Shown here: piece by piece, positions 1 to 64,000 of the stretch | Numbering within the stretch: the first letter of the stretch is position 1 | How the letters are laid out: each line of letters starts with the position of its first letter | Assembly: GCA_905178155.1 (NCBI GenBank) | Contig: CAJINV010000019.1 | Span: 1,248,493 to 1,312,492, forward strand | Source of the DNA: Amoebophrya sp. A120 | Taxonomy: Eukaryota > Protista > Dinoflagellata | Length of the DNA: 64,000 bases | Reading direction: 5' to 3' | Translations under genes and position numbers: made by a program | The notes under the pieces: generated by a model | What the model was told of the DNA's origin: nothing | Databases searched by the model: none | What the model saw: only the letters and a program-made list of their open reading frames with translations

Positions 1-3000
1 GTACCCGAGGGAACTGGAGCGTCGAACCAGTTCCGTCTGGTGGAGCCGTTGCCTAGCGGTACTGGATCGCTGTGTGGCAAGCTGGAAGCGATTGGAGCTG
101 CGCCGGGCTCCGGTAAACACTTCGTTACCTGTCCTACATTTGGCACGTCAAACGGGTTTAAAGTACAGCTCACAGGACAATCGAGGCTCGCCTCGGTCGT
201 GTGTTTCGAATTCCAAGAGGGCCACGGTTGGAGGGTGACGAAAAGCGACGGGGGAAGGCGGCGCATGGTCGTGCAGGGACGTGTTCCTGCAGGTGCAAAA
301 CAAATACGCGAAGTAAGTTATGCCGCGCCGTTTTTTTTCGCGCTGTCGAGTAGTGTGCTAGCGTGCTGACTGCGTTCTGTATTAATCAAACACATGAGGC
401 AGTGCGCATTTGGAAACGCGGCTAGTTGATGCCATGTGCATCGAGCGAGCCTAGCCCTTTCATGCATGGTCGTACTGATTTACAGAGCAAAACCAAAAGC
501 AGCTTCCGCCAGGGGATTCCACACAAAGACACAATCAGAGAAGTTTGCATTGGTATTTGTGTCGTGAGCAGATTAGGTGTGCAGCACAAGAAAGACGGGG
601 GGATGAAAGGCGGTGGTAGTCTTAGACTTGATACGAGAGCCAGAATGTGCTATGGACAGACAACAAGAAAGTGCCCACGGACGAGGCGCACGTGGTACGA
701 AAAGAATTGTCCCTACCTCTACCCCACAGCCCGCCCTAGCGACGGCTCTCTTAAGTATTGCTACCCCAGAGGTGCTGGCGGCATCCCCACGAAATGAAAT
801 GCGGACATTTTTTGCATGAATTGATTTGGATTCTCTTGGTGATGAGTACCGGTTGGAGAAGATTTGCGGGCCGACGCCGCAATCTGTCACTTGCTTTGTC
901 ATGTTGACCAAAAACAACCTTCTTTCTTTGCTCCTGATGTATTCTCGACAGGCACCGTTGGCACGGTGATGTCGTGGCATAAGTAGTGAATACGAGTTGC
1001 GTTATTTGTGGAGAACGGAAGAGGACAAGCACAAGCAATCCGGTTGCTGAGCTGGCTCCTTTTCCCGCAGGAGACCGGCTTTGTCTCCGTCCGAGCCTTC
1101 CAGCACTGTCGGCCACCTACCGAAGCAGCGTTTTGTTCCCAGTTGAGATGAGATGTTCTGCGGGAACTTATGTTCTGTTTATGTGCCTGCGAAGGGGGGT
1201 GTTTTGCTGGTAGAGGTAGAGATTGCCTTTCCATAGACGCAAATCGATCTTCTGGTGAATGCAGAACATGACGATGACCCGGAGGCAGCTCAGGTACTAC
1301 CTATACAAAAAGAGGTAGAGTCAACAGGCGGCTTTTTAGTGCATTTCGTTTTTTGTAATCGTAATCGCCGTACTAGTGTACCAAACTACGACATTGACTC
1401 CAACTCGGGGATGTCAACCCGTCTCTTGACGTCAACAACAGGCTCGTTCCGATTACGACTACTACCACCCTCACGGTAAAGATCCCCTCGAAACGGATGA
1501 TGAGCACTATCGCATGTATGACCAAGGCACCGTCAACGAGGATCAGAACCAGGGCTCTCCGCGCGAGGTACAGTTCCTTCACTGCTTTAATCTTTGCGAT
1601 ACTTCACCAACATCGTTCAGCTGGACACTCATGTGTGCAGCCGGCCGACGTTGCAACAATCAAAGTGGTTTCAGCCACCATTTCGCGCCCAAATAGTAGA
1701 TTCGTTCTGTCGTGCAGCAGTGAATCCCAGGGGCCCGCACGAGGTCAATCTTCGATAGTTCTTTCTTCTTTCCGATATAACCGCAACGCGCAGTCGAAGA
1801 AGTTGGACCCTTTGTTGCCGTGCGGTGGTAAGAAGTCGGCAGCTGTTCGTCGTCCACTTTTTAGACACACGGATAAAGGCTCTGGACCTTTTGTCCGTTT
1901 CGCGACGAATGGCGAACGTGCGCGCACAAACGCGCAAACCGACGAAAAAAAGCTAATTCGACTATTACAGGTCGGAGTAAAAAGTCATGTCTGAGTCAAA
2001 TGCGCGTTGCGTATGCGTTGGCTTGGTCGTGCGTCAACTTTTCCTCAACCCATTTTTCAGGAGTCTGCTGGCCAGGACGAGAAGTTGGGGCCTTATGATG
2101 AAGTTGAGGCAGCGAAAGGAGCTGGAGTCGAACAAGAAAGGCTAGAGGAATGGCTAGGGACGGTAGTGCATCGCTTTTTATTTGTTTTGCGACTCCTATA
2201 GGTTTGGCTGGAGGACGTGGCTAATCTATGTCATCCTAATTTTTAATATCGGATATGAGCCAGCACCAGGTCGTTGTCCTTCAAAAGGTGAAAATAAAAG
2301 AGGTCCGCACGACCATGAACAAAGACAACGATAGAAGTCGTCCGCCAACTGACTAAAAGACAACGTGGTGGACGAACAAGCAAGAGTTGATCATTTATGA
2401 TTGAAGATGATGAAGAACATCATCGGCATCATGATCCGCTTCCTCTTCCTAGCATTCGCGACCGAAACATCAGATTCAAATGCGCCGAACCGGGATTGTG
2501 CTTTATGTGTAGTAGGCCACAGGAACTGCCTGTCCATGGTGTGTACTCCTCGAGCCGGAAGGCGGGATACAGTTCAGCGGCAATGGGTAATCGAAAACCT
2601 CCCAATAAGCGTATCGTGATTGTATCCAAATTACACCAACAGCCTTCATCTCCGGCGGAAGAAATACCGGGCCAAGTTGTCTTCGATGAGAAACAGCCGT
2701 TTGTTCTGAAGTGGGCGAATCCACTAACCAAGAAAGGCGCCGAAGACGTCGTCGCACACGTGACAGGGGGAAGCAAGATGCAGAAAGCGGAGGCACTTCA
2801 GACCCTAACCGCGGACAAGATGAATCAAGTAGAGCAAAAGGTCATGGAGCTGCAATTTTTTGAACCTCAGGCTGTGCAAGACGGCAAAGGGGTCACAGAA
2901 ATTTGCGGAAAAATGTACGTGGTGTCCGGCTTTGAGCCCTGGACGAGCAAGTGCATTCAAAAGGGCGGGCTCGCGCAGCCAACAAAGCTTTTTCCTTGGA

Positions 3001-6000
3001 GATCCTGTTCAGGTTCCACCGGAATAGCCAGGGGCGTGGCGCAGAAGTTTTGTCTTTTCGAACAGTCGGCGGCTGCAGACGACGGGAAGGGGGCGAGGCT
3101 ATGCATTTCGAAACTTGTCTGGGTTAGAGGAAGGGCGTCATTGTATATGTGCGCCGTCTTTGTAGTTGACTTTCGCCGGGAAGCAAACTGAGATCTATGC
3201 ATGAGAGCACGAGAGACATCAATGATCGCTGCAGCGCAAGGCGTTTTTGTACGCAAGTGCGCCACGCACTGTGATGGATATGGGTTTGGCACATAGGCCT
3301 CGTCCGTGTTCGAAGATGAATCAATGGTGCTGCTGACACAAATTCGGAATCAATGGCGCTGCTGACACAACTTCAGTGATACAGATTCTGGACTCAGCAC
3401 TTTTCCCGACCCAGACGCATTTGCAGTCGATAGCACTTTCGGATTCATGCGTTTGGCAAGCCCGCCGAGCTGCTGACAACGCGCCAAGATTTCGGACGAG
3501 GATATTCAAACAACTATCTGCACTTGGATCCCCAAGTCCAGCTTAACGCGCCGAAGGACCTGATCCTAGTGCAAGGAAACCAGCGGGTGAAAGCGCTTAG
3601 CGAGGTGAAGGGTCCGTCCACTACCGCCGCCTTCGCAAGCGGAGGAACGACTGCGGGCACAGTACTGCTAGCTATTTTCATTTTCCGACGTTTACAACCC
3701 TACACGTTAATGTTAAACGATAAAAAGTCACCCGAACCGGCGATTTTTCTTGCTCTACTAGCGACGCGCCTGACATTGTATCGTAATAGAGTGCATATAT
3801 ACTTTTGTACAGAATTATCAGAAACAACACGGCAGCTCTAGTTTTTACAGAGAACGAGCTGTGCAGATCTGGTTGATATTATCAATCTCCTGCAAAGACA
3901 TAAATAGACCGGTGCTGTTGTTCTTTGATGGGGAGATGGGATTTCGAATGGAGTTTTCTTCACAATCACAGGCCGTTCTTCATGAGGAAGCAGGAAGCGG
4001 CGCTTGGGCCAGAAGCGAAAAAAACGCACCAAAGCCGAGCCTGGTGGATCCGGAAGTGCGCATCGCTGATCCTGAGGTACTAGGTGTTAACCGTTGATTT
4101 GTATGTAGTGAGGCCGCGAGCGCTGGCGCTCTAATCTGGCGGCTTTTTAATTGCCAGACAGACAGCAAAGCGACCACAGCCTGACAAAAAGTGTTGCAGT
4201 TTGTTACACAAATTAGAAGGATTCGAGAAGGGCATCACAAGCAACTTTTGTCATGCAAGCCGTGCTGAGTAAGAGTAGCGGTAGCCTAGTTTTCGTGCGT
4301 GTGGTCCTTAATCCTTTGGAATCTCCACATTAGAAGGAAGTTCGATTTGTCATGCCGAGCAAGTTTGTGTTGCTGAAGTCTTCTCGAAGGGGGCAACTGT
4401 AACGCTTTTGTTCTTGCGCATTTTGCGGCTTGAGGCTTTTTTCTCCATAGTCTTTCTCAATGCCGCACCAAATCCAAAACTCTTCAATCCCCACATTAGC
4501 TTTATCTGGGAAGCGCAATGCGTCTGAATCTGCAGCTTCGCAGTAATACGCCATGAACTTAATACTACTCTTCGAGGCTGAGCTGCAGCTATTGTCTGTG
4601 GCCGTCCTTTATCCTTTCCTTTCCCCATCTGATTCCGAAAAAACGCACAGCAACTGCACACTGGTCTCGGCGAGTGAGCGTCTACTTTATCGATGGCGGC
4701 TTGTGGTGAAAGCCGTACTGAAGTAGAAGTTGAAAAATACAAATTTACCAGGTGCTCCCCTTGTTGAAACATCTCCGGGCCGGAGAGGTTTTCACGATCA
4801 AAATTGCAAACGAGAAGGAACCGCAGAAACCCTATACCGTGTACCGCGTTGATGACGAGGACGCCACCGCTGTCTTTGGTGCGCCGAAGCCTCCTCACTC
4901 GCTCGGTGCGGCAAAAGAACCTCTCCAGGAGCGGTTGGAGCTTTCGGGCGAAGATGAAACTCTGCGTGTGTCTCCGAACTTCAAACTGGTGAACGTGGCA
5001 ACTCAGCATAAGAACAATTTCGAGGCCTGTGGCGATCTGCAGGCCTTGGGAGACGTCGGAGATCAGGCGGCTGCAGAGCAGTTGTTTGTCTACCGTGCAA
5101 GTATGGGCTACGCTACAAAACCGGGCTTTCAAGCGAAGCTTGTAAACCAAGAAAAAATCGGTGGGTTGCCTTGGGTGTGTCTGAAACTGAATGCTCAGCA
5201 GCAGGAGGGCAGCATGTCGTGGGAACTGAAACTGGACGGGAAAAGTATGATCCTTGGGGGCTCGTTATGCAAAGGTTAGTCGTGCCTTCGACCTAGCATG
5301 ATGTTTCCGCACCCATGATATTTTTTAACGCCAGGTCCCTCCTCGATAAAAAGCCTACGGCAGGGGCACAGTCGACATTATGGTGTTTCGGCGAGTTAAG
5401 TATCCTGCTACCGTGCCTGCGTCACGTATGGCGTAGATCAACCTGACAGGGCTGCGCCTGTAACTTGTGACTGGACCGCACTAATAGACCCGTTTCGCCG
5501 CGACGAGTGCCCGGTGATGTGCCCTTTTTTTCATTACTGTGGCTATGCTGTCGACGCTTATCTTCCAATTTTGTTGGCATGATAATTATTACTCTGCCGG
5601 GATCTTCTCTTCGTGTCCATCATTGTACACCGACTCTTAATGCGGAAACATCTGCGTGGTTGGCCGCAGTTTTGGTCTCCATTCGCCATTATTTTTACGG
5701 TCGGCCGCGATGTTTCGGTGCAGGACGTGCGGTGGTCAGATCAACTAAACCTCGTGCGGCCCATTGTACGAAAGGGGGGAACCACGCCTCTAGTAGAGTC
5801 CTCCCGCGACGGAAAAAGCACTGCATGGCCCTCCGGACAAGCCGGAAGCTTTACGAAAGGGACAAAGCTTCAGATTTGATGTTTTTGATGATGATCAAGT
5901 AGAATGCTCATCTTCACGATGCCCCCCCCAGATGGGGCTTCATGAGCAAAGATTTTTTACATGTGCCATTTCCACTCTTCGTGATGATAGTCCAATTTTC

Positions 6001-9000
6001 GAATGACGTCAGGACGCATGATGGGCGGCGCGTGGCTATCATTGCAATTCCATCGGAATAATGAAGCCGTGCCAGCTGCGATGTTTTATGCGCTACTTTT
6101 GACGAAATTCGAATTCGTCAGGTACTCAGCTTGATAAAAAGAACGAGAATTAATACGAGTCAAACAAGGCTTCGACTTAACAACGTTTTTCCGTATTGCT
6201 TTAAGAGCCGTGCCTCCTCGCTCCAACATCGGGGCTTCTCTTCACGATGATCACCAGTCAAAAAGTTGCACAGAACTATTTTGTTCTGCCAGAAAAACAG
6301 TAGGGAAAGCAACAGTAGAGGACACGTCGTGCATAGACATTTTCATATTTTGATGCAACTTGCCGTGGGCTGGGGGAGTACTAGAGGTCGAGGTTTGGTC
6401 CTTTCGATACGCGCAAATTGATCTGGTGCAGCCGCAGGCAATGCTGGGAAGCGAAATTGCGACTGGGGGTGGGCCCCCTGCTGCAGAGGTGGGGCTTGTC
6501 GACCCTGCAGTCAAAGATCCGCTGGACGATCTGGAGCGAAAAGTACGGCAGGGCGCATACTCCTTCCGAATTGTTTTCGCACAAGGGAGCGCTGCCAGTG
6601 AAGAAGGAGCGTTCAAAACCGCGATTTTTACCTCACCCGACTACGTCTCGATGCTTGCGTACGACGAAACATCAGAACGCCCTGCGAGAAAGAAATTGGC
6701 ATCGGACCATCGGGACTTTTCTTTGGTTGACCACATCCGTTCCGGTCCTACGCCTGGCTCTCCTCTATGTGGGAAGGTGAAGGCCACCGAACCCAAAGAT
6801 TCTGGAAAGTGCTTGGGGTGGCAGCGGAAAGGGCCTGGACTGTCTGAGGTTGACTGTCGGACTCTTGGATTGGTCTTCTGCTTCCATGCAAAGCCGCGGG
6901 CGTCGGACGATGCCTCTCAACCCCGTTTCACCATTACGCACACGGCCAGCAAGACGGAATCGTTCAAATTAGCGGTACGGAGGTGGAAAAAAAACAAGAA
7001 AACCCATATCGTGGATTGATAAATTGCCGTTCCTCTTTTTGAATGTCTCACAAAGCCTGGTCATGGGATATGTTTTAGGACCTGGCGAGTTCAAAGAGAA
7101 AGATGCCATTGTAGCAGCTCTCCTCTGCCACTGCATTTTTGTCATGAAAAGGTAGAACGGCTTGGAACAGTGCATTAGGTAGAAGCCAACATGCCGGCAG
7201 TGGGGGGAAAATAACAAGGATTACAATATCATAACCACGGAAGATGGGTTCAGAAGTTTTCATTTTGATACGAATTGCCGGAAGGTGAATCCCCGTACGT
7301 GCACCTGTTTTATGAAGAACAAAGGTATCTTTTCCCATCGGATAATATTGGACAGACCAGTCCGTGTCCGACCCGTCTTGCTTGAAAAATAGCTTGTAGA
7401 CATGCATCCGCAGTAGAAACTTCCAGGGGCGCCTGCCCCTGTGCAGTGACATGAGCCCCTCTTGTGTGTTGCCGCAAGGAGCATGCGCAGCGTCCCCTTT
7501 TAGCTGTGCGCGCAAAGTACGCGTTTTGTGCTTGTACGTACACATCGGTTTTTGTATGGGACGTGGCACGACGGTGGGCGGAGGTCCGATATTGAGTGGT
7601 GGGAAAAGAAGGCTTCACGTCAATACGCAACCTGACGGGGAAATCACAAAGAGCCACGCAACCGAAGTCTTGTTGCCCGCGACGGTACAGTTTAGATGCG
7701 TTGCTTATTCCTTATTTGGCAACCCAATTGACCGACATTCAGCTATCTCTCCACGACACGAAAACAGATGAGAGCTGTTGCCCGCATCACATGTATCACG
7801 AAGTGAAAACGCGGCACTGCGGGGCTTGCTTACTTAAATTTAACTTCGGCCCCTTCGGTGGGGGCCTTTTTTGGTAATGACAAATATTAATCGTCCCCGG
7901 GGGCTCCCTGCGGCTGCGAGATAGCTGCTTTTAGTTTGCGTCTTGCGAGACAAGAGAGGCCGGGTGTCGTGGGCTGCCCTCTAGGCCGCGCAGTTTGCCG
8001 TTCTCTTGCTAGAACTGGTGCCGCTTGCCCGCTTCTTGCAAAAAATTCACCGATGTCAGGAGAAGTGTGTTATCCTTTCGGCAGCAAAAGAGGCGTCGGA
8101 GGTCAGCCGGATGCCTCGCCGGCCGCATTGTGGCATGCAAGTGCGCTGCGAGAGGGAATTTACGTTCTCCGAAGGAAATTGGGCAAGCCAGCGTGACCGT
8201 GTGTGCCGAATACCCCTACTTGGTCGCTTAGTGTGTTAAGTACTTACAACCAACAACAGGGCGAGGTTTTGCGTCAGGCGGAAGAGAAGCTCAAAGAGGC
8301 AGCAGAGGCAAAAGCGGCAGCTGCAACTCCCCAACTCCCACAGGTACTGAAAGAAGTTTACGAAAAGTGATCTGTTTTGTTGTTTTATTCCGTATTCTTT
8401 CCATTCTAAATTTGAACTGCGTTGTCGTCGTCCAACACTTCGAATGAATCCATACCAACCTGGTGCGCCGGAGCGATCACGTCATCCAGGGAACTAGATG
8501 TCGTACTTGCTCCTCTGGGGGTCAAAAAGACATGCTCACGACGGCCTTCTCTGACTATGATTCATCTTGACTTGTCTCTCGTTTTCGTCTTCATGGCAAA
8601 ACGACAAACAAGTGGAAAAGAAAATCTGTCAGTGTCACATCCATCACGAAGTGCAACGTGATGAAGGCGAATTCAATTTTTCATATGCTCAACGAGACGG
8701 AAGCGGGACGCTGCTTTGCCCGCTTGTTTTTACAAATTCGAATTTTATTTCGGGGACAGTTGAGTGGGACTGGGACTTGTCATTGTTTGCCTCTGGGAGA
8801 AGCTTGTCCGGATTATCAAATTTCCTACTTGAGAATCCAAGTCTCCGCTTATTTCGGCCTTATTTCACCCTAGAAGTACGAGGCGCCCGTCGCGGACGAC
8901 CTGGCGAAGTGGAGCCTTTTCATCTCGGTCCGGATACATATTTTTACCGAGCAGACGGAGGAGACCGCGGACATTTCGTCGTCCGGGTCGTGCGCCGTTG

Positions 9001-12000
9001 TTTGCTTTTTTAACTGCTGGCGGAGGCCACTCGCAAACAAAGCAGTTAACAGAACGACAGCCAGTTGTATTTCCCGTAACTAGAGAAGCCGCGTAAACGC
9101 AAAAGAGGCATTACGACACTCGGTCGCAAAGCAAAACTCGCTCAGCAAGACAATCTATCGTACTTACAACAGCCGCAACCGGTACAGCCGGCGCAACCGG
9201 AACAGCCGGAAGAAGAAGAAGAAGAAGAAGATGATGAATACAACTACGATTTGTTTCCCAGTGATAATCAGGCCCGAAGCCAAGGGGGCTGGGCACGGGT
9301 GCCTGGCTCCCCGTCCTTGCGGAATTATTACTCAGAGGTAAATAATCATGTTGCGTGTTTTTTGTTTCACAGCGCGGCAGCTTTTTTTATTTCAACTTCA
9401 CCCATCCGATCTTCACAAGCAGCATGGTCTCAGAACTTCTTCTGCGTACCATTGCAATCAGCAAAGACTTTCCGACTTTTTACGGTCACTCCTGCGGCTG
9501 CCGGTAGTTGTACGTTAGCGGCTGGTATTAACGAGACTGCGGCACCAGGATTTGTACTTGGTGGCTCATGTTGGCTGCCAAGGGCGCCGCGCTCTCCCCC
9601 TCAGAGCTTTTTTCCACGTCAGAGCTTGATGTGCCGCGCAGAAGGCGCGTGCGTAGAAGCCGCAACCGCGACAGGGCTTCCTTGTTCACGAGATTTGCTG
9701 TCGGGTTTCCGGTACAAAAAAGGGGAAAGCCAGGACCAGAACTGGGCCTCGATCATGGCAGGCCGGCCAAAAAATGCAGGAAACGCGGCATCGCATTTAG
9801 CATGCGTCGCGTCGTTGTAAGTACTGGAACTCGTCACACCCACAGCTACACTACTTATTACAACAGGAGCCGTTTGATCGGAAAGACAAAGAGGAAGACG
9901 AAAACCGCGGAGGGGATCAGGAAGACGAAGGACCGCTGAACGAGGAAGCAGGGGAGCATCGTTATGAACGCGGGGGTTTTGATCCGGAGGTACTCTTACT
10001 TTTGATGAATTTGCCATCCTCAAATACACTTCTTGAATACCTTTTTGCGCATGTGAGACAACTTGCTTGACGAGGATACACCGGAGCGCAGTTGGAGTTA
10101 GTGGAAACTCACACTGTTTTTTGTGCAGACCACATGCTTTTGCCAGGCTTGACATATCAGTTAGAATGTTTTTCCGCACGAGAGCCAATAAGAAGTGCAC
10201 AGCGAATAGCTACACGTTGTAGTACGGGCCGAAAAATACTGCTAAACTTAATTCGTTTTATTTCGATCTGCTGGCTCGCTTTGGTTTCGCCACAACGTGC
10301 GCGGCATACGAGGCGTTTATGGAGGAACCGAAGCCGAGACGACACTGGCTGGGTTCGGATCTTCGTGATGCTAGTTGGTTTTTTTTTTACATCAACGAAC
10401 ACCACTGGGCCGGCTCAGGAACCAGAAATTTCGTCAGCCGAAACTGTATCCACCGCCCGCAGTGGGATATATTCGATGCGCCTAACGCGCAGGCCGAAAG
10501 AGAAAGTGTCTAAGTATGCGAACCAAGACTGTCGCCTTTTTTACCTGTGCGTGAACTGTCCTGTAAGTACGCGGCGATGTAAATGTCCTATAAATAATTT
10601 TTCAGGGCAATACCGGTGCCTCTCAGGACGACGGTGCTTGGAGGTCGGACGCTGGTAGCGAGTTTGACCCAGACGACTTGCCCGACGACCTGCAGGTACA
10701 ACTAAGTAGTGGCTGCTACGAGTCTTTGCTTTTTTCCAAGTAGATGTAAATCGACATTGCCCTGCGGTTGATGTTGATGACGGTCGAGCGTTTCACCACG
10801 GCTTGTGCCACAGCAGAGGACACATAGGTGCAGAAGCCGGGGCCAGGATGAGACTGGCTGTGGTCGTCCTTTACATATTCATTTTTAGCTACGCTTCTGT
10901 CCACCGCAGTCCGATCCTACTTGCGCTGACGGATTATCTACTCTAGCCCAGCTGATTTCTTTTCTAACTATCGAAGAACGAAGAAGCCACCGCCTTTTTT
11001 GTTTCAGTTTGAAAAAGAAGCAGAGTATTTGCCAGCCGCAATGCCCATGCCCTACTATACCCAGCGTCCCTAGCCGACTGAGTAGAGATAAAGTATGTAC
11101 GTTATACGAATCAGGACGACGACGGGCGGGAAGGCTACTACGATGACCTGCACAGCGCCGCTGGCGACGGCGGAAGTCCAGGGGAAGGCCTGCTTGGCGC
11201 CGAGAGGCTCGAGGAATTGAGGGAAGGCGACGCGCTCCCCCGTGGTAACAACCACCGCACGGAGAACATGGTAGCACGAGCAATTCCAATTCCTTCGACT
11301 ACCACTTTTTTGAAATAAACAATGCGACTTTATTACTAACATGGATCATTATTTGATGGTGGTGGAGCAGTTGTTCACCTTATTTTGCGCCGCGCAAGAG
11401 CCTTGTTTGCAGAGGCCGCAGCTGCCAAGATGACGCATTTTCAAGCGTGTGACCGACATATAGTGGTTTTTATTTATTTCGAGGAGGGGAGTTAGCATGT
11501 GTGTCAGTGAGTCTTGCTCACGCACCAGTGTGTATTTTTACCAGGGCGTCAGACCTCGCAACGGAGAATTCTAGTTTTACTAACGTCAACCTTTGGTAGT
11601 ATTTTTGCCACCGAAGAATCCAAGACCAAGTAGAGCTGCTCCTGCTGGCATGACGAACAAGATCGGCGAATTTCAATGCCGCTGCCTGAATGTATAGAAG
11701 GAACACCCGACATCCCCGTGAAAAGCGAAGACGTCAGGCATTGCTTCATTTTTGGCCATTCGCCGCCTACAACGGCTTACGCAGTAGACTTCTATATCGA
11801 GTATGTCAAGCTTGATTAAGTTTTGAAAAAAATCTCGGGGTATTACAGAACGCGAGGGAGCCGCGGCAGAAGGACATTACCATGAGCGACGAGGCACTGG
11901 CGAAGCGTGAAGAACGCATCAAGAAGATGAGGTCCGCGTCCGCAGACGACGCAGAAGACGGGGAAGCCTGGCTTCGGGCCAATGTTCTTGGCGTCGACTT

Positions 12001-15000
12001 GTTCGGTGAAGGCCCGGTACCACTATCAGCTATGTTGTTGTACAGGCTTTTCTCATATCCTCCTGTGAAGCTTTTATACATCGATCTGGCGAAAAATCGG
12101 CGCAGTTTAGGGCAAGAAATAATTGGAAAAACGCTGTAGCGTGGTAGAAATTGGGCGTGGAAAAGGATACATGCAGTTGAGGCCTGTCCTAATTCTCCAC
12201 TTCTCTACAACCTGAGACAGAAGCAGAGCTTGAGCTGTGCAACGCGATTATTGTCAAAGCACGTTCTCGTTGTGCATTTGAAGGACAGTGTAAATGAGTG
12301 CTAGTTCGCGAGCCTCAAGAAGCTTCGGGTTGTATTGGCGACGTGTATTTGTTTGCCGAATTGAAATGACTCGAGGCTGCGCGTTTAGGGGTCGCACGAT
12401 GAAGCCGAGTTTTGATATGTGAAAGTACTTCCGTCTTCTTTGTATGTGTTCGCACGGACTGCCATGGCAGCGCGACTACCATACGACAGTGCGAAAATTG
12501 TCTTTGGCATGGTGTTGTGCAGTGCAAAGAGGTCTGCAGCAGTCTGTCACGGGAGATTCAGAATCTTTGACTTTCTAACAGGAAGCAGAAGAGGCCGAGA
12601 GGAAGACTTTCGGAGACCCTCCGCCGCCAAAAACTGGACAGCAGGTACAACGAAGTTTCATTTAAAACTGTGCATTCCTTCGCAATATTTTGCTTTCGTG
12701 ATGGAACACTTAAACAAAACTGCGCACGGCCCGTTGTTATCTGTGTCTCTTCGAATGCTCCTTCATTGGCTGGGACCTGGCGAATCCGCCAGATGGCTGG
12801 CTTTGCTCAATTCCCGTAATTGTCCCTTATTTTCTTTCGAAATCAACTGTGGGCAGCCAGAGCACCATTCGTTCCGGGCCCACAACTTGTGCGGACTCAA
12901 CTTTAATATTCATGTACTTTGCTGGTTGCAATAATTCTGCAGGTCGTCCCTGACGGCGAGCAGGTTGAAATCGGGGCTGACTTAGAGATGTTCCTGGAAG
13001 CTTGGGAGCTTACTCAAGATCGTGCAGTTTTTCGTTTGAAATTCCAAGCCGACGACACCCAACCGGACGAGACGGGCAACGCCCGGTTCGTTGTGCGACT
13101 AAATGAGGCCAGCGAAAACTTATCCCTCGAGAGCCAGAAGATCAGCGTTTTGGCCAAGACGGAACAGGAGATTGGGGATAAACAAAGTGAACTTGATTAC
13201 GAATGGCTTTGGTGGTTTTATTTTACTCCCCAACTGACCCCACACTCGTGCGTGCAGATCGCAACCAGTCCTGCCATCACGCAAAACGCGAAAGAGGTCA
13301 TGAGTTGTCTACAGTGGCCGCCCGAGACAGGAGCAGAGGCCTTCACGGTGGTGGACTGCGTATCGGGAAAATCATTGCAAGCGTTCTGTGTGGAAAAGCC
13401 AAGGTGGGACAAGGACGCGTTTTATTTTTTTCGCAAAATAACCGAGGAGGAGGACCTCGAAAAGGATTCTAGCCTCCTTTCCGTGAATGCCGACAACGGG
13501 CAGCTCTTGTCAGAGATCCCGGCACACGGGGCTGATGGTATACTGCGGATGTACATCGACAAGCAAAAGCAACACAATCCGCCCAAACCGCAGCAAGCTG
13601 TTCGAAAAGCAAAGGAGAGCGAGATCCAAAAAGAAGCGTGGGGCGCCCTGCTCAGCGGAAACGATGGCGACGAAGAATCTCCAGAGTCCGTGGGGGGCGA
13701 GTCCAGTTTTGATGATTCCAAGGTCAAGGGAATGCTGCAGCTGTATTCGGTGCGGAAAAAGGATGAAGAGGAAGACGAGGACGGCACCACGCAAGCTTCG
13801 CAGTCACCTGTACTTGCAGTGACTGTCGACAATGGAGGCGGTCCTGAAGCCAATCTCCGGGTCCTCCCGGTCATACCAGCCACTGGAAGCTACTACGAGT
13901 GGCAGTTCAAAACACTGATCAAATTCAATGAAAAGTTCAGGGGCCACGAGATTCCGTGTGGAACAATGCAGCTGTCACAGCATTCTCTGACAGCAGGACA
14001 ACAGCTGTGCCTGCAGCAGGACACGGGCTCGGGTGGGAACCTAGTTCTCAAGCAGTGTAACACTGTGGGGAGGTTGGTGTGTTTGAATGTGGTGAGTCCG
14101 GGCGAAGCTGAATCAACTCGCAAGCCCGGGCGAATGCGAGTCGAGCTTTTTTTCGGGGACACGGTGACGCTCATGGAGCTGCACAATCAGAAAGCGCAGA
14201 TGTCTAGTCCTGTTCTTGTTAAAATGGACGATCTTCTGCGGCAAGAGGATTCGACGCCAACCAGGTATGACGTGGAAGTGGTCGGCGAGGAAGGAATCGA
14301 GAGAAGAAAAATGGTGGAGACACTGGATGCCATTGTCGCTGACCCGGACCACAAGGCCAAACTCAACCGTTGTCTGGGAATGGATGCGCCTGAGCCTTCG
14401 ACAGACGGCGGCAGTTTTTTGGAGGCCAATTATCGTTTGCGCGACCCCCACGCGCAACCGCAATCACCCGAACGACGCACGGGAGATGTCGAGGACTGCA
14501 TTTCTGACATCGAGTCGGCCGGAGATCAAGGTGGCTCTCTGATGTATCAGTATGCAAAGCGGATGGCCAGGGATTCACTTGGACAAAGTCTTGACACCGA
14601 AATCAGGAACATGCTTGACAGTGCGAGGTCACCGGCTTCGAAGTTGGCGATCTGTTCGATGGCCTTTGAGAAGAGTGCCACTCAGTCTGACCTTCAGCTG
14701 CGCGACCGCTGTCTAGCGTCCGCTCAAGGATTTGAGGAGATTGCTGCGAACGTGGCCTCTGGTGAGGCTCCCCCTGCGGAAATGATGCGAACAAAGGGTT
14801 TCCGACAGCTCTTTCAAAACGCGAAGACGCTTTCGCGAATCACGCAGCGGAAGAACACGAGAGGGAAGCCTGATGAAAAAGCATTTCGTATGCGCTTCGT
14901 TTACAAGGAGAGCGACGAGCTGCGCGTTGTTAGCGCGGTTTTGGTCCACCGGGAGGGCGGAGGCGCAGAAAGCGTGATCCTACGGAGGGTCGATGGGACC

Positions 15001-16545
15001 CCGGAGGATATCCAGACCTGGTTTCTTATTGCGGACGATGCGCTCAGTGCAGGCGGGGACGATGGGACTGAAAATAAGATTCGCGCAAGTGAGTGTGGGA
15101 AGATTCTTCCGAGCTTTCGCAGGGAAGGCGAGGCCTGGAAGTGCCTGGCGGCAGCTGGCAGCGACCGTTTGCAAATGATCGACACTGGGGACGGCACTGT
15201 GATCGGCTATGGCGTGAAAGAGAAATGTCCAGAGTGGTGTTTTGAGGCGACGCCCTCCGGGATTGCGGTTTACCTGCAGTCGCCGCAAGAGCATTCGAAA
15301 AAGTTTCTCACGTGCCGGGTGTCGGACCCAAATGCTATACGTGCCAAACTGGGGCCCCCAGCACTAGTCCCCAATGTAGAGGAACAGGGCCGCCACGCGG
15401 TGCTTCAGATAGAAGGCTTCACTGATTTGGCGGAGCTTAACCCGGACCTGGCAGAGGAGTACTCGAAGAAGTGGAAAAAGGTCAAAAATTCGCGGCAAGA
15501 AGACAACGCGGTGTTTGCGTTGCAATACGGGAATGCCAGGTTCGGGGCCGTCGCAAACGAAGGAGCGCGGGCGAAATCGGAGTGGATGGGTGCTGAGCAG
15601 GATGCCGCGGAGCATTACTGGATCTTTATTGTCGCTAATCCTGACCTTTCTGTGAACGCCGACACGGCGTGTGGATATTTGATGAGTGAGCACTTAGTAA
15701 ATGCCGACACCGGTAGGCAGGACATATGTCTCGCCCAAAATTTTCAGGAGCTCACCGTCTGTTCGCCCGAGGGGAATACCATCTGCCTGAAGCGCATGAC
15801 ACGGAAATTGGGGGGCGAGGCCCATGTCCTGGAGTTGAAGCTTTTTGTCTCGGAAGGGCAGGACGATGAAGATGCGGGGGAGAGTACACCCGAATGGTTG
15901 CGGATCCCGTACGGGGAGGAGGACAACGCCGACAGGGACGCGGGCCTTCTGGTAGAAAGCCCGACGACGACCTTGTTAGAGTACGAAGCCGCCCAGGTGA
16001 AGGTACTTGACCCCGGTCAAGATGAGAACCGGGAGGCCAAGGTGACGCGGTTGCTGAATCTGGCTGAGCACCGACAGCAACAGCAACAAGGCGAAGAAGG
16101 GGCCGCGCGCAATCGCTATCAGACGCCCCACGCCGCGGACACAGCTCTCAGATTTGGGTCGGCGTTTGGCACAAATGCCGACCTGTCTCCTCAGCGACGG
16201 CGCCCGGATGTTGATCCGGAGCCCGACTGGCCTGAGCCAGAAGATGTGGACGCGGACGAGGAAACTATCCGCGAGTGCATCTTCGATCCGGTAGGCTATT
16301 TTTTTGAGAATCGCCACTACTACCCTTATTCCGATCATGGGGTCACGAGATGGCGAGAAACGCTCTCGCAGCAGGACGCCCGCGATGTTACCGGTCGGCG
16401 CGAAGTTACCTTGCGCCAGCAGTGTGGCGGGTGTAAGATCGTGGAGGGGCCGACGCAGTATGCAGGAGTGACGACTGTTTGGGTTCACCGCCTTGGTAGG
16501 CTCTACCGCGCAGATTGGAATGATTATCCCACAGAAAAGAGCTAA
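1..16545 (+). CDS. Large multi-exon gene (possibly more than one), 5'-truncated, with canonical GT-AG introns; repeated Cys-spaced domain protein of unknown function
   Basis: Open segments bounded by AG and GT (often AG|GTAC). Examples: 1-312, 2061-2162, 2643-3122, 4752-~5274, ~6387-6974, 8278-8343, 9867-9989, 10606-10695, 11849-12016, 12582-12644, and a terminal exon 12943-16545 (ORF 12919..16545). The same F/W-x-L...CGxL...CL...C...C(F/L) motif recurs in several exons. The full exon chain is not resolved. Confidence 0.6.
12943..16545 (+). CDS. Long terminal exon (~1200 codons) of the repeat-domain gene
   Basis: Uninterrupted 1208-aa ORF, preceded by a ctgcag acceptor in phase 0; contains four copies of the Cys-spaced motif. 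Confidence 0.8.
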   Translation, partial: VVPDGEQVEIGADLEMFLEAWELTQDRAVFRLKFQADDTQPDETGNARFVVRLNEASENLSLESQKISVLAKTEQEIGDKQSELDYEWLWWFYFTPQLTPHSCVQIATSPAITQNAKEVMSCLQWPPETGAEAFTVVDCVSGKSLQAFCVEKPRWDKDAFYFFRKITEEEDLEKDSSLLSVNADNGQLLSEIPAHGADGILRMYIDKQKQHNPPKPQQAVRKAKESEIQKEAWGALLSGNDGDEESPESVGGESSFDDSKVKGMLQLYSVRKKDEEEDEDGTTQASQSPVLAVTVDNGGGPEANLRVLPVIPATGSYYEWQFKTLIKFNEKFRGHEIPCGTMQLSQHSLTAGQQLCLQQDTGSGGNLVLKQCNTVGRLVCLNVVSPGEAESTRKPGRMRVELFFGDTVTLMELHNQKAQMSSPVLVKMDDLLRQEDSTPTRYDVEVVGEEGIERRKMVETLDAIVADPDHKAKLNRCLGMDAPEPSTDGGSFLEANYRLRDPHAQPQSPERRTGDVEDCISDIESAGDQGGSLMYQYAKRMARDSLGQSLDTEIRNMLDSARSPASKLAICSMAFEKSATQSDLQLRDRCLASAQGFEEIAANVASGEAPPAEMMRTKGFRQLFQNAKTLSRITQRKNTRGKPDEKAFRMRFVYKESDELRVVSAVLVHREGGGAESVILRRVDGTPEDIQTWFLIADDALSAGGDDGTENKIRASECGKILPSFRREGEAWKCLAAAGSDRLQMIDTGDGTVIGYGVKEKCPEWCFEATPSGIAVYLQSPQEHSKKFLTCRVSDPNAIRAKLGPPALVPNVEEQGRHAVLQIEGFTDLAELNPDLAEEYSKKWKKVKNSRQEDNAVFALQYGNARFGAVANEGARAKSEWMGAEQDAAEHYWIFIVANPDLSVNADTACGYLMSEHLVNADTGRQDICLAQNFQELTVCSPEGNTICLKRMTRKLGGEAHVLELKLFVSEGQDDEDAGESTPEWLRIPYGEEDNADRDAGLLVESPTTTLLEYEAAQVKVLDPGQDENREAKVTRLLNLAEHRQQQQQGEEGAARNRYQTPHAADTALRFGSAFGTNADLSPQRRRPDVDPEPDWPEPEDVDADEETIRECIFDPVGYFFENRHYYPYSDHGVTRWRETLSQQDARDVTGRREVTLRQQCGGCKIVEGPTQYAGVTTVWVHRLGRLYRADWNDYPTEKS

Positions 16546-18725
16546 CATGTCGAATTCGATTCGGAGAGCAATTTTTTGTCAGCGGCAGAAAATTTCTCGC
16601 CAAAAAGTGCTATGCCCGGCGCCATAGGGTCGAACTTGAGGGAATTTTTTGCAAAAGTGAGCACACTTCTTGCGTGACTCAAGCAGCATGCTATGAGCTT
16701 CCCATGACAGGAGAGTTTCCGCTTGATTTATTTTTGCATTATATGGAAACAAGTTGATCTGGATATGCATATGCTAGCTTGTGTCTGTACGATAATCGCG
16801 AAGAGCAGTTTGAAGTTACTGAAAAACTGCCTGACGTCGACGGCGGGGGGATGGCGACCCTAGTGCTGGACCCTACGGAAGACCAGCAGCTGGCCACGAT
16901 TTTCGAGTCGGGACGCAGCATCACAACTCATTGCAGCACTGACTCTTACGCAGAACACCGTGCCCGCGAAGTGTAGTCGCGAGTTGCCCACGATGATGTA
17001 GAGTGAACGCTCCTGCTGCCGGGCAAAGCGGCAGACACTGGGTACCACTACCTCTGACCACTGAGCTCTCCCGAAACTGTGCAAGCTTGTGCGTGTGTGT
17101 TTGTACACTGACGCGCACGCCGCGAGACGAGTGCGCCCATTCACGATTTGTGATATTTCTTCTTCATCTTCGCATTTTAACTTTTCGCTTTTTTTATTTA
17201 TTTTATGAACTTTTCAATTCTGGAGGAAAAAAAATTCGTCTACAGGTAGTTGGCAGGCGTTTACTAAACTTACTCAAAGCTTCACCTATTTTTTTTTGCG
17301 AAAATTTCAGTAAATCTAAATTCGTTGCTCTCAGGGCGCCATACTTTTCGATTTTTGAGGCTATGCCGAAACCTCTCGAGCCATTTTTATACTGCAACTG
17401 TTTTTTTTTTCCGTCTGTGCGAACCTTTGCCACAGTTTTCGATGAGTCGCTTTTTTTTTTAATCTCAGGTCGCATTTCCAAGAATGTTTTCTTTTTCCTT
17501 CACGGTATTCCGATTATTTTTTCAAAAGATTGATCTTTATGTTTATCTGCTCAAAAGAAAAGCCCGCACAGAAGCGTAGTCAAGGCCATCATAAGTTTAA
17601 CTAATTGACAAGTAGAATTTATCACGTTCATTGTCTAGTATGGGATATTTTTTTGCCACGAGCACGACCAAGAAAGGATCGTGGCACTACGAAGCAGCTT
17701 TTTACTGATTTTATTCCATGCCTATTTCTCATCTGTTTCCATTTTTTGACAGTTTCCTCTTTTGATTTTTTATTTTTTCGTGATGCGCATCGGCACGCAA
17801 GAACATTGTGAACTACTATCCAAGTGCAAATTATATCTGTTGGACAAATGCTAATAGTAAAAGTAATATCAAGGCCGGCAGGCTGGTAGTTGCGCACGCA
17901 TTCGAAACAAGCAGGGGTAGGAGTACAGTTGCAACCAGAAACGAAAGCGTGCAGCCGATTCGATCTTGAAACAGCTTTTTTCAGGAGCGCTAGTAGCAAG
18001 AGTGGCCTGGCTTTTCTATTTTGCCGTTCCGTGGGCAACACTCTCTGCAGTTGCCTTTTCTTCGTGGTATTGATTTGTTTATTTCGTTATTGTTCATAGG
18101 TTGGCCGCCAGGTGGAGGTGCAGTCAGATACATACAAAGCGGCCTCTCTCGTCGGTCTTGCTACTCTATGTCGCTCGTTTTTTCGTGTTGTTTTTTTCGC
18201 AGCGTCCGCGTATGCCCGACACGCTCTCAATCGTCCCACTGTGTCTTTACTCGTTCGCATTTTTTGTCGTGGTTTTTTCTACTTGCCCGCAGAAATCGTT
18301 TAGTGGAAATTTCACCAGGTGGAAGGCATGTTCATGTCGCAGCAACGAAGGAAAGTCCTTTTTTTTGTGAAACCACGTGCAGGCTGCTGATAGCGCCCTT
18401 TTGTTTCGTTCTTAGACAAGAGGGAGCCTTTTTTAACTTCGTTCCCATATTATCCCACACAGAAACTACAGGTAGATTACTTTGTTTAGAATTATCAGCG
18501 TCTACTTGCGCCACTCTGTTTCCTCCACTGTAGCAGCAGCAGTACCCCTGCGCAGCAGTAGTTTTCCATACCACTACTCGAGTAAGAAAAAAAAACACGA
18601 AACTGCAACACTAGAAGTACCAGCTTTGCTTTCACCAAAAAATTGTCCTCCTCGTATTGAAACTACAAAGCACAACACCGGTTGGAGCCTAGATAGATCG
18701 GTTGCGTTCAACTTCAAGCGCAAAG

Positions 18726-21700
18726 ATGGACGAGGCCAGCAAGCTTTCCCCGGGGAAGACGGAGTCCACCGCGGTGCCCTCTCCCTCGACGAAGGGCGGC
18801 TCCCCCGAAAAGGCTTCGGAAGAAGAAGTGCGGGCAAGGCTGTTCAAGGTACAAAGAGTTTTTTTTTTATCCCAGTAGCATGCTTGCCAAATAACAAAGA
18901 AATAAGGTTGTTGATCAATTGTCGCTTCTAAGTAAACTGATGACTCGTCAATCGTGGATTCTCTGCATCGTTGGATATTAATTAAGAATTTTAGACTTGA
19001 TCATGAAAAAAACACCAGGGCCTCGGACGCGACCTCCTTTTGTCGATCAAAGAAGGCTATCGAATGCAAATATTTTCGTTTTGGTTTTGGGTCTGCCAGA
19101 AACCCGTAAAAGTAGTAATTTGAATAAAAGTTAACCCACTTGCACGACCCCCGCACGACACGCTGCAGGTTTTTTTTTTGTAGCCGATATTATACGATGC
19201 AGCTCCACTCCTGCGCGGTCACTAGGCATGAATAGATTTTATCGGAGCCGGGGTTGTCATCTCAAAGCCCAGCTGCTGAACACTACATATTGATCTCGTC
19301 TCGACCCAGAAGATCGACGTGTATTTGCAATCCATAAGGGCGACATGCACAAGGCGCAAGGGCTATCCTGAGTAAAAACGTACCCACACCATAGTCAAGA
19401 TGGGGAATCGGCTAGACAAATCCACAAGTTTTGGCTGTTTTGCATGACAAATTTGGATTCGTAGTGTAGTGCTGTTTGAGCTAGCTCAGCAGCATCACAG
19501 ATCTAGCATACCATGCTGATTGGAGCATGACAAATTGCAAAACACGACTAGAAAATGCTTCTCATGGGGCTCCGCATGAGAAACGTTTTCAGGATGCAGA
19601 TTTGCATGACAACTCTGGTGTGGGTACGTTTTTACTCAGGATAAGGGCTGATCATGGGCGGTGTGGAACTGGATGCCCGGGAGCCGGTGACCGGGCGTAT
19701 CAAATGCAAAAATGTCTGGGTCTGGGAGGATGGAACTTGTGATGCTGTCTGTAGATTCCAAAAAAGTCTGTATTGCATGACCAGCAAAAGGAGTCCACAT
19801 TGTCCTACGCGGAGAGGGCATCTCTCATGCGGAATACGCACCAGAAAGCCCTCTCAAAATCAGTGATGCTAGGCCATGCATTACAGGCATGATGCGTCAT
19901 GCAAAATATGCATCACAAACCTCGCACTCTTCCAGACCCCGACATATTTGCATTTGATAGAGCGCACCGCTTTGCATCTCGCCGTGCAGATATCAGGGGA
20001 AAAACAAGTTTTGTTTCAGTGCAACAACGTGACTGATCGACATCAAAGCGCCGTCTACATCAAAACCCATAGAAGAAGCAGATCCGCGGCCATTTTTTCT
20101 GTCAGAATCTTCACGTTTAACAAACACAAACTTCTAGGGTAGAATATGTGCTGTCGTGCTTTCTATGATCTGCGAGAAAGCACAGAATTAAAGTTGTAAG
20201 GTCTTGCACTGAGTAGAACATGCTTGTTTTTCTGTCGATACCAAAAGACCGCCATGGGGGTCGTGAAGCTGCTCGTGCAACACAAGATTGACGTGAACGC
20301 GGTGGACCGCATCGGTGAGGTCACAGCCCTGCACGTCGCTGCGCACCGCTATGCCAAAGAAAAAAGCTAGCCTAGCAGTATGATCGTTTGATTTGGGAAG
20401 CAAAACAAAGCGATATAGGCCGTGTGAAATTTTTAAACTCTGTCATGGGCCGCGAGCTGTCTAGGGCATTGCAGTGTTCTTGGAACTGGGCAGGAGAAAA
20501 TGACACAAGCTTTTTTTTGCAGCAAGTGCAAGTGATGTTTTCGCATGACAAATTCGACATGTGCAGTCGGCTATGCATGACAAATTCGAGATGCTAGCTT
20601 CAATTTTCTGTTGGATAATTAAGGGCAGATGGTGATGCTGAAGCACTTGCTGGCCGCGAAGGCGAATTTGAACCTGGTCGGCGTGGAGGGCGACACTCCG
20701 TTGTCGCGGGCGGTATGACAGTGCACAACTCCCCCGCGTTCCCATTTGTCATGCAGAATACCAAATCCACGCTTTCCCTCCTGTCACTATGATGCATGAC
20801 AAGTTCTGCTAGCCCAAATAGCACTACAATCCAGCTCAAATTTGTCATGCAAAACCAGCATTCTTGCTGATGCTTGTATAACCGTTCATGCTATAGAAAT
20901 GAGGGGGAGGGGTAGTTGTGCACTGTCATAGGCGGCTACGCAGGGCCACTTAAAGGTGCTCGACTCGCTTATCTCTAATGGGGCCATCTGCGACCTGAAG
21001 CAGCGGCAAAGCATCAACGAGTGGCAGCAGGCCGAGATCGAGATGAAGCAGCTGGCCCTCCAGCAAAGCACGACGGCCTCGGGGTCGCAGCGCGGGCGGA
21101 GCCCCATATGATGGTGAACAACTCGCTCCCACTTGTTCTTCCCTTGACTTGAATAAACGCATAATGTCTACTTGCAGCAACAGAAGCAACGCCATCGCCA
21201 AAAAACAAGTATAGCTTCTGCATGACATTCACAATATCGAACGAATTCTGACAGTGATTCATTAATCACAGTTCAATATTCGGGAGGTTCATCCTGGTCC
21301 GAAATTTGTTTATGTCGGCAGTGTTTATTTCTGCAGGCGAGAAACCGGATTTGGTACTTCTGTTGCATTTACATTTGAGCGGAAATTGAAATTGTAGTAG
21401 GGCAAGATGTTTACTGTCATACTCCACGCGCAGTATGCAGGGCCATGGCGACCGCGCTTTCCAACCCGCAGTTCGGGACCGCCGGGAGCCGGTGTCTGCG
21501 CTAGTGAATATGGATTGCAAAAATATCTGGGTCTGGAAACTTGTGATGCTAAAATGTGGATGATGGAAACACACCCGAATGCAACCCAGCATGACAACTT
21601 TCCAAGACGCTTTCCCATAGGCAATCCGCATGAGGAACTGCGTTTTTGCATGTACAAAAGAGGCTCCGACTTTTGTTGGTTATGCAATACAGATTTTCTA

Positions 21701-22865
21701 GGTATGGAAAGCTAGCATTACAAGTTCCACCCTTCCAGACCCAGACATTTTTGCAATCCATAGTGAAGGCCGTGAAGCGAAACTGCGGCATTCCGGTGGT
21801 TAAAACGCTGCTAGAGATATCCAACGAGAAAAAACTGTGTTCGTGCCACTTGCTTGATACAATGGACGAAAAGCATGACAAATTCACTCTGCGTGACAGA
21901 CTTGAAGACGTGTCATGCCTTGCCAGCACGTGCATTTGAAAAGGAAACAAACACTCAGCTCGGAAAAATCAATAGGTGCGCAAGTACCTAATCACCTGAG
22001 AACGGCCCTGGCCTCGCATGAGAACAAATCTAACTGTCTTGCATGGGGTCGTGCAACTACTTACACGACGAGCTTACACTAAACAGAGTTTTTTCCCCTG
22101 GACAGGACATCGGGTGCGACTCCAATCGGACGGATGAAAAGATGAACCGACCACTCCACGTTGCGGCCCACTACGGAAACGCGAACACGTGCCGGCTCTT
22201 GCTCCATGCGAAGGCTGCGGTGAACGTCGGTAACCACCTGGGCCGCACGCCCCTGCACTTCGCGGCGCGTTCTGGCCACGCCCGAATCTTCCGCATGTTG
22301 CTCGACTACAAGGCCGAAATTAACGCCGAGGACCGCTTTGGGCAGACGCCACTCACCCTGTGCTGCGACACGATGATGTATCCACAGTAATTTTCAATTT
22401 GCATCACTACACTGTGACAAATTTTTGCACTTTTGCATAAAGAGAAAGTTCACCTCCTGCCAGCACTACTCAAGTACTTTCATCCTACAACTCAGCACTT
22501 AACATTTAGAAGCACTGCAGGGTTTTGATGAAGATGTTATGTTCATCTTTCGGAAGCAGAAGTTCTAGTACATGCACCGTGCACTGACTTGTCCTTGTGT
22601 GGTAAATTTGTACTTGCATAAGACGCAGAAGCTGGTGAAGGACAACGGTGGTACCCCCGGATACTCCGACGAACACAACGATGTTTCGCCACCGGTTTCG
22701 CCCGCGCGGTCCCTGTCCCCCGCACGGAGCCCGAGCCCGGACACCGCGCCGCGATTCAACCCGGCCGGCGCCAGTGCCGGCAGCCAACCCGGCTCCCCCG
22801 CCACAAAACGGTCCCAGGCCAACAAGTTGCAGGGCTCCCCGGCCTTCTTCCAAGAGCGACACTAG
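18726..22865 (+). CDS. Ankyrin repeat protein (~421 aa); 1 canonical intron (18849-19018) and 10 introners
   Basis: Splicing out each element plus 5 nt gives a 1266-nt open frame with ankyrin motifs GRTALHLAVQ, VTALHVAAHRG, GDTPLSRAATQGH, RPLHVAAHYGN, GRTPLHFAARSGH and GQTPL. Confidence 0.9.
19058..19336. mobile_element. Introner, degenerate family A
   Basis: tatcgaatgcaaatat...gtatttgcaatccata; DR aaggc/agggc; frame restored. Confidence 0.8.
19364..19643. mobile_element. Introner family B
   Basis: TIR tatcctgagtaaaaacgtacccacacca; DR agggc/agggc. Confidence 0.95.
19698..19959. mobile_element. Introner family A
   Basis: TIR tatcaaatgcaaaaatgtctgggtctgg; DR gggcg/gagcg. Confidence 0.95.
19991..20240. 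mobile_element. Introner, singleton, diverged
   Basis: tatcaggggaaaaacaag...cttgtttttctgtcgata; DR gcaga/ccaaa; frame restored. Confidence 0.8.
20350..20617. mobile_element. Introner, singleton, diverged
   Basis: tatgccaaagaaaaaagctagc...gctagcttcaattttctgttggata; DR decayed (accgc/attaa), but removing element plus 5 nt restores ankyrin HVAAHRG. Confidence 0.7.
20714..20930. mobile_element. Introner family C
   Basis: TIR tatgacagtgcacaact; DR ggcgg/ggcgg. Confidence 0.95.
21107..21421. mobile_element. Introner, family C-like, diverged
   Basis: tatgatggtgaaca...tgtttactgtcata; DR cccca/ctcca. Confidence 0.8.
21509..21762. mobile_element. Introner family A
   Basis: tatggattgcaaaaatatctgggtctgg...ccagacccagacatttttgcaatccata; DR gtgaa/gtgaa. 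Confidence 0.95.
21818..22104. mobile_element. Introner, singleton, diverged
   Basis: tatccaacgagaaaaaactgtgtt...aacagagttttttcccctggaca; DR agaga/ggaca. Confidence 0.75.
22379..22620. mobile_element. Introner, strongly diverged
   Basis: tatccacagtaattt...aaatttgtacttgcata; DR tgatg/agacg; frame restored. Confidence 0.65.
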
Positions 22866-22989
22866 TGGCGAAGGGTTGTCGACATATGATAAAAAGGGAA
22901 AAGTTTTTGTTTGGGTAGAACGATCAGCATGTATACGCAAAACATGAAACAAATCCTAAGCTGCCAAGTGTATCCAACATTCGCATATA

Positions 22990-23160
22990 GCATATCCTGT
23001 TTTAACAACTATTCACTCACTTACAATTTCTTGTAACATCGGGACCACATGTGCATAAAAACATGCGGCACAGACCCAGTCGAAAGTTAGCAAAAGCATA
23101 TCCTGTTTTCAACTCACTCTTCTTACAAATTCTAATCAGCAACCATGGGCATATCCTGCA
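22990..23160. repeat. Degenerate short direct repeats downstream of the ankyrin gene
   Basis: gcatatcctg occurs three times (~22990, ~23097, ~23149); two copies continue tttt(a/c)a(a)c...cttacaa(t/a)ttct. Confidence 0.5.
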
Positions 23161-24210
23161 ATCAAATCTACAGTAAAAACTTCTAAAACACTCAGCAAAA
23201 AGAAGCTATTTCTATTTTAGAGTTTTATACATAATAGCATCGCTGGATACTGCTTTTGCAGTGGCAGCAGCCTATTTTTCTACCCTGTGGAGGTTCCGCT
23301 CGCTGAAATTTGAGTCGGGACAAAAAATCTACCCTCTAAAAACAATCAAGCAAAAATCCGGTTCTGGCGCTCTGTTCACAGTAATAAACCACTGTGATAG
23401 AAGAAGATGACAACAAAACCGCGTTTCTTTTGTAGCCCACTCCAGCCGCGATACCCTCGCGACGGAGGGGGCGATTCATTTTTGGGAAAACATGAAAACA
23501 TAAACAGCATATAACATCGCAATTTTATCACGACCCTGCTTTGGGAACATGAAAACATACTGGCAACAAAATTTTTCCCGGCGCTACCTTACAGACGGTG
23601 GCAGAGTTGTGGTGCCGCTTTTTCTTTTCGTTTAGTTCGTGTTTCGGCTTGAGGGATACCTAGGATCGATTAAAGTCGAGACATCACTTACCAGAAACAG
23701 AATCAACTTGAACTTGCATTTTTTTCGTAAAAGCCTTTTCCGCGATCTTTTCCATGGTGATCAACATCATGATTTTTCGTGGCTTTTCGGATCCTCATGT
23801 GCATCACGTGATCGTACAACTCGGTAGAATTTTCCTCAGAGGTGTCGTCGCAGATCGGTACTGGCAAAGATACATCTCTCGCTCACAAGCGATCTTAGAG
23901 AAATTTTTGCGACGTTGAATGGTTTTGACAAGTTGTTTGCAGAAGTGCAAGTAGCATCATTTTGGAGTTCTTGGCAGTAAGCAGTTCTCTCGTAGCATCG
24001 TTTAGAGTGGCTCTGCAGATCTTTGTTTTTCGTACACAACATCTCTATTCGGATGGCGGAATTTTACAGACGGAAATCTTGCTAGTGCTGTGGTATAGCC
24101 AGGTTTTTGAGTGAGTACCGTTTTCTATGATGTCGTCGTTGGTTATGGTAGCGTCCGTTAGATACGATTAGCTCTAGAACAACAGCAGGAACAGCAACAA
24201 ATTGCCCCAG

Positions 24211-27200
24211 ATGAGGCACCAGCACGACCACAAGAAAAGGTTCACTTACGTCAGACTTCTTCACCTCCCAGAGACCAAGCTCGCGATGCCCTGCCGCCTC
24301 ATGCACCGGAACGTCCCGACTTTCCGGAAAGAAGTGAGAAAGGTACTGCTAGTACCGCAGAAAAAATTTCATTTCTCGACCCGCGTCCTCGTTTTCCTTT
24401 CCGCCCTGAGCCTCTTGCTTTTTGTTTTTTCAGCCCGCGGACAAGAGGTTAACAAAGCAAGTGCAAGAGATGAACCTGCAAAAGCTGGAACTGCTGGGGT
24501 CCGCGAACTACTTGTGTCAGACGCTCATCAACGACCACCTGAGCACGCTTCTAGCGGCCGCGCACTCTCCACCACCTTCGCAGAAAACGAGGTACATTTT
24601 AAGTATCAAGCGGCTGATAGTGTGGGGGAAGTTTATCCTGAGTAAAAACGTACCCACACCAGAGTCAGGATGGGGATTTTGCAACACAAACCTAGGAGTT
24701 TTGTGAGTCACGCATGACAAGTTGCACTCTGCAGTGTAGTGCAGGTTAGCAAGTGCAGCCGCGTCACAGATTCATCTGCTCATCCTGTTCACAGCATCAC
24801 AAATTCCAAAACACGATTGAAAATGGCTCTCATGCGGATGCGCATTACAAGTCTTCCTGTCTTTGCAAATCTGCATTACAACTCTGGCGTGGCTACGTTT
24901 TTCCTCAGGATAAAGTTTATTGGTGCCTCAGCTGCGGGATGTACCGGATCACTGGTGCGAAGAAGCACAGAAGTGATAGTACGGAGAGGGAGAACAAAGT
25001 TTACGGAAAAACAAACACAAAAACCGCGGTTTCCGTCGTGCTGCATGCAAAGGAGAGGAAAATTTTTACCATGTTCCACGCGGAACGGGCCTCTGAAGGC
25101 GTTGGAGACCAACATCACGAGGACAACGTCTTCGGGAAAGCCGAAGACCGCGCGTCCGTACGCCAGTGCCTGTGGTACCCCTTTCCCGGCGGGGGTGCGG
25201 CGGGGGAACGAGGTGAACAGGAGAAGGATGAGTTTGTTTCTTCGTCATCAGCATCACAAACAGTGCTTGGCGCGGAAAAGAAAGCGCTGAGAGAGATCCA
25301 ACAGAACCTTGTGAGAGCTTGGGATAAAGAAAGCAAGGACAAAGCTGGAGCTGCTTCCGGTACTAGTAGTGCATCAGACGTCGTCGACTTCGAAGCAGAT
25401 GAGCCTAGAAATTCCCTCGTCCTTCCCTGGGTGCGCGGGAAGGAAATTCGAATAGAAACAACACGACCGCCGGATAGTGGGGAGGAAGCGCCGTCATATT
25501 TCTCCTTCGCCAACTCCGCTGCATTGACGCAACCGCAAGGAAGTAGAAATCAGAGGAACAAAGAGCTTCTGACCACGAAGAAAATCACGATTTTGAAGCG
25601 AACCAAGAGAACGAATTCATCTGCAGCAGGAGACAACAGCTCACGTACTACAGGGTCCTCTACTACACCAGCAGCTCCAGCTGCAGGAGATCAACATGAT
25701 AATAAGCTTACAGAGTCCTCTACTTCTACTCCGCCTTCCTTCTACACTGCGACGGAGTACCAATCCGTTTTCGACGAGAACGAGAACTACTCGCCGCCCT
25801 TCCTGCCAAAACTCGATCCCCGGAACATTTTTGACAGTGACTGCGAGCGGTACTCGGAGCTTTTGCACGGGGAAATCCTGGCGCATTTCGGCTTGAGTGG
25901 ATTGGGCAGCGACAGGTCACTCGCACTGCTGGACTTGGTGGCCGCTTTTGATAGTGCAGCTGGTGATGTCCTCGACGGCCGTGGTGGTGGTGGGTCAACA
26001 CCATCTTCTGCCAGTGAAAAGGTAAATATCTTCCAGCCAGAAGTACTGGCAGCGGCTGGGCTGGCGCTGCCGGGCGAACTGGCCGTCGTGCTGCAGGATC
26101 CGGATATCAAATGTAAAAATGTCTGGGTCTGGAAGATTGCCAGGTTTGTCATGCATATTCTGAATGACCCTGACCCATGATGTCTGTGATGCATGCCCTA
26201 GCGTCACAGATTTTTAGAGGACTTTGCGATGCCTCTACCGCATGAGAGAAGCCCTCCCCGTGTAGCACAAACTGGAGTCCTTTTGCTAGGCATGCAATAG
26301 AGATTTTTTTGGAATCGAAAGACAGCGTCACAGGTTACCACCTTCCAGACCCAGACATTTTCACATTTGATACCAAAAATGCCGGCACAATTTCTCCCAT
26401 TAAATTTCGCCGCGGGTCAGAACTTCAGCATGCGCTTCGATTACGAATCAGAAGAGATTCTGCTCGGGACGATGAACCGAAAAGGGGATAATTATTTACC
26501 GGATGTCGCCAATCATCCAGTTCCAGCGGGAGGATTTGATGAAAACGTAGTTCTTGAGAAGAAAGTATCCAAGGGCGAATTGCTGGCGGTCAACAAGTAC
26601 AGCGTTCCGCGGTCTTCAAGAACGACGCCGCCTTCGGATTCTCACGACGGAACAGAAGAAGTCAAGGGCTCGCCACAACAACTTTTCCGGCGCGTGAAGC
26701 TGAACGTCCAGTATTCCCCCATCAAGACTCTGACACTACTACTCACGGAAGAGGGCGAGGTTTTCACGAACCTTGCGACGAAATTGGACGACATCGACCC
26801 GGTGTCCGGGAAAAACGCCGGCCAGACGGACAATGTTTGCGCGGAGACGAGTAGTAGAACTACGGATGAATATGATCAACAGTATGATGGCAGCATCAAT
26901 CAAGGAGCTTTGTCGGACGACGAGGACGACGAGGAAAGCAGTCTTTTCTTCCACCATGCAATTGCTGGAGCCGCAGGGTTATATCCTATGGGGCAAGGCG
27001 GGACCGGTGCAGCTGCTCTATCTCTTGAAAACCAGCAGAGCCTATGGAAGTTTTGGGGCACGCAAACCGTGGACGACCTGGAGTGCGTCGGGTTTGAAGC
27101 CCATCTCTCCCGGAAGAGAAAACTGATTCTGTTTTTCGAGAAAGATGTCCTTGTCCAGATTGAGGTGCGGATTAGTGGGTCTACAGGACCACAAACGGGA

Positions 27201-30200
27201 GCAGGAGCGGCGGATGGAAGGGCCAAGATTTTGAGAACGCGGGTCAAGAATTTTAGGATTTCAACATCACTACCTGCTTTTGCAGAAAACCGAGATGAAC
27301 AAGCGCCAAAAAGAACTCCTGTGCAATTTTCTTCATCCTTCCAGCTTCCCGAGTCCGAGTTTCAGCCGAAAGAAGAGTGGGGCTGCCGCAACTTCGAGCA
27401 GGAGGAGCGGGTTTTCAAGTCCCAAAACCTCCCTATGGAACTGTCAGGATTGAAATTGACAAAGTTGAAAAATTTGTGATGCATAAAACCGATACCAGTG
27501 GGAAGCCCAATTTCTAAGCGGTGCATGACAAATTTCGACGTCATCGAATTCCAGCTTCTCATGCTGTTTGGCGAAAGAAGGTATCCTTTGTCATTCTACT
27601 TTAGCAGCTCTATCCCAAACCCGAAACAGGCTCACAGTCGACCTCTCTTGCAATCCCTGCAAGAGAGTCACTTCGTGCCTTGCATTTCATGCATCACAGA
27701 TTAATATTTCAACTTTGTCGATTTCAATCTTGACACACCCATACTCCCCCTGCCCGCGGAGCACTCCTACCAAAGTGTGATACTGGCGAAGAGTGCACGG
27801 CTGAAATCTTTAGCGTTCCAGGACTTGGAGAAAGCCGTGGGGGACGGCGGGGGAAGAAGAGGTGGAAGCGACGATCCGAGTAGAAATGATGGCGATCCAC
27901 CCGACCATGCGAGGAGGACAGCATCATCATCGTCGTCTGACTCTCTCCTTGCAGGAGCCTTCAACTTCGAAAAGGCGCTTTTTGCGCTGCCCGGAGAGGT
28001 CGAGAAACTGACGAGGGTCCCGCTACCGCTATGAATTGCAAATATGTAGTCTGGGTCTGGTAACTTGTCATGGTAAATCTGAAGCATACAAAAATCTGTG
28101 TTGCATGAGTGCCAAAAGCTGTCCACTTTCGACCAAGTTCTGAGGCAGTTTCTCGCGCAGGATAGGCATGGTGGAGACCTCGCAGAGTCTGTCATGCTAA
28201 GTCCCGCATTCCAGACCTCAGCGGTCATGGAAAACCTGCATGACAAGTTGACACTCTTCCAGACCCAGACATATTTGCATTTGATAACCGCCCCAATTGA
28301 ACGAGATCCAGCACCTCGAATTTGACTACTCCGCGATAACGCACTCGCAAAAGGCACTGTCCCCCCGGTTCGTGAAATCGCACGGGCATTTCTTCATGAA
28401 CGTGCCGAACGGGCTATCACAATGAAAAACGCCCCCACCCCCGAACTTGGGAGCATTTGTATTGCAAACCTTTCCAACAGAAACACTCGCCCTCTTGCAT
28501 CTAGCAGCATCACAGATTTCCAATCGTGAATAGCGAAAGTTTGTATTGCAACAGATCCCAGCAAGAGTGGCGCTTGTCATGCAAGCAATGCTATATACGC
28601 TTACGCTTACGCCTAGACTCTGCATCACAAAGATTCATATTCCTTTCATGCGTGACAAAAAGTTTTCATTCGGAAACTTCGCATCAAAAATTATTGCAAC
28701 TTTGGGGGTGGGGGCATTTTTCACGGTAATACGGGCAGATGGCGTTAACTGCGAAGTCGGACACGGTTTTGTCGGAAAAACTTGGCTATCCTGTGCAAAA
28801 GTATCGTAGTCGTACTAATTGCAAATATGCATGACAAATCTCCTTCCTAAGGTAAAACAGCACTACAAATTCCACTTTTCTTATTGCTAAAATTAGTGAT
28901 GCAATTTATACTAGTACGATACTTTTGCAATGCATATTGGCAAAGTCGACGCAACCTTCCTTGTCACAAACTACACCAACACCGGGCAACAGGAAATCGT
29001 GTCGAATGTCGCTTGGTCTTCAGGAGCTGCAGATGGAAGTAGAAGCAGTAGCACCAGCACAGCAGGAGCTTCACCTTCAACTACAAAGACCAAAACCGCG
29101 GAGTGTGTCGTGGAAAGTTTACCCAGCCCGAGCTCTGCGGACATCGCGGATTTACGGCGGCAGGCGTCGTTTCGGGAGACGTTTGTCAAGGCCGTTGCAC
29201 TGGTCGATCCCGCAAATGGTGCGGTCCGCGAGTGCAATTTGTTCTCTTTACAGATTGGGAAGGGGAGGATTCTGCACCTGTTTGTCGATGAGAAGGATCC
29301 GACAATTGTACGGAAAATCATGCTGTTCCGCGGGCGACACCCCGACCAAGCGTTTTCCACGGTGGTTTTCCGGAATTGGAGAGTAGCTAGGCGGGAAAAT
29401 GATGAAAGTGCAAATGCGCCCTCCGAGGAACTGCATAACGTGAAGTTTCTCCACCCGTCCCCGAGTTGGCACTGCCACAAGGTGGATACGAGTCAAGTAG
29501 GAGGAGAAGTAGAAGGCAGTGGGAGTGGCCCGGTGGAACTGGCATCAACATCCGAAGAAAATAAGCTTTCTCGCGAAGTAGATGATCACATCAAGATCCC
29601 ACTGCACCACCGGTCCAGCGCTTTCAAAGACAGTCTGTTCGCGTTTTCCGGTGCTCTGGGGCAGTACCACTTGCTCGCGATTTATCACAGGAAAAAAGTG
29701 TTACAGTTACACATTTGTTGGAGTTTCTGCATCACAAAGTTGCTCGACATGGCAAAGAAAACCTGTGATGCGCAGACTATAAAGGAAAACACGTATGAAG
29801 TGAGGTTGGCAAGCATCTCCTGCATGACAGAGGTTGTCTGTCTTGCTTGTCTCCCATCAGAGTGTGTAACTGTAACACTTTTTTCTCACGATACGATTCC
29901 GCTTTTGTCCTTACCGGGGGAGCTGGATCTGCTCGTGAACAAAGACCGGGCGTTTGGACTCGACGCTGTGCGGGACTTATCCTTCTTCCATTTCGAATTT
30001 GCGGCGAGGAAGTACGATGGAGGAGGAGCGTCCTCGTTCGGAGCAGGATCTGGCGCCTCTTCCACCGCTTTATTTTCCAGAGAACCAGAACCACCAGGCA
30101 GAGGCATTGGTTCGCTCTTTCCGCTCTACCGCGGCCGACTGGCGGTGAATTTCGCGCGGAGGCTGTTCTACTTGACCGCACACAGCCGAGGTGCTGGTGG

Positions 30201-32593
30201 CTCAACGGCGGAAACGGCTTTGAGGCTTACAGTGGACGGCAGATACAACAGTAAATCCAAGGGAGTTTTCGTCGAGTTCAATGCCGCTGCGAAAAAACCG
30301 GGGAGAGCGTCAAGCTCGCCCTCGGCAGGCATACAAAACGGTGGAGAAGTCACCGAAAACGAGAACAACTACTGCTTTTCCTACGCATTAGAGGCAGACG
30401 GAGAACAAGATGGCACTTTTTCGGGCACAAAGCTCCTGCGCGAAATCGAAAAGAACGACAATAATTTTCTTCATTTCGTCGAATCCAGAACCATTCTCCT
30501 CAATGCGCGGGAAACGGAATGCTACGTCTGGGCTTTAAATCTCGACAGAAAATCCAATAGTCTCCTCCTCTACATCTCCATCGAGGACGGGGACGTGGTG
30601 CAGGTTGAACATCCCAACAGCCGTATCCTGAGCAAAAACGTCCCCAGTTGCTAAATCTGCAACACAAATCCCCAGGAATTGGGAGTTGTGCATGACAAGT
30701 TTCCATCTGCAGTGTATGGCAAGGGAAGCAGCATGAGAAAGCCATTGATTTTGTCATCCTGTTTACGGCATTACAGATGCCAAAGCACGACTGGAAATGC
30801 CCTTCATGGGGATGCGCGTTACAAATGTTCTTGTCATCGCACATTTGCATGACAAGTGGGAACGTTTTTGCAAAGGATAAGCCGTCAAGCGTTCGAAGTT
30901 TTTGATTTCGATCGGCACCCGGGGAAATTCGAGTTCAAAACGCCCTCGGTGGAGACCTGCCCGCCCGCGAAGGAAGACCGATTTCACTTGTTTGAGTCGC
31001 CCTTGGAGCTCGGCGCGCGGAGCAGCGACGAGGAGACAAGTGGGTCTTCTGGAATGATGTCGTCGTCGTCGACATCGTCGTTGTCCACCTCATCGTCTTC
31101 TGGACTGCAGACCCCTATTCTCGGCCCGGCGCTCTCCGCGTTGGAGCGAAGCGGCGTGAAAAACAGCGCACCACCAGTGAGTTTAATCGCGGCGCCGCTG
31201 GAATGGCCGAAGTTGGCGGAGCACTTTAGGAACCTGTGTGGTCCTCGTGGTCCTCGAGGAAGTGGCACATCAGAAACGAGCGACGATGAGGTGGGTACGA
31301 CCGCGGAAGTAGGTGGAAAAAGCGACCCGTGCAGAGCAAACCGGGTGACAAGAAACGTAGCAACCTCCAAAACGGTGGTGACAGCGCCATCGCAGGAGGA
31401 CCAAGCTGCGCATGAGCAAACTGCTCAGCAACTACAACAGCAGACCGCTCAATCTGTGCAGCCAAATGCAGCTGCAGCCACCACAACAGCAAATGAAGAG
31501 TTAGTGGACGACAGTCCAGCCACTCTAAATGCCATCTCTACGTCAACCGAGGCCACCAGTGCGAGCGCCCGGGCGGTCGCGAACGCGCTGGATGGGCCGC
31601 CAGGATATGCATTGCAAATATGTCTGGGTCTGGAAAGTTCCGATGCTAATGCCCGAATGATACGCAACCTGTATTAGGAGGCCGTGCATGTTCTTGACAA
31701 GTTTCTGAGCGGCTATGTCTTGCGTGAACCGCATGACAAGTGGCCTTTTTGCGTGACAAACAAGTGGCACTGTAGCGCGCCAAGCATGACAGACTTTTCT
31801 GTCTTGTCGGCCAAGCATGACAGACTTGCATTCTTCCAGACATCCAGGGATATTTGCACTGGATACAGGAGACCATACTACAACCGCTCCATCCGACGAT
31901 TTCCGTGGTCCGTTGTCCCACTTGCTCTTCAATTCCGCTTTTCAATTCGATTTCACCAGTGTCTTCTCTCCCCAGTACGCCCAACACGAGCACAAAACCC
32001 AACTGACCAGCTTCGACGAAAACAGGAACCAAAAACCGGCAAAAAGCCACGGCACGGTTGTGGTTGATTACCAAAATAGACGGTTGTTCATCGACAGTTA
32101 CGCCGACCATTTAGGGTCCGCGGGGACGGGGTACAACAGTAATGTGCAAACCCAGTTGCTATTGCAGGAAAACGGAAAACAATCGTTCACCTTTCTGAAG
32201 ACCAGAAAGGGGGAGAAGTGTGTGGAGTTCGATTTGGAGAGAAATACTTTGAGTAAAGAAGCCAATATCGAAAACGGGTTTGGCCTTACGCATATGCGGG
32301 AGGATAAGAAGACGCAGACCTACCCGCATCTGCGCAAGTTCAACGTGCGGGACATCGTCGCCTATGCTGACGTAGAGTTGACCAGGTTGACGCACATGGA
32401 GATACCAAGACGAGGGGTGAATGTGGATATCCGGAACTGGAGGAAGATTCCATCGAGTGGCGGGAGTGCTGACAATTTTCTCAGCCTGATCAAGCCAAAG
32501 CTGGCTTTTGACCCGGATAATCAAAGTTGTGAAAAGTCGCCAACGGTGTTGACGCGGGCGCATTGGACCTTGGCGGATGTGTTTCTCGCATGA
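24211..32593 (+). CDS. ~2009-aa putative secreted/membrane-anchored protein with about five ependymin-related (EPDR)/LolA-fold-like repeats; 9 introners
   Basis: Removing 9 elements plus 5 nt each leaves 6030 nt in one frame, joining ORFs 24202, 24753, 26367, 27777, 28930, 30856 and 31817. N-terminal hydrophobic stretch VLVFLSALSLLLFVFS. Repeated motifs such as SHGTVVVDYQNRRLFID, YRGRLAVNFARRLFYL, SHGHFFMNVPNG and C-terminal F-x-NWR...F..P..W-x-C. The fold call is inference and the start codon is uncertain. Confidence 0.75.
24634..24912. mobile_element. Introner family B
   Basis: Family B TIR; DR aagtt/aagtt. Confidence 0.95.
26105..26372. mobile_element. Introner family A (opposite orientation to 19698)
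   Basis: Family A TIR; DR ccgga/ccaaa. Confidence 0.93.
27434..27743. mobile_element. Introner family G
   Basis: tatggaactgtcaggattgaaattgacaaagttgaaa...tttcaactttgtcgatttcaatcttgacacacccata; DR ctccc/ctccc. Confidence 0.93.
28030..28286. mobile_element. Introner family A
   Basis: Family A TIR; DR accgc/accgc. Confidence 0.95.
28415..28731. mobile_element. Introner family D
   Basis: tatcacaatgaaaaacgcccccacccc...ggggtgggggcatttttcacggtaata; DR cgggc/cgggc. Confidence 0.95.
28787..28936. mobile_element. Introner family E (short)
   Basis: tatcctgtgcaaaagtatcgta...tacgatacttttgcaatgcata; DR ttggc/ttggc. Confidence 0.95.
29683..29893. mobile_element. Introner, singleton, in-frame and stop-free
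   Basis: tatcacaggaaaaaagtgttacagttacac...gtgtaactgtaacacttttttctcacgata; DR cgatt/cgatt. Confidence 0.93.
30624..30879. mobile_element. Introner family B (shortened)
   Basis: tatcctgagcaaaaacgt...acgtttttgcaaaggata; DR agccg/agccg. Confidence 0.93.
31606..31865. mobile_element. Introner family A
   Basis: Family A TIR; DR cagga/cagga. Confidence 0.93.
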
Positions 32594-33410
32594 TAGAGAA
32601 CTACTACTGCAAGAAATAGAAAATATCTATTCCTTCGGGCAAAAAGTTTGGTGTATTGGAATCGGGAAAAATGAAACAACAGCACCTTCGCAGAAGATCT
32701 AGTGCAATTTTAGTGCTCCTCGCACACGGGCCCGGACTCGATCCCGCCTGGGTAAGAATGGCGCGAGTTGTGTGAAAAGATAGATTTGGTGGCTTGTTGA
32801 TTTTTTTTGCGTTGGTGTTCTGGAAAAAGGAAAAATGCTCAATATTTTTGGGCTGCCGTGAAGATATCCACTGTAGATCCATTGTCGATCTTTTCACATC
32901 CTAAAACCCTTGGTTTACAAACTAAGTTGCATACTCATAAACAGAAGTTCAAATAACTTTTGGGGGATCATGCGGTTTGCCAGCAGACGCCGTGTTTTCG
33001 CGACTACCACCTCTAGAGGCTTTTGCTTTCTCTCAAAGCTCCTGGCGTTGATTTTTGCGCGAGATACAGAAAATCTGTGACTAATTCCGAAGGCGGAACT
33101 CTGTTACGCTGTGCTCAAGAACTTTCCCCCGAGCCCAAAGTCGGCAATTATTTTCACCATGTTCGTCTGGCATTCGGGTGCACTTGTTTGCACAGGGTGA
33201 CGCATGCGTCAGGTGTATAAATGCGGGCGGTACTACGTTGGCTTAAAAATAACAGGACCACATTTAGTACAGGAGTCACATTCGTCTGTTTTGCGCACAG
33301 AAATTCAATATCAACATCCTATTGACATCAGCAGTAGAAAAAAAAAATTCAAACGACTACATAAACTTCACGCCACACTCGACCGACCAAAAATCAAGAC
33401 AAAAGTCAAC

Positions 33411-36400
33411 ATGTCTCTCTTCCATTCCGTCGCTGTGCTCCTCCCGGAGGAGGTGCAGGACTTAGTTTGGGACTTTCTCCTCCCGACGGAAAAGCTCTAC
33501 TACCCGCCAAAGACCATCAAGAATTACGTGGACGAGCACATGTACCAGATGCCGCCGAACCAGGTGCAGCAGTTGCTGCACAAACAAAAGCACTTTCCCC
33601 ACCGACTGCAGGAACACGAGCGGCAGTTTCTGCAGCAGCGCGCGATGCAGCAATTTCAGCAGGACGAGATGGACAAGGCGTACGCAAAGGACCCGTGGAA
33701 TTTGTCCGGTGGCAGCATGATGGACTTCGATATCGGCTCCATGATGGACGCGCGCGACATGCAAAAATCGCTGCAGAAACTCCGCAGACAAGACTGGCGG
33801 TTTTTGGAGGAGGAAGGGAGTGGGAAGAAGATCACGGCGAATGATCATGCTGAAAACGACAAGAAGAAAACGCTCTCGTCGTCTATTGTTCCGCCCTTTC
33901 CGCCGAGGAAAAAATCGCTGGTGAAAAAGCAGTACCAGTACGAATTGCACCGGGTGGTTTTCGTCTCCCAGATGCAGAGGGCGGCGGGGCTGGACGCGGT
34001 CAGAATCAAGTTGGACGGGGTGAAGGCGAGCAACTTGCTGCAGGCGAACGAGCTGGAGATGGTGATGGTATCCAAAGGAAAAATCCCCCCACCCCATATC
34101 GAAATGGAAATCTGTGATGCGGGATTTGTGTACACAAATCGGCTTTGTATTGCAGGAAGGTATCGCGGCCAGATCCCCAGGCTATGCAGGGGCGTATCGG
34201 TCTAGTTGTTCAGCATGGCAAACGGCTCCGCTTTAGGCCCAACAGCATGACAAATCGCCTCCATAATGGGGGCGAAGCTTTTGCCCTTGTCTTCTTGCAA
34301 GACGCATGACATTTGTGACCTCAGCGTGTTGGGGGTGAGGGACCCCCAACGAGGCCTACGGATATCAGGTGGAATTAAGGCTCAAATCAGCAATGCAAAT
34401 CTTCGGGAACTTTGCTTTTCAATATGGGGAGGGGGGATTTTTCACTTTGATAGATGGAGGGCACAGGTTTGAAAGAACCTCCTCAACCTTTTCTGACTCC
34501 AAACGACAAGAAGAAGCTCCAGGAAATCGCGAGAGACGTGAAAAAAAATCTCAAAGAGAGCGAAAAGGAGAAAGAGCGGCAGGCCCGGGAGCAGAAAGAG
34601 GACTGGGCAGAGATGCTGATGCCCAATGCGGCCTTTTCCGGTCGTGGTAGTCACGAAGATGATGTTGACAATGCAGATGAACAAGAAGACTACCGCCCGG
34701 ACACCAAATTCCCAGCGGACATGCTGCTGGAGTCTCTTCTATCCATCCGGCCATCCGGGTTCGGGGAAACGGACGACTTTTGCGCGGAACTCCTGCGGAG
34801 GGAAGGTTTTGCCTGCTCACCAGAGGCGGTGGCGTTTTTTGACTACACAAAATATGTACAGCCAGCGCGAGTATTTGTTCACGAAGACCAAAAAACAGCA
34901 CCGACTTGTAGCAGAAATCGGAATTTTTATCCAAAGAAGCAGACCGAGGTAGAGAACGAGCCGAAGACTCTGGTGTTGAAAGCGCGGATGCTTCTCGCTC
35001 AGAAAATTTCCAAAAAGTGCATGGATGTCTTCTACCTGTGGCAGCATCAGCGCATGAAGGGCGGGGATCCGGACGACGGCTACCGCGTGGCGTGCGAGTT
35101 TGCGTTATCAAATGCAAATATGTCTGGGTCTGGAAGATTCCGAGATTTGTGATGCAGTTTATCCAAGCTCCACCAAGTCTGCAATGCAGGGTCTAGCATC
35201 ACAGGATCTGCAGCCCCTTGGTGATGCCTGTTCGACATGACAAATGCCATCTCAGCATGGCCAGAAATGGGCACCTTTTGCAAGTCGCGCAACACAGATT
35301 TTTGTACGATCCGCAACATGCATCACAAGTTCGAATCCTTCCAGACCCAGACATATTTGCAATGCATATGCGTGGGAGTGCTACAACTCGTTCGGGGTGA
35401 CGGAGAAGCTGGAACAGGGGTTCGATGTGGTCGAGGTTGAGAAGAATGCGACAGTGGAACATCAAGGGAATCAGGCCGCGTACCGGCTGGTTTTCGACGT
35501 ACACAAAGGAGCTCATCGTGCCAGTTCTCCTGGTGCCGACGTCGAAAACGCAGCAGATGTGCCGGCGAAGCAGAAGGCTGCACTATCAGAAACCGCGGTC
35601 AACACCACCAGTGCCGTGGCCAGTCCGTCGGATCATGTCAGTCCGGTTGATGAGGCTGTACAGCCCGCGGGAGGTGGGAATAAACGGGAAAGCGCGAAGA
35701 CGGAACGAGATGAAGAAACTCCTGAGAAGAAAAAGGAATCTTCGTGCGGAAAATCTAAATCAGCGGCTCCAGATTGTGTTGGTGTAACAAGTTTCATTTA
35801 TCCGGTCGCGCACTGCGTCACTTGTGGTGCAGGCGGAACAGTTCCAGGGCGAGTTGTGAAGAACGAGACTTCTGCCGAAATAAACCTCTCCAGCAACAGA
35901 ACGACACACAACCTGATTTCCCCTCTGATGCACTTCACGTGCCCGCCGTGCGGGAAGAAGTACGCCGTTTGCGACCAGATTTGTCAGAAGAAGTTTTGGA
36001 AGCTGCACAAGCAGAACCACGACAAAGTGCAGCAGTTGTACTGTAGCAGCTGCGGGAAAGAGAAAGATGACCCATCGGAAGAGTTGAAGAAGTTTTCCTG
36101 TCAGGACGAGGATTTTTACGTGAAGGCCCCGCAGGGATTGGGCCAAAAATCCTTCACGTTCTACGCCTGCAACAAGAGCTGCCAGAAAAGTTTGTGGAAA
36201 AAGCACAAAGAGAGCGGGTACAAGGCTCTAGTCGGGTTTTCTGCAGGGAAAAAGAAAGACCAAACGAAGATGAATAACGGGCTTTTCGCACCGAACAGCA
36301 GATCGGCAAGTACTTCTGATGCTGTTTCCGAGCAAGAGCTGTTATTTTCCAACGCGGGGCAAACGCGAGGCGAGAGGTTCGTTGCAAAAGAAGCAAAAAA

Positions 36401-37400
36401 ATACTGGTACAACCCCAATTTCCCTTATGGAGTCGACGAGTTTTCCGCTACTGCCAGCATCCGATCTCTGTGCGACCGGTTGAAGCAGCACCAGTTCAAT
36501 TGTTCCAACGAAGAAGTGAAGTATCGGGTGGAAACACTCGGCCAGGACCCAAAACGCGCGGAGGCCGAGCAGCGGCTGAGTGGATACAAGGAGATAGAAG
36601 AGAAAAAGAACTTCTTTATGAAATTCGCCGATTACAAAATCAAAGTGTTGCAACAGCCGAATTTCTGGACTTTCCAAGTGGATAGGAATCTGCGCTACGA
36701 GTGGCTAGTTGACTGCTACCGGATGCGGAGCCGCGACGACTTGGAGTACAGCGTTCTGTGCGGGGATTTCGAGAGCAAAGACCACTTGTGGAACGGGGTG
36801 TATTTGCCGTATTACTACAAGAGCTTCGCGGGCGAATTTTTACAGGATAAAAATTTATTCCCCGGAAAAACAAGCAATAACAAAAAATTTGCGGACGCCG
36901 ACTTGGTCAATCGCTACCCAGACCACGAGCTCCGACTGCAAACCGATAGTGTTTTCAAAATCCGGGTGAATCAAGACAGACAGCTTTTAGTGAAGGAATT
37001 TTTGAAGTTTACGAAGCTGGCGAAGGCAAACAACGCGCTGTTCGACGGGTTTTCGTTTAAGCACTACCTCGCCGCCGCGGAGAAGATTTTGATGTTTCCG
37101 TTCTGCGAGAAAGAAGCCATCGAGAAATACGGCGAAGAAAACATGTTTCTCACCCACTGCGCGTCGTTGCGGAGAACCGCGACGTGGATATATCAGTCTG
37201 CGGAGGTGCGGGAAATGCCGGGGGAAATGGGGCAGTTGGACGAGCAACTGGAGCGGGAGTGCGCGGCAAAACTCAACGCGGTGCGGTTTGAAAAATCGGA
37301 TCGGGAAATTTTCGAAGACGTTGGGGGGAAGGAGATCTGGGTTAAGCTGTGGAAAAAACTGAAGAAAAGACAAATGTGCGTGATTGAGATGGAAAGGTGA
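33411..37400 (+). CDS. ~1110-aa protein with N-terminal F-box-like motif, two MYND-like zinc fingers and a C-terminal helical domain; 2 introners
   Basis: Spliced length 3333 nt in frame. LPEEVQDLVWDFL (F-box-like); CVTC...CPPC...CDQICQKKFWKLHK and CSSC...CNKSCQKSLWKKHK (MYND-like); WLVDCYRMR...FLKF...EKEAIEKYG resembles the C-terminal domain of MYND-domain proteins known from fungi. Confidence 0.8.
34069..34452. mobile_element. Introner family F
   Basis: tatccaaaggaaaaatccccccaccccatatcgaaa...ttcaatatggggaggggggatttttcactttgata; DR gatgg/gatgg. Confidence 0.95.
35106..35368. mobile_element. Introner family A
   Basis: Family A TIR; DR tgcgt/tgcgt. Confidence 0.95.
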
Positions 37401-38665
37401 AGATGATTGAATATATTGATAAAATAAAAGAGCCGTGTAAAGGATCGAATAAACGACCTGCATGTTGAACTGTAGGTGCGAAGGCGGAGTTACGCTTCGA
37501 CGCTTCCTTATTCTGATGTGAACTACGATGGTTATTTTGAACGAAGTATATTTCGATGGGATTTCCTGTAATATCGCACAACAAGATCTTATTTCGATCG
37601 CCTGAACAAAGTACGATGAAGTCAACCCAGAGTCAGAGCACCTCGGTCCGAATGGATGCTCCGACGGTCGCCTGTCGCTCTTTGTTTTCCGAAACGACCA
37701 AGAGGCGCAAACAGCTATTTTCGCTGTTGTTGATGCAATCATTTGAGTGAGAGGAAGAGACGAGATAAGAACGCATTTTTACATACCACGTGGTCCAAAA
37801 ATAAGCGGTGAAGTGAAAGCAAGTAGATTTTTGCACAATCTGATCGATCGAACTGAAAATGCAACAAATGGAAAAAGATCTCCTCGAAAGCAAAATTTGC
37901 CATTTGAAAGGAGAGAAGTGAGAGCGAGTCTACAGGCTGAGGGACAGCACTAGACGATACGTGAGCGATAACAAGCGAAGTGATTTGTGTTTGCGCAAAG
38001 CAGATTCACCTTCTCCTTTTCTTCTGACTGCCACCCCAATGTCACAGATCCCGTTTTTTCTGCCTACCCTCTAGACCATTCCAATTTATTCCTATCAAAC
38101 TTGAGCCATTCTGTCTACTTTTTTTCATCTAAGCTGTTTATTTCCTATTCTTGCACGCTTACAAATTGAAATTATTTTCCTTGAACTTGAAGATTATATT
38201 ACTTTTTCTTGCGATAATCGTGACAATTGTGAACTTTTGTTTTGGTCGATTCGCAATCGAGGATAAAGTGTGAAGAAGCTGCGCTAGTACTACAAGGCGG
38301 ATAAAATAACACAAACAGTCCACCTCTTGGCTTTTCTACTAAACTACTAACTCCTTGGAACAAGGAGCTACTGCATTAGGGTGCGCGACTCTGTTGTGTT
38401 TCCGCTTGATAGCTACAGCAAAGTTTTGCGCATTTCGAAAGCCTTTTGCACGACGTTATACGATTGAGCTCTCTTTTTTTTCTTCCCGTGAGAAAAAAAT
38501 TACTTGAAAAGCGACAACTGCAATACAGATTCTAACTGCAATCGAATATTACTAAACGCGTTGTAGCTTTTTTTTTGTTTCTTGAGCAACAAACTTTTTG
38601 AGTCTGCCCTGTAAAAGTATCCTCCACATCAAGAACGAGCGCATCCGAGGACATCCAGCAGCAAA

Positions 38666-40509
38666 ATGGTCCAGCACGACGGTAGTATTCAGACCGACAG
38701 TAATGTCGGAGGTCCTTGCTTAGTGAAGGAGACAACGAAGCCACAGACAACGACTTCAAGCCCGTGCGGGGGCAAGATCGTGTCGTCTTCCCACCACCCG
38801 TCAACCTCCTCCACCAACAGCTTCAAAAACGTGGTTTTTGACTTTGACTCCACGGTGATCAAGTCGGAGTCATTGGAGGTCATGCTGGAAGTGGTCCTCG
38901 CAGATGATCCACTGAAGGAGAAAAAAATGAAGGAAATCGCGGCCTGGACAGAGAAAGGTATGAGGGGGGAGTTTTTTGTCATGCAGAATGTCATGTCGGA
39001 ACCTTGTTTGTCATGCGCGTTGCCGTGGCATACTTACTGTAATGGTACTACACACATCTGTTCTATCTCTCACTATCCACCTATACTTACAGGTATGAAT
39101 GGGGAGTGTTCGTTCAAAGAAGGGCTGGAGGCAAGACTAAAGATCGCTTCGCCCACGCTAGCCGATCTGGAGAAGTTTTGCCAGAAATACTGCCCGAGCG
39201 ACTTCTCTGCCGGGATGGAAGACTTGGTGGCGGAATTGCACAAGTCGGGGCACTATGGATTGCAAAAATGTCTGGGTCTGGAAGGGAGCAGCTTGTCATG
39301 CTAAATCCGAATCATGCAAAAATCTGTGCTGCATGAGTGCCAAAAGCTGTCCACTTTCGTTCGACCAAGTTGGCAGGGAGTTTCTCATGCAGGACAGGCA
39401 TGATAGAGACCCCACAGACTCTGTCATGCTAGGTCCCGCATTCCAGACCTCAAGGGTCATGGAAAACCTGCATGACAAGCCTACACTCTTCCAGACCCAG
39501 ACATATTTGCAATGCATAGGCACGAGGTTTTCATCCTGTCCGGGGGATTTAGGGACCTCATATTGCCGTTTGCAAGGTATGAAAAAAGTGATTTGTCATG
39601 CTTGTCGGCTCGCAATGGAGAAGGCAATCTGTGCTTAAGCATATGATTCAAACAGACGCCCTCTACAACTATGTGAAGATTTTGCGAGAGGGGAATCTTG
39701 TGATGCAGATTATGTGTCGTGCTCGTGTACCAACAAAAAACAAAATCAGGCACTTGCACGTCCCAGACGAGAATGTGTTCGCAGTGGAGATAAATTGGGA
39801 TTCCGAGGGCCGCTTTGACAGCTTGAATGAGACAAACGGCTTCGCTATGCATTGCAAATATGTCTGGGTCTGGAAGAATGCAAACTTGCGATGCGCATTT
39901 CGCAACACATAAAAATCTCTCATGCGCAGGCAGCAAAAGCTGCCCCCTTTCTGTCTCCAAAGTGGGGCATTTGTCATGCGGATTCGGCATTGCGGGAGCT
40001 TGTCGAAGCCTGTCATGCTAGAGCTTCCATGCCAGACCTTCTGTGTCATGCAAAAGTAGCATGATTCTTCCAGACCCAGACATTTTTACATTTGATATTC
40101 GCTGTGTCCAAGTTAGACGGCGCTGCGAAGATACAGCACCGCTTCGCTGACGGTATAGAAGTTGTACATACTTACGTTAATTGCATATGCTTTTGTTCTT
40201 TAGATCAAAACTTTATCGAAAGTTTCGTGAATTTCACATTTGACTGTCTTTTACCATAAGTAGATGGATGCAGCCACCTTAAAAACTCCAGGTCGCACCG
40301 TCGCGATTGGCGACGGGTTTACGGACTACAAGCTCTACGAATCTGGGATCTGCGCCGATTTTATCGCGTATACCGAGCACGCCGCGCGGGATAAGGTCAT
40401 CGCGGTCGCGCCCAGGTGCGCTCCGGATGCAGTGACGCTCTGGAAGTACCTCCTGACGAAGCAGTGCGACAGTGGCGTAACAACGCGGGCGAGCACCACG
40501 ACCGAGTAG
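38666..40509 (+). CDS. HAD-IB family phosphoserine phosphatase-like protein (~289 aa); 2 introners plus 3 GT-AG introns (38958-39092, 39577-39749, 40153-40291)
   Basis: Spliced length 870 nt in frame. HAD motif I FDFDST, motif II LSGGF, motif III SK, motif IV IGDGFTD. Confidence 0.9.
39254..39518. mobile_element. Introner family A (similar to 28030)
   Basis: Family A TIR; DR ggcac/ggcac. Confidence 0.95.
39846..40097. mobile_element. Introner family A (similar to 57075, 61936)
   Basis: Family A TIR; DR ttcgc/ttcgc. Confidence 0.95.
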
Positions 40510-42140
40510 GAGAGCTGCAAATCATGTTGTCCGCGATCTATTTCTCCTGCAGAACGACTTTCTACTTTTTTTGTGCGCTCCCGCTCAAGTTTTATGATGT
40601 ACACCCAAACAACTTCTGTAACTACTTGAAGTGCATCAAAGTGAACTACTACTCCCTGTAACCATAGTCCGACCTTCATCTACTGCTCTTGAAGTTCTAA
40701 TAGTACAACAACTTTTGAACAATCTTAGGATAATCCATTCTGCCGATAGAACTGTGGACGATTTTTATAAGACGGAGCGAGATCATGGGTAAAAAAATCA
40801 ACAACCTTGTGATCATCACAACATTATGTGCATCTTTTGTAGGGAGCCGCCGCGGCGCTGAGACTAACAACAATCTGAGGATGAATCAATCTTGTGCAAC
40901 GTTGATTTTCGTGCAACAGTATGCAACGAAAAAAGAAAGATTCAGATTTTCATCCTCTATTGTGTATGAGTTTCTTGCGCAAGAATGAACTTGTGAACAA
41001 ACGCGGCATCTGACGATGACCTCTGGGTCAAGAAAGGGCTGCAAGTATGAGAAAAATATGCCGGGGCCGCAGGAGTACACGAGAACTTTTTTAGCTGATT
41101 GTGAAAGTGCGAAAAGATGAACTTGGAATGTACACTACTTTTCATCAATACTGCCAAGGAAACTACTACACTCCAGAGCTAATTGTCACCTTCGCACGCT
41201 TTGAGCGACGAAGTAGAGAACAGAATAAAATCTAGAACTCTATCATGCAAGAAAAGGCCGCTTCGTTTATAGAGAAACGCAAATGACGAAGCGGCTTTTG
41301 GGGAAATAGTTTTCGTTACATTAGAGTCCTACTTCTACCTCCACTTTGTACACGAACTGGAAATAGACTTCCTTGCAATTTAATCACCAGCATCCTAACT
41401 ACGAATGCACAGAGCTTTCCACTACTGGCCTTCCTTATCTTCTGTCGCGAGTTGTTCTCCTCGCTGCGACTAGCGACGGAGCCGATTGAGGAATAAGGTC
41501 AAAGTTTCTAGGCGATGAAAAAATGGGTATAATTCTAATCGACGATACAGTGTACGAGGACTGAGTACATGAGAACTTGCAATGGAGCAAGAATGATTTC
41601 GGACTATCAGGAAACCGCAATTTTTTAGACATTTGCTACCCCAGCATCGCGACAAAATTGATTATATCTACCCGCGAGCTATATTGACAAGAAGCAAGAA
41701 GCAGGAGAAGAATTACTTCCTCCAGACGCGGAAATTTTGCCATCACATCCTGCACTCCATTTGTTCCGGTAGGAAATTATCGCTGGCATAATAACAAGCG
41801 TTGGAAGGTAGTATTATCTTCGCGGGGAACTACAACAAGGGAATCGGTGGCGCCACAAGCTTTGACACCTCGCGCATGATCGGTTAAGAAAGAAATTTGG
41901 AATGATGGTTGAAAACCAGTAGGGCGCTCCTGCAAGTGGTAGTCGTGAATAAGTACTTACTTTTCCGAGAGGCACGAAGAGCACGCCGTGAACGTGTGGT
42001 CACGAGGTCACTCATCGTCAACATCTTTTGGCAACTGTCTTCTCTTGTAGTGTGAGCATTTTTCGATTTCGAAAATAGGTTCGGATAGTACTTTCACACG
42101 TTGGTAGAGTTCTTACGAGCTCGGGGTTTTGTCATAGAAG

Positions 42141-43936
42141 ATGAGGCGTCTTTGTTCTTCACGCGGGGGCATCTTCGCCCAGACACCACGAGCCCAGCAG
42201 ATTGTGTGTGGCTATCGTTCTCGGGGATGCCCCCGACCGAGGAGGAAGCTGGCAGAGCGACATGTAGTTCCACTTTCAAATAGATCCCTGACCCCGGCCC
42301 AGCGTCCCTTCGCCACCATGCGCGCTGCAGTGTTGGAAAAGGATCAAAAATCGGAGATGAACAATACCTTGAACTCCCCCATCGACTTGCCAATCTACAA
42401 TTTGGAACGCCCCAAACCGAAGGAAGGCGAAATTCTGGTCAAGACCGCTGCGGCGGGGGTGTGCCACACGGACTTGCACATCATATTAGGCCACATCCCG
42501 TTCCCCAAGCCCGCGGTAATGGGGCATGAGCTTGCGGGCGAGATTGTGGAGTTCGGCCCAAACACGTCGCGGGACAGAATAGCGAGCGAAGCGAATTCGA
42601 CTTCCAGCAGAAGAAAAGAGGCACTGAAGATCGGGGACAAAATAATCGGGACCTTCATCATGCCCTGTGGACACTGTCACCAGTGCGAGAACAACCAGGA
42701 AGATATCTGCGAGACGTTTTTTCAGCAAAACAGGTTGAAAGGATGCTTGTTGGACGGGACGACAAGGTTGTTCGACGCCGGCTTTCATGAAAATGATGGA
42801 CATCATGGAGAACAAGCTCGTTCTCATTCGCACAATGACAAAAGCTCCACCTGCAGTGCGCATTCGCATGACAAAAAGGCCACAAGAACATCGCACCAGA
42901 CCCACAACCATCAACCACAGTCCTACGCTATGTACTCCATGTCCGCTTTCGCCGACTACTCCGTGATTCCCGAACGCGCCGTGCACAAACTCCCAGACTC
43001 GCTACCCTACTTCGAGTCCTCCATCATTGGCTGTGCGCTTTTCACAGCATATGGCGCGGTGAAAAACGGCGCAAAACTGGAGTTGAGAGACAAGCAACTG
43101 GAACTCCCCCACTCCCCCACCATCGTGATCTTCGGCGTGGGAGGCGTGGGGTCGAATTTGGTGCAGGTGTGCAAGTATCAAATGTGAAAATGTCTGGGTC
43201 TGGAAGAATGCGAGTTTGTCATGCTTGTCTGGCATGACTCTTAAATCTGTCATGCACATTGCCAAAGAGCCCCACTTTTCCGTCATGCACAGACGTAGTT
43301 CGTCATGCAGAATAGGCAACAGCTAGAAGCTCAGGAACTTGTCATGCTGAGCCAGCAATTGTGGTCTCCTCATGATACGCCACACAGCATCACAAGTTTC
43401 CAGACCCAGACATTTTTACATTTGATAGCAAGGCGTTTACCGGGGAAGGAGCGAGGATCATCGCGGTGGATAAAAGTTTGGACCGACTGCTTTACGCGAA
43501 GGAAACCATGGGCGCGACGGACTTCGTGCACATTGAGGACGGGATGACGGAGGGCGAGATCATACGAAGAATACATTCGAAAACACCAAATAATAGTGGT
43601 GCGGATGTCGCGTTTGAAGTGATCGGGAACAAGTTCACGGCCAGACAGGCCGTGCTGTCCCTCGCCCCCGGCGGGAAAGCGGTGTTGGCGGGTTTGACAA
43701 AACCGGAGATCCAGATGGAGTTGCCGATCACGCACATTGTGAGGCGGAAAATAGAAATCGTCGGGAGCTTCGGGGCGAAGGCCAGTGTGGATACGCCGGA
43801 AGTGCTGAAGATGCTGGAGAGGCGGGAGTTGTCGCTGGAGTCTGTGAGCGAAAGGTTTTCGCTGGAAGAGGTCAGTGCAGCATATAACAAATTGTATGAG
43901 GGAAGCATAACCGGGAAAGCGATTGTGGTGATGTAA
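42141..43936 (+). CDS. Zinc-binding medium-chain alcohol dehydrogenase (~512 aa, or from the ATG at 42318); 1 introner
   Basis: GVCHTD, GHE, structural-Zn cluster CGHCHQC...C, Rossmann GVGGVG, C-terminal GKAIV. Frame is restored by removing 43176-43432. The Arg-rich N-terminus may be a targeting peptide. Confidence 0.92.
43176..43427. mobile_element. Introner family A
   Basis: Family A TIR; DR gcaag/gcaag. Confidence 0.95.
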
Positions 43937-44149
43937 CTACTGCGAGTATGAATTTATTGAGTTTGCGGCTCGTGAAGCTGGAACCCTCGGGAACGTGGAG
44001 TGTTGCGTCTTGTGAAAACGGGCGTCATGATGCAAGGCCGAGTAAGCTCGTGCCTTCAGGTCCAAGTAGCTCCGCGAGGGATAGCTGAACAAAAATGAAG
44101 TCACTTTCAATTTCATTGTGAGCTGCAAAGAAGGAAGATGACATTATCC

Positions 44150-45850
44150 AATAATATTGGAATCCCCGGTGTTCGTTGACTACCCTCCGGAAAAAGTCCG
44201 GCGGCCGTGCCTGGTTTCTTGTGAGCCGTGTGATGTCCTGCGTCGTCTCTTCTGGATCATCGCGATCCTCTCGGGAGCACCAGGCCAAGGCGGCAAAGCC
44301 GCCGACGTTTGCGCCTTCCATTCGCCCCTCGACAGGCACCGGCATGCGGCGTCTGGGAACATAACAACGACTATGGTGATAGTTATCACGCGCAGGCCCC
44401 TCGTGCCCGCGCCGGCCGCTCTTCCCGAGAAGGGCGCGGCCTTGGGTGCAAGTGCCATCTCTCTGGGCCCTCCTGCGGCGGCTGAAAAGCACATCGCGAG
44501 GAGCATGGGGGCGGTGCGCTACCGGATGGGCCAGGCGGGAGAATGCGGCGGCAAAGAGACCAACTAGGCAGGCGGTGGCCTGCAGGCAGGAGCTGGGTCC
44601 AGTGGCCTGCTTTTCTGCCCTCGGGTGGATGATTATCAGATTGAAGGTGGGGACAGCCATGAAAAAACTATGTGCGTCGACTCGAAAACTCTGGACGTGT
44701 GCCCAATGTCCCATATCCTTTTCAATCATGATAAAGATGGTTATTGGGCCCCCGCTTGCCGGCTTGCCGGGCGCCGCTCTTTTGTGGGCCCTGAGCTGGC
44801 CCCGTACCCCTGCGCGGCGGGCCTTGCGGGGCAGGGCGCCCAAAAGCCGTGGCGGCGCCAGCAATGTCTTGGCGGCGCGAAAGGCCCCCCGCTGCGGATC
44901 TGCGCCAGGGGGGTTGGGGCGCGGCGGGGGCTCGCTCTCGAACATCAGGAGCATCGAAATAAGCCAAGCTTCGAAACCCCGCGCAGAGCAACAGATGGCA
45001 ATCGGTGCGCCGCCTGTCGTAACTGGGGCAGCGGGCTCCTACAGTGCGGCACCATCATCGATCGGCGTGGGGCAGCAGCTGATCCCTTTTGTTGGGTGCT
45101 TCGCGCAGTGGCAGGCGGTCGGGGCGCTCGTTCTTTGGCAAGCATACAACGAACACGGCGCGTGGGGTCCGGGCCCGCTTTTACTCGCCGGGCGCCGCAT
45201 TTTGCTGCCCCTGCGCTGGTTGGGCCTTTGCCACTGCCGGCGCGCCCCCCCGCCCTCGCCAGCGGCTGACGGCCGCCCGCCACTTGCTGCCGCACACGCA
45301 GGGCCCCCGGCCGGCGCGTGCTGCGCGTCCGTCCCGTCCGTCCCCGCCCGGCTGGCGCCCGCCAGTCTGCGCGCTTTCCATCCCCGCGTCCTCGAAAAAC
45401 TCGCAGCGAGGGACTGGAAACGAAAACGCGCAAAGAAGGCGGCGCAGGCTGGGGCGGATGAGCCCGCGGATTCTGTCTCCGCTAGATCGCGCGCAGCGGT
45501 CGGGCATTTTGCGAATGGGCTTCCCAAATGAGAAACCCGACACGAACGCGGTCGCGGAAGGGCTAGGCGCAACCGCTGGGCCGCTGACCTCTTGGCGTTT
45601 GCGGTGGTTCGTGAAAGAATTTCGGGCCGGCCCCGCTGGCGCTGCCGCGCTGCTTTCCGCAGTGGCGCGTGGCTTCACGCATGTTGCGGCTGCGCGCGCG
45701 AGTGCCCGCCCGTCCGGGCGGGCGGCTGGCGCCGCGCACCTTTTGCAGGTTCGTTGGGCAGATGAGGGCGGGCGCGCCTCGGGTTTTCGACATTCCCGCG
45801 AGCTTGGTGTCCTCTGTCAGCAGATTGCACACCCATACTCCTCCAATGTG
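44150..45850. other. GC-rich intergenic segment of unknown nature
   Basis: Visibly more GC-rich than its flanks; overlapping Ala/Arg/Pro/Gly-rich ORFs on both strands with no recognisable domain. Confidence 0.4.
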
Positions 45851-46182
45851 TAGCCCAGCGACGCTGTTTACCGAGTACCGAGATCGACAGAGTAAATGTT
45901 CGCTCTAGTAGTTCGAGGGCGGTGCCCCAAAGAAAGTGCTCAGGTTGTGAAGATCTTGGGAAAATCCACATAAACATCGGTTCGGCCTCTCGGTCTATAG
46001 GTCGGACAAGATCCACGAAGAAGCGCTTCGAATTTCCCTTCGAGAAACTACATCAGTTCATAACGATCAATTACGTAGTACCTGTGCCACTTCACTTTGA
46101 AAGTTAACTTTTCACAACTTTTGCAACCCCAATCCCGGTGGATACACAAACGAGCTATTGTTTCACACGACAAGAAGAGATC

Positions 46183-48751
46183 ATGCCCTTCCTCCGCACT
46201 ACGACTACCACAGGCGGCACAGACCGCCAGCCCCGCAGCTCCACTCACATCTACTACAAGCTGCTTGGTAACAGCTCCGAAAAGAGCAAGAAAATCGTCC
46301 TCGTCCACGGGATGTCCGCTCGGCACTGTGACTGGTACGGCTTCGCCAACGAGCTGATTGCGGATAATGACGCCGAGGTCTGTCTGATCGACCACAGAGG
46401 CGTCGGTTTTTCGGTGGACGAGGATGAGGAGATGTTGCCACCCGCCGGTCATATGAGTGCCGGCTCTGAGCAAAGCAGATCTCCTTCGTCCTCCTCTTCG
46501 TCTTCGAGAGGTGGAAAAAATGAGAATAAACCTCCAAGTACTACTTTTTTCTCTACCGCGCGGGAGCTGGTTTCCCGGGATTTTTGGTCCAATTCCTCTA
46601 TGGAAGCCTACGCGGAAGACGTGCTCGACGTGATACTTCACGGCTGTAAATGGACAAAATTCCATCTCATGGGCCTGAGTCTCGGCGGGATGATTGCGCA
46701 GAAGTTAGCGCTACGGATCGCGAACATGGACAACATTAGCGATCAAAATAGTAAATCACCAAGGTCAACAAGAACAGTACACAATCTGGAGATCGAATCT
46801 TTATCCTTAATAACGACCAGTGGGGAGCTGCATTTTGGGTTCAGTGCGCGGGGTTTGGCCCCGCTTTTCTACAACATGTTCCGGATGACCGCAGCGCGAA
46901 CGAGCGAGAAGGCGGGACGAGGGGAAAAGAAGAAGAAGAAGAAGCAGGCGATTGCCCCTGCTGTGCCTCAACAAAGCGAATCAGCAACAGTCGCAGGGGT
47001 CGCTCCCTGTCCCAAAAGGACTACAGTCGGGGTAGCGACAAGAAGAAGTGGCGACGCAACTGCTGATGACCAGACGAAAAATCTGCCGCAAATGCCCCCG
47101 GCTAGAGAGCTTCTATCGGAAAAAGCACGGAAGTCTTGGGAAACTGCGTTGCAATACTTAAAACTGCTGTACAGTGAGGAGTACTTGGAACAACGCGCGG
47201 AATTTTCTCTAGAAGAGCTCCGTGAACAGTTTGAAGAAAGGCATACCCCATTTGTAGTGCCCCCGCAGCAAGAGGAGCTCAGTTCCAAAATGAGTTCTAC
47301 CGCAGCTTCCCATGATGCGACTGCGGATGTGGAGACAGGCCAGCATCTTCGAGACCAGCGACAGGACCACTCGGAACAAGACCCCTCAATTACCACGCTC
47401 TTCGAGAAATTTGTGCAAATCTTGCTCTACTTGATGAAAAAGAATTTGAAGGAAGTGGTAGCTGATGTTGCAGACGGGAACAAGGACGACTCAACAGAGC
47501 CGGCACATTCTTATCCAAGCGGTAGTGACACTGAGAGTGGCGATAATTCTGGCGCGGAAGATGATCACGGGAAAAATAGCATGTCTTCGACCACGCACGC
47601 CGAACAACGGCACGAAAAACTTCGGAAAACGCGTTTCTCTTGGTATGACAGTGCACAACCCTCCCTCCCCTCATTTGTCATGCAAAATACCCCATCCACC
47701 CTTTGACTCTTAGCACTGTTTGCATGACAAGTTCTGGCTGCCTCAATAGCACTACACTCCCGTGCAAATTTGTCATGCAAAATCGGCATTCTTGCTTAGG
47801 CTTGTATTGCCGTTCATGCGATACAAATGAGGGGGAGGGGGAGTTGTGCACTGTCATACTTGGTCCTCCACAATAACGACCCTAGCCTGGCTTATGGCTC
47901 GCTCCAGGGTGGTCGACGAGGAAGAGATTCTCGACTTCGCTGCGAATCATTCCCGAAATTTGACGCAAAGGCTGGAATCCGTCGCGAACAAGCTGCCGTT
48001 TGAAAAGAAAAAGCAGGAGGATCACGACGAAATAAATCCCTCAACAAGTAGAAAAAGCCATTATCTCACCACCGTCATCGTCCCCTCCACCGCTTTCAAG
48101 ATTGTGCTCAAACAGATGAAAGCCGGGCTTTTCTTCTCCAAACTAACGGCGGAAGAGAGTAGGAAAATCAGGTCCAAGGTGAAAAAAATTTCCGTGATAG
48201 GCGCCAGTTTGGACAAAATCCTTCCGGAGCACGCGTCGCAGGCGTTGGCGGTGGATTTGGAAGCCGATTTATTCGTTCGGTTCGAAAACAGCGGCCATAT
48301 GCTGTTCGACGAGCATCGATTGGTGTGTACGACGGTGTTAAAAGAGTGCGTTTTGATGAAGACGGGAACAATAGAACCTAGTACTTCATCTTTTGTAAAG
48401 CCGGTGGAAGTTCGTGTTCTTCGACCAAAGAGAGGACCTGCTTTTGCGTACAATTCCACTGCCCCATCAACATCTACCTCCAGACTCCTGAGGGAAGCCC
48501 TTCTGAAGAAGCCATCTCCAGACCACGAAACCTCTGCGATTCAGCAGGTAAACACGAAGATCGACTCTGGCGCCCCCTCGGTGCCATGTGAAGTCGTGGA
48601 GATCGATACTGGAAAAACTGGCTTCGCTCTGTTTGACCTGGAATCTGCAAAGCTGGTGGTGTCGACGCGCGGGAGTCATCAGAAAAATGTCGTTGGCTCG
48701 ATGAAGAACAGCGCATGGAGATGGAGCACAGATGGCAAGGCTAAGCTGTGA
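46183..48751 (+). CDS. Alpha/beta fold hydrolase with long low-complexity insertions (~782 aa); 1 introner
   Basis: LVHG oxyanion motif, IDHRGVGFS, nucleophile elbow GLSLGG, acid residue in GASLDKI, catalytic His in SGHM. Spliced length 2349 nt in frame. Confidence 0.88.
47644..47858. mobile_element. Introner family C (similar to 20714)
   Basis: TIR tatgacagtgcacaac; DR cttgg/cttgg. Confidence 0.95.
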
Positions 48752-49296
48752 AGAAAAATGTTGTGAAACGGACGACCACGGGGCTCTTGTCTAGCAGAGG
48801 CTGCTTCCAGTAGAAACTGGATGAGTGCAAATGAATTTTGGTTCTCCCACAGCATGATGTGAAAAGACCACATTGTGAAAGATCGCAATTCAGGTAGATG
48901 CTGATTTCTCAAGCGGTTCCGGAAATACACTATGGCAGAGGATGAAAGATATGTTCGGGGTGTGGGTTGGATACGAACAAGCGCGGTGCTACGGTGTCTG
49001 CCCAACAGCGCACTATCGTTGCGTCTGAGCGATTTGAGTGGGTGCACTGGTAGAGCAGAAGAGCAGCAAGAGAGTGTAAGGAATGCAGCGACGTGAAGAC
49101 GAGACTGAGAGTGTGTTTGAGACGAGAGTGATGAATGCAACAGAACGTGCGAAGTAGAGTTTGGTCTCGTCTTGTCGTAGTAAAAAATGCGAAAAAAATG
49201 AAAATTATGTAGCGCAACAAGAGCAATGGCTTGTTGCCACGACCGTTTCATCTCGCTACATCAACTTTTGTGGCCACCTGCGTCGCCGTCCTCTGG

Positions 49297-52200
49297 ATGC
49301 AGCGCGTGACACCGGAGGAAGAGCAGCACGAAATTATCCCGGGTACTTCTACCAGCATGGCGGATAAACCACCACCGACGGACCCGACATCCGAAGGTCC
49401 TGCGGCGGATCAGGCAGACCAGGGCTCTGCAGTGCCAGGGAGCGCGCCACGTGCTGAGGAACCGGGGGCTTATGCTGGAGCTGCGCCCGGGGGCAGCGTC
49501 GTTGTAAGCACTGCTTCTGCCACCGCCGGCGACGATGACACGGCGAAGATGCCGGTCTTGCCTTTCGATGGAACCGGTGCGATCACTGCAGACGCTGTGC
49601 TTCCCGACAGTAGTAGTTCTAAACCCCCAGCACCGCCCTTCAAAGAAATCCTCATCGCCACCCTTCACGACTACTTCGTGCAGTTCCACGCTTTGTACCT
49701 GAAATCCTTCCTGACCATCCGCAATTCCCCGTCCGTTCTGTGCAGCATCTGGTTAATCCCCATTCTCTTCCTGTTTCTGCTAGAAGGGGTCCGACTCCTG
49801 CAAAAACAACCTCTAACCATCCAGACCTTCGACGATGCGGTCAATGCGGGGAAGAACAGACTCTCCGGGAACACGTTTCCCGATTGCATGTATTTCGACC
49901 AGTACTACGCAGACTTCCAGCGGCACCAGGAAATGTACCCCTGTTACCACTTGCTCTACGGGGGCAGTACAGCTTCCGCAACATCATTTGCCAGCTCTGT
50001 CGTGAACCAGCTGCAGCAGAACAATCCGGGTCTCCGGACGATGCAAGTTTTGACAGAAGAAGCGTTTTTTTCCGCGACCTACTACGAGCCGGGCCGGTAC
50101 GACACGGGGCTGTGGTTTTCGAGCGAGAAGAAGTACCGCGTGTGGGTGAACGACACGAGTGCGGAGCTGTATGAGCGGTATGGGGACTATTACCACTACG
50201 GGAAAGTGCAAGCGGCGGTAGAAAACGCGATCTTGCAGGTGGAAAGCAGTGATGCAAATAATGCGGCACAAAAATCGCCGTCCCTGGAAATGACCCTCTC
50301 CCGTCTCCCCAACATCGACACAGTTGTCCCGACGAACACTGAGTTGCAGTACGATTTCCAAGCGCGGCGGGACTTTTCTTACTTTGACGACATGGGGGCG
50401 GTGATCATCATCTTCGCGCTAACCCTCTCCGGCAGTAGCATCATGCACTTGATCGTGCGGGAGAAGAGGAATGGCACGTTGAAGCTCATGCGGGTGATGG
50501 GCTTAAGAGAGCTCGTCTACTGGCTCGCGTGGCTGACCACCTTCATGGTGTTTTTCTTCCTCGGGTCGATTCTCTTCGCGTTTTCCGGCAAGCACTTCAC
50601 TGACGTGAAATTTTTCACCCACACCGACTTCTCCGTCATCGTTTTTGTTGCGTTCTGCTACCTGACCTGCTACGGCGCGCTGACGCTGTATGGATGTGTC
50701 AGGTTTGAAATCGTCAAAGTTGAAATAGTTTGTCATGCATAACACGGATACCAGCTAGGCCTACAGTTTGTAGTCGGCGCATGACAAATTTTCCCGTTCC
50801 TGGAAGCGAGTCTGTCATGCGGTTTAGGGCAAAGGAGCTGCCTTCTGTCATGCTAGTTAGCAGTCCAACTTTTGACCCTTGCCAGGACTATAATCTGCCT
50901 CCCGTGGGTCCTCTGCAATAGAGTCACTTTCTGTATCGCATTTTATGCATTACAAATTATTTTTTCAACTTTGACGATTTCAAACCTGACGCTTCCATAC
51001 GCTGTTCTTCTGCTCGTGGATTATCAACTGGTATGCCTTGCTGGGGACGCAGATCGCCTTGATCGCGTTTCCGATCTTGTTTTACATCCAAATGACCGAC
51101 ATTACGTGGTCCTCGATCACCTGCTATCCTGTGCAAAAGTATCGTACTGCAGTCATGCAGTACAAATCATCTTCTTAAATCTAAATCCGCATCACAAATT
51201 TTATTGCCAATGCTAAGGAACAAATTTGTAATGCATTTATACGAGTACGATACTTATTTTGCAATTCATACCTGCCCGCAAGACTGGTGGAACCGGCAGT
51301 ACCACCCGGAGAACCAACCGGTGTGGGTATCCTGAGCAAAAACGTCCCCACCCCATAGTCAAGATGGGAAATCTGCTACAGAAATCCCTGAGCTTTGGCT
51401 GTCGCGCATGACAAATCTGGGCGCGCAATGTAGTTGCGCTTATCTAGTCCAGCAGCATCACAGATCCAGTTTGTCATGCTAACTCGAGCATGACAAATCT
51501 CAGATCACCACTAGAAAACGCCTCTCATGGGTCTCCGCATGACAAACATTTTGGGCATGCAGAATTGCATTGCAACTCTGGGGTGGGGACGTTTTTACAC
51601 AGGATAGTGGATCGTGTTGTTCCACTTGATGCCGTGGTGGCATCTGGCGAAAATCGTTCAGAACATCTACGACGTCACCGGGGTGAAGGAGGGAAGAAGT
51701 GTGAAACACTCTGCGGAGCGGTATTTTGAGCAGTTTAACAACGAGACAAACAGATTCACGTTTGACCTTTTGTGGAAAGAAGTCGGGTACAACCAAAACT
51801 ACGGATTCCCGAAAGACGGCGTTTCCTCTTCCGTCCGGTATGCATTTCAAATATGTCTGGGTCCAGAAGAGCGCAAACTTCTGATGCGCATTTCTCATGA
51901 CACAAAAGTTTGTCATGCATGGACAGCAAAAGTGGTTCCCACTTCTTGTCGTCCCCGAAAGCGGGGATTTGTCATGGGGGTTAGGCATTGAGAGACCTCC
52001 TCAAAACCAGTGATGCTAAGGATTGCATGCCAGGCATTCATGGCCAGGCAAAGACAGCATGACAAACATCTGCATTGATCCAGACCCAGACATATTTGCA
52101 GTTGATATCCGCCCCACGGACGCCATGAACTGGACGTTGACGACGAGAAACCCGTCTTATCGCAAGAAGAAACTGTATCACTGTGAACTTGTGATGCATA

Positions 52201-55200
52201 GAATGAAACACAGAACTATTTGTGTTGCCACACCTGCAAGACCTCGACTCTCTAGCGTTGTTTTCCCTTTGGAAGCGCGCATGGCAAATTTTCTGTGTCA
52301 TGTGTAACAAACTTGTGATGCAGATCTTGCAAGATCATCACAGTGAAACAGCTTTTTCGTGGGATAAGTCCGTTACCCGCGTAAATTCGGCGAACGGTCA
52401 TTGGGAGGCGTACAACGCGGAAGACCAGATTTGGGTAGACAAGGGGGAATCGTGGTACGCGCCGAGTCCGGGGTACAACTGCATGTTGTTACTCTCCTGG
52501 GTCCCGTTTTGGCTGTTCCTTTCCTGGTACTGCGCACACGTGTTTTCCGCCGGGGAAGGGAAGTCGTTGCCGTACTTTTTTCTCTTCTCGAAGTCCTATT
52601 GGTTTGGCGTGGACCACAAGAAGCTGCAGGAGCAGATTGCGGTCGATGACACGATCGGGAAACTGCAGTTAGAATCGAAGCAAACGAGCGGGATCCACTG
52701 TTTGAAGCTCGCCAAAGCGTACCAGCTGCAAACGGCCTTAAGGGAATTGACAATCGAGATGAAACGGAACGAGATTACGTGTTTACTGGGGCACAACGGC
52801 GCGGGGAAATCCACGTTGATCAACTTGTTAACCGGATTGCACCCCCCGACCCACGGCCACGCGTTCTTCGACGGATTATCAATCGTGGATGAGATCGCGA
52901 CGATCCAAAGGAAAATGGGGATCTGCCCCCAGGACCATATATTTTTCAGTGATTTAACCGGGAGACAGCACCTGAAATTCTGGATGATTTTTCGCGGGTA
53001 TCAAGAGAAGAAGGATCCTCTACTTCGTGATGCTGTAGTTGCCAAAGAAGAAGATACCGTCGCCGAAAAGGAGGGCGAAATCATCGGCAAAGAGAAGGAC
53101 AAGAAGAACGGGGGCACAAGATCAAGACAGAACACTATGGACGAAGAAGTCGAGAGGCTTTTGAAGGCGGTAAACCTCGATTGGGCGGCTGAGAAGTTAG
53201 TGAAGAACTACAGTGGCGGGATGCAGCGGAGACTTTGCGTCGCAATCGCCTCCATCGGGAATTCCACGGAGGTGATTTTCCTTGACGAACCTACCACTGG
53301 GTTAGACCCGGTGTCGAGACGGCAAATTTGGGATTTTATCCAGGAATTGAAGCGGGATAGAGTCGTGGTTTTAACCACCCACAGCATGGAGGAAGCCGAT
53401 TGTTTGGCCGATCAAATCGGGATTCTGTCCCAGGGGAGGCTGAAGTGTCTAGGGACGAGTCTTGCGTTGAAAAACAAGTACGGGTCAGGGTTTCGGTTGA
53501 CATTTTCGTTAGACTTGACGAAAGGTTCGGCCCGGGAAGTGCGGAAGTTCGTGACGGAGAGACTTCCCGGCGCGAAGGTTTTGGTGTCTGCCGGGACTAA
53601 TTTGACGATGGGGGTTATCCCACGAAAAAACTGTTTCACTGTGATGGTTTTGCAAGATCTGCATCACAAGTTTGTCACACATGACACAGAAAATTTGCCA
53701 TGCGCGTTTCCCAAGGGAAAATACGCTTGAAAATCCAATGTCTTGCAGGTGTAGCAAGACAAATAGTTCTGTGTTCCATTTTCTGCATTACAAGTTCACA
53801 GTGAGAAAATTTTTTTTTGCGATAGGGGTCCCACGGTCGTTGACTTCCATCATGCCGGACTTTCTGCACGCGATCGAGGAATTGGTCAAGGACAAAGAGA
53901 ATTCCATCATCATCGAACACGGGATTTCCAACTCCACTTTAGAAGAGGTGTTCATGAACATCACGCAAACGGTATCCTGAGTAAAAACGTACCCACACCA
54001 TAGTTGTCATGCAACTCTGCATGCTTAAAATGCTTCTCATGCGGAGCCCCATGAGAAGCATTTTCTAATGCGGTTTTGAAATTTGTCATGCTCCAATCAG
54101 CACGAGATACTAGATCTGTAATGCTGCTAAACTAGCTCAAACAGCACTACACTACGCGGACAAACTTGTCATGCCAAACAGCCAAAGCTGGCTGATTTGT
54201 CTAGCAGATTCCCCATCCTGACTCTGGTGTGGGTACGTTTTTACTCAGGATAGACGGAAACACCGAGCAATTTGTTCATCAACAACCAAGACGACGGGTT
54301 CGGGCAGGCGAAAATCTGCGTGTTGTGCTGCGCCAACGAAGCCATCGCGGTGACTGCGTTTACGAAGGAGGGGGTGCCGTTTTTGGTTGACGGGGTGATT
54401 TGCCGGTCTTGTGCCGAGGGGCTGCACGACCCGGAGAAGGTCAAGAAAGGGTTGATGAAGGCAGTACCGAATAACAGCTCGTTGCGAGGGCTCTTAGGAG
54501 GTGGATCAGCTTCGGGGACGAGTGGCAAGGCGGGTGATGCTGGGTTCTACAGTTTAGACGAACACGAAGGGCAAGAAAAAAATATTAAAACCGGTGAAGA
54601 ACAAACCGCTGGCGCGGAAACGAGCGGCGGAGGCGTTTTAACGGAAACGCAAATCGTACCGGATAATTACAACGTTTCTTCTGGTGTCGCCACGGAAGGC
54701 GCGCACAGTGCAAGTCGTTTTGAGGAGGCCGGGGAACATCAAGAGGTGTTTGTGACGCACGTTTGTGCCGCTGGTAGTGATCATGGGGACAATAGTTGCA
54801 ATTTCTATCGGGCACCTGTTGCAGTGTCGAAGGAGGTCGCTGGTGTCTTGTCGCGCAGAATCATCACAATGGAGCTGGCAGGGAGGAGTTGCAGATGCGC
54901 GACGACACCTCGCTCAGGCAACAACAGTCAAAACGGGTCAGTCACACCAGCCTTAGGGGTTTTCCGATCTTCTGAAAGAAGCTCCTGCTCTGAAGATGTT
55001 GAGAAATCTCCGACTTCTGCCTTGAGTCATCATGGAGTGCAACTCGACATTGCGGACGATTTTTCGTGGCTATCAGGAGACGAAGAGGAGCAAACGCCTG
55101 GCACTTCTTCCGCGTGGTCATACCGGCGGACGAAGGCGGCAAGAAGTACTTCTAGAACAAACTGCTCTACCAACAAGATTCAAATCGCCGAAACAACAAG

Positions 55201-58200
55201 CCCTTTCCACGACGACCTGAGAGAAGGGTCCCATCAAATGCAGCAACAGCAAGTCCAGCCTCCCGGTGGCGCGTTTCTGATGACAACCCCGACCGGGGAC
55301 CCACTTCTGAACGCCAGTGGCCAGCAGATTGTGGTGGACATGTACGGGAGACCCATTGATAAGGACGGAAACGTGATCGGGCCCAGCATCGTCCCTAACG
55401 CGCCACAACCGCCGGGGGGTGGTGGAGGTGGAAGTGTGGCCGCGCAGTCTGGCATGCAGCAACCCGCCGCGCAACCGGGAACAGCTTCGCAGCCGGCGTT
55501 TCAGACCCAGCAGTCGATGCAAGTTCCGGGAAGTACTATGGGGTTCAATCAGCAGCCCCACAACAAGAATTTTCCACAAACTTCCACCCAACATCAACTC
55601 TCCGGAACGGCGAAACCTTCTGATACGGCAACCTCCAACCTCCACCTCTACTTCCAGCAGTCCCTCGCGATTCTCCTCAAAAACGCGCAAATCCAGGCAA
55701 AGCAAAGGTACAGCAACTGTGCGCGGTTGTGCTGCGTGTTCTGCTGCACGTGTTGCGGTATTATTGTTGGGCTGTTACTTGCCGGCGCGATGACCGCGGC
55801 CGCTTCTACGAATCTTTTGCTCACCGAGTTTGATTTGGAGGAGAACAACGAGAACCGCGCAATCCCTTTGTCCGTCGCCGGGTACAATGGGCAGATCGAG
55901 CGGGAGTTAAATCTCCGCACCGGGACCCCAATCTACGGCCCAACGTCCGACATCCGACTCCCAACCGACCGCGACAAGATCTACATTGCGAATCGCACGG
56001 CGGACATTGATGCGGAGCCGGACATTTACTTTCGCTACCATTTCCGGGAGTTGAAGAAGAACTTGCTCATGAAATCCGTTGATTTACGGTTTCAAGACAT
56101 TGGGGCTGCGCAGACGAAGGTGAATTTCATATCCTGAGTAAAAATGTACCCACACCAGAGTCAAGATGGGAAATCCGCTAGACAAATCCGTAAGCTTTGG
56201 CTGTTTCGCATGACAAATTTGGACGCGTAGTGCAGTGCTGTTTGAGCTAGCTAAGCAGCATTACAGATCTAGTATCTCATGCTGATTGGCGCATTACAGA
56301 TTTCCAAATCGCATTAGAAAATGCTTCTCATGGGGCTCCGCATGAGAAACATTTTAAGCATGCAGAGTAGCATGACAACTATGGTGTGGGTACGTTTTTA
56401 CACAGGATATTTCAACTCCGTTGAACAGTTCCCCATGTACATGCTGTACCAGATATTACAGTGAAAAATGCCCCCATCCCGGAATTTGCAGAAGTTTGTC
56501 ATGCAAAGTTTCCAAACGAAAGCTTTTTGTCTTGCATCAAAGGATTGCGAGCGTTTCTGATGCAGAATGTGGGTGCGCAAGGTGCCTTGTGCATAACAGA
56601 CCCGGCTGCTGTTGGGCTGCTTCGCAACACAAATTTGACCTATTCAGCATGGAAATTCTGTGATGCTGAGATATGCAAGACGGGGAGTGTTTCCGTTGGA
56701 AAGGTTTGCAATACAAATGCTGCCAAGCTGGGGGTCGGGGCGTTTTTCATTGTAATACCAGATTGGGGAAGAACACGTGGCGAGTCTAGCAAGTATCAAT
56801 GCCGACAACACGCATCCACAGTTGCTGAAACGAACAGTTTATCCTGTGCAAAAGTACTACTGCTCGTACTAATTGCACGAGATATGCATGTTAAATCCAA
56901 CTTTCTACCTCAAATAGCATGACAAATTGAATTTTATTCTTGGGAAAATTTGTAATGCGTTTTATACTAGTGCGATACTTTTGCAATGCATACAGTTCCT
57001 TCCAGTTCAGATTTTGTCAACCTGTACACGACGAAAATTCCTTTGCTGGAGAAGTTCGGGTACCAGTTGAACTATATCAAATGCAAGTATGTCTGGGTCG
57101 GGAAGGATCCGAACTTGCGATGCGCATTTTCGAACACAGAAAAATCTCTCATGCATAGGTAGCAAAAGCTGCCCACTTTCTGTCACCAAAATAGGAGATT
57201 TCTCATGCGGGTTCGGCATTGCGGAAGCTTATCGAAAACTGTGATGCTAGAGCTTCCATGCCAGACCTTCTCTGTCATGCAAAAAGAGCATGACTCTTCC
57301 AGACCCAGATACTTTTACATTTGATAAACTACTGTCCGGCGCAGAATTTCCGGTTTTCGCACATCAACCCGAAAACCGATTTGGACGAGGAGAAGATGTG
57401 GAAGACGGTTCTGCTATCCTATGTAAAAACGTACCCACACCAGAGTTGTAATGCAGATTTGCAACGACAAAGACATTTGTGATGCGCATCCCCATGAGAG
57501 TCATTTCCAATCGTGTTTTGGAATTTGCGATGCTGTGAACAGGATCAGCAGTTCGATTTGTGATGCGGCTCTCCTTGCTAACTTGCACTACCTTACGGAC
57601 TGAAACTTGTCACGCGTGACTCCCAAAGCTCCTAGGTTTGTGTTGCAAAGTCCCCATCTTGACTCTGGTGTGGGTACGTTTTTACTCAGGATATCTGCTC
57701 GAATCCTACGGGGTGGACGAATCGCACTTGTACTACCACGGACCTTTATCTACCATCACGCATTCCAAGGCGCGGTTCCGGAATGAGGAAGCCGGGCGCG
57801 GTGTTCCCGGAGCCATCTGGGACTCGGGCTACGAGTACCACAATTTGTGCGGTTTGCAGACGCGAAGTTGCCAGTTTTCGAATTTTTCCTTCTCGAACAA
57901 TTACACGATTTCCGTGCCGGAGGGGTATGCAAGAAAAAAACTGTGTAAGTGTAAGCCTGTGATGCAGGAAATGCAAAAGTGTATCCGCTTGTCATGCTGG
58001 ATGTGCGTCATAGGCAACTTTCATGCGTGTTTCCACGTGCTAGCTGCGCATGACAGGTTTTTCCTGTAATGCAAAACGAACTTGTTTTTCATATTCATTT
58101 CCTACAAAGTTGCACTTACGCATTTTTTTTTCCTGGATAAGGGGCTATACGCAAGCAGTGCGTCGGTATCGGCTACGACTGACAACTCGTTTTTCAAAAC

Positions 58201-61200
58201 ATACACGCCAGTATGCGGAGGTGCCGGAAGTAGTTCATCTTCGGGGGGTGATTCGACAAGTCCTGTTCCGACAGTCATCCCGCAGCTGGGGAATTTGAAA
58301 TCCTGGCGGAAACGCTGGCAGTCGAGAAATCAAGTGTTACTAATGGAAAGGTACTCTGCTCAGGAGAGGAAGGAGATCTTGCAAATTTTGAACACCTTCT
58401 GCGGGGGCGCCATGCCGACGAGCGTAGTCCCATCGGGGGGCACCGCGGCGACGGCGGCGCAGAGTGAACAGTGCAGGAAGTTGGCGGAGAAGTACGCGAC
58501 GGTGAACTTGTGGTGGGAGAAAGGGACGAGTGGTGGAGGGGCAGGGATTACATCGTCGTCGTCTTCCTCAAATAAAGATTTCGACCTGTCCTGGCTTGGG
58601 ATTGCGGTGCAGAATGAAAATGGTATCACCGTGCAGCAGGACGGCAATACCAATACCTCTTACTGGTCGAATCAAGCGCGGTACACGACCATGGGGATCT
58701 CACTCTCCAATGTCGGCGATTTTTCGCAGGTAGATCCAGAGCTGCTGCAAACCACGCCTAGTACGGGGCAAGAAATAAACAAACCTCCTCTCACCGGCCT
58801 CCAGGGAAAATTCCAATACGCACAGAAGCTCTACCGCCTGCAGGCGCAGCCCGTATCAACTGCAAAAAAGTGTCTGGGCGGTCTGGAAGATTGCAACTTG
58901 TCATGCTTTTTGGGACACTAAAGAAATCTGTATTGCATGACCAGCATCAAGAAGGGTCCAGTTTGTGCTACACGGACAGGTCATTTCTCATGCGGAAGGT
59001 GCATCAGGAAGCCCTCTAAAAGTCTGTGATGCTAGGACATGCATTACAGGCATCATGGATCTTCTCCCAGACCCAGACATATTTGCAATGCATATCCCGA
59101 AACGAGTAACAAATGCTTGAAAACCTCCGACCCGGCGTCGCCCATCTACGGGCAAAACACCGACGTCGTGGCCTATGACGGCAACGAGGGATCGGCCCGG
59201 CGGGGCGGGCAAGGCGCGCGGCAGGAGTTCATCCGAATGGGCAACCCGCGATGGCACGGGTACGGGGATAAGCCCGATTACGTGTATTTGGAAAACTTCA
59301 CAGCGATGCCGTACGTGGGGGCGGAACAAGAAGAAAACAACAACTCATCTTCAATCGCAAGCACCTACGCGGCGGCGGCGGCGAACATCACGGGCCTTTT
59401 TTCCGACAAGCCCTTTCCCGACGTGGCGCTCACGGTCAACAAAGCGGACAAAGTCCAGGGCCAACTCGACGTGACCTTACACATCGCCGCGCGGGATTCC
59501 GCTTCGGACATAGCGCTCTTCCGGCGGAACATCGAAAACGCGCGGTGGAGCGAGCCGGACCCGGGTTACATTCCCTTCCTCTTATGGATTGTAAAAATGT
59601 CTGGGTCCTCTGGAAGGTTGGAACTTGTGATGCTAACTTTCCATACCTAGAAAATCTGTATTGCGTAACCAACAAAAGTCGCAGCCTCTTTTATCATGCA
59701 AAAACGCAGTTTCTTATGCGGATTGCCTATGAGAAAGCGTTTTGGGAAGTTGTCATGCCGGACTGCATTCGGAAGTGTTTTCATCATGCACATTTTAGCA
59801 TCACAAGTTTCCAGACCCAGACACTTTTACATTTGGCACCTCTCCTTCCTCGACGACTACACGGCGCAAGACTCTTTATACGACTACGTCTACGCCATGT
59901 TTGCCTGGTCTTCGGATGCGTTGTATCAAAGTGTGAAAAATCCCCCCACCCCATATCGAAACGGAAACTTCTGTTGCTGGATTTGTGTACACAAATCAAC
60001 CCTGTCTTGCAGTGAGGCACTACAAGCAACGCCTCAGCCTGCGTAGGGGTGTTTGGTTGTAGGCACTTAGCATGACAGAGGCCTGCAATGTACGTGAAAC
60101 AGCATTACAAATCGCCTCCATAAGGCTGCGAATTCTTTGGATTTGCCTTCTTGCAAGAGAGACAGGATTTGTGGTCACAAATCGACATCACAAATTTTTA
60201 GGCACATACGTCTTCAATATGGGGAGGGGGGATTTTTCCTCTCAATACGTTGCGAGCGGCGATTTCGGATCCGGCGGACAAAGTTTCCGGCAGCTGCCTA
60301 TGACCCGCTCAGACGTTACAATCTCAACTGTTACAATAGAATCTGGATTTTGTGATGCAAGAGGTGCATTATCTACCCAACTCGCATAGGTTTGCGCATG
60401 ACAAGTTCTGGAGTGCCAAACCGCACTAGAATCTTCCGAAATTTGTATTGCGAAAAGCGCAAAAATACTCTGCACGTTCCTCATGCTCTTCATGCAACAC
60501 AAATTCCAGATTCTATTGTAACGTTTGAGATTGTAACACCTGAGCAGGCTATACTGCCAGTTAGATTTTTTGACCCCCACGTCAGTGATGCAGGTTCACA
60601 CGCTGGTTTCCGCGTTTGCGAACGGGATAAGACTGAACCTCGGCTTTCCCCCCGTCGAGTCGGATGTTCTGTCCCATTTGCCGTATTTATTCTTCAGTAG
60701 CCAGGAAGTCTTATCCCCCGACGCCGGGATGCAGACGCTGGCCTTGCCGATTCTCTCCTTACTGTGGTTCCCGGTGATCACAACAAGCTTCGGGTACGAA
60801 AAAAGATTCGGGCTACTGGAGATGATGCGGATCCAAAGTTTATCCACGACGATCTACTGGCTAACCAACTACGTCTGGTTCTTCATTCTGTACTTCTCCA
60901 TCATCGGCTCCTACCTAGCTTTGTTCTACGCCGTCGCCTCCGACAACTACGATATTGGCCAGCTTTTCTTCATCCACTTTCTCTGGGGCCACTGCCAGAT
61001 CGGGCTGTCTCTACTGTGCGCCGCAGCGTTCTACAAATCGGAGTCTTTGACCGCGGTGACGTACTTCTGGATGTCCATCGCCTACCTGTCCGCCGGCCCT
61101 TTGCTAGAAGCCGCAACGATCGACGGCGGCCCGATGCCGTGGGCCCTGATTGTGTGGGGACCGACGAATTACGGCAGGAGTTTGGTGCTGGCGTTAAAGT

Positions 61201-64000
61201 ACAAGGAAACGGACAGTTCGAAATCGATGGATTTGTGGGAAAAGTTCACGGCGAGCGAAGAACAAGAGTACGGGGAACTGCTGCTAGTCCAATTCTTGGT
61301 CGGGAGTTTGGTCTTACTCGTCGCGATTCTCTGGCTCCAGGGGGTACACGTGGTCGTGTTTGAAAAGATCCGGCGGTTTGTGATGGAGAATATCGTGGAC
61401 CGGTGGATGGGGAACATCAAAGGGGAAAAGAGTGTGAAATCAGCTGCTGATAAAAAAGAACAAAATGAAAATCCATCCGCAGAAACTACAGAAGTTCCTG
61501 CGCAAGAAGAGCATCCTCAACCAGCAATCACAATTCAAGAACGCATTTCGTCTAAAGAAACCCCGATATTACAATGAAAAATGCCCCCACCCCCGAATCG
61601 TTGGGAGCATTTGTATTGCAAACCTTTCCAAATGAAACATTCGCCCTCTTGCATCTATCAGCATCACAGCTTTCCAATCGTGAATAGCAAAAATTTGTAT
61701 TGCAAAGGACCCCAGCAAGAGCGGCGCTTGTCATGCAAGCGAGGCGATACACGCCTAGACTCTGCATCAGACAAATTCATACACCTTTCATGCATGACAA
61801 AAAGTTCTCAGTTGGAAACTTCGCATCACAAATTTTCGCATCGTTGGGGGTGGGGGCATTTTTCACTGTAATACCCGACGAAAGAAGTTCTGGCGAATCT
61901 CTCGGCGGACCAGAAAATCGATTCCGATGTGCGGGTATCAAATGCAGAAATGTCTGGGTCTGGAAGGATCCGAACTTGTGATGCGCATTTTAGAACACAG
62001 AAAAATCTCTCATGCATAGGCAGCAAAAGCTGCCCACTTTCTGTCGCCAAAATGGGGGACTTGTCATGCGGATTCGGCATTGCGGAAGCTTCTCGAAAAC
62101 TGTGATGCTACAGCTTCCATGCCAGACCTTCTGTGTCATGCAAAAACAGCGTGACTTATTTTCCAGACCCAGACATTTTTACATTTGATAGCGGGAGGAA
62201 GCCGAGCGGATTCTGAAGTCCGATATCGCCGCAATGAGGCTCGCCGCGAACGACAGTTTTGAGGAAGATGACAGCAATGTGCTTTATTCCGATGCTGCTG
62301 CTGACCCCTCGACATCGAAAGCAAGAGTCGATGCGATTCAATTGCGAAACATCTACAAGCAGTACCCGGACGGGAAAAAAGCGGTAAATGGGGTCTCGTT
62401 CGGCGTGAAGAAAGGCGAGTGCTTCGGCCTGCTCGGCCCGAACGGCGCGGGCAAAACGTCGTGCATCAACCTCGTGTGCGGGCTGCAGAAATTGTCGAAG
62501 GGCTCGATTGTGGTGTCTGGGTACGAAATTTCCGCGGCGAGAACGAGGAAAAGCTCTACTTCACAAGGCGATTTTTTAAACGGCTTGCAAAGTAGAACTT
62601 CCGGCGACGCGTCCCTTTCCCAACTGTCACAGTACCTTGGTGTTTGTCCGCAATTTGACTGTGTTTGGAACGATCTCACGGTCGAGGAACATCTCGCTTT
62701 GTACGCAAGGATCAAGGGCATTTCGGGGTACAAACAGAAAGTCTTGGTGCGCAACGTCGCGGAATCTGTCGCGTTGGAGGGGGACGCTTTCAGAAAACTT
62801 GCTTCCGAACTTTCCGGGGGCATGCGGCGGAGATTGTCCCTCGCAATTTCGTTGGTCACGAACCCCGCCGTTCTGATCCTCGATGAACCCACCACCGGCC
62901 TAGACCCGGACACCCGCGCGGGCTTGTGGCAGGTGATTGCGAATGAGTCGAAGAAGCGGGCGGTGGTCTTGACGACACACAGTATGGAGGAAGCGGACGC
63001 ACTGTGTGAGAGGATTGGGATTATGTGCAGCGGAAAATTGAAGTGTGTGGGAACCCCTTTGCACTTGAAGAACAAATTTGGGAACGTATCCTATTTAAAA
63101 ACGTCCTCCTCCCCACCCCATTATAGTTGTCATGCAGATTTGCATCTACAGAAAAATCTGTAATGGACCCCCAGGATCAGGTAGACGAGGTCCCAGACCG
63201 AAGTGGTAGGCGCTTAGGGTGAACTATGTATGTAGCGCTTAGGGCCCTTCCGTACGGCCAATTTGTATGCCCGCAACGGGGTTCGCCTAAGTCGGTCATT
63301 TGTATGCAAGGCGTTGGGTTACCCGGTCGGCAGAGCCGATCCACAACGAAGGAACATTCGCAAGAGGAAGGGCGGAATTTGTATTCGTGTTCTGGGATGT
63401 GTAATGCTGTAAACAGGATGAGCAGGCTTCTTTGTGATGCGGCTGTCCTTGCTAAACAGCACTACAATACAGATGGAAACTTGTCATGCATAACTTCCAA
63501 AACTTGGAGACTTGTGTTGCAGATTTACCAACTTGGCGATGGGGTGGGGACGTTTTTACTCAGGATAGATCGGGTACATGCTCACAATCGCTTTGAACTA
63601 CGCGTCGAGTGAGCAAATGTCGCTGCTTATCAAGTGTAAAAATGTCTGGGTCTGGAAGATTCTGAGACTTGTCATGCATGTTTTGCATTGGCCAGGATGT
63701 CTGTGATGCATGCCCTAGCATCACAGATTTTTTGAGGGCTTCGCGATGCCTACTCCGCATGACAAATGTCCTCTCCGCGTAGCAAAAATTGCATTCTCTT
63801 TGCTGCTCATGCAATACAGATTTTTTTGGAATCCAAATTCAGCATCACAAGTTGCATTCTTCCAGACCCAGACACTTTTACATTTGATACTGCTGAAGCA
63901 GAAGGAGGTTCAACAGAACAGAATCTTGGCGTTCCTGAAGAACCAGTGCAAGCTGTCGACGGTTTTCCCGATCGAGAGTCGGGGGGTGTTACTGCAGTTT
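49297..64000 (+). CDS. Full-size ABCA-family ABC transporter, running off the window end; 21 introners and no canonical introns seen
   Basis: Two TMD-NBD halves. First half: IVREKRNGTLKLMRVMGL, GHNGAGKST, YSGGMQRRL, FLDEPTTGLDP, TTHSMEEAD, STLEEVF. Second half: YEKRFGLLEMMRIQSL, GPNGAGKT, LSGGMRRRL, ILDEPTTGLDP. The frame is continuous after removing each element plus 5 nt. The start could be 49297 or 49357. Confidence 0.93.
50689..50999. mobile_element. Introner family G
   Basis: tatggatgtgtcaggtttgaaatcgtcaaagttgaaa...tttcaactttgacgatttcaaacctgacgcttccata; DR cgctg/cgctg. Confidence 0.95.
51125..51270. mobile_element. Introner family E
   Basis: Family E TIR; DR cctgc/cctgc. Confidence 0.93.
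51328..51606. mobile_element. Introner family B
   Basis: Family B TIR; DR gtggg/gtgga. Confidence 0.95.
51839..52107. mobile_element. Introner family A
   Basis: Family A TIR; DR tccgg/tccgc. Confidence 0.93.
52158..52366. mobile_element. Introner family H
   Basis: tatcgcaagaagaaactgtatcactgtga...tcacagtgaaacagctttttcgtgggata; DR cgtct/agtcc. Confidence 0.92.
53616..53824. mobile_element. Introner family H (reverse complement of 52158)
   Basis: tatcccacgaaaaaactgtttcactgtga...ttttgcgata; DR ggggt/ggggt. Confidence 0.95.
53973..54252. mobile_element. Introner family B (opposite orientation to 19364/56130)
   Basis: Family B TIR; DR aacgg/gacgg. Confidence 0.95.
56130..56409. mobile_element. 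Introner family B
   Basis: Family B TIR; DR tttca/tttca. Confidence 0.95.
56454..56757. mobile_element. Introner family D (opposite orientation to 28415/61567)
   Basis: tattacagtgaaaaatgccccc...ggggcgtttttcattgtaata; DR ccaga/ccaga. Confidence 0.95.
56840..56992. mobile_element. Introner family E
   Basis: Family E TIR; DR cagtt/cagtt. Confidence 0.95.
57075..57326. mobile_element. Introner family A
   Basis: Family A TIR; DR aacta/aacta. Confidence 0.95.
57415..57693. mobile_element. Introner family B (opposite orientation to 24634)
   Basis: Family B TIR; DR tctgc/tctgc. Confidence 0.95.
57926..58139. mobile_element. Introner, singleton
   Basis: tatgcaagaaaaaaactgtgtaagtg...cacttacgcattttttttcctggata-like end; DR agggg/agggg. 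Confidence 0.92.
58854..59094. mobile_element. Introner family A (similar to 19698)
   Basis: Family A TIR; DR gcccg/tcccg. Confidence 0.93.
59583..59838. mobile_element. Introner family A (opposite orientation to 21509)
   Basis: Family A TIR with 3' end mutated to ...tttggca; DR cctct/cctct. Confidence 0.92.
59924..60247. mobile_element. Introner family F
   Basis: Family F TIR; DR cgttg/cgttg. Confidence 0.95.
60299..60553. mobile_element. Introner, singleton with long TIR
   Basis: tatgacccgctcagacgttacaatctcaactgttacaatagaatctgg...ccagattctattgtaacgtttgagattgtaacacctgagcaggctata; DR ctgcc/ctgcc. Confidence 0.95.
61567..61873. mobile_element. Introner family D
   Basis: Family D TIR; DR cccga/cccga. 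Confidence 0.95.
61936..62190. mobile_element. Introner family A
   Basis: Family A TIR; DR gcggg/gcggg. Confidence 0.95.
63087..63567. mobile_element. Introner family B carrying a ~200-bp internal insertion
   Basis: Family B TIR; DR gaacg/gatcg; 481 bp versus ~280 bp for most other B copies. Confidence 0.9.
63628..63889. mobile_element. Introner family A (similar to 26105)
   Basis: Family A TIR; DR ctgct/ctgct. Confidence 0.95.

Follow-up and report, generated by a model that had tools for sequence, protein, structure and literature searches.

Transposon-like TAT...ATA hairpin elements in seven Amoebophrya sp. A120 genes and a rule for their removal with five flanking nucleotides

Hairpin elements and their host genes

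How can seven protein-coding genes of Amoebophrya sp. A120 be read when 46 TAT...ATA hairpin elements lie within them (19058-63889 of the window, by which we mean the whole 64,000-nucleotide stretch of DNA analysed)? All 46 elements begin with TAT and 44 end with ATA, the other two ending in ACA (21818) and GCA (59583). The flanking 5-bp direct repeat (DR) is perfect in 32 elements and carries 1-4 mismatches in 14, with mismatches seen at all five positions and a maximum of 4/5 at 20350. These counts agreed with a preliminary description of the locus, apart from one element start that was revised to 22379. The elements measure 146-481 nt and possess terminal inverted repeats (TIRs) and no coding capacity, as MITEs do; they are non-autonomous TIR transposons (MITE-like) inserted into coding sequence. 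In the TIR seed set, TAT was found at 80/80 ends and A at positions 11-13 in 68-73/80, and the window elements matched the published A120 introner motif of TAT, seven variable bases and at least three A. On folding, the termini were paired in 37/46 elements (median z -7.4) and unpaired in nine, 20350 and 22379 among them. A detector blind to the DR recovered 33/46 window elements but none from any of five shuffled sequences, and the TIR pattern gave 0 matches to viral contigs. In the DNA-like run X5, summed depth exceeded 13,000 on 14 element-holding bins, which reflects genomic repetition. The earlier count of at least eight families was borne out by eight multi-copy clusters, together with one family (I) that has relatives only in metagenome loci and six singletons.

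All seven element-bearing genes are co-oriented on the forward strand; the DR is perfect for each element given below without its two copies. The ankyrin-repeat gene (18726-22865, 1266 nt spliced) contains ten elements and one GT-AG intron (18849-19018). Its singletons lie at 19058-19336 (AAGGC/AGGGC), 19991-20240 (GCAGA/CCAAA), 20350-20617 (ACCGC/ATTAA, four mismatches), 21107-21421 (CCCCA/CTCCA), 21818-22104 (ACA end, AGAGA/GGACA) and 22379-22620 (a decayed hairpin, TGATG/AGACG), and the remainder belong to families A (19698-19959, GGGCG/GAGCG; 21509-21762), B (19364-19643) and C (20714-20930). Nine elements interrupt a large gene with no function assigned (24211-32593, 6030 nt spliced; orthologue L065): family A at 26105-26372 (CCGGA/CCAAA), 28030-28286 and, as a distant member, 31606-31865; family B at 24634-24912 and 30624-30879; and families D (27434-27743), E (28415-28731), F (28787-28936) and G (29683-29893). 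Another gene with no function assigned (33411-37400, 3333 nt spliced; orthologue L047) contains a family H element (34069-34452) and a family A element (35106-35368) that is common to L047 (94%). The HAD-like phosphatase gene (38666-40509, 870 nt spliced) holds two family A elements (39254-39518, 39846-40097) and three GT-AG introns (38958-39092, 39577-39749, 40153-40291). One element each is present in the zinc alcohol dehydrogenase (MDR) gene (42318-43936; family A, 43176-43427) and in the alpha/beta hydrolase gene (46183-48751, 2349 nt spliced; family C, 47644-47858).

The ABCA-type transporter gene (49213-64000) extends past the window end and carries 21 elements. Family A is found at 51839-52107 (TCCGG/TCCGC), 57075-57326, 58854-59094 (GCCCG/TCCCG), 59583-59838 (GCA end), 61936-62190 and 63628-63889, and family B at 51328-51606 (GTGGG/GTGGA), 53973-54252 (AACGG/GACGG), 56130-56409, 57415-57693 and, in a long form of 481 nt, 63087-63567 (GAACG/GATCG). 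The others are assigned to families D (50689-50999), E (56454-56757, 61567-61873), F (51125-51270, 56840-56992), G (52158-52366, CGTCT/AGTCC; 53616-53824; 57926-58139), H (59924-60247) and I (60299-60553).

Removal of each element together with five nucleotides gave stop-free frames in all seven genes, across all 46 elements, and removal of the element without the five left many stops. The spliced lengths proposed earlier were reproduced, with the MDR gene giving 1362 nt, or 1539 nt from an upstream in-frame ATG at 42141. The ABCA gene then yielded 3038-3039 open codons, and 1673/3039 residues of its product are identical in homologue P0001. It was also noted that the ordinary GT-AG introns, one in the ankyrin gene and three in the HAD-like gene, must be removed as well; these are absent from the preliminary description. 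Searched one at a time, exons of these genes matched the Pfam domains ABC_tran, ABC2_membrane_3, ADH_N/ADH_zinc_N and Abhydrolase. No Pfam match was obtained for the first HAD exon, and the ankyrin and HAD labels are presumptive, from motifs recognised by eye. Pfam gave no match for the ORFs at 12907-16542, 35376-37397, 44383-45528 and 44028-45038 (reverse strand), and nothing matched in a protein search with exon 51614-51838. ORF 35376-37397 is the last exon of the gene at 33411-37400.

Target-site duplication and orientation

We compared occupied and empty sites between the window and its metagenome orthologues. At three sites a single 5-mer in the window is duplicated around an element in L065, and at two sites the element and duplication are in the window (30624, 31606) and L065 is empty with a single 5-mer. 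The 5-bp direct repeat is therefore a target-site duplication (TSD). The wider comparison set comprised 316 elements in 158 metagenome loci (481 kb), detected without use of the repeat; because a family A pattern served to choose the loci, they give a biased picture of family sizes. An exact 5-bp repeat was found in 234/316 of these elements, with repeat lengths of 4, 6, 7, 8 and 9 in at most 1/316 each (6 bp in 0/316). Flank frames implied 2 mod 3 in 20/21 callable cases (137 examined). No target-site preference of insertions was found in the loci elements.

Orientation could be called for 122/316 loci elements. Family A occurs as 13 plus and 13 minus in the loci and as 6 plus and 3 minus in the window, and the family B pair 53973 and 56130 (92%) stands in opposite orientation; the element families function in both orientations. 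At site 29683, unrelated elements occupy the same position in two populations, family G in the window and another element in L065.

An internal motif, TTTGTSATGC, was common to the families, subterminal and at helical spacing. The window motif counts come from the same elements from which the motif was derived, and the motif density of 15.6 vs 2.4 per kb for elements of the loci is circular, as detection demanded two motif matches; only the loci motif positions and window counts were therefore used. Judged from sequence, the motif at this spacing points to a single transposase for all families. No transposase was found in the 481 kb of loci, and no autonomous copy among five long TAT..ATA pairs in the 158 loci and the window. 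Two ordinary GT-AG introns starting GTATGA carry the internal element motif, hinting at conversion between ordinary introns and elements.

Removal from RNA and position of the cut

The contigs of X1 were RNA-like, with depth zero over intergenic 44668-46001, where the DNA-like X5 had a depth of 22-27; X1 was provisionally taken as RNA from this pattern and not from record annotation. Among the X1 rows listed, junctions of 9/46 elements were available, five measured by length and four by boundary. In record 1, the jump from 47638 to 47859 skips 220 nt, or 215+5. The interval between 53610 and 54254 is 144 letters long in record 2, which equals element+5 removed twice (53616, 53973), and record 5 has 57 letters between 61561 and 62191, again element+5 removed twice (61567, 61936). 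The joints contained 0 extra letters. The element and five nucleotides are thus removed exactly at the RNA level at these five elements, as the preliminary description had predicted. Boundaries agreed at four further elements, with X1 pieces restarting at 59096 (58854) and 60554 (60299) and stopping at 59577 (59583) and at 63084 (63087), the last being the left DR copy through position 3. The X1 junction evidence lies within 47644-63567, downstream of the stretch 19058-43427 that holds eight of the mismatched-DR elements (seven in the ankyrin gene and 26105). The raw-read runs do not cover the locus, with 8 partial reads from X9 and 4 from X10.

Alternatively, the elements could be removed by conventional splicing at cryptic GT-AG sites close by, or the genes could be pseudogenes. 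Most elements do have in-frame GT..AG pairs no more than about 20 nt from their ends, at lengths that differ from element+5 bar one shifted case. However, cryptic sites were not used at the five measured junctions. Against the homologue, 13/21 ABCA junctions align gap-free within six residues, and +5 was best compared with +2 or +8 at 15/21 (two ties, four lower). The frames open across all 46 elements argue against pseudogenes, and we regard this explanation as extremely improbable.

Excision at the DNA level in the transcribed stage, as in ciliate-type elimination, would have the RNA copy element-free DNA. The transposon-type ends and the exact loss of one target-site copy are in keeping with it, as is the fact that 15 of 1209 joints are listed and that contigs lose rare variants. 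Yet the listed long contigs of X5 all run into and keep the elements, and X1 also contains element-derived contigs, as unspliced RNA would give. A mosaic joint, with positions 1-4 of the left copy and position 5 of the right, fits a fixed RNA cut, and we consider DNA excision very unlikely.

The preliminary description had the DR copies guide the joint, a model in which the cut may fall anywhere in the repeat. The share of perfect repeats in the window and loci and the removed length, always element plus one repeat, suit this model; however, the empty sites indicate that insertion alone leaves perfect repeats. The mismatches, which reach all five positions and four of the five in one element, count against guidance, and mismatched-DR elements were still skipped in X1, at 53973 by length and at 58854 and 63087 by boundary. 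Every informative site also fits one fixed cut. DR guidance is not supported, and we regard it as very unlikely.

The mismatched repeats were used to place this cut. The left copy is retained at position 1 in X1 at 53973 and 58854 and at position 3 at 63087, and the homologue residue at 52158 equals the left copy at position 1. The left copy is retained at positions 3-4 in a comparison of an L065 element with an empty window site, which is the one site for position 4, and the homologue residue at 51328 equals the right copy at position 5 (I, not V), an assignment resting on one conservative V/I difference. At 20350, an open frame requires a cut no more than 2 nt before TAT, as read from the letters. 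Judged from these few sites, the cut likely lies one base upstream of the opening TAT and four bases downstream of the closing ATA (1+4).

A 1+4 cut likely gives an intron 5' end of N-T-A-T, resembling the local donors (4/4 ordinary introns of the seven genes have GTA at the start), and no AG at the 3' end. Exact-length junctions were GT-AG in 0/46 and could be read as GC-AG in 2/46 (20714, 39254), as described earlier, and the elements do not carry the canonical U2-type pairing of GT or GC with AG. The claim that the signals are distinct from spliceosomal ones therefore stands at the 3' end and is doubtful at the 5' end, where the likely N-T-A-T resembles GTA. G before TAT was not enriched (57 vs 57 in the symmetric control), nor was AG at the predicted 3' end (12/163 oriented elements), and selection favouring spliceosomal dinucleotides is therefore not apparent. 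We also asked whether the 5' TA is the better conserved end. A first count of changes at position 1 gave 0 vs 6, but in a stricter set of 106 terminal changes numbered 1 (5') vs 4 (3'), a non-significant difference (p = 0.375), and one element starts with TTT. A window trend of AT-drift in the right DR copy, considered as a marker of the intronic copy, was likewise rejected, being unreplicated in 22 mismatched, oriented loci elements. In Table S4 of PMC7789003, the 5' dinucleotides that predominate in A120 are all of the form NT. These tabulated dinucleotides may mirror aligner preferences.

Candidate mechanisms and known systems

The best explanation, which we favour with modest confidence, combines TIR transposons that duplicate a 5-bp target, skipping of element+5, the likely 1+4 cut and probable recognition of the hairpin by a modified spliceosome. 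A non-autonomous transposon would insert in coding sequence, duplicating 5 bp, and its transcript would be cut with the 1+4 geometry around the hairpin. The 5' end N-U-A-U would leave +1 free and agree with the local GUA(U/C) donor at +2 to +4, the 3' site would be fixed by distance from the stem and not by sequence, and the hairpin would probably replace GT-AG as the guide of the modified spliceosome. One integrase-like (IS3EU/Ginger-type) transposase may move all families via the TTTGTSATGC sites.

The same elements and geometry could instead be handled by a spliceosome-independent, structure-specific endonuclease and an RNA ligase, as suspected for euglenids, a possibility that we entertain tentatively. 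The lack of GT-AG and of selection toward it, the removal independent of orientation and the strong terminal stems are consistent with such a system. So are the euglenid nonconventional introns, described in PMC11282704 as a stem with unpaired overhangs, with full-length circles and no lariats, and the report in PMC7789003 that U1 was not found in A120. The likely N-TAT 5' end, in contrast, fits the local GTA donor, the two GTATGA GT-AG introns share the elements' internal motif, and the transposon-derived non-canonical introns of Fritillaria are reportedly spliceosomal (PMC11282704). A sequence-blind, non-spliceosomal excision of any TAT..ATA hairpin, one base before and four after the stem and without two-step chemistry, seems doubtful; if true, nearly every MITE insertion of one transposase would be harmless in either orientation, and elements could be swapped in place at occupied sites. 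If the modified spliceosome favoured here is responsible, RNA structure can replace recognition of the 5' G and 3' AG in a lineage with U1 not found. If removal is not spliceosomal, a second eukaryotic mRNA splicing chemistry would stand beside the euglenid one.

The element system is already published as the Amoebophrya A120 introners (PMC7789003), and what is added is a sharper, testable rule. The literature searched, which for PMC7789003 was the main text, did not describe the 1+4 rule, function in either orientation, the internal motif or replacement of one element by another at the same site. The likely fixed geometry N-TAT...ATA-NNNN, its independence of DR and orientation, and the motif make splicing and mobility concretely testable, and the element+5 rule corrects gene prediction in these genomes.

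The link to these introners drawn in the preliminary description (Farhat et al. 2021) was upheld by the TAT inverted repeat and 5-bp repeats. As described in PMC7789003, they start with a TAT inverted repeat, seven variable bases and an A run, measure about 240 nt, have direct repeats whose length is 3-5 nt (in the example of the Fig. S19 legend, 5 bp) and RNA-seq-supported non-canonical junctions, and lie in co-oriented genes; the spliceosome is nearly complete. Window elements share the TAT repeat, DR, non-canonical junctions and co-oriented genes. Repeats and splice positions are variable in that account, whereas the window has one repeat length and a likely fixed 1+4 cut. No motif common to the families was found there, whereas here there are a shared subterminal motif, empty sites and both orientations. 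Farhat et al. (PMC7789003) reported no transposase in A120 and rejected transposase mobilisation. In the part of Gozashti et al. 2025 (PMC12130899) covered here, which includes 19 of 58 A120 rows, most A120 families are TIR DNA elements that lack a classification and measure 150-340 bp; their annotated splice sites are mixed, some have 5-bp TSDs, and one A120 family has integrase-like ORFs inside the TIRs. The TSD lengths called in that study range between 2 and 5, the 'co-opt/carry' classes are family-dependent and no single rule appears in those rows, whereas one rule holds in the window.

Similar to the window elements, euglenid introns have a TIR stem joining the ends, TSD-like repeats, no GT-AG and a probable MITE origin (PMC11282704). 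Their stem core is CAG/CTG at +4..6/-8..-6 with pyrimidine/purine junctions, whereas here it is TAT/ATA; the unpaired bases at the window stems are likely 1 and 4, and circles have been shown for euglenids. The introns of Fritillaria borealis are likewise MITE-derived with TIR, TSD and species-specific positions, and are reportedly spliceosomal; they recur as AG-AC/AG-AT (PMC11282704), whereas in the window elements the target site would supply both +1 and the final four bases. IS3EU/GingerRoot elements, whose transposase belongs to an integrase-related DDE family, share TA..TA termini and TIRs, but their TSD is usually 6 bp (PMC10045372) and that of window and loci elements 5 bp; as no transposase was found in the loci, kinship with them is a lead only. 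The introners of Micromonas and Aureococcus (PMC9860276) have canonical splice sites, carried or co-opted from the TSD, which the window elements do not have, and share with them that non-autonomous DNA transposons became introns with the mRNA unchanged.

The elements and their host genes

TAT..ATA pairs accompanied by both inverted and direct repeats were sought and an end profile was then applied, which delimited 46 elements of 146-481 nt within 19058-63889. All begin with TAT and 44 end in ATA, and the flanking 5-bp repeat is perfect in 32 and carries one to four mismatches in 14. A detector that ignores the direct repeat recovered 33 of the 46, compared to none in five shuffles. Every element lies in coding sequence, at approximately 1.9 per kb of exon in the seven genes, and none in the 7.8 kb of intergenic DNA (P ~3e-6 if uniform). 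The family B element at 63087-63567 possesses about 200 additional internal bases and could be a less-deleted derivative of a parent transposon. It was also noted that nothing but decayed remnants (3395-3432, 4345-4374 and 16684-16741) occurs in 1-18700, and that an element-free open frame of 1212 codons at 12907-16545 has no Pfam match.

The seven genes all occupy the + strand (18726-64000), an arrangement also reported for Amoebophrya, whose genes form co-oriented blocks. Removal of each element plus 5 nt leaves all seven open, once four ordinary GT-AG introns in the ankyrin and HAD-like genes are also removed; removing the element alone does not open the frames of these window genes. The spliced lengths are 1266, 6030, 3333, 870, 1362 or 1539, and 2349 nt, and the seventh gene exceeds 3000 codons. 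The preliminary description of the elements was accurate.

Apparent removal from RNA and probable position of the cut

Four sequencing runs were compared to 44001-64000; the two runs of raw reads do not cover this locus. Run X5 is DNA-like: its depth is even (22-56) outside the elements and reaches a sum of more than 13,000 on 14 element-holding bins, and its long contigs continue into elements; excision at the DNA level is considered unlikely. Run X1, taken as RNA from its pattern, which is a guess, has zero depth on intergenic 44668-46001, and its contigs omit the elements with no extra letters. Among the eight X1 pieces listed, one joint lacks 220 nt (215+5), the aligned pieces of two further records are separated by 144 and 57 letters, in each case exactly the number expected after two element-plus-5 removals, and piece boundaries are consistent with removal at four further elements. 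Frame alone fixes the excess length only modulo 3, and it is the X1 contigs that fix it at 5. At exact length none of the 46 elements can be read as GT-AG and two as GC-AG, and the use of cryptic GT-AG sites instead appears improbable. A GC-rich island at 44200-45900 (63% in 44001-46000), with open frames overlapping on both strands and no Pfam match, has single-copy depth in X5 and, over 44668-46001, none in X1.

Perfect repeats conceal the cut; its position was read from mismatched ones. X1 follows the left copy at position 1 (53973 and 58854) and at position 3 (63087), and the open frame at 20350 requires a cut at most two bases upstream of TAT. In metagenome locus L065, an element lies four bases from the window's 30624 insertion, and for the window's Arg-Gln codons to be kept, positions 3-4 must come from the left copy. 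The ABCA protein shares 1673 of 3039 residues with its homologue P0001, which agrees with the left copy at 52158 position 1 and with the right copy at 51328 position 5 (Ile, not Val). The intron thus probably comprises the left repeat's last base, the element, and the right repeat's first four bases (1+4 geometry); we go no further than probable because the position-4 and position-5 calls come from a single site each. Under this geometry the intron begins N-T-A-T and ends in any sequence four bases beyond the stem. A published table in which NT 5' dinucleotides predominate for A120 agrees, though it may reflect the aligner.

The termini were paired in 37 of the 46 folded elements (median z -7.4). 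Most likely, the TIR stem would bring the two intron ends together and a modified spliceosome would cut at set distances from it. The four ordinary introns begin GTAT or GTAC, and Farhat et al. report a nearly complete set of A120 spliceosomal proteins together with U2, U4, U5 and U6, whereas U1 was not found (PMC7789003). Counting against a spliceosomal reading, the element introns showed no excess of G at +1 or of AG at their ends, and no significant additional conservation of the 5' TA. The main rival is removal by a spliceosome-independent nuclease and ligase, a similar system being suspected in euglenids (PMC11282704). The preliminary description's interpretation, precise RNA excision guided by hairpin and direct repeat, is partly supported: precise removal stands, while guidance of the joint by the direct repeat was judged unlikely.

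Target duplication and a shared motif

A TIR pattern retrieved 158 loci (481 kb) from one metagenome assembly, in which window families occur at up to 97% identity. Exact 5-bp repeats flank 234 of the 316 elements, detected without using the repeat, compared to at most one each for lengths of 4 or 6-9; no target-site sequence preference was found among them. Element families occur in both orientations relative to the host gene. Of the 122 elements of these loci that were oriented, 71 have the first base of the repeat at a third codon position; this could be a genuine phase bias, or the codon model by which they were oriented may have produced it.

Two of the loci have orthologous stretches in the window at 93-96% identity: 29205-33926 for L065 and 34898-38783 for L047. 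Where L065 carries three of its elements the window has just one copy of each 5-mer, L065 in turn lacks two window elements, and one element (35106) is shared with L047 at 94%. At 29683-29893 and L065 4340-4545, each carries an element at the same site with the same CGATT repeat and flanking exons about 93% identical; the two have no blastn match to each other, and each has 87-89% relatives elsewhere. Two explanations fit: insertions in parallel, or an in-place replacement for which P-element replacement offers an analogue. The different elements at window 30624 and L065 ~3334-3590, inserted just four bases apart in the two populations, hint at hot spots.

TTTGTSATGC and close variants occur 157 times in 43 of the 46 elements, across unrelated families, compared to three times in 24.6 kb of exon. 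Measured from the ends, its positions peak at 33-34, 41-45, 64-65 and 72-77 nt. Such spacings, of about 10 and 31 bases, hint at a protein that binds the DNA, for which a shared transposase would be simplest. No autonomous element was found in the 158 loci or the window. The GT-AG introns 38958-39092 and 39577-39749 begin GTATGA, hold two motif copies each and have no inverted repeat left; they are possibly old introners turned canonical.

Relation to known introners

Several points did not appear in the literature searched, although supplementary figures or further papers may hold some: the single 5-bp rule and its support from empty sites, the probable 1+4 geometry, the indifference to orientation, the subterminal motif common to the families, and the presence of different elements at one site. 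The refined rule makes the splicing and mobilisation mechanism of introners directly testable. Judged by sequence features, the element system is already known and closely matches A120 introners. Farhat et al. 2021 describe inverted repeats that open with TAT, followed by seven variable bases and a run of A; the direct repeats measure 3-5 nt, one example being 5 bp, and RNA-seq supports the introners (PMC7789003). Gozashti et al. 2025 report 58 families for A120, of which the 19 considered here are mostly unclassified TIR elements, and one family with integrase-like ORFs inside its TIRs (PMC12130899). Other Amoebophrya use GT-AG. IS3EU/GingerRoot transposons have similar TA..TA ends, but their duplication is usually 6 bp compared to 5 bp here (PMC10045372).

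Follow-up and report, generated by a model that had tools for sequence, protein, structure and literature searches.

The 64,000-nucleotide stretch of Amoebophrya sp. A120 DNA analysed here (the window) raises the question of how introns that lie in their host genes in either orientation can be removed precisely. About 65% of A120 introns are non-canonical, and their removal is an open question in the genome study (PMC7789003). It had been proposed for this locus that introners occur in both orientations inside sense-strand genes, and that such symmetry points to recognition of the stem formed by the terminal inverted repeat (TIR) and of the flanking direct repeat (DR). The first part of this original prediction is borne out below; the second holds only in part.

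Introners of the window and their host genes

The window contains 42 elements of 146–481 bp, of the TAT...ATA type with 5-bp DRs. All 42 begin with TAT, 41 end with ATA and 32 are flanked by a perfect DR. They carry the A120 introner motif (TAT, 7 nt and at least three A), with A at positions 11–14 in 33–38 of the 42, and an exact 5-bp DR, within the published range of 3–5 nt, flanks 163 of 202 sister-strain elements picked by their TIR alone. The window elements are likely to be the introners described for A120 (PMC7789003). They are repeated end to end, form 23 families together with sister-strain elements, vary in presence and absence, and are bordered by a target-site duplication. For example, a sister-strain locus (L051) has four insertions found only there, an empty site for 31606..31865 and a site without the element 30624..30879; empty sites have one DR copy. 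At the L051 site that corresponds to 29683..29893, an introner that would be in frame and free of stops if retained, there is an element of another family. The sister-strain data are a set of loci rather than a whole assembly, and the arm and DR counts below are based on 291 elements. A search of viral contigs gave no match; a TIR family with Copia/Gypsy-like ORFs is described for A120 in the accessible part of PMC12130899.

All host frames of the window are on the + strand. Twenty-one introners lie in an ABCA-type transporter gene (49213..64000, stop-to-stop and running off the window), whose protein has two ABC_tran and two ABC2_membrane_3 matches in Pfam. Nine are in a gene of no assigned function (24178..32590) that has a EukProt homolog (P0002) and an ortholog in L051, two in a gene whose 1180-aa product has no Pfam match (33201..37397), and one each in an alpha/beta hydrolase gene (46108..48748; 807-aa frame, Abhydrolase_1) and an alcohol-dehydrogenase-like gene (42138..43933; 513-aa frame, ADH_N). 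The others interrupt coding segments at 19336..21936 (six introners; open segments of 67 codons and 171 aa after removal, putatively ankyrin-like by eye) and 38615..40256 (two introners; frames of 253 and 136 aa).

These host genes read correctly after removal of each element with one DR copy (element + 5 nt). Such removal gives a stop-free frame of 3039 aa over the 21 elements of the ABCA gene, colinear with its EukProt homolog P0001, and one of 2020 aa over the nine elements of 24178..32590; with random removed lengths, none of 2000 choices leaves the ABCA frame open. Junctions fall inside + frames of at least 120 aa for 39 of the 42 elements, and the remaining three are in the 67-codon segment. 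As originally predicted, the frame rule holds in either orientation. An old element outside the 19364..63889 range of that prediction (16525..16794, DR identical at two of five bases) also continues the 12907 frame when it is removed with 5 nt. Removal of element + 2 or element + 8 nt keeps the frame as well, but was rejected because it leaves gaps relative to P0001 at most well-conserved junctions; the P0001 alignment scores are 7946 for + 5, 7791 for + 2 and 7749 for + 8.

Assembled contigs point to removal from transcripts at non-canonical borders, if the contigs called X1 are RNA; this is a guess, none of the eight runs that contain the stretch being recorded as RNA. X1 has zero depth over 44100–45427, where X5 has 43–50, as expected of RNA. 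At least five elements are missing from X1 contigs by exact length, and the genome is departed from at no fewer than three more. X1 record 1 bridges the introner of the hydrolase gene, where a contig joins 47638 to 47859 and 220 nt (215 + 5) are gone. Record arithmetic likewise gives element + 5 at 53616 (absent from record 2), at 53973, and at 61567 and 61936 (both absent from record 5), and record 4 departs from the genome at 59577, next to 59583..59838. In X5 contigs (records 6, 7, 9, 10, 12 and 13) the exon continues unbroken into the element at a single-copy depth of 41–47. Two raw RNA runs from 2026 contributed seven and three reads. A DNA-like run dominates the joints between contigs and genome, of which 15 are listed and 789 lie beyond the listing, and no family is bridged in both orientations among the contig matches listed.

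Orientation of the elements

Small transposons inside the genes of the parasite Amoebophrya lie forward about as often as backward. Family B is found in the reference (+) orientation at 19364..19643, 24634..24912 and 56130..56409 (each with a perfect DR), at 30624..30879 and at 51328..51606 (DR mismatch at base 5), and in the opposite (−) orientation at 53973..54252 (mismatch at base 1), 57415..57693 (perfect DR) and 63087..63567 (481 bp, mismatch at base 3). Family A is + at 19698..19959 (mismatch at base 2), 28030..28286, 39254..39518, 39846..40097, 51839..52107 (mismatch at base 5, synonymous), 57075..57326, 58854..59094 (mismatch at base 1) and 61936..62190, and − at 26105..26372 (mismatches at bases 3 and 4), 35106..35368 and 63628..63889. 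Also present both ways are family A-prime (+ 21509..21762; − 59583..59838, with a perfect DR and an eroded 3′ end, GCA for ATA), family D (+ 28415..28731 and 61567..61873; − 56454..56757) and the 209-bp family C (+ 52158..52366, mismatches at bases 1 and 5; − 53616..53824). Three pairs are oriented alike, all +: family E (20714..20930 and 47644..47858), family F (27434..27743 and 50689..50999) and family G (34069..34452 and 59924..60247, the latter with a 2-nt insertion in its 5′ arm). No strand is assigned to 29683..29893, 31606..31865 or the old element, to 19991..20240 (mismatches at bases 1 and 4) and 21107..21421, which have no close relative in the window, to three short introners (28787..28936, 150 bp; 51125..51270, 146 bp; 56840..56992, 153 bp), to the A-related 43176..43427 and C-related 57926..58139, or to 60299..60553, which has a long TIR.

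Pairs were scored with 35 nt cut from each element end, so that the TIRs cannot drive the scores. For 52158/53616, which had been described as reverse-complement relatives within the ABCA gene, the score is 194 in opposite and 20 in the same orientation. The corresponding values are 283 and 50 for 53973/19364, 320 and 51 for 53973/56130, and 270 and 21 for 57415/24634 in family B; 169 and 24 for 56454/28415 and 176 and 30 for 56454/61567 in family D; 200 and 23 for 26105/19698, 188 and 23 for 63628/19698, 141 and 23 for 26105/58854, and 160 and 30 for 63628/58854 in family A; and 276 and 18 for 59583/21509. The top score among 500 shuffled control pairs is 26, and BLAST agrees with the reverse-complement calls. 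All 11 pairs thus score far higher as reverse complements, and the sets proposed for families A, B and D are confirmed.

A tally relative to the host gene, which the original prediction had called for, extends the result to the sister strain. Among 255 strand-assigned elements of the window and sister strain, 203 fall in the 23 families, and these are divided roughly 50:50. The largest families split 24:22, 11:13, 12:12, 8:11 and 12:3; related pairs number 458 in the same and 473 in opposite orientation, and one family of 23 reaches p = 0.035 before correction. Of 50 multi-element loci, 48 received a single strand call.

Position of the cut

The DR decays while frames stay open: of 1455 DR positions, 90 are mismatched, the repeat is imperfect in 65 of 291 elements, and even an identity of two in five is tolerated. 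DR identity is therefore not needed, and the DR is unlikely to be recognised by the excision machinery. What stands of the proposal that symmetry reflects recognition of stem and DR is the indifference of removal to orientation.

The cut points are likely to obey one fixed, directional rule. The RNA-like contig at 63087 retains left DR base 3 (offset of at least 3); L051:3334 equals the Gln of the window's empty site only with left base 4 exonic; use of right base 2 at L054:2522 of the sister strain leads to a stop; and the Ile of P0001 at 51328 requires right base 5 (offset of at most 4). The upper and lower bounds come from one orthologue comparison each and assume a single fixed offset. The left base is kept in the RNA-like contig at 53973, the contig at 58854 restarts at right base 2, and a homolog fits left base 1 at 52158. 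Given one fixed offset, we infer a cut after DR base 4, so that the intron would be N-UAU...AUA-NNNN and the cut asymmetric, falling 1 nt upstream and 4 nt downstream of the repeat. Codon usage at mismatched DR bases, too weak a test to confirm base 4, scored 7 vs 5. At 26105, P0002 has a Thr that does not discriminate the DR copies, and other homolog searching around this site yielded no homolog or only fragments ending before the junction. A preference for G at DR base 4 (22/42 in the window) was dropped as evidence because in sister loci (78/213) it is at the flanking level (81 at −8, 80 at −7). The target-site duplication has little sequence preference.

Splice signals and constraint on the arms

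The original prediction had named canonical signals of its own for each orientation as evidence against symmetric excision; they were looked for and not found. With the cut after base 4, GT/AG occurs in 0/42 window elements, and across the six equivalent offsets GC-AG is found in 2/42 (offset 1) and GT-AG in none, so that a canonical U2 donor (GT or GC) with an AG acceptor is not a feature of these elements. G occupies +1 in 96/291 and is not required, and AG is not seen at the final two intron positions, so that the step-2 pair usual for the spliceosome is lost, a point against spliceosomal removal. The branch motif YTRAY, sought in the last 60 nt of 291 elements, occurs 118 times in sense and 144 times in antisense, CTRAY and ACTAAC show no sense excess either, and none of 120 4-mer pairs compared between strands remains significant after correction (lowest p = 0.014). 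There is an A at −7 in 288/291, but this base belongs to the TIR.

The conserved bases are UAU (+2 to +4) and AUA (−7 to −5), and at the outermost pair the arms differ in constraint. The outermost 5′ T (U at +2) is unchanged in 291/291, whereas the mirror 3′ A is changed in 7/291 (p = 0.016; 0 vs 6, p = 0.03, for codon-assigned elements only). Two of the seven changes are A to C, which cannot pair, and five are A to G, which keep a U-G wobble; another eight, at 5′ base 3, break the pair in open frames. Other tests of pairing are mixed. A terminal stem is predicted in 40/42, the exceptions being 59924 (poorly predicted) and 56840. Arm mismatches on the sense strand show no G-U excess (234 G-U vs 240 A-C), one-sided indels number nine in each arm, and the folding energy is −103 kcal/mol in antisense vs −100 in sense. 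In the arms, C>T is commoner than G>A (48/1477 vs 25/1453; interior 259/5968 vs 235/5944, counts not independent), a hint of pairing. A role for the TIR stem in removal is possible.

Possible mechanisms of removal

In either orientation, a TIR gives the intron one and the same linear 5′ sequence and one and the same linear 3′ sequence, and stem and DR are therefore not, as had been argued, the only orientation-independent features. Nor are spliceosomal introns at odds with both orientations, because the introners of Polarella and Aureococcus use spliceosomal-type sites both ways, according to the accessible text of 10.1101/2020.10.14.339549. We give about an even chance to the explanation that a divergent U2-type spliceosome reads directional signals, which the inverted repeat would supply identically in either orientation. 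A DNA transposase would insert the elements regardless of orientation and leave the 5-bp duplication behind. With the 5′ cut following DR base 4, the intron would begin N-U-A-U-(C/G), in which U+2 and A+3 would match a canonical donor minus G+1. The 3′ cut, 4 nt beyond ATA and with no acceptor dinucleotide, may be positioned by its distance from the outermost ~10 nt of the 3′ arm, where the U-tract ends at −15 and the A at −7 could serve as branch point. The ends may be brought closer by the hairpin, which need not be the recognised feature.

In Table S4 of PMC7789003, all nine predominant A25 motifs start with TT and all nine A120 motifs with NT, which implies that two strains invaded separately share U+2. 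The same study found 83 of 89 spliceosomal proteins and U2, U4, U5 and U6, with U1 snRNA undetected in A120 and A25. Elsewhere, the U2 spliceosome of Fritillaria handles TIR-derived non-GT/AG introns (10.1101/2025.08.15.670264; PMC13326754), and in Yarrowia, Trichomonas and Giardia the branch lies at a short, fixed distance from the 3′ site (PMC2483917). Against a divergent spliceosome, element 59583 is without the candidate branch A, yet appears to be removed. The A120 acceptors of Table S4 are mostly A-N, which offset 4 does not predict; they are probably the aligner's choice inside perfect DRs. The five A to G changes would also be predicted if pairing mattered.

A second scenario, possible but doubtful, is a non-spliceosomal cut-and-ligate reaction on RNA, by analogy with Euglena, in which a protein would bind the TIR hairpin and cut 1 nt upstream and 4 nt downstream of it; this is the earlier idea of stem recognition minus the DR. 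The outer 20 pairs have a mean predicted probability of 0.5–0.9 in the 42 window elements, the scissile bases at both cuts are sequence-free, and Euglena introns have fixed asymmetric offsets (CAG +3 / CTG −8) and may leave as circles, according to the accessible text of PMC12501133. The apparent lack of U1, the weak C>T excess in the arms and the wobble pairs kept in five of seven terminal 3′ changes fit as well. Arguing the other way are the equal G-U and A-C counts, the two A to C changes and the eight at 5′ base 3 that break pairs in open frames, the one-sided indels in both arms, and elements 59924 and 56840, which lack a predicted terminal stem yet lie inside the intact ABCA frame, together with the nearly full U2 spliceosome. 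A combination of the two, in which spliceosomal chemistry uses the hairpin in place of U1/U2AF as a ruler for both sites, would account for a precise 3′ cut where AG is missing and for the seeming lack of U1, and the data fit it and a divergent spliceosome alike; the same tolerance of broken pairs counts against it, and we regard it as improbable.

Programmed DNA excision would make orientation irrelevant, the elements leaving the DNA before transcription. TIR and DR are a DNA-transposon substrate, the exact loss of an element and one DR resembles clean excision, and the RNA nature of X1 is a guess. In ciliate-type excision (IES), however, the element is missing from expressed DNA, and the elements are present in X5 contigs at the depth of a single copy, although contigs drop rare variants and excision confined to certain stages is conceivable. 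With the zero depth of X1 over 44100–45427, an arm asymmetry that tracks the gene strand, and the treatment of the elements as RNA-seq-supported introns by Farhat et al. (PMC7789003), this scenario is very unlikely. Least credible of all, and largely refuted, is a canonical donor, branch point and acceptor for each orientation, as reported for other both-orientation introners in the accessible text of 10.1101/2020.10.14.339549: the family B 3′ arm contains a poly-T-CAG look-alike, but the contig at 53973 bypasses it, and the GC-AG, GT-AG and 4-mer results above leave it little room.

Comparison with known systems

Neither the elements as such nor introners that act in both orientations are new. 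Like the A120 introners of PMC7789003, those of the window share the inverted-repeat motif, belong to many families and lie in co-oriented genes; the published elements have DRs of 3–5 nt (5 bp in the Fig. S19 legend) and form non-canonical introns of ~240 nt on average with non-canonical borders. That study describes splice sites whose position relative to the hairpin varies, whereas here removal is always element + 5, with one inferred cut offset. Its text does not discuss element orientation ('strand' is absent, and 'orientation' refers to genes), which here is ~50:50. We found no report of Amoebophrya introners in either or both orientations in the openly accessible literature searched.

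The introners of Polarella glacialis and Aureococcus anophagefferens are likewise DNA transposons with TIRs and target-site duplications (TSDs) that act as introns either way. In the accessible text of 10.1101/2020.10.14.339549, their splice sites are of the G[T/C/A]...AG type, derived from the element or the TSD, and one orientation is favoured; in Amoebophrya neither end is canonical and the elements are unbiased. Fritillaria borealis also draws its splice sites from the TIRs of non-autonomous DNA transposons, and non-GT/AG introns dominate there, handled by a modified U2 spliceosome with U1 present (10.1101/2025.08.15.670264; PMC13326754). Fritillaria borders are mostly AG-A(N), as far as they are cited in PMC7789003, whereas the bases cut in Amoebophrya fall within the variable DR.

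The nonconventional introns of Euglena are similar in being MITE-like, with terminal pairing, borders blurred by DRs and fixed asymmetric offsets. As far as the accessible part of PMC12501133 goes, their motifs are CAG at +3 and CTG at −8 rather than TAT/ATA, it holds no U+2 rule, and knock-in established there that the inverted repeat is required. We consider it possible, if less than probable, that A120 has a machine that needs neither G+1, AG nor DR identity, relies only on a U-A core in the donor and on the TIR as a ruler to cut 1 nt ahead of the repeat and 4 nt past it, and may do so without a spliceosome. If this is true, any insertion, at any site and in either orientation, would be a clean intron from birth, and Amoebophrya would be a second, independent case of Euglena-like splicing. 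Unbiased orientation with an almost free target sequence would explain the tolerance of tens of thousands of insertions. One fixed cut, an invariant U+2 and no acceptor dinucleotide would give exact predictions that make the splicing of the published elements testable, and the fixed cut would provide a rule for correcting gene models.

Element removal and host reading frames

Between positions 19364 and 63889 the window carries 42 elements, 146-481 bp in length. All 42 start with TAT, 41 end in ATA, their terminal inverted repeats (TIRs) are ~15-40 bp long, and they are flanked by a 5-bp direct repeat (DR) that is perfect in 32 of the 42. Element 59583 is included despite an eroded 3′ end; a candidate at 37572 was left out for want of a DR. 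In start motif (TAT, then seven variable bases and a run of A), size and DR, the elements match the introners described for Amoebophrya sp. A120 (PMC7789003) and are likely those published elements; the feature is real. In positions 1-16500 the search turned up no TAT...ATA element bearing a 5-bp DR, and short coding-like segments there are broken up by something else. An old element at 16525-16794, outside the range of the original prediction, has a DR identical at two of five positions, and a 1212-aa frame still continues after its removal with one DR copy. The stretch 44100-46000 is GC-rich (0.63 over 44001-46000); both strands carry several open frames, and X1, a contig run tentatively taken as RNA, barely covers it.

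Removing each element plus one DR copy leaves a stop-free 3039-aa ABCA frame across 21 elements and a 2020-aa frame across nine, whereas random removal lengths gave the open frame in 0 of 2000 trials. When retained, 41 of the 42 elements introduce an in-frame stop; the sole exception, 29683-29893, stays in frame without a stop and would add 72 aa. Alignment to P0001, an ABCA homolog, scores highest with this removal length (7946 versus 7791 and 7749) and shows no gap at the conserved junctions in either orientation, among them 52158 and 53616, and 51328 and 57415. The original prediction of one frame rule for either orientation is thus borne out.

X1, which may be RNA, has zero depth at 44100-45427, where the DNA-like contig run X5 has a depth of 43-50. 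One X1 join, 47638 to 47859, lacks 215+5 nt. Record lengths are consistent with removal of the element plus one DR copy at 53616 and 53973 (middle exon of 144 nt) and at 61567 and 61936 (57 nt); a tail of 126 nt likewise fits removal of 60299 and 59924. None of the families is bridged in both orientations among the contig rows listed, and retention levels cannot be read from contigs. At 59296-59491 an X5 contig departs from the window at nine places where X1 agrees with it; this variant is probably an ABCA paralog or allele.

Orientation and turnover

All 11 opposite-orientation pairs named in the original prediction proved to be reverse-complement relatives: with TIRs trimmed, they score 141-320 in opposite orientation versus 18-51 in the same orientation, against a maximum of 26 among 500 shuffles. 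Window families split 5:3, 8:3, 2:1, 1:1 and 1:1; three further pairs share an orientation, and 10 elements have no family partner.

Scanning metagenomes for a TIR word of family A gave 144 stretches, resolved into 142 sister-strain loci (556 kb), all from one contig set. These contain 370 unique elements, of which a window-trained codon model assigned a gene strand to 213 and 157 were excluded; at 48 of 50 multi-element loci all calls fell on one strand. In the combined 255 elements (213 plus the 42 of the window), 203 of which fall in 23 families, orientation relative to the gene is about balanced, with splits of 24:22, 11:13, 12:12, 8:11, 12:3, 4:3, 4:3, 2:5, 4:3, 2:4, and so on. The single skewed family, that of 34069 and 59924, is the 12:3 split (p=0.035, uncorrected, the only one to reach it). 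All families share an internal 9-nt motif, GCATNACAA, which recurs with its complement in a mirrored layout (279 versus 295), peaks just inside each TIR, and is likely a transposase-binding repeat.

Window 29422-33926 has an orthologue in sister locus L051 (92% identity over aligned bases; exons ~92%). Empty sites there have one DR copy and filled sites two, which identifies the DR as a target-site duplication. The three window and five L051 elements include no shared copy, and one of the L051 insertions is 4 nt away from site 30624 of the window; element turnover is very fast. Elements 29683-29893 and L051:4340-4545 share their insertion site and DR sequence but belong to different families (core score 33, against 138-195 to relatives elsewhere), which suggests intron replacement or parallel insertion.

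Position of the cut

Where the DR is perfect the splice junction is hidden; a mismatch exposes it. The 291 elements of the final set are the 255 strand-assigned elements and 36 of 57 found by BLAST, for which intact ends were not demanded; of the others, one was already counted and 20 were excluded for a missing strand call or unclear borders. The DR is imperfect in 65 of the 291, with 90 of 1455 positions mismatched (26, 16, 12, 22 and 14 over the five positions), a level near the 8.3% interior divergence from the family majority. Frames stay open at two-fifths DR identity (L051:3334, L059:5889 and window 16525). The DR had been proposed as a recognition feature; decay near the interior rate, with frames still open, speaks against that role.

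DR base 1 comes from the left copy at 53973 and 58854 (X1) and 52158 (homolog), as does base 2, where the right copy would give a stop at L054:2522, and base 3 at 63087 (X1). For base 4, L051:3334 yields the Arg-Gln of the window's empty site only at offset 4 or 5, the offset being the number of left-copy bases kept in the exon; base 5 comes from the right copy at 51328, with Ile in P0001. If the cut is fixed, its offset would be 4, the two decisive bounds resting on one orthologue each, and the intron would read N-UAU(C/G)...UUUU-N7-AUA-NNNN. Intron phase at this offset is uneven in the 255 strand-assigned elements (122, 55 and 78 for phases 0, 1 and 2), although the DR has little base preference.

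Mechanism of excision

Occurrence in both orientations had been read as implying strand-symmetric excision. This does not follow, because a TIR supplies the same linear 5′ and 3′ ends either way round. At offset 4 (n=291), position +1 is free (A80 C67 G96 T48), followed by U at +2 in 291, A at +3 in 289 and U at +4 in 283; on the 3′ side are A at -7 (288), U at -6 (289) and A at -5 (284), with -4 to -1 free. The search for TAT...ATA itself imposes most of this conservation; the informative quantity is how the two arms differ, since both were detected symmetrically. The outermost base is changed in no 5′ arm and in seven 3′ arms (p=0.016), versus two and two at base 2 and eight and three at base 3. 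Among the 20 excluded rows are apparent 3′ changes at L002:1359 and L107:593 and changes at both ends at L058:945; a few have indistinct 5′ ends, and a 5′ exception may exist. Table S4 of Farhat (PMC7789003) lists TT donors in strain A25 and NT donors in A120, which puts U at +2 in each strain; the acceptors it gives for A120 are mostly A-N, a form not predicted by the offset-4 model.

We give an even chance to a directional spliceosome that reads TIR-borne signals. A120 has a nearly complete U2 spliceosome with no U1 snRNA detected (PMC7789003), TIR-derived non-GT/AG introns in Fritillaria are processed by a modified U2 spliceosome (10.1101/2025.08.15.670264; PMC13326754), and Yarrowia, Trichomonas and Giardia are known to anchor the branch point within a few bases of the intron's 3′ end (PMC2483917).

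Stem-guided excision, as proposed for nonconventional introns of Euglena (PMC12501133), is less likely, though a serious competitor. Folding predicts a terminal stem for 40 of the 42 window elements, the antisense strand folding as well as the sense, and a U-G wobble is kept in five of the seven changed 3′ outermost bases; arm mismatches are equally G-U and A-C (234 versus 240), C>T exceeds G>A in the arms (48 versus 25), and one-sided indels occur in both arms. A hybrid of spliceosome and stem recognition seems improbable. DNA excision we regard as very improbable: X5 contigs at single-copy depth continue across exon-element borders, so the elements are retained in DNA. Least probable are canonical splice sites in each orientation, whose absence is as the original prediction expected: neither ends nor DR of the 42 window elements offer GT/AG, and a search of the introners for strand-specific branch motifs and 4-mers came up empty.

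Comparison with known systems

Orientation balance, the proposed fixed cut and the U+2 rule for A120 introners are new relative to the literature searched, whose figures and supplements may show part: they are absent from the text portions of PMC7789003, PMC9860276, PMC12130899 (for supplement 8, over 22 of its 58 A120 rows), PMC11282704, PMC11453091 and PMC8469720. In Polarella glacialis and Aureococcus, introners likewise form introns either way round, with spliceosomal-type sites (10.1101/2020.10.14.339549); the present introners are unusual in lacking GT/AG both at the element ends and in the DR.

Follow-up and report, generated by a model that had tools for sequence, protein, structure and literature searches.

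A shared, regularly spaced internal motif in the TAT…ATA introners of Amoebophrya sp. A120, a candidate binding site for a common transposase

A total of 47 elements that start with TAT, end with ATA and carry inverted ends were catalogued, four of them added by hand, in the 64,000-nt stretch of Amoebophrya sp. A120 DNA analysed here (hereafter the window). Deletion of each element together with one copy of its target duplication restores, on the plus strand, a 3039-amino-acid frame over 21 elements; the same rule restores a 2020-amino-acid frame over nine elements, also on the plus strand. Both strands of the window contain 131 exact matches to the motif GCAT[GCT]ACA[AG], compared with a mean of 3.66 in 100 shuffles (maximum 9), and 127 of the 131 fall within 19364..63889, where they are clustered in the TAT…ATA elements, as the initial annotation of this DNA had claimed for that region. 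The 47 elements (12,429 bp) hold 121 of the exact matches and the remaining 51,571 bp hold only 10, in agreement with the earlier remark that the motif is rare in exons and intergenic DNA. Seven of these 10 lie in three GT-started introns resembling decayed elements and the other three are single matches, so that about 51 kb outside elements and their remnants carries the motif at chance level. Motif remnants were recorded at 4232..4355 (three, with no recognisable TAT…ATA ends) and in GT-AG introns on the minus strand at 38976..39016 and 39593..39706 (two each).

Shuffling of the element bodies alone, with 2-, 3- or 4-mers kept, gave 1.3, 2.3 and 21.8 matches, respectively, against 120 observed. 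Chance composition was rejected as a sufficient cause of the motif on the basis of these shuffles (2.3 of 120 when trinucleotides were kept). The initial annotation had let its proposal stand or fall by enrichment over background, and enrichment was found in the window (131 against 3.66) and in the bodies (120 against 1.3–21.8). Sites scored with a weight matrix (PWM) occur at 19 per kb inside elements and at 0.75 per kb outside. The full site is wider than the nine-base motif, at about [TAC]GCAT[GCT]A[CG]A[AG][AG]TT, and about 4–6 sites are present per element, spread over the whole 110–330 bp body. At least one exact match is present in 42 of the 47 elements; 40 elements have two or more, and 23 of these carry both orientations. 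The description of the motif as recurring several times per element in both orientations hence does not apply to the five that have no exact match nor to those with a single orientation. Near-matches had been put at about seven in 43176..43427 and four to five in 53973..54252; our recount gave four exact matches, and six at no more than one mismatch, in each, which is close.

The elements were grouped by their ends, and body identity groups them in the same way as the terminal inverted repeats (TIRs). In the following, exact sites are given in parentheses and "skipped" denotes absence from the contigs of runs X1–X4 described below. Type A is represented at 19364..19643 (4), 24634..24912 (4), 30624..30879 (3; skipped), 51328..51606 (5), 56130..56409 (4) and, reversed, at 53973..54252 (4, at 54004, 54083, 54116 and 54166, all on the minus strand) and 57415..57693 (3, one orientation only); a type-A-related element with a motif-free internal insertion lies at 63087..63567 (3). 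Type B is found at 19698..19959 (3; skipped with 5 bp), 21509..21762 (3; skipped), 26105..26372 (2), 28030..28286 (body, 2), 31606..31865 (3; skipped), 35106..35368 (3; skipped, with an orthologous copy in the related-genome stretch L056), 39254..39518 (3), 39846..40097 (2, all sites in the same orientation), 51839..52107 (2), 57075..57326 (2, one orientation only), 58854..59094 (3), 59583..59838 (3, right end damaged), 61936..62190 (3, all in one orientation; missing from an X1 contig) and 63628..63889 (5); a further type B element, 43176..43427, lies inside an alcohol dehydrogenase gene, with exact sites at 43216(-), 43247(-), 43339(-) and 43387(+). Type C occurs at 20714..20930 (3; skipped) and 47644..47858 (3; missing, together with one duplication copy, from an X1 contig), type D at 27434..27743 (3) and 50689..50999 (5), and type E at 28415..28731 (3), 56454..56757 (2) and 61567..61873 (4). 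Type F is present at 59924..60247 (2) and at 34069..34452 (2), the latter with an internal insertion relative to the former, and type G at 28787..28936 (1) and as bodies at 51125..51270 (2) and 56840..56992 (2). Type H comprises a decayed copy at 21818..22104 (1; skipped), 52158..52366 (2) and 53616..53824 (2), which is reversed relative to the preceding element, together with an H-like element at 57926..58139 (4); type H2 is found at 29683..29893 (3; skipped) and type I at 60299..60553 (2). A decayed type K element lies at 20350..20617 (2), where the splice register is fixed by its joint, and a decayed type-K-like element at 16525..16794 has no motif site. Further decayed elements are located at 19058..19336 (no site at 7 bits of the PWM; removed in the spliced contig by length arithmetic), 19991..20240 (no site, best score 1.9 bits; skipped with 5 bp), 21107..21421 (no exact site, two PWM sites; skipped) and 22379..22620 (no site at 7 bits; skipped with 5 bp).

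Judged by sequence features, the TAT…ATA elements match the published A120-type introners, and hence the kind of element is already known. Passages of the earlier reports describe A120 introners as non-canonical introns of about 250 nt in many families, with inverted repeats consisting of TAT, seven looser bases and AAA (PMC7789003), and with short direct repeats of 3–5 nt (PMC7789003, PMC12130899). Consistent with this, A occupies positions 11, 12 and 13 in 660, 700 and 719 of 772 ends, where the TAT itself was imposed by the search and types C, D and I depart from the pattern. The elements are repeated in families, as A120-type introners are, and have the features of MITEs: they are short, carry TIRs and target duplications, and are without coding capacity. 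Among 335 elements picked by their TIRs, 261 have an exact 5-bp target duplication and none has one of 6 or 7 bp, and the flanks of the duplications show no base preference. The families had been said to share only the TAT/ATA ends and the motif; this does not hold, since the 5-bp duplication, an A-rich block at positions 11–15 (most types) and the spacing of sites are also common to them. The CpG observed/expected ratio is 0.60 in elements and 1.08 in other DNA, and TG/CA is enriched in elements. Inspection of nine long elements revealed two to three to be pairs of adjoining elements and the others to contain inserts that lack the motif and have no frame longer than 150 amino acids.

Contigs of runs X1–X4, presumed to be RNA and from one sample, lack the element plus 5 bp at each of the 12 element joints listed; since a GT-AG intron is missing from them too, they are taken as spliced transcripts. 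X1 pieces at 47–63 kb agree with this rule without mismatches. A GT/GC-AG intron is possible in a duplication register for only two of the 47 elements. The raw RNA runs X9 and X10 gave 13 and 6 reads, which lie on elements and are uninformative on splicing here.

For analysis of larger numbers, assembly JACKZZ01 of a related genome (91% identity to the window at the one orthologous locus) was searched with the type-B end pattern, which yielded 167 stretches from 157 loci, about 0.6 Mb of unique sequence in a sample biased to type B. A total of 386 elements with 1127 exact matches were called. Another 464 exact matches were not part of a called element; 164 of these are close to locus ends and many adjoin TAT-type ends, and the catalogue for this assembly is therefore incomplete. 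Statistics by type were based on 423 elements of up to 400 bp, of which 369 fall into 13 end types and 54 are untyped and were excluded from type-weighted counts; these end types do not represent independent lineages, and membership is as low as 3–5 in K, L and M.

Analysis of site positions revealed a spacing rule. In 11 of the 13 end types, 60% or more of the members carry a pair of same-direction sites 30–33 bp apart, compared with 9–32% under the null; the values for H2 and I are 38% and 10%. A site facing the end lies 30–33 or 39–43 bp from the terminus in at least 60% of members in 10 of the 13 types, whereas such a site is found in none of 51 type G, none of four type M and five of 13 type H2 elements. 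In narrower terms, the pairs are spaced by 31–33 bp and the end-facing site is usually located 31–32 or 39–43 bp from a terminus. When each type is represented by one element, the phase coherence at about 10.5 bp reaches 0.47 (null, 0.14±0.08), and it remains at about 0.36–0.37 against 0.13 when pairs at 29–34 bp are left out. A lattice of 16.25 bp is as strong (0.52 against 0.47 for 10.5 bp; 0.44 against 0.37 without the 29–34 bp pairs); type B fits 10.5 bp only, and types A and I fit 16 bp better. The periodicity check proposed in the initial annotation did not single out one period: a helical phase of 10.5 bp and a lattice of 16 bp are equally compatible with the spacing of these types, which are not fully independent.

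The 16.25-bp lattice would fit a reading in which the motif either survives as a passive relic of one ancestral element made of repeats of 16 or 32 bp or arose by CpG decay. The enrichment of TG/CA in elements agrees with this reading, and so does a faint inverted half-site that is found in many types 15–16 bp inside their direct pairs; from such sequence traces the families probably share a deep ancestor. Common ancestry may hold, but it does not explain why the motif was retained. When the motif sites were cut out, cross-family local scores averaged 14–24 against a null of 16.7±2.4, which is the shuffle level; the exceptions are A and J, with a score of 53 (J is a derivative of A), and A and C, with a slightly raised score. 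The initial annotation had named alignment of all families to one ancestor with no excess conservation of the motif as the result that would speak against it, and the masked families do not align apart from A–J and, weakly, A–C. The spacers have hence diverged to shuffle level while the sites were kept, and, together with the scarcity of motif matches in trinucleotide-keeping shuffles and the excess conservation described below, this makes the passive reading highly improbable in our judgement. CpG decay was rejected by the tests as a sufficient cause.

Conservation of the motif was analysed at several levels. In JACKZZ01 the commonest 9-mer (422 copies) has G at position 5, and its one-change neighbours have C (210), T (157) and A (7) at that position, with G at position 7 in 117 and at position 9 in 157 copies; positions 1–2 are almost invariant. 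In 10 trios with the core called in the outgroup, 26 of 385 core positions differ compared with 196 of 1220 other positions, and in all 16 trios 35 of 641 compared with 353 of 1985, the seven core positions having been chosen from the same data, sites called in the third copy and outgroup status assumed from identity. Across the nine motif positions, split-half diversity amounts to 0.098, compared with 0.212 elsewhere. The core is conserved about two- to three-fold above the rest of the body, and the excess over all comparisons, with CpG columns set apart, is two- to four-fold. Within 13 subfamilies, variants shared between copies strike the core at 0.25 times the body rate and private variants at 0.61 times (p=4e-6; p=0.002 with all nine positions), and the TIR shows the same pattern. 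Most shared variants have already gone through transposition, and the conservation therefore points to selection at that step. Private variants remain depleted to some extent, perhaps through transposition events that were not sampled or through selection on the host. Site density declines only weakly with decay of the duplication (rho 0.09, p=0.08), which weighs against the transposition reading. A single orthologous copy shows a core substitution and a 13-bp deletion through the last site.

The residual depletion of private mutations agrees with a role after insertion, in which the sites are bound by a chromatin protein that serves in silencing, in packaging or in transcription across the element, and host selection maintains them; the CpG depletion likewise marks the elements as treated differently from other DNA. 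However, old copies lose all sites, the orthologous copy has lost part of one, and chromatin binding would not require the constraint seen on the distance between site and terminus. We consider this role very unlikely.

The same depletion of private mutations in the core could mean that the motif acts in the pre-mRNA, either as a splicing enhancer bound by a protein or through pairing of inverted copies that folds the intron, and the reported lack of U1 in these parasites (PMC7789003) would agree with such a role. The predicted folds of element bodies are indeed more stable than those of shuffled sequences, with a mean z of -2.5 and values below -2 in 27 of 40 bodies; in these folds, 88 of 213 sites are paired to a second site. 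However, matches are 65 in sense and 62 in antisense, without strand bias, and families insert in both orientations, as seen for types A and H. The outermost inverted sites of 150 elements show no covariation (59 against 54.8 and 131 against 132.1 expected), and RNA pairing was for this reason rejected as a sufficient cause. Elements with sites in one orientation only exist, one of them absent from an RNA contig, and the best-kept spacing is that of same-direction pairs, which are unable to pair. Several families also fix different bases at the variable position of the motif. Three decayed elements without a site at 7 bits (19058..19336, by length arithmetic, 19991..20240 and 22379..22620) are removed by the element-plus-5 rule in one contig. 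Because these motif-free copies are removed exactly from a spliced contig, the motif is not required for intron removal; it may still help it. An action of the motif primarily in RNA is, in our view, rather unlikely. The lack of strand bias, the lack of pairing covariation and the splicing of motif-free copies together indicate that the motif most likely acts on DNA during transposition.

Overall, our analysis suggests that the motif is a candidate subterminal DNA-binding site of one shared transposase of the integrase type, which acts in trans on all families, and we hold this to be moderately probable. The initial annotation had proposed a binding site for a common trans factor, either a transposase, an RNA-binding protein of intron definition or a chromatin protein. 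Enrichment and excess conservation support a trans factor as such; among its candidates the RNA-binding protein is disfavoured, a general chromatin or promoter factor is weakly so, as the motif shows no excess outside elements, and a transposition factor appears to fit the sequence evidence best. From the observed arrangement, conservation and splicing we infer binding, a protein and a step in transposition as follows. Several transposase subunits would bind the motif sites on double-stranded DNA, and the spacing of sites would position them so that the two element ends pair. Catalytic subunits would then cut at the TAT…ATA ends and insert the element with a 5-bp stagger. Copies that lose sites would stop spreading yet could still be spliced. 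Against this account stand type I, which lacks the direct pair, and types G and M, in which no end-facing site is present in 51 and four elements, respectively.

Evidence for an action on DNA linked to transposition would fit equally well if the sites bound a sequence-specific DNA-binding or DNA-bending protein of the host, needed by the transposition complex, while the transposase read only the ends. The motif is not a clear copy of the TIR in most types: a half-site at the extreme end is found only in types C, E and H2, and the end form TAT[GCT]ACA[AG] occurs at 17 of 32 C, 11 of 18 E, 8 of 26 H2 and 2 of 36 H ends. By comparison, the subterminal repeats of Emigrant copy half of its TIR (PMC1636448, in the relevant passages). 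A host cofactor would explain a constant motif under changing TIRs, and it has a precedent in IHF, which is described for some Tn7-like elements in passages of PMC10201428. However, a host protein should have targets of its own, and the three matches outside elements and remnants do not exceed chance. We therefore regard a host cofactor as unlikely, although as a possibility to be taken seriously. A bolder reading has no autonomous element at all: a single domesticated integrase-type complex, encoded by the host, would recognise the spaced motif and spread the introners, which number tens of thousands and are unrelated in sequence. By marking the two ends on DNA, it would also aid splicing without U1 and thereby couple intron birth to removal. 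We put this forward as speculation with a small chance of being correct.

Against the preferred reading, a shared transposase, stand the results of searches for a mobiliser. No transposase or integrase was found with Pfam among 172 open frames of at least 230 amino acids from about 0.6 Mb, about half a percent of the published genome size, nor among six frames of the window, and none of four long TIR pairs enclosed an autonomous element. An Rfam search gave no match. The TIR patterns gave 0, 0 and 2 matches in viral contigs, the two being chance matches in coding DNA, and none in prokaryote genomes. The pattern of two sites plus an end gave two viral and five prokaryote matches without further clustered sites, and these were set aside as chance. 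The 2021 report counted about 30,000 introner copies in 1,954 families and, in the passages concerned, found no transposase in A120, which was taken to rule out a general mobilisation by transposases (PMC7789003); the question of what moves and what splices Amoebophrya introners dates from that report. According to passages of a later report, most A120 families are classed as "TIR DNA, unknown", and family 38 has integrase-like homology and TIRs; the text describes it as without Ginger termini and target duplications, and the dataset lists it as Ginger with a 5-bp duplication and TA/TA termini (PMC12130899).

One motif, one spacing rule and a uniform 5-bp duplication suggest that the many families form a single system with one enzyme in common. 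The motif provides a sequence tag with which the autonomous partner can be sought in the full assembly and a bait for pull-down, and it offers a way to separate transposition signals from splicing signals in an extreme case of intron gain. The kind of element is known and so is the kind of signal; the form of that signal found here, apparently undescribed, unifies many families.

Comparison with the A120 introners of Farhat (2021) and Gozashti (2025) revealed the same TAT-type inverted repeats, short direct repeats and organisation in families (PMC7789003, PMC12130899, in the passages concerned). Those passages handle the families separately and mention no shared internal motif or spacing rule, whereas here one motif joins 13 end types; the direct repeats given there are 3–5 nt, whereas the duplication here is 5 bp throughout. 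A description of the internal motif or its spacing was not found in the open-access literature on Amoebophrya introners nor, among the matches listed, for the motif strings combined with transposon, and the motif string is absent from the supplements of PMC12130899, file 14 excepted.

The TA…TA ends and the 5-bp stagger suggest, on the evidence of the ends, a DDE enzyme resembling retroviral integrases, related to IS3EU/GingerRoot or Ginger2/TDD. IS3EU/GingerRoot elements have similar TA…TA termini, but their duplication is 6 bp (0 of 335 here), and GingerRoot has TIRs of 100–150 bp (PMC10045372, PMC6839031, in part). Ginger1 and Ginger2/TDD end in TGT…ACA in contrast to TAT…ATA; TDD-4 and TDD-5 share the 5-bp duplication but have TGT ends, other Ginger elements have 4 bp, and a target preference is described there whereas none was seen here (passages of PMC2836005). 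Since membership in neither group is borne out, and no group in the relevant parts of PMC10045372, PMC6839031 and PMC2836005 combines TAT ends with 5 bp, the class of enzyme is taken only as a lead. The ends of Tn7-like and CAST elements carry several transposase sites each, their TnsB-site spacing acts with a periodicity of about 10 bp, and a host bending factor may join; these are autonomous bacterial elements with longer sites, and the likeness would be one of architecture (PMC10201428, in part).

A further likeness is to the subterminal repeats of mariner, Sleeping Beauty, pogo, CACTA and hAT elements and of the Emigrant MITE, whose repeats are bound by Lemi1 proteins: there too a short motif is repeated in either direction inward of the ends of a non-autonomous element (passages of PMC1636448). 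The elements described here share this trait, as the motif is repeated near both ends and conserved above the body. Elsewhere such a motif belongs to one family and its binding was demonstrated (PMC1636448, in the same passages), whereas the putative site described here is common to families that do not align in their TIR interiors or bodies, and it fills bodies of 110–330 bp.

The introners analysed are elements with TAT…ATA ends, terminal inverted repeats (TIR) and 5-bp target duplications. In window 1-16500, calling of TAT…ATA elements yielded no intact one, and a 1212-aa frame (12907-16545) is without a Pfam match. Host genes include an alcohol dehydrogenase (PF08240) at 42318-43933. At 49213-64000, a frame of great length encodes an ABC transporter (PF00005) and is broken up by 21 elements.

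Comparison of the element ends revealed that TIR positions 4-10 alternate among a few words, that the two ends of one element differ there, and that shared variants per column amount to 0.47 at these positions against 0.10 at positions 11-28. A half-site of the internal motif GCAT[GCT]ACA[AG] often opens types C, E and H2. Introners carrying motif-free inserts were found at window 63087-63567 and, in the related genome (JACKZZ01), at L032:632-1465, L034:10307-10763 and L061:571-1051; short tandem-repeat tails occur in three of these insert-bearing introners, and the inserts are probably other mobile elements nested within them.

Alignment of the related locus L056 with window 34898-38783 showed 91% identity, and the element at 35106 is common to both. 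L056 also possesses a type-B element at the site corresponding to window 38783, which is absent from the window; since the match to the window is confined to the left junction, the L056 contig may be chimeric. Length differences of 3 bases (41 versus 44, 32 versus 35 and 39 versus 42) predominate among indels in the L056 alignment and in the element families, even in non-coding DNA and between element copies. The elements are CpG-poor, with an observed/expected ratio of 0.60 within them compared with 1.08 outside. Two neighbouring frames matching C-5 DNA methylase (PF00145) are present in the related genome (L021:2628-6083).

In the raw RNA runs X9 and X10, whose species label is the same, reads agree with the ends of type-B elements and not with the exons; hence, this end type seems also to be carried by a more distant strain.

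GT-started introns with motif remnants and without intact TIR occur at window 4077-4400, 38958-39092 and 39575-39750, the last two ending in AG; these are likely former introners turned canonical introns. A single splice register fits all 12 listed joints at which spliced transcripts skip an element (window 19694-35369): the intron starts 1 base before TAT and ends 4 bases after ATA. The joint 20348-20622 is compatible with this register only. In this register the first T of the element occupies intron position +2, as does the T of GT.
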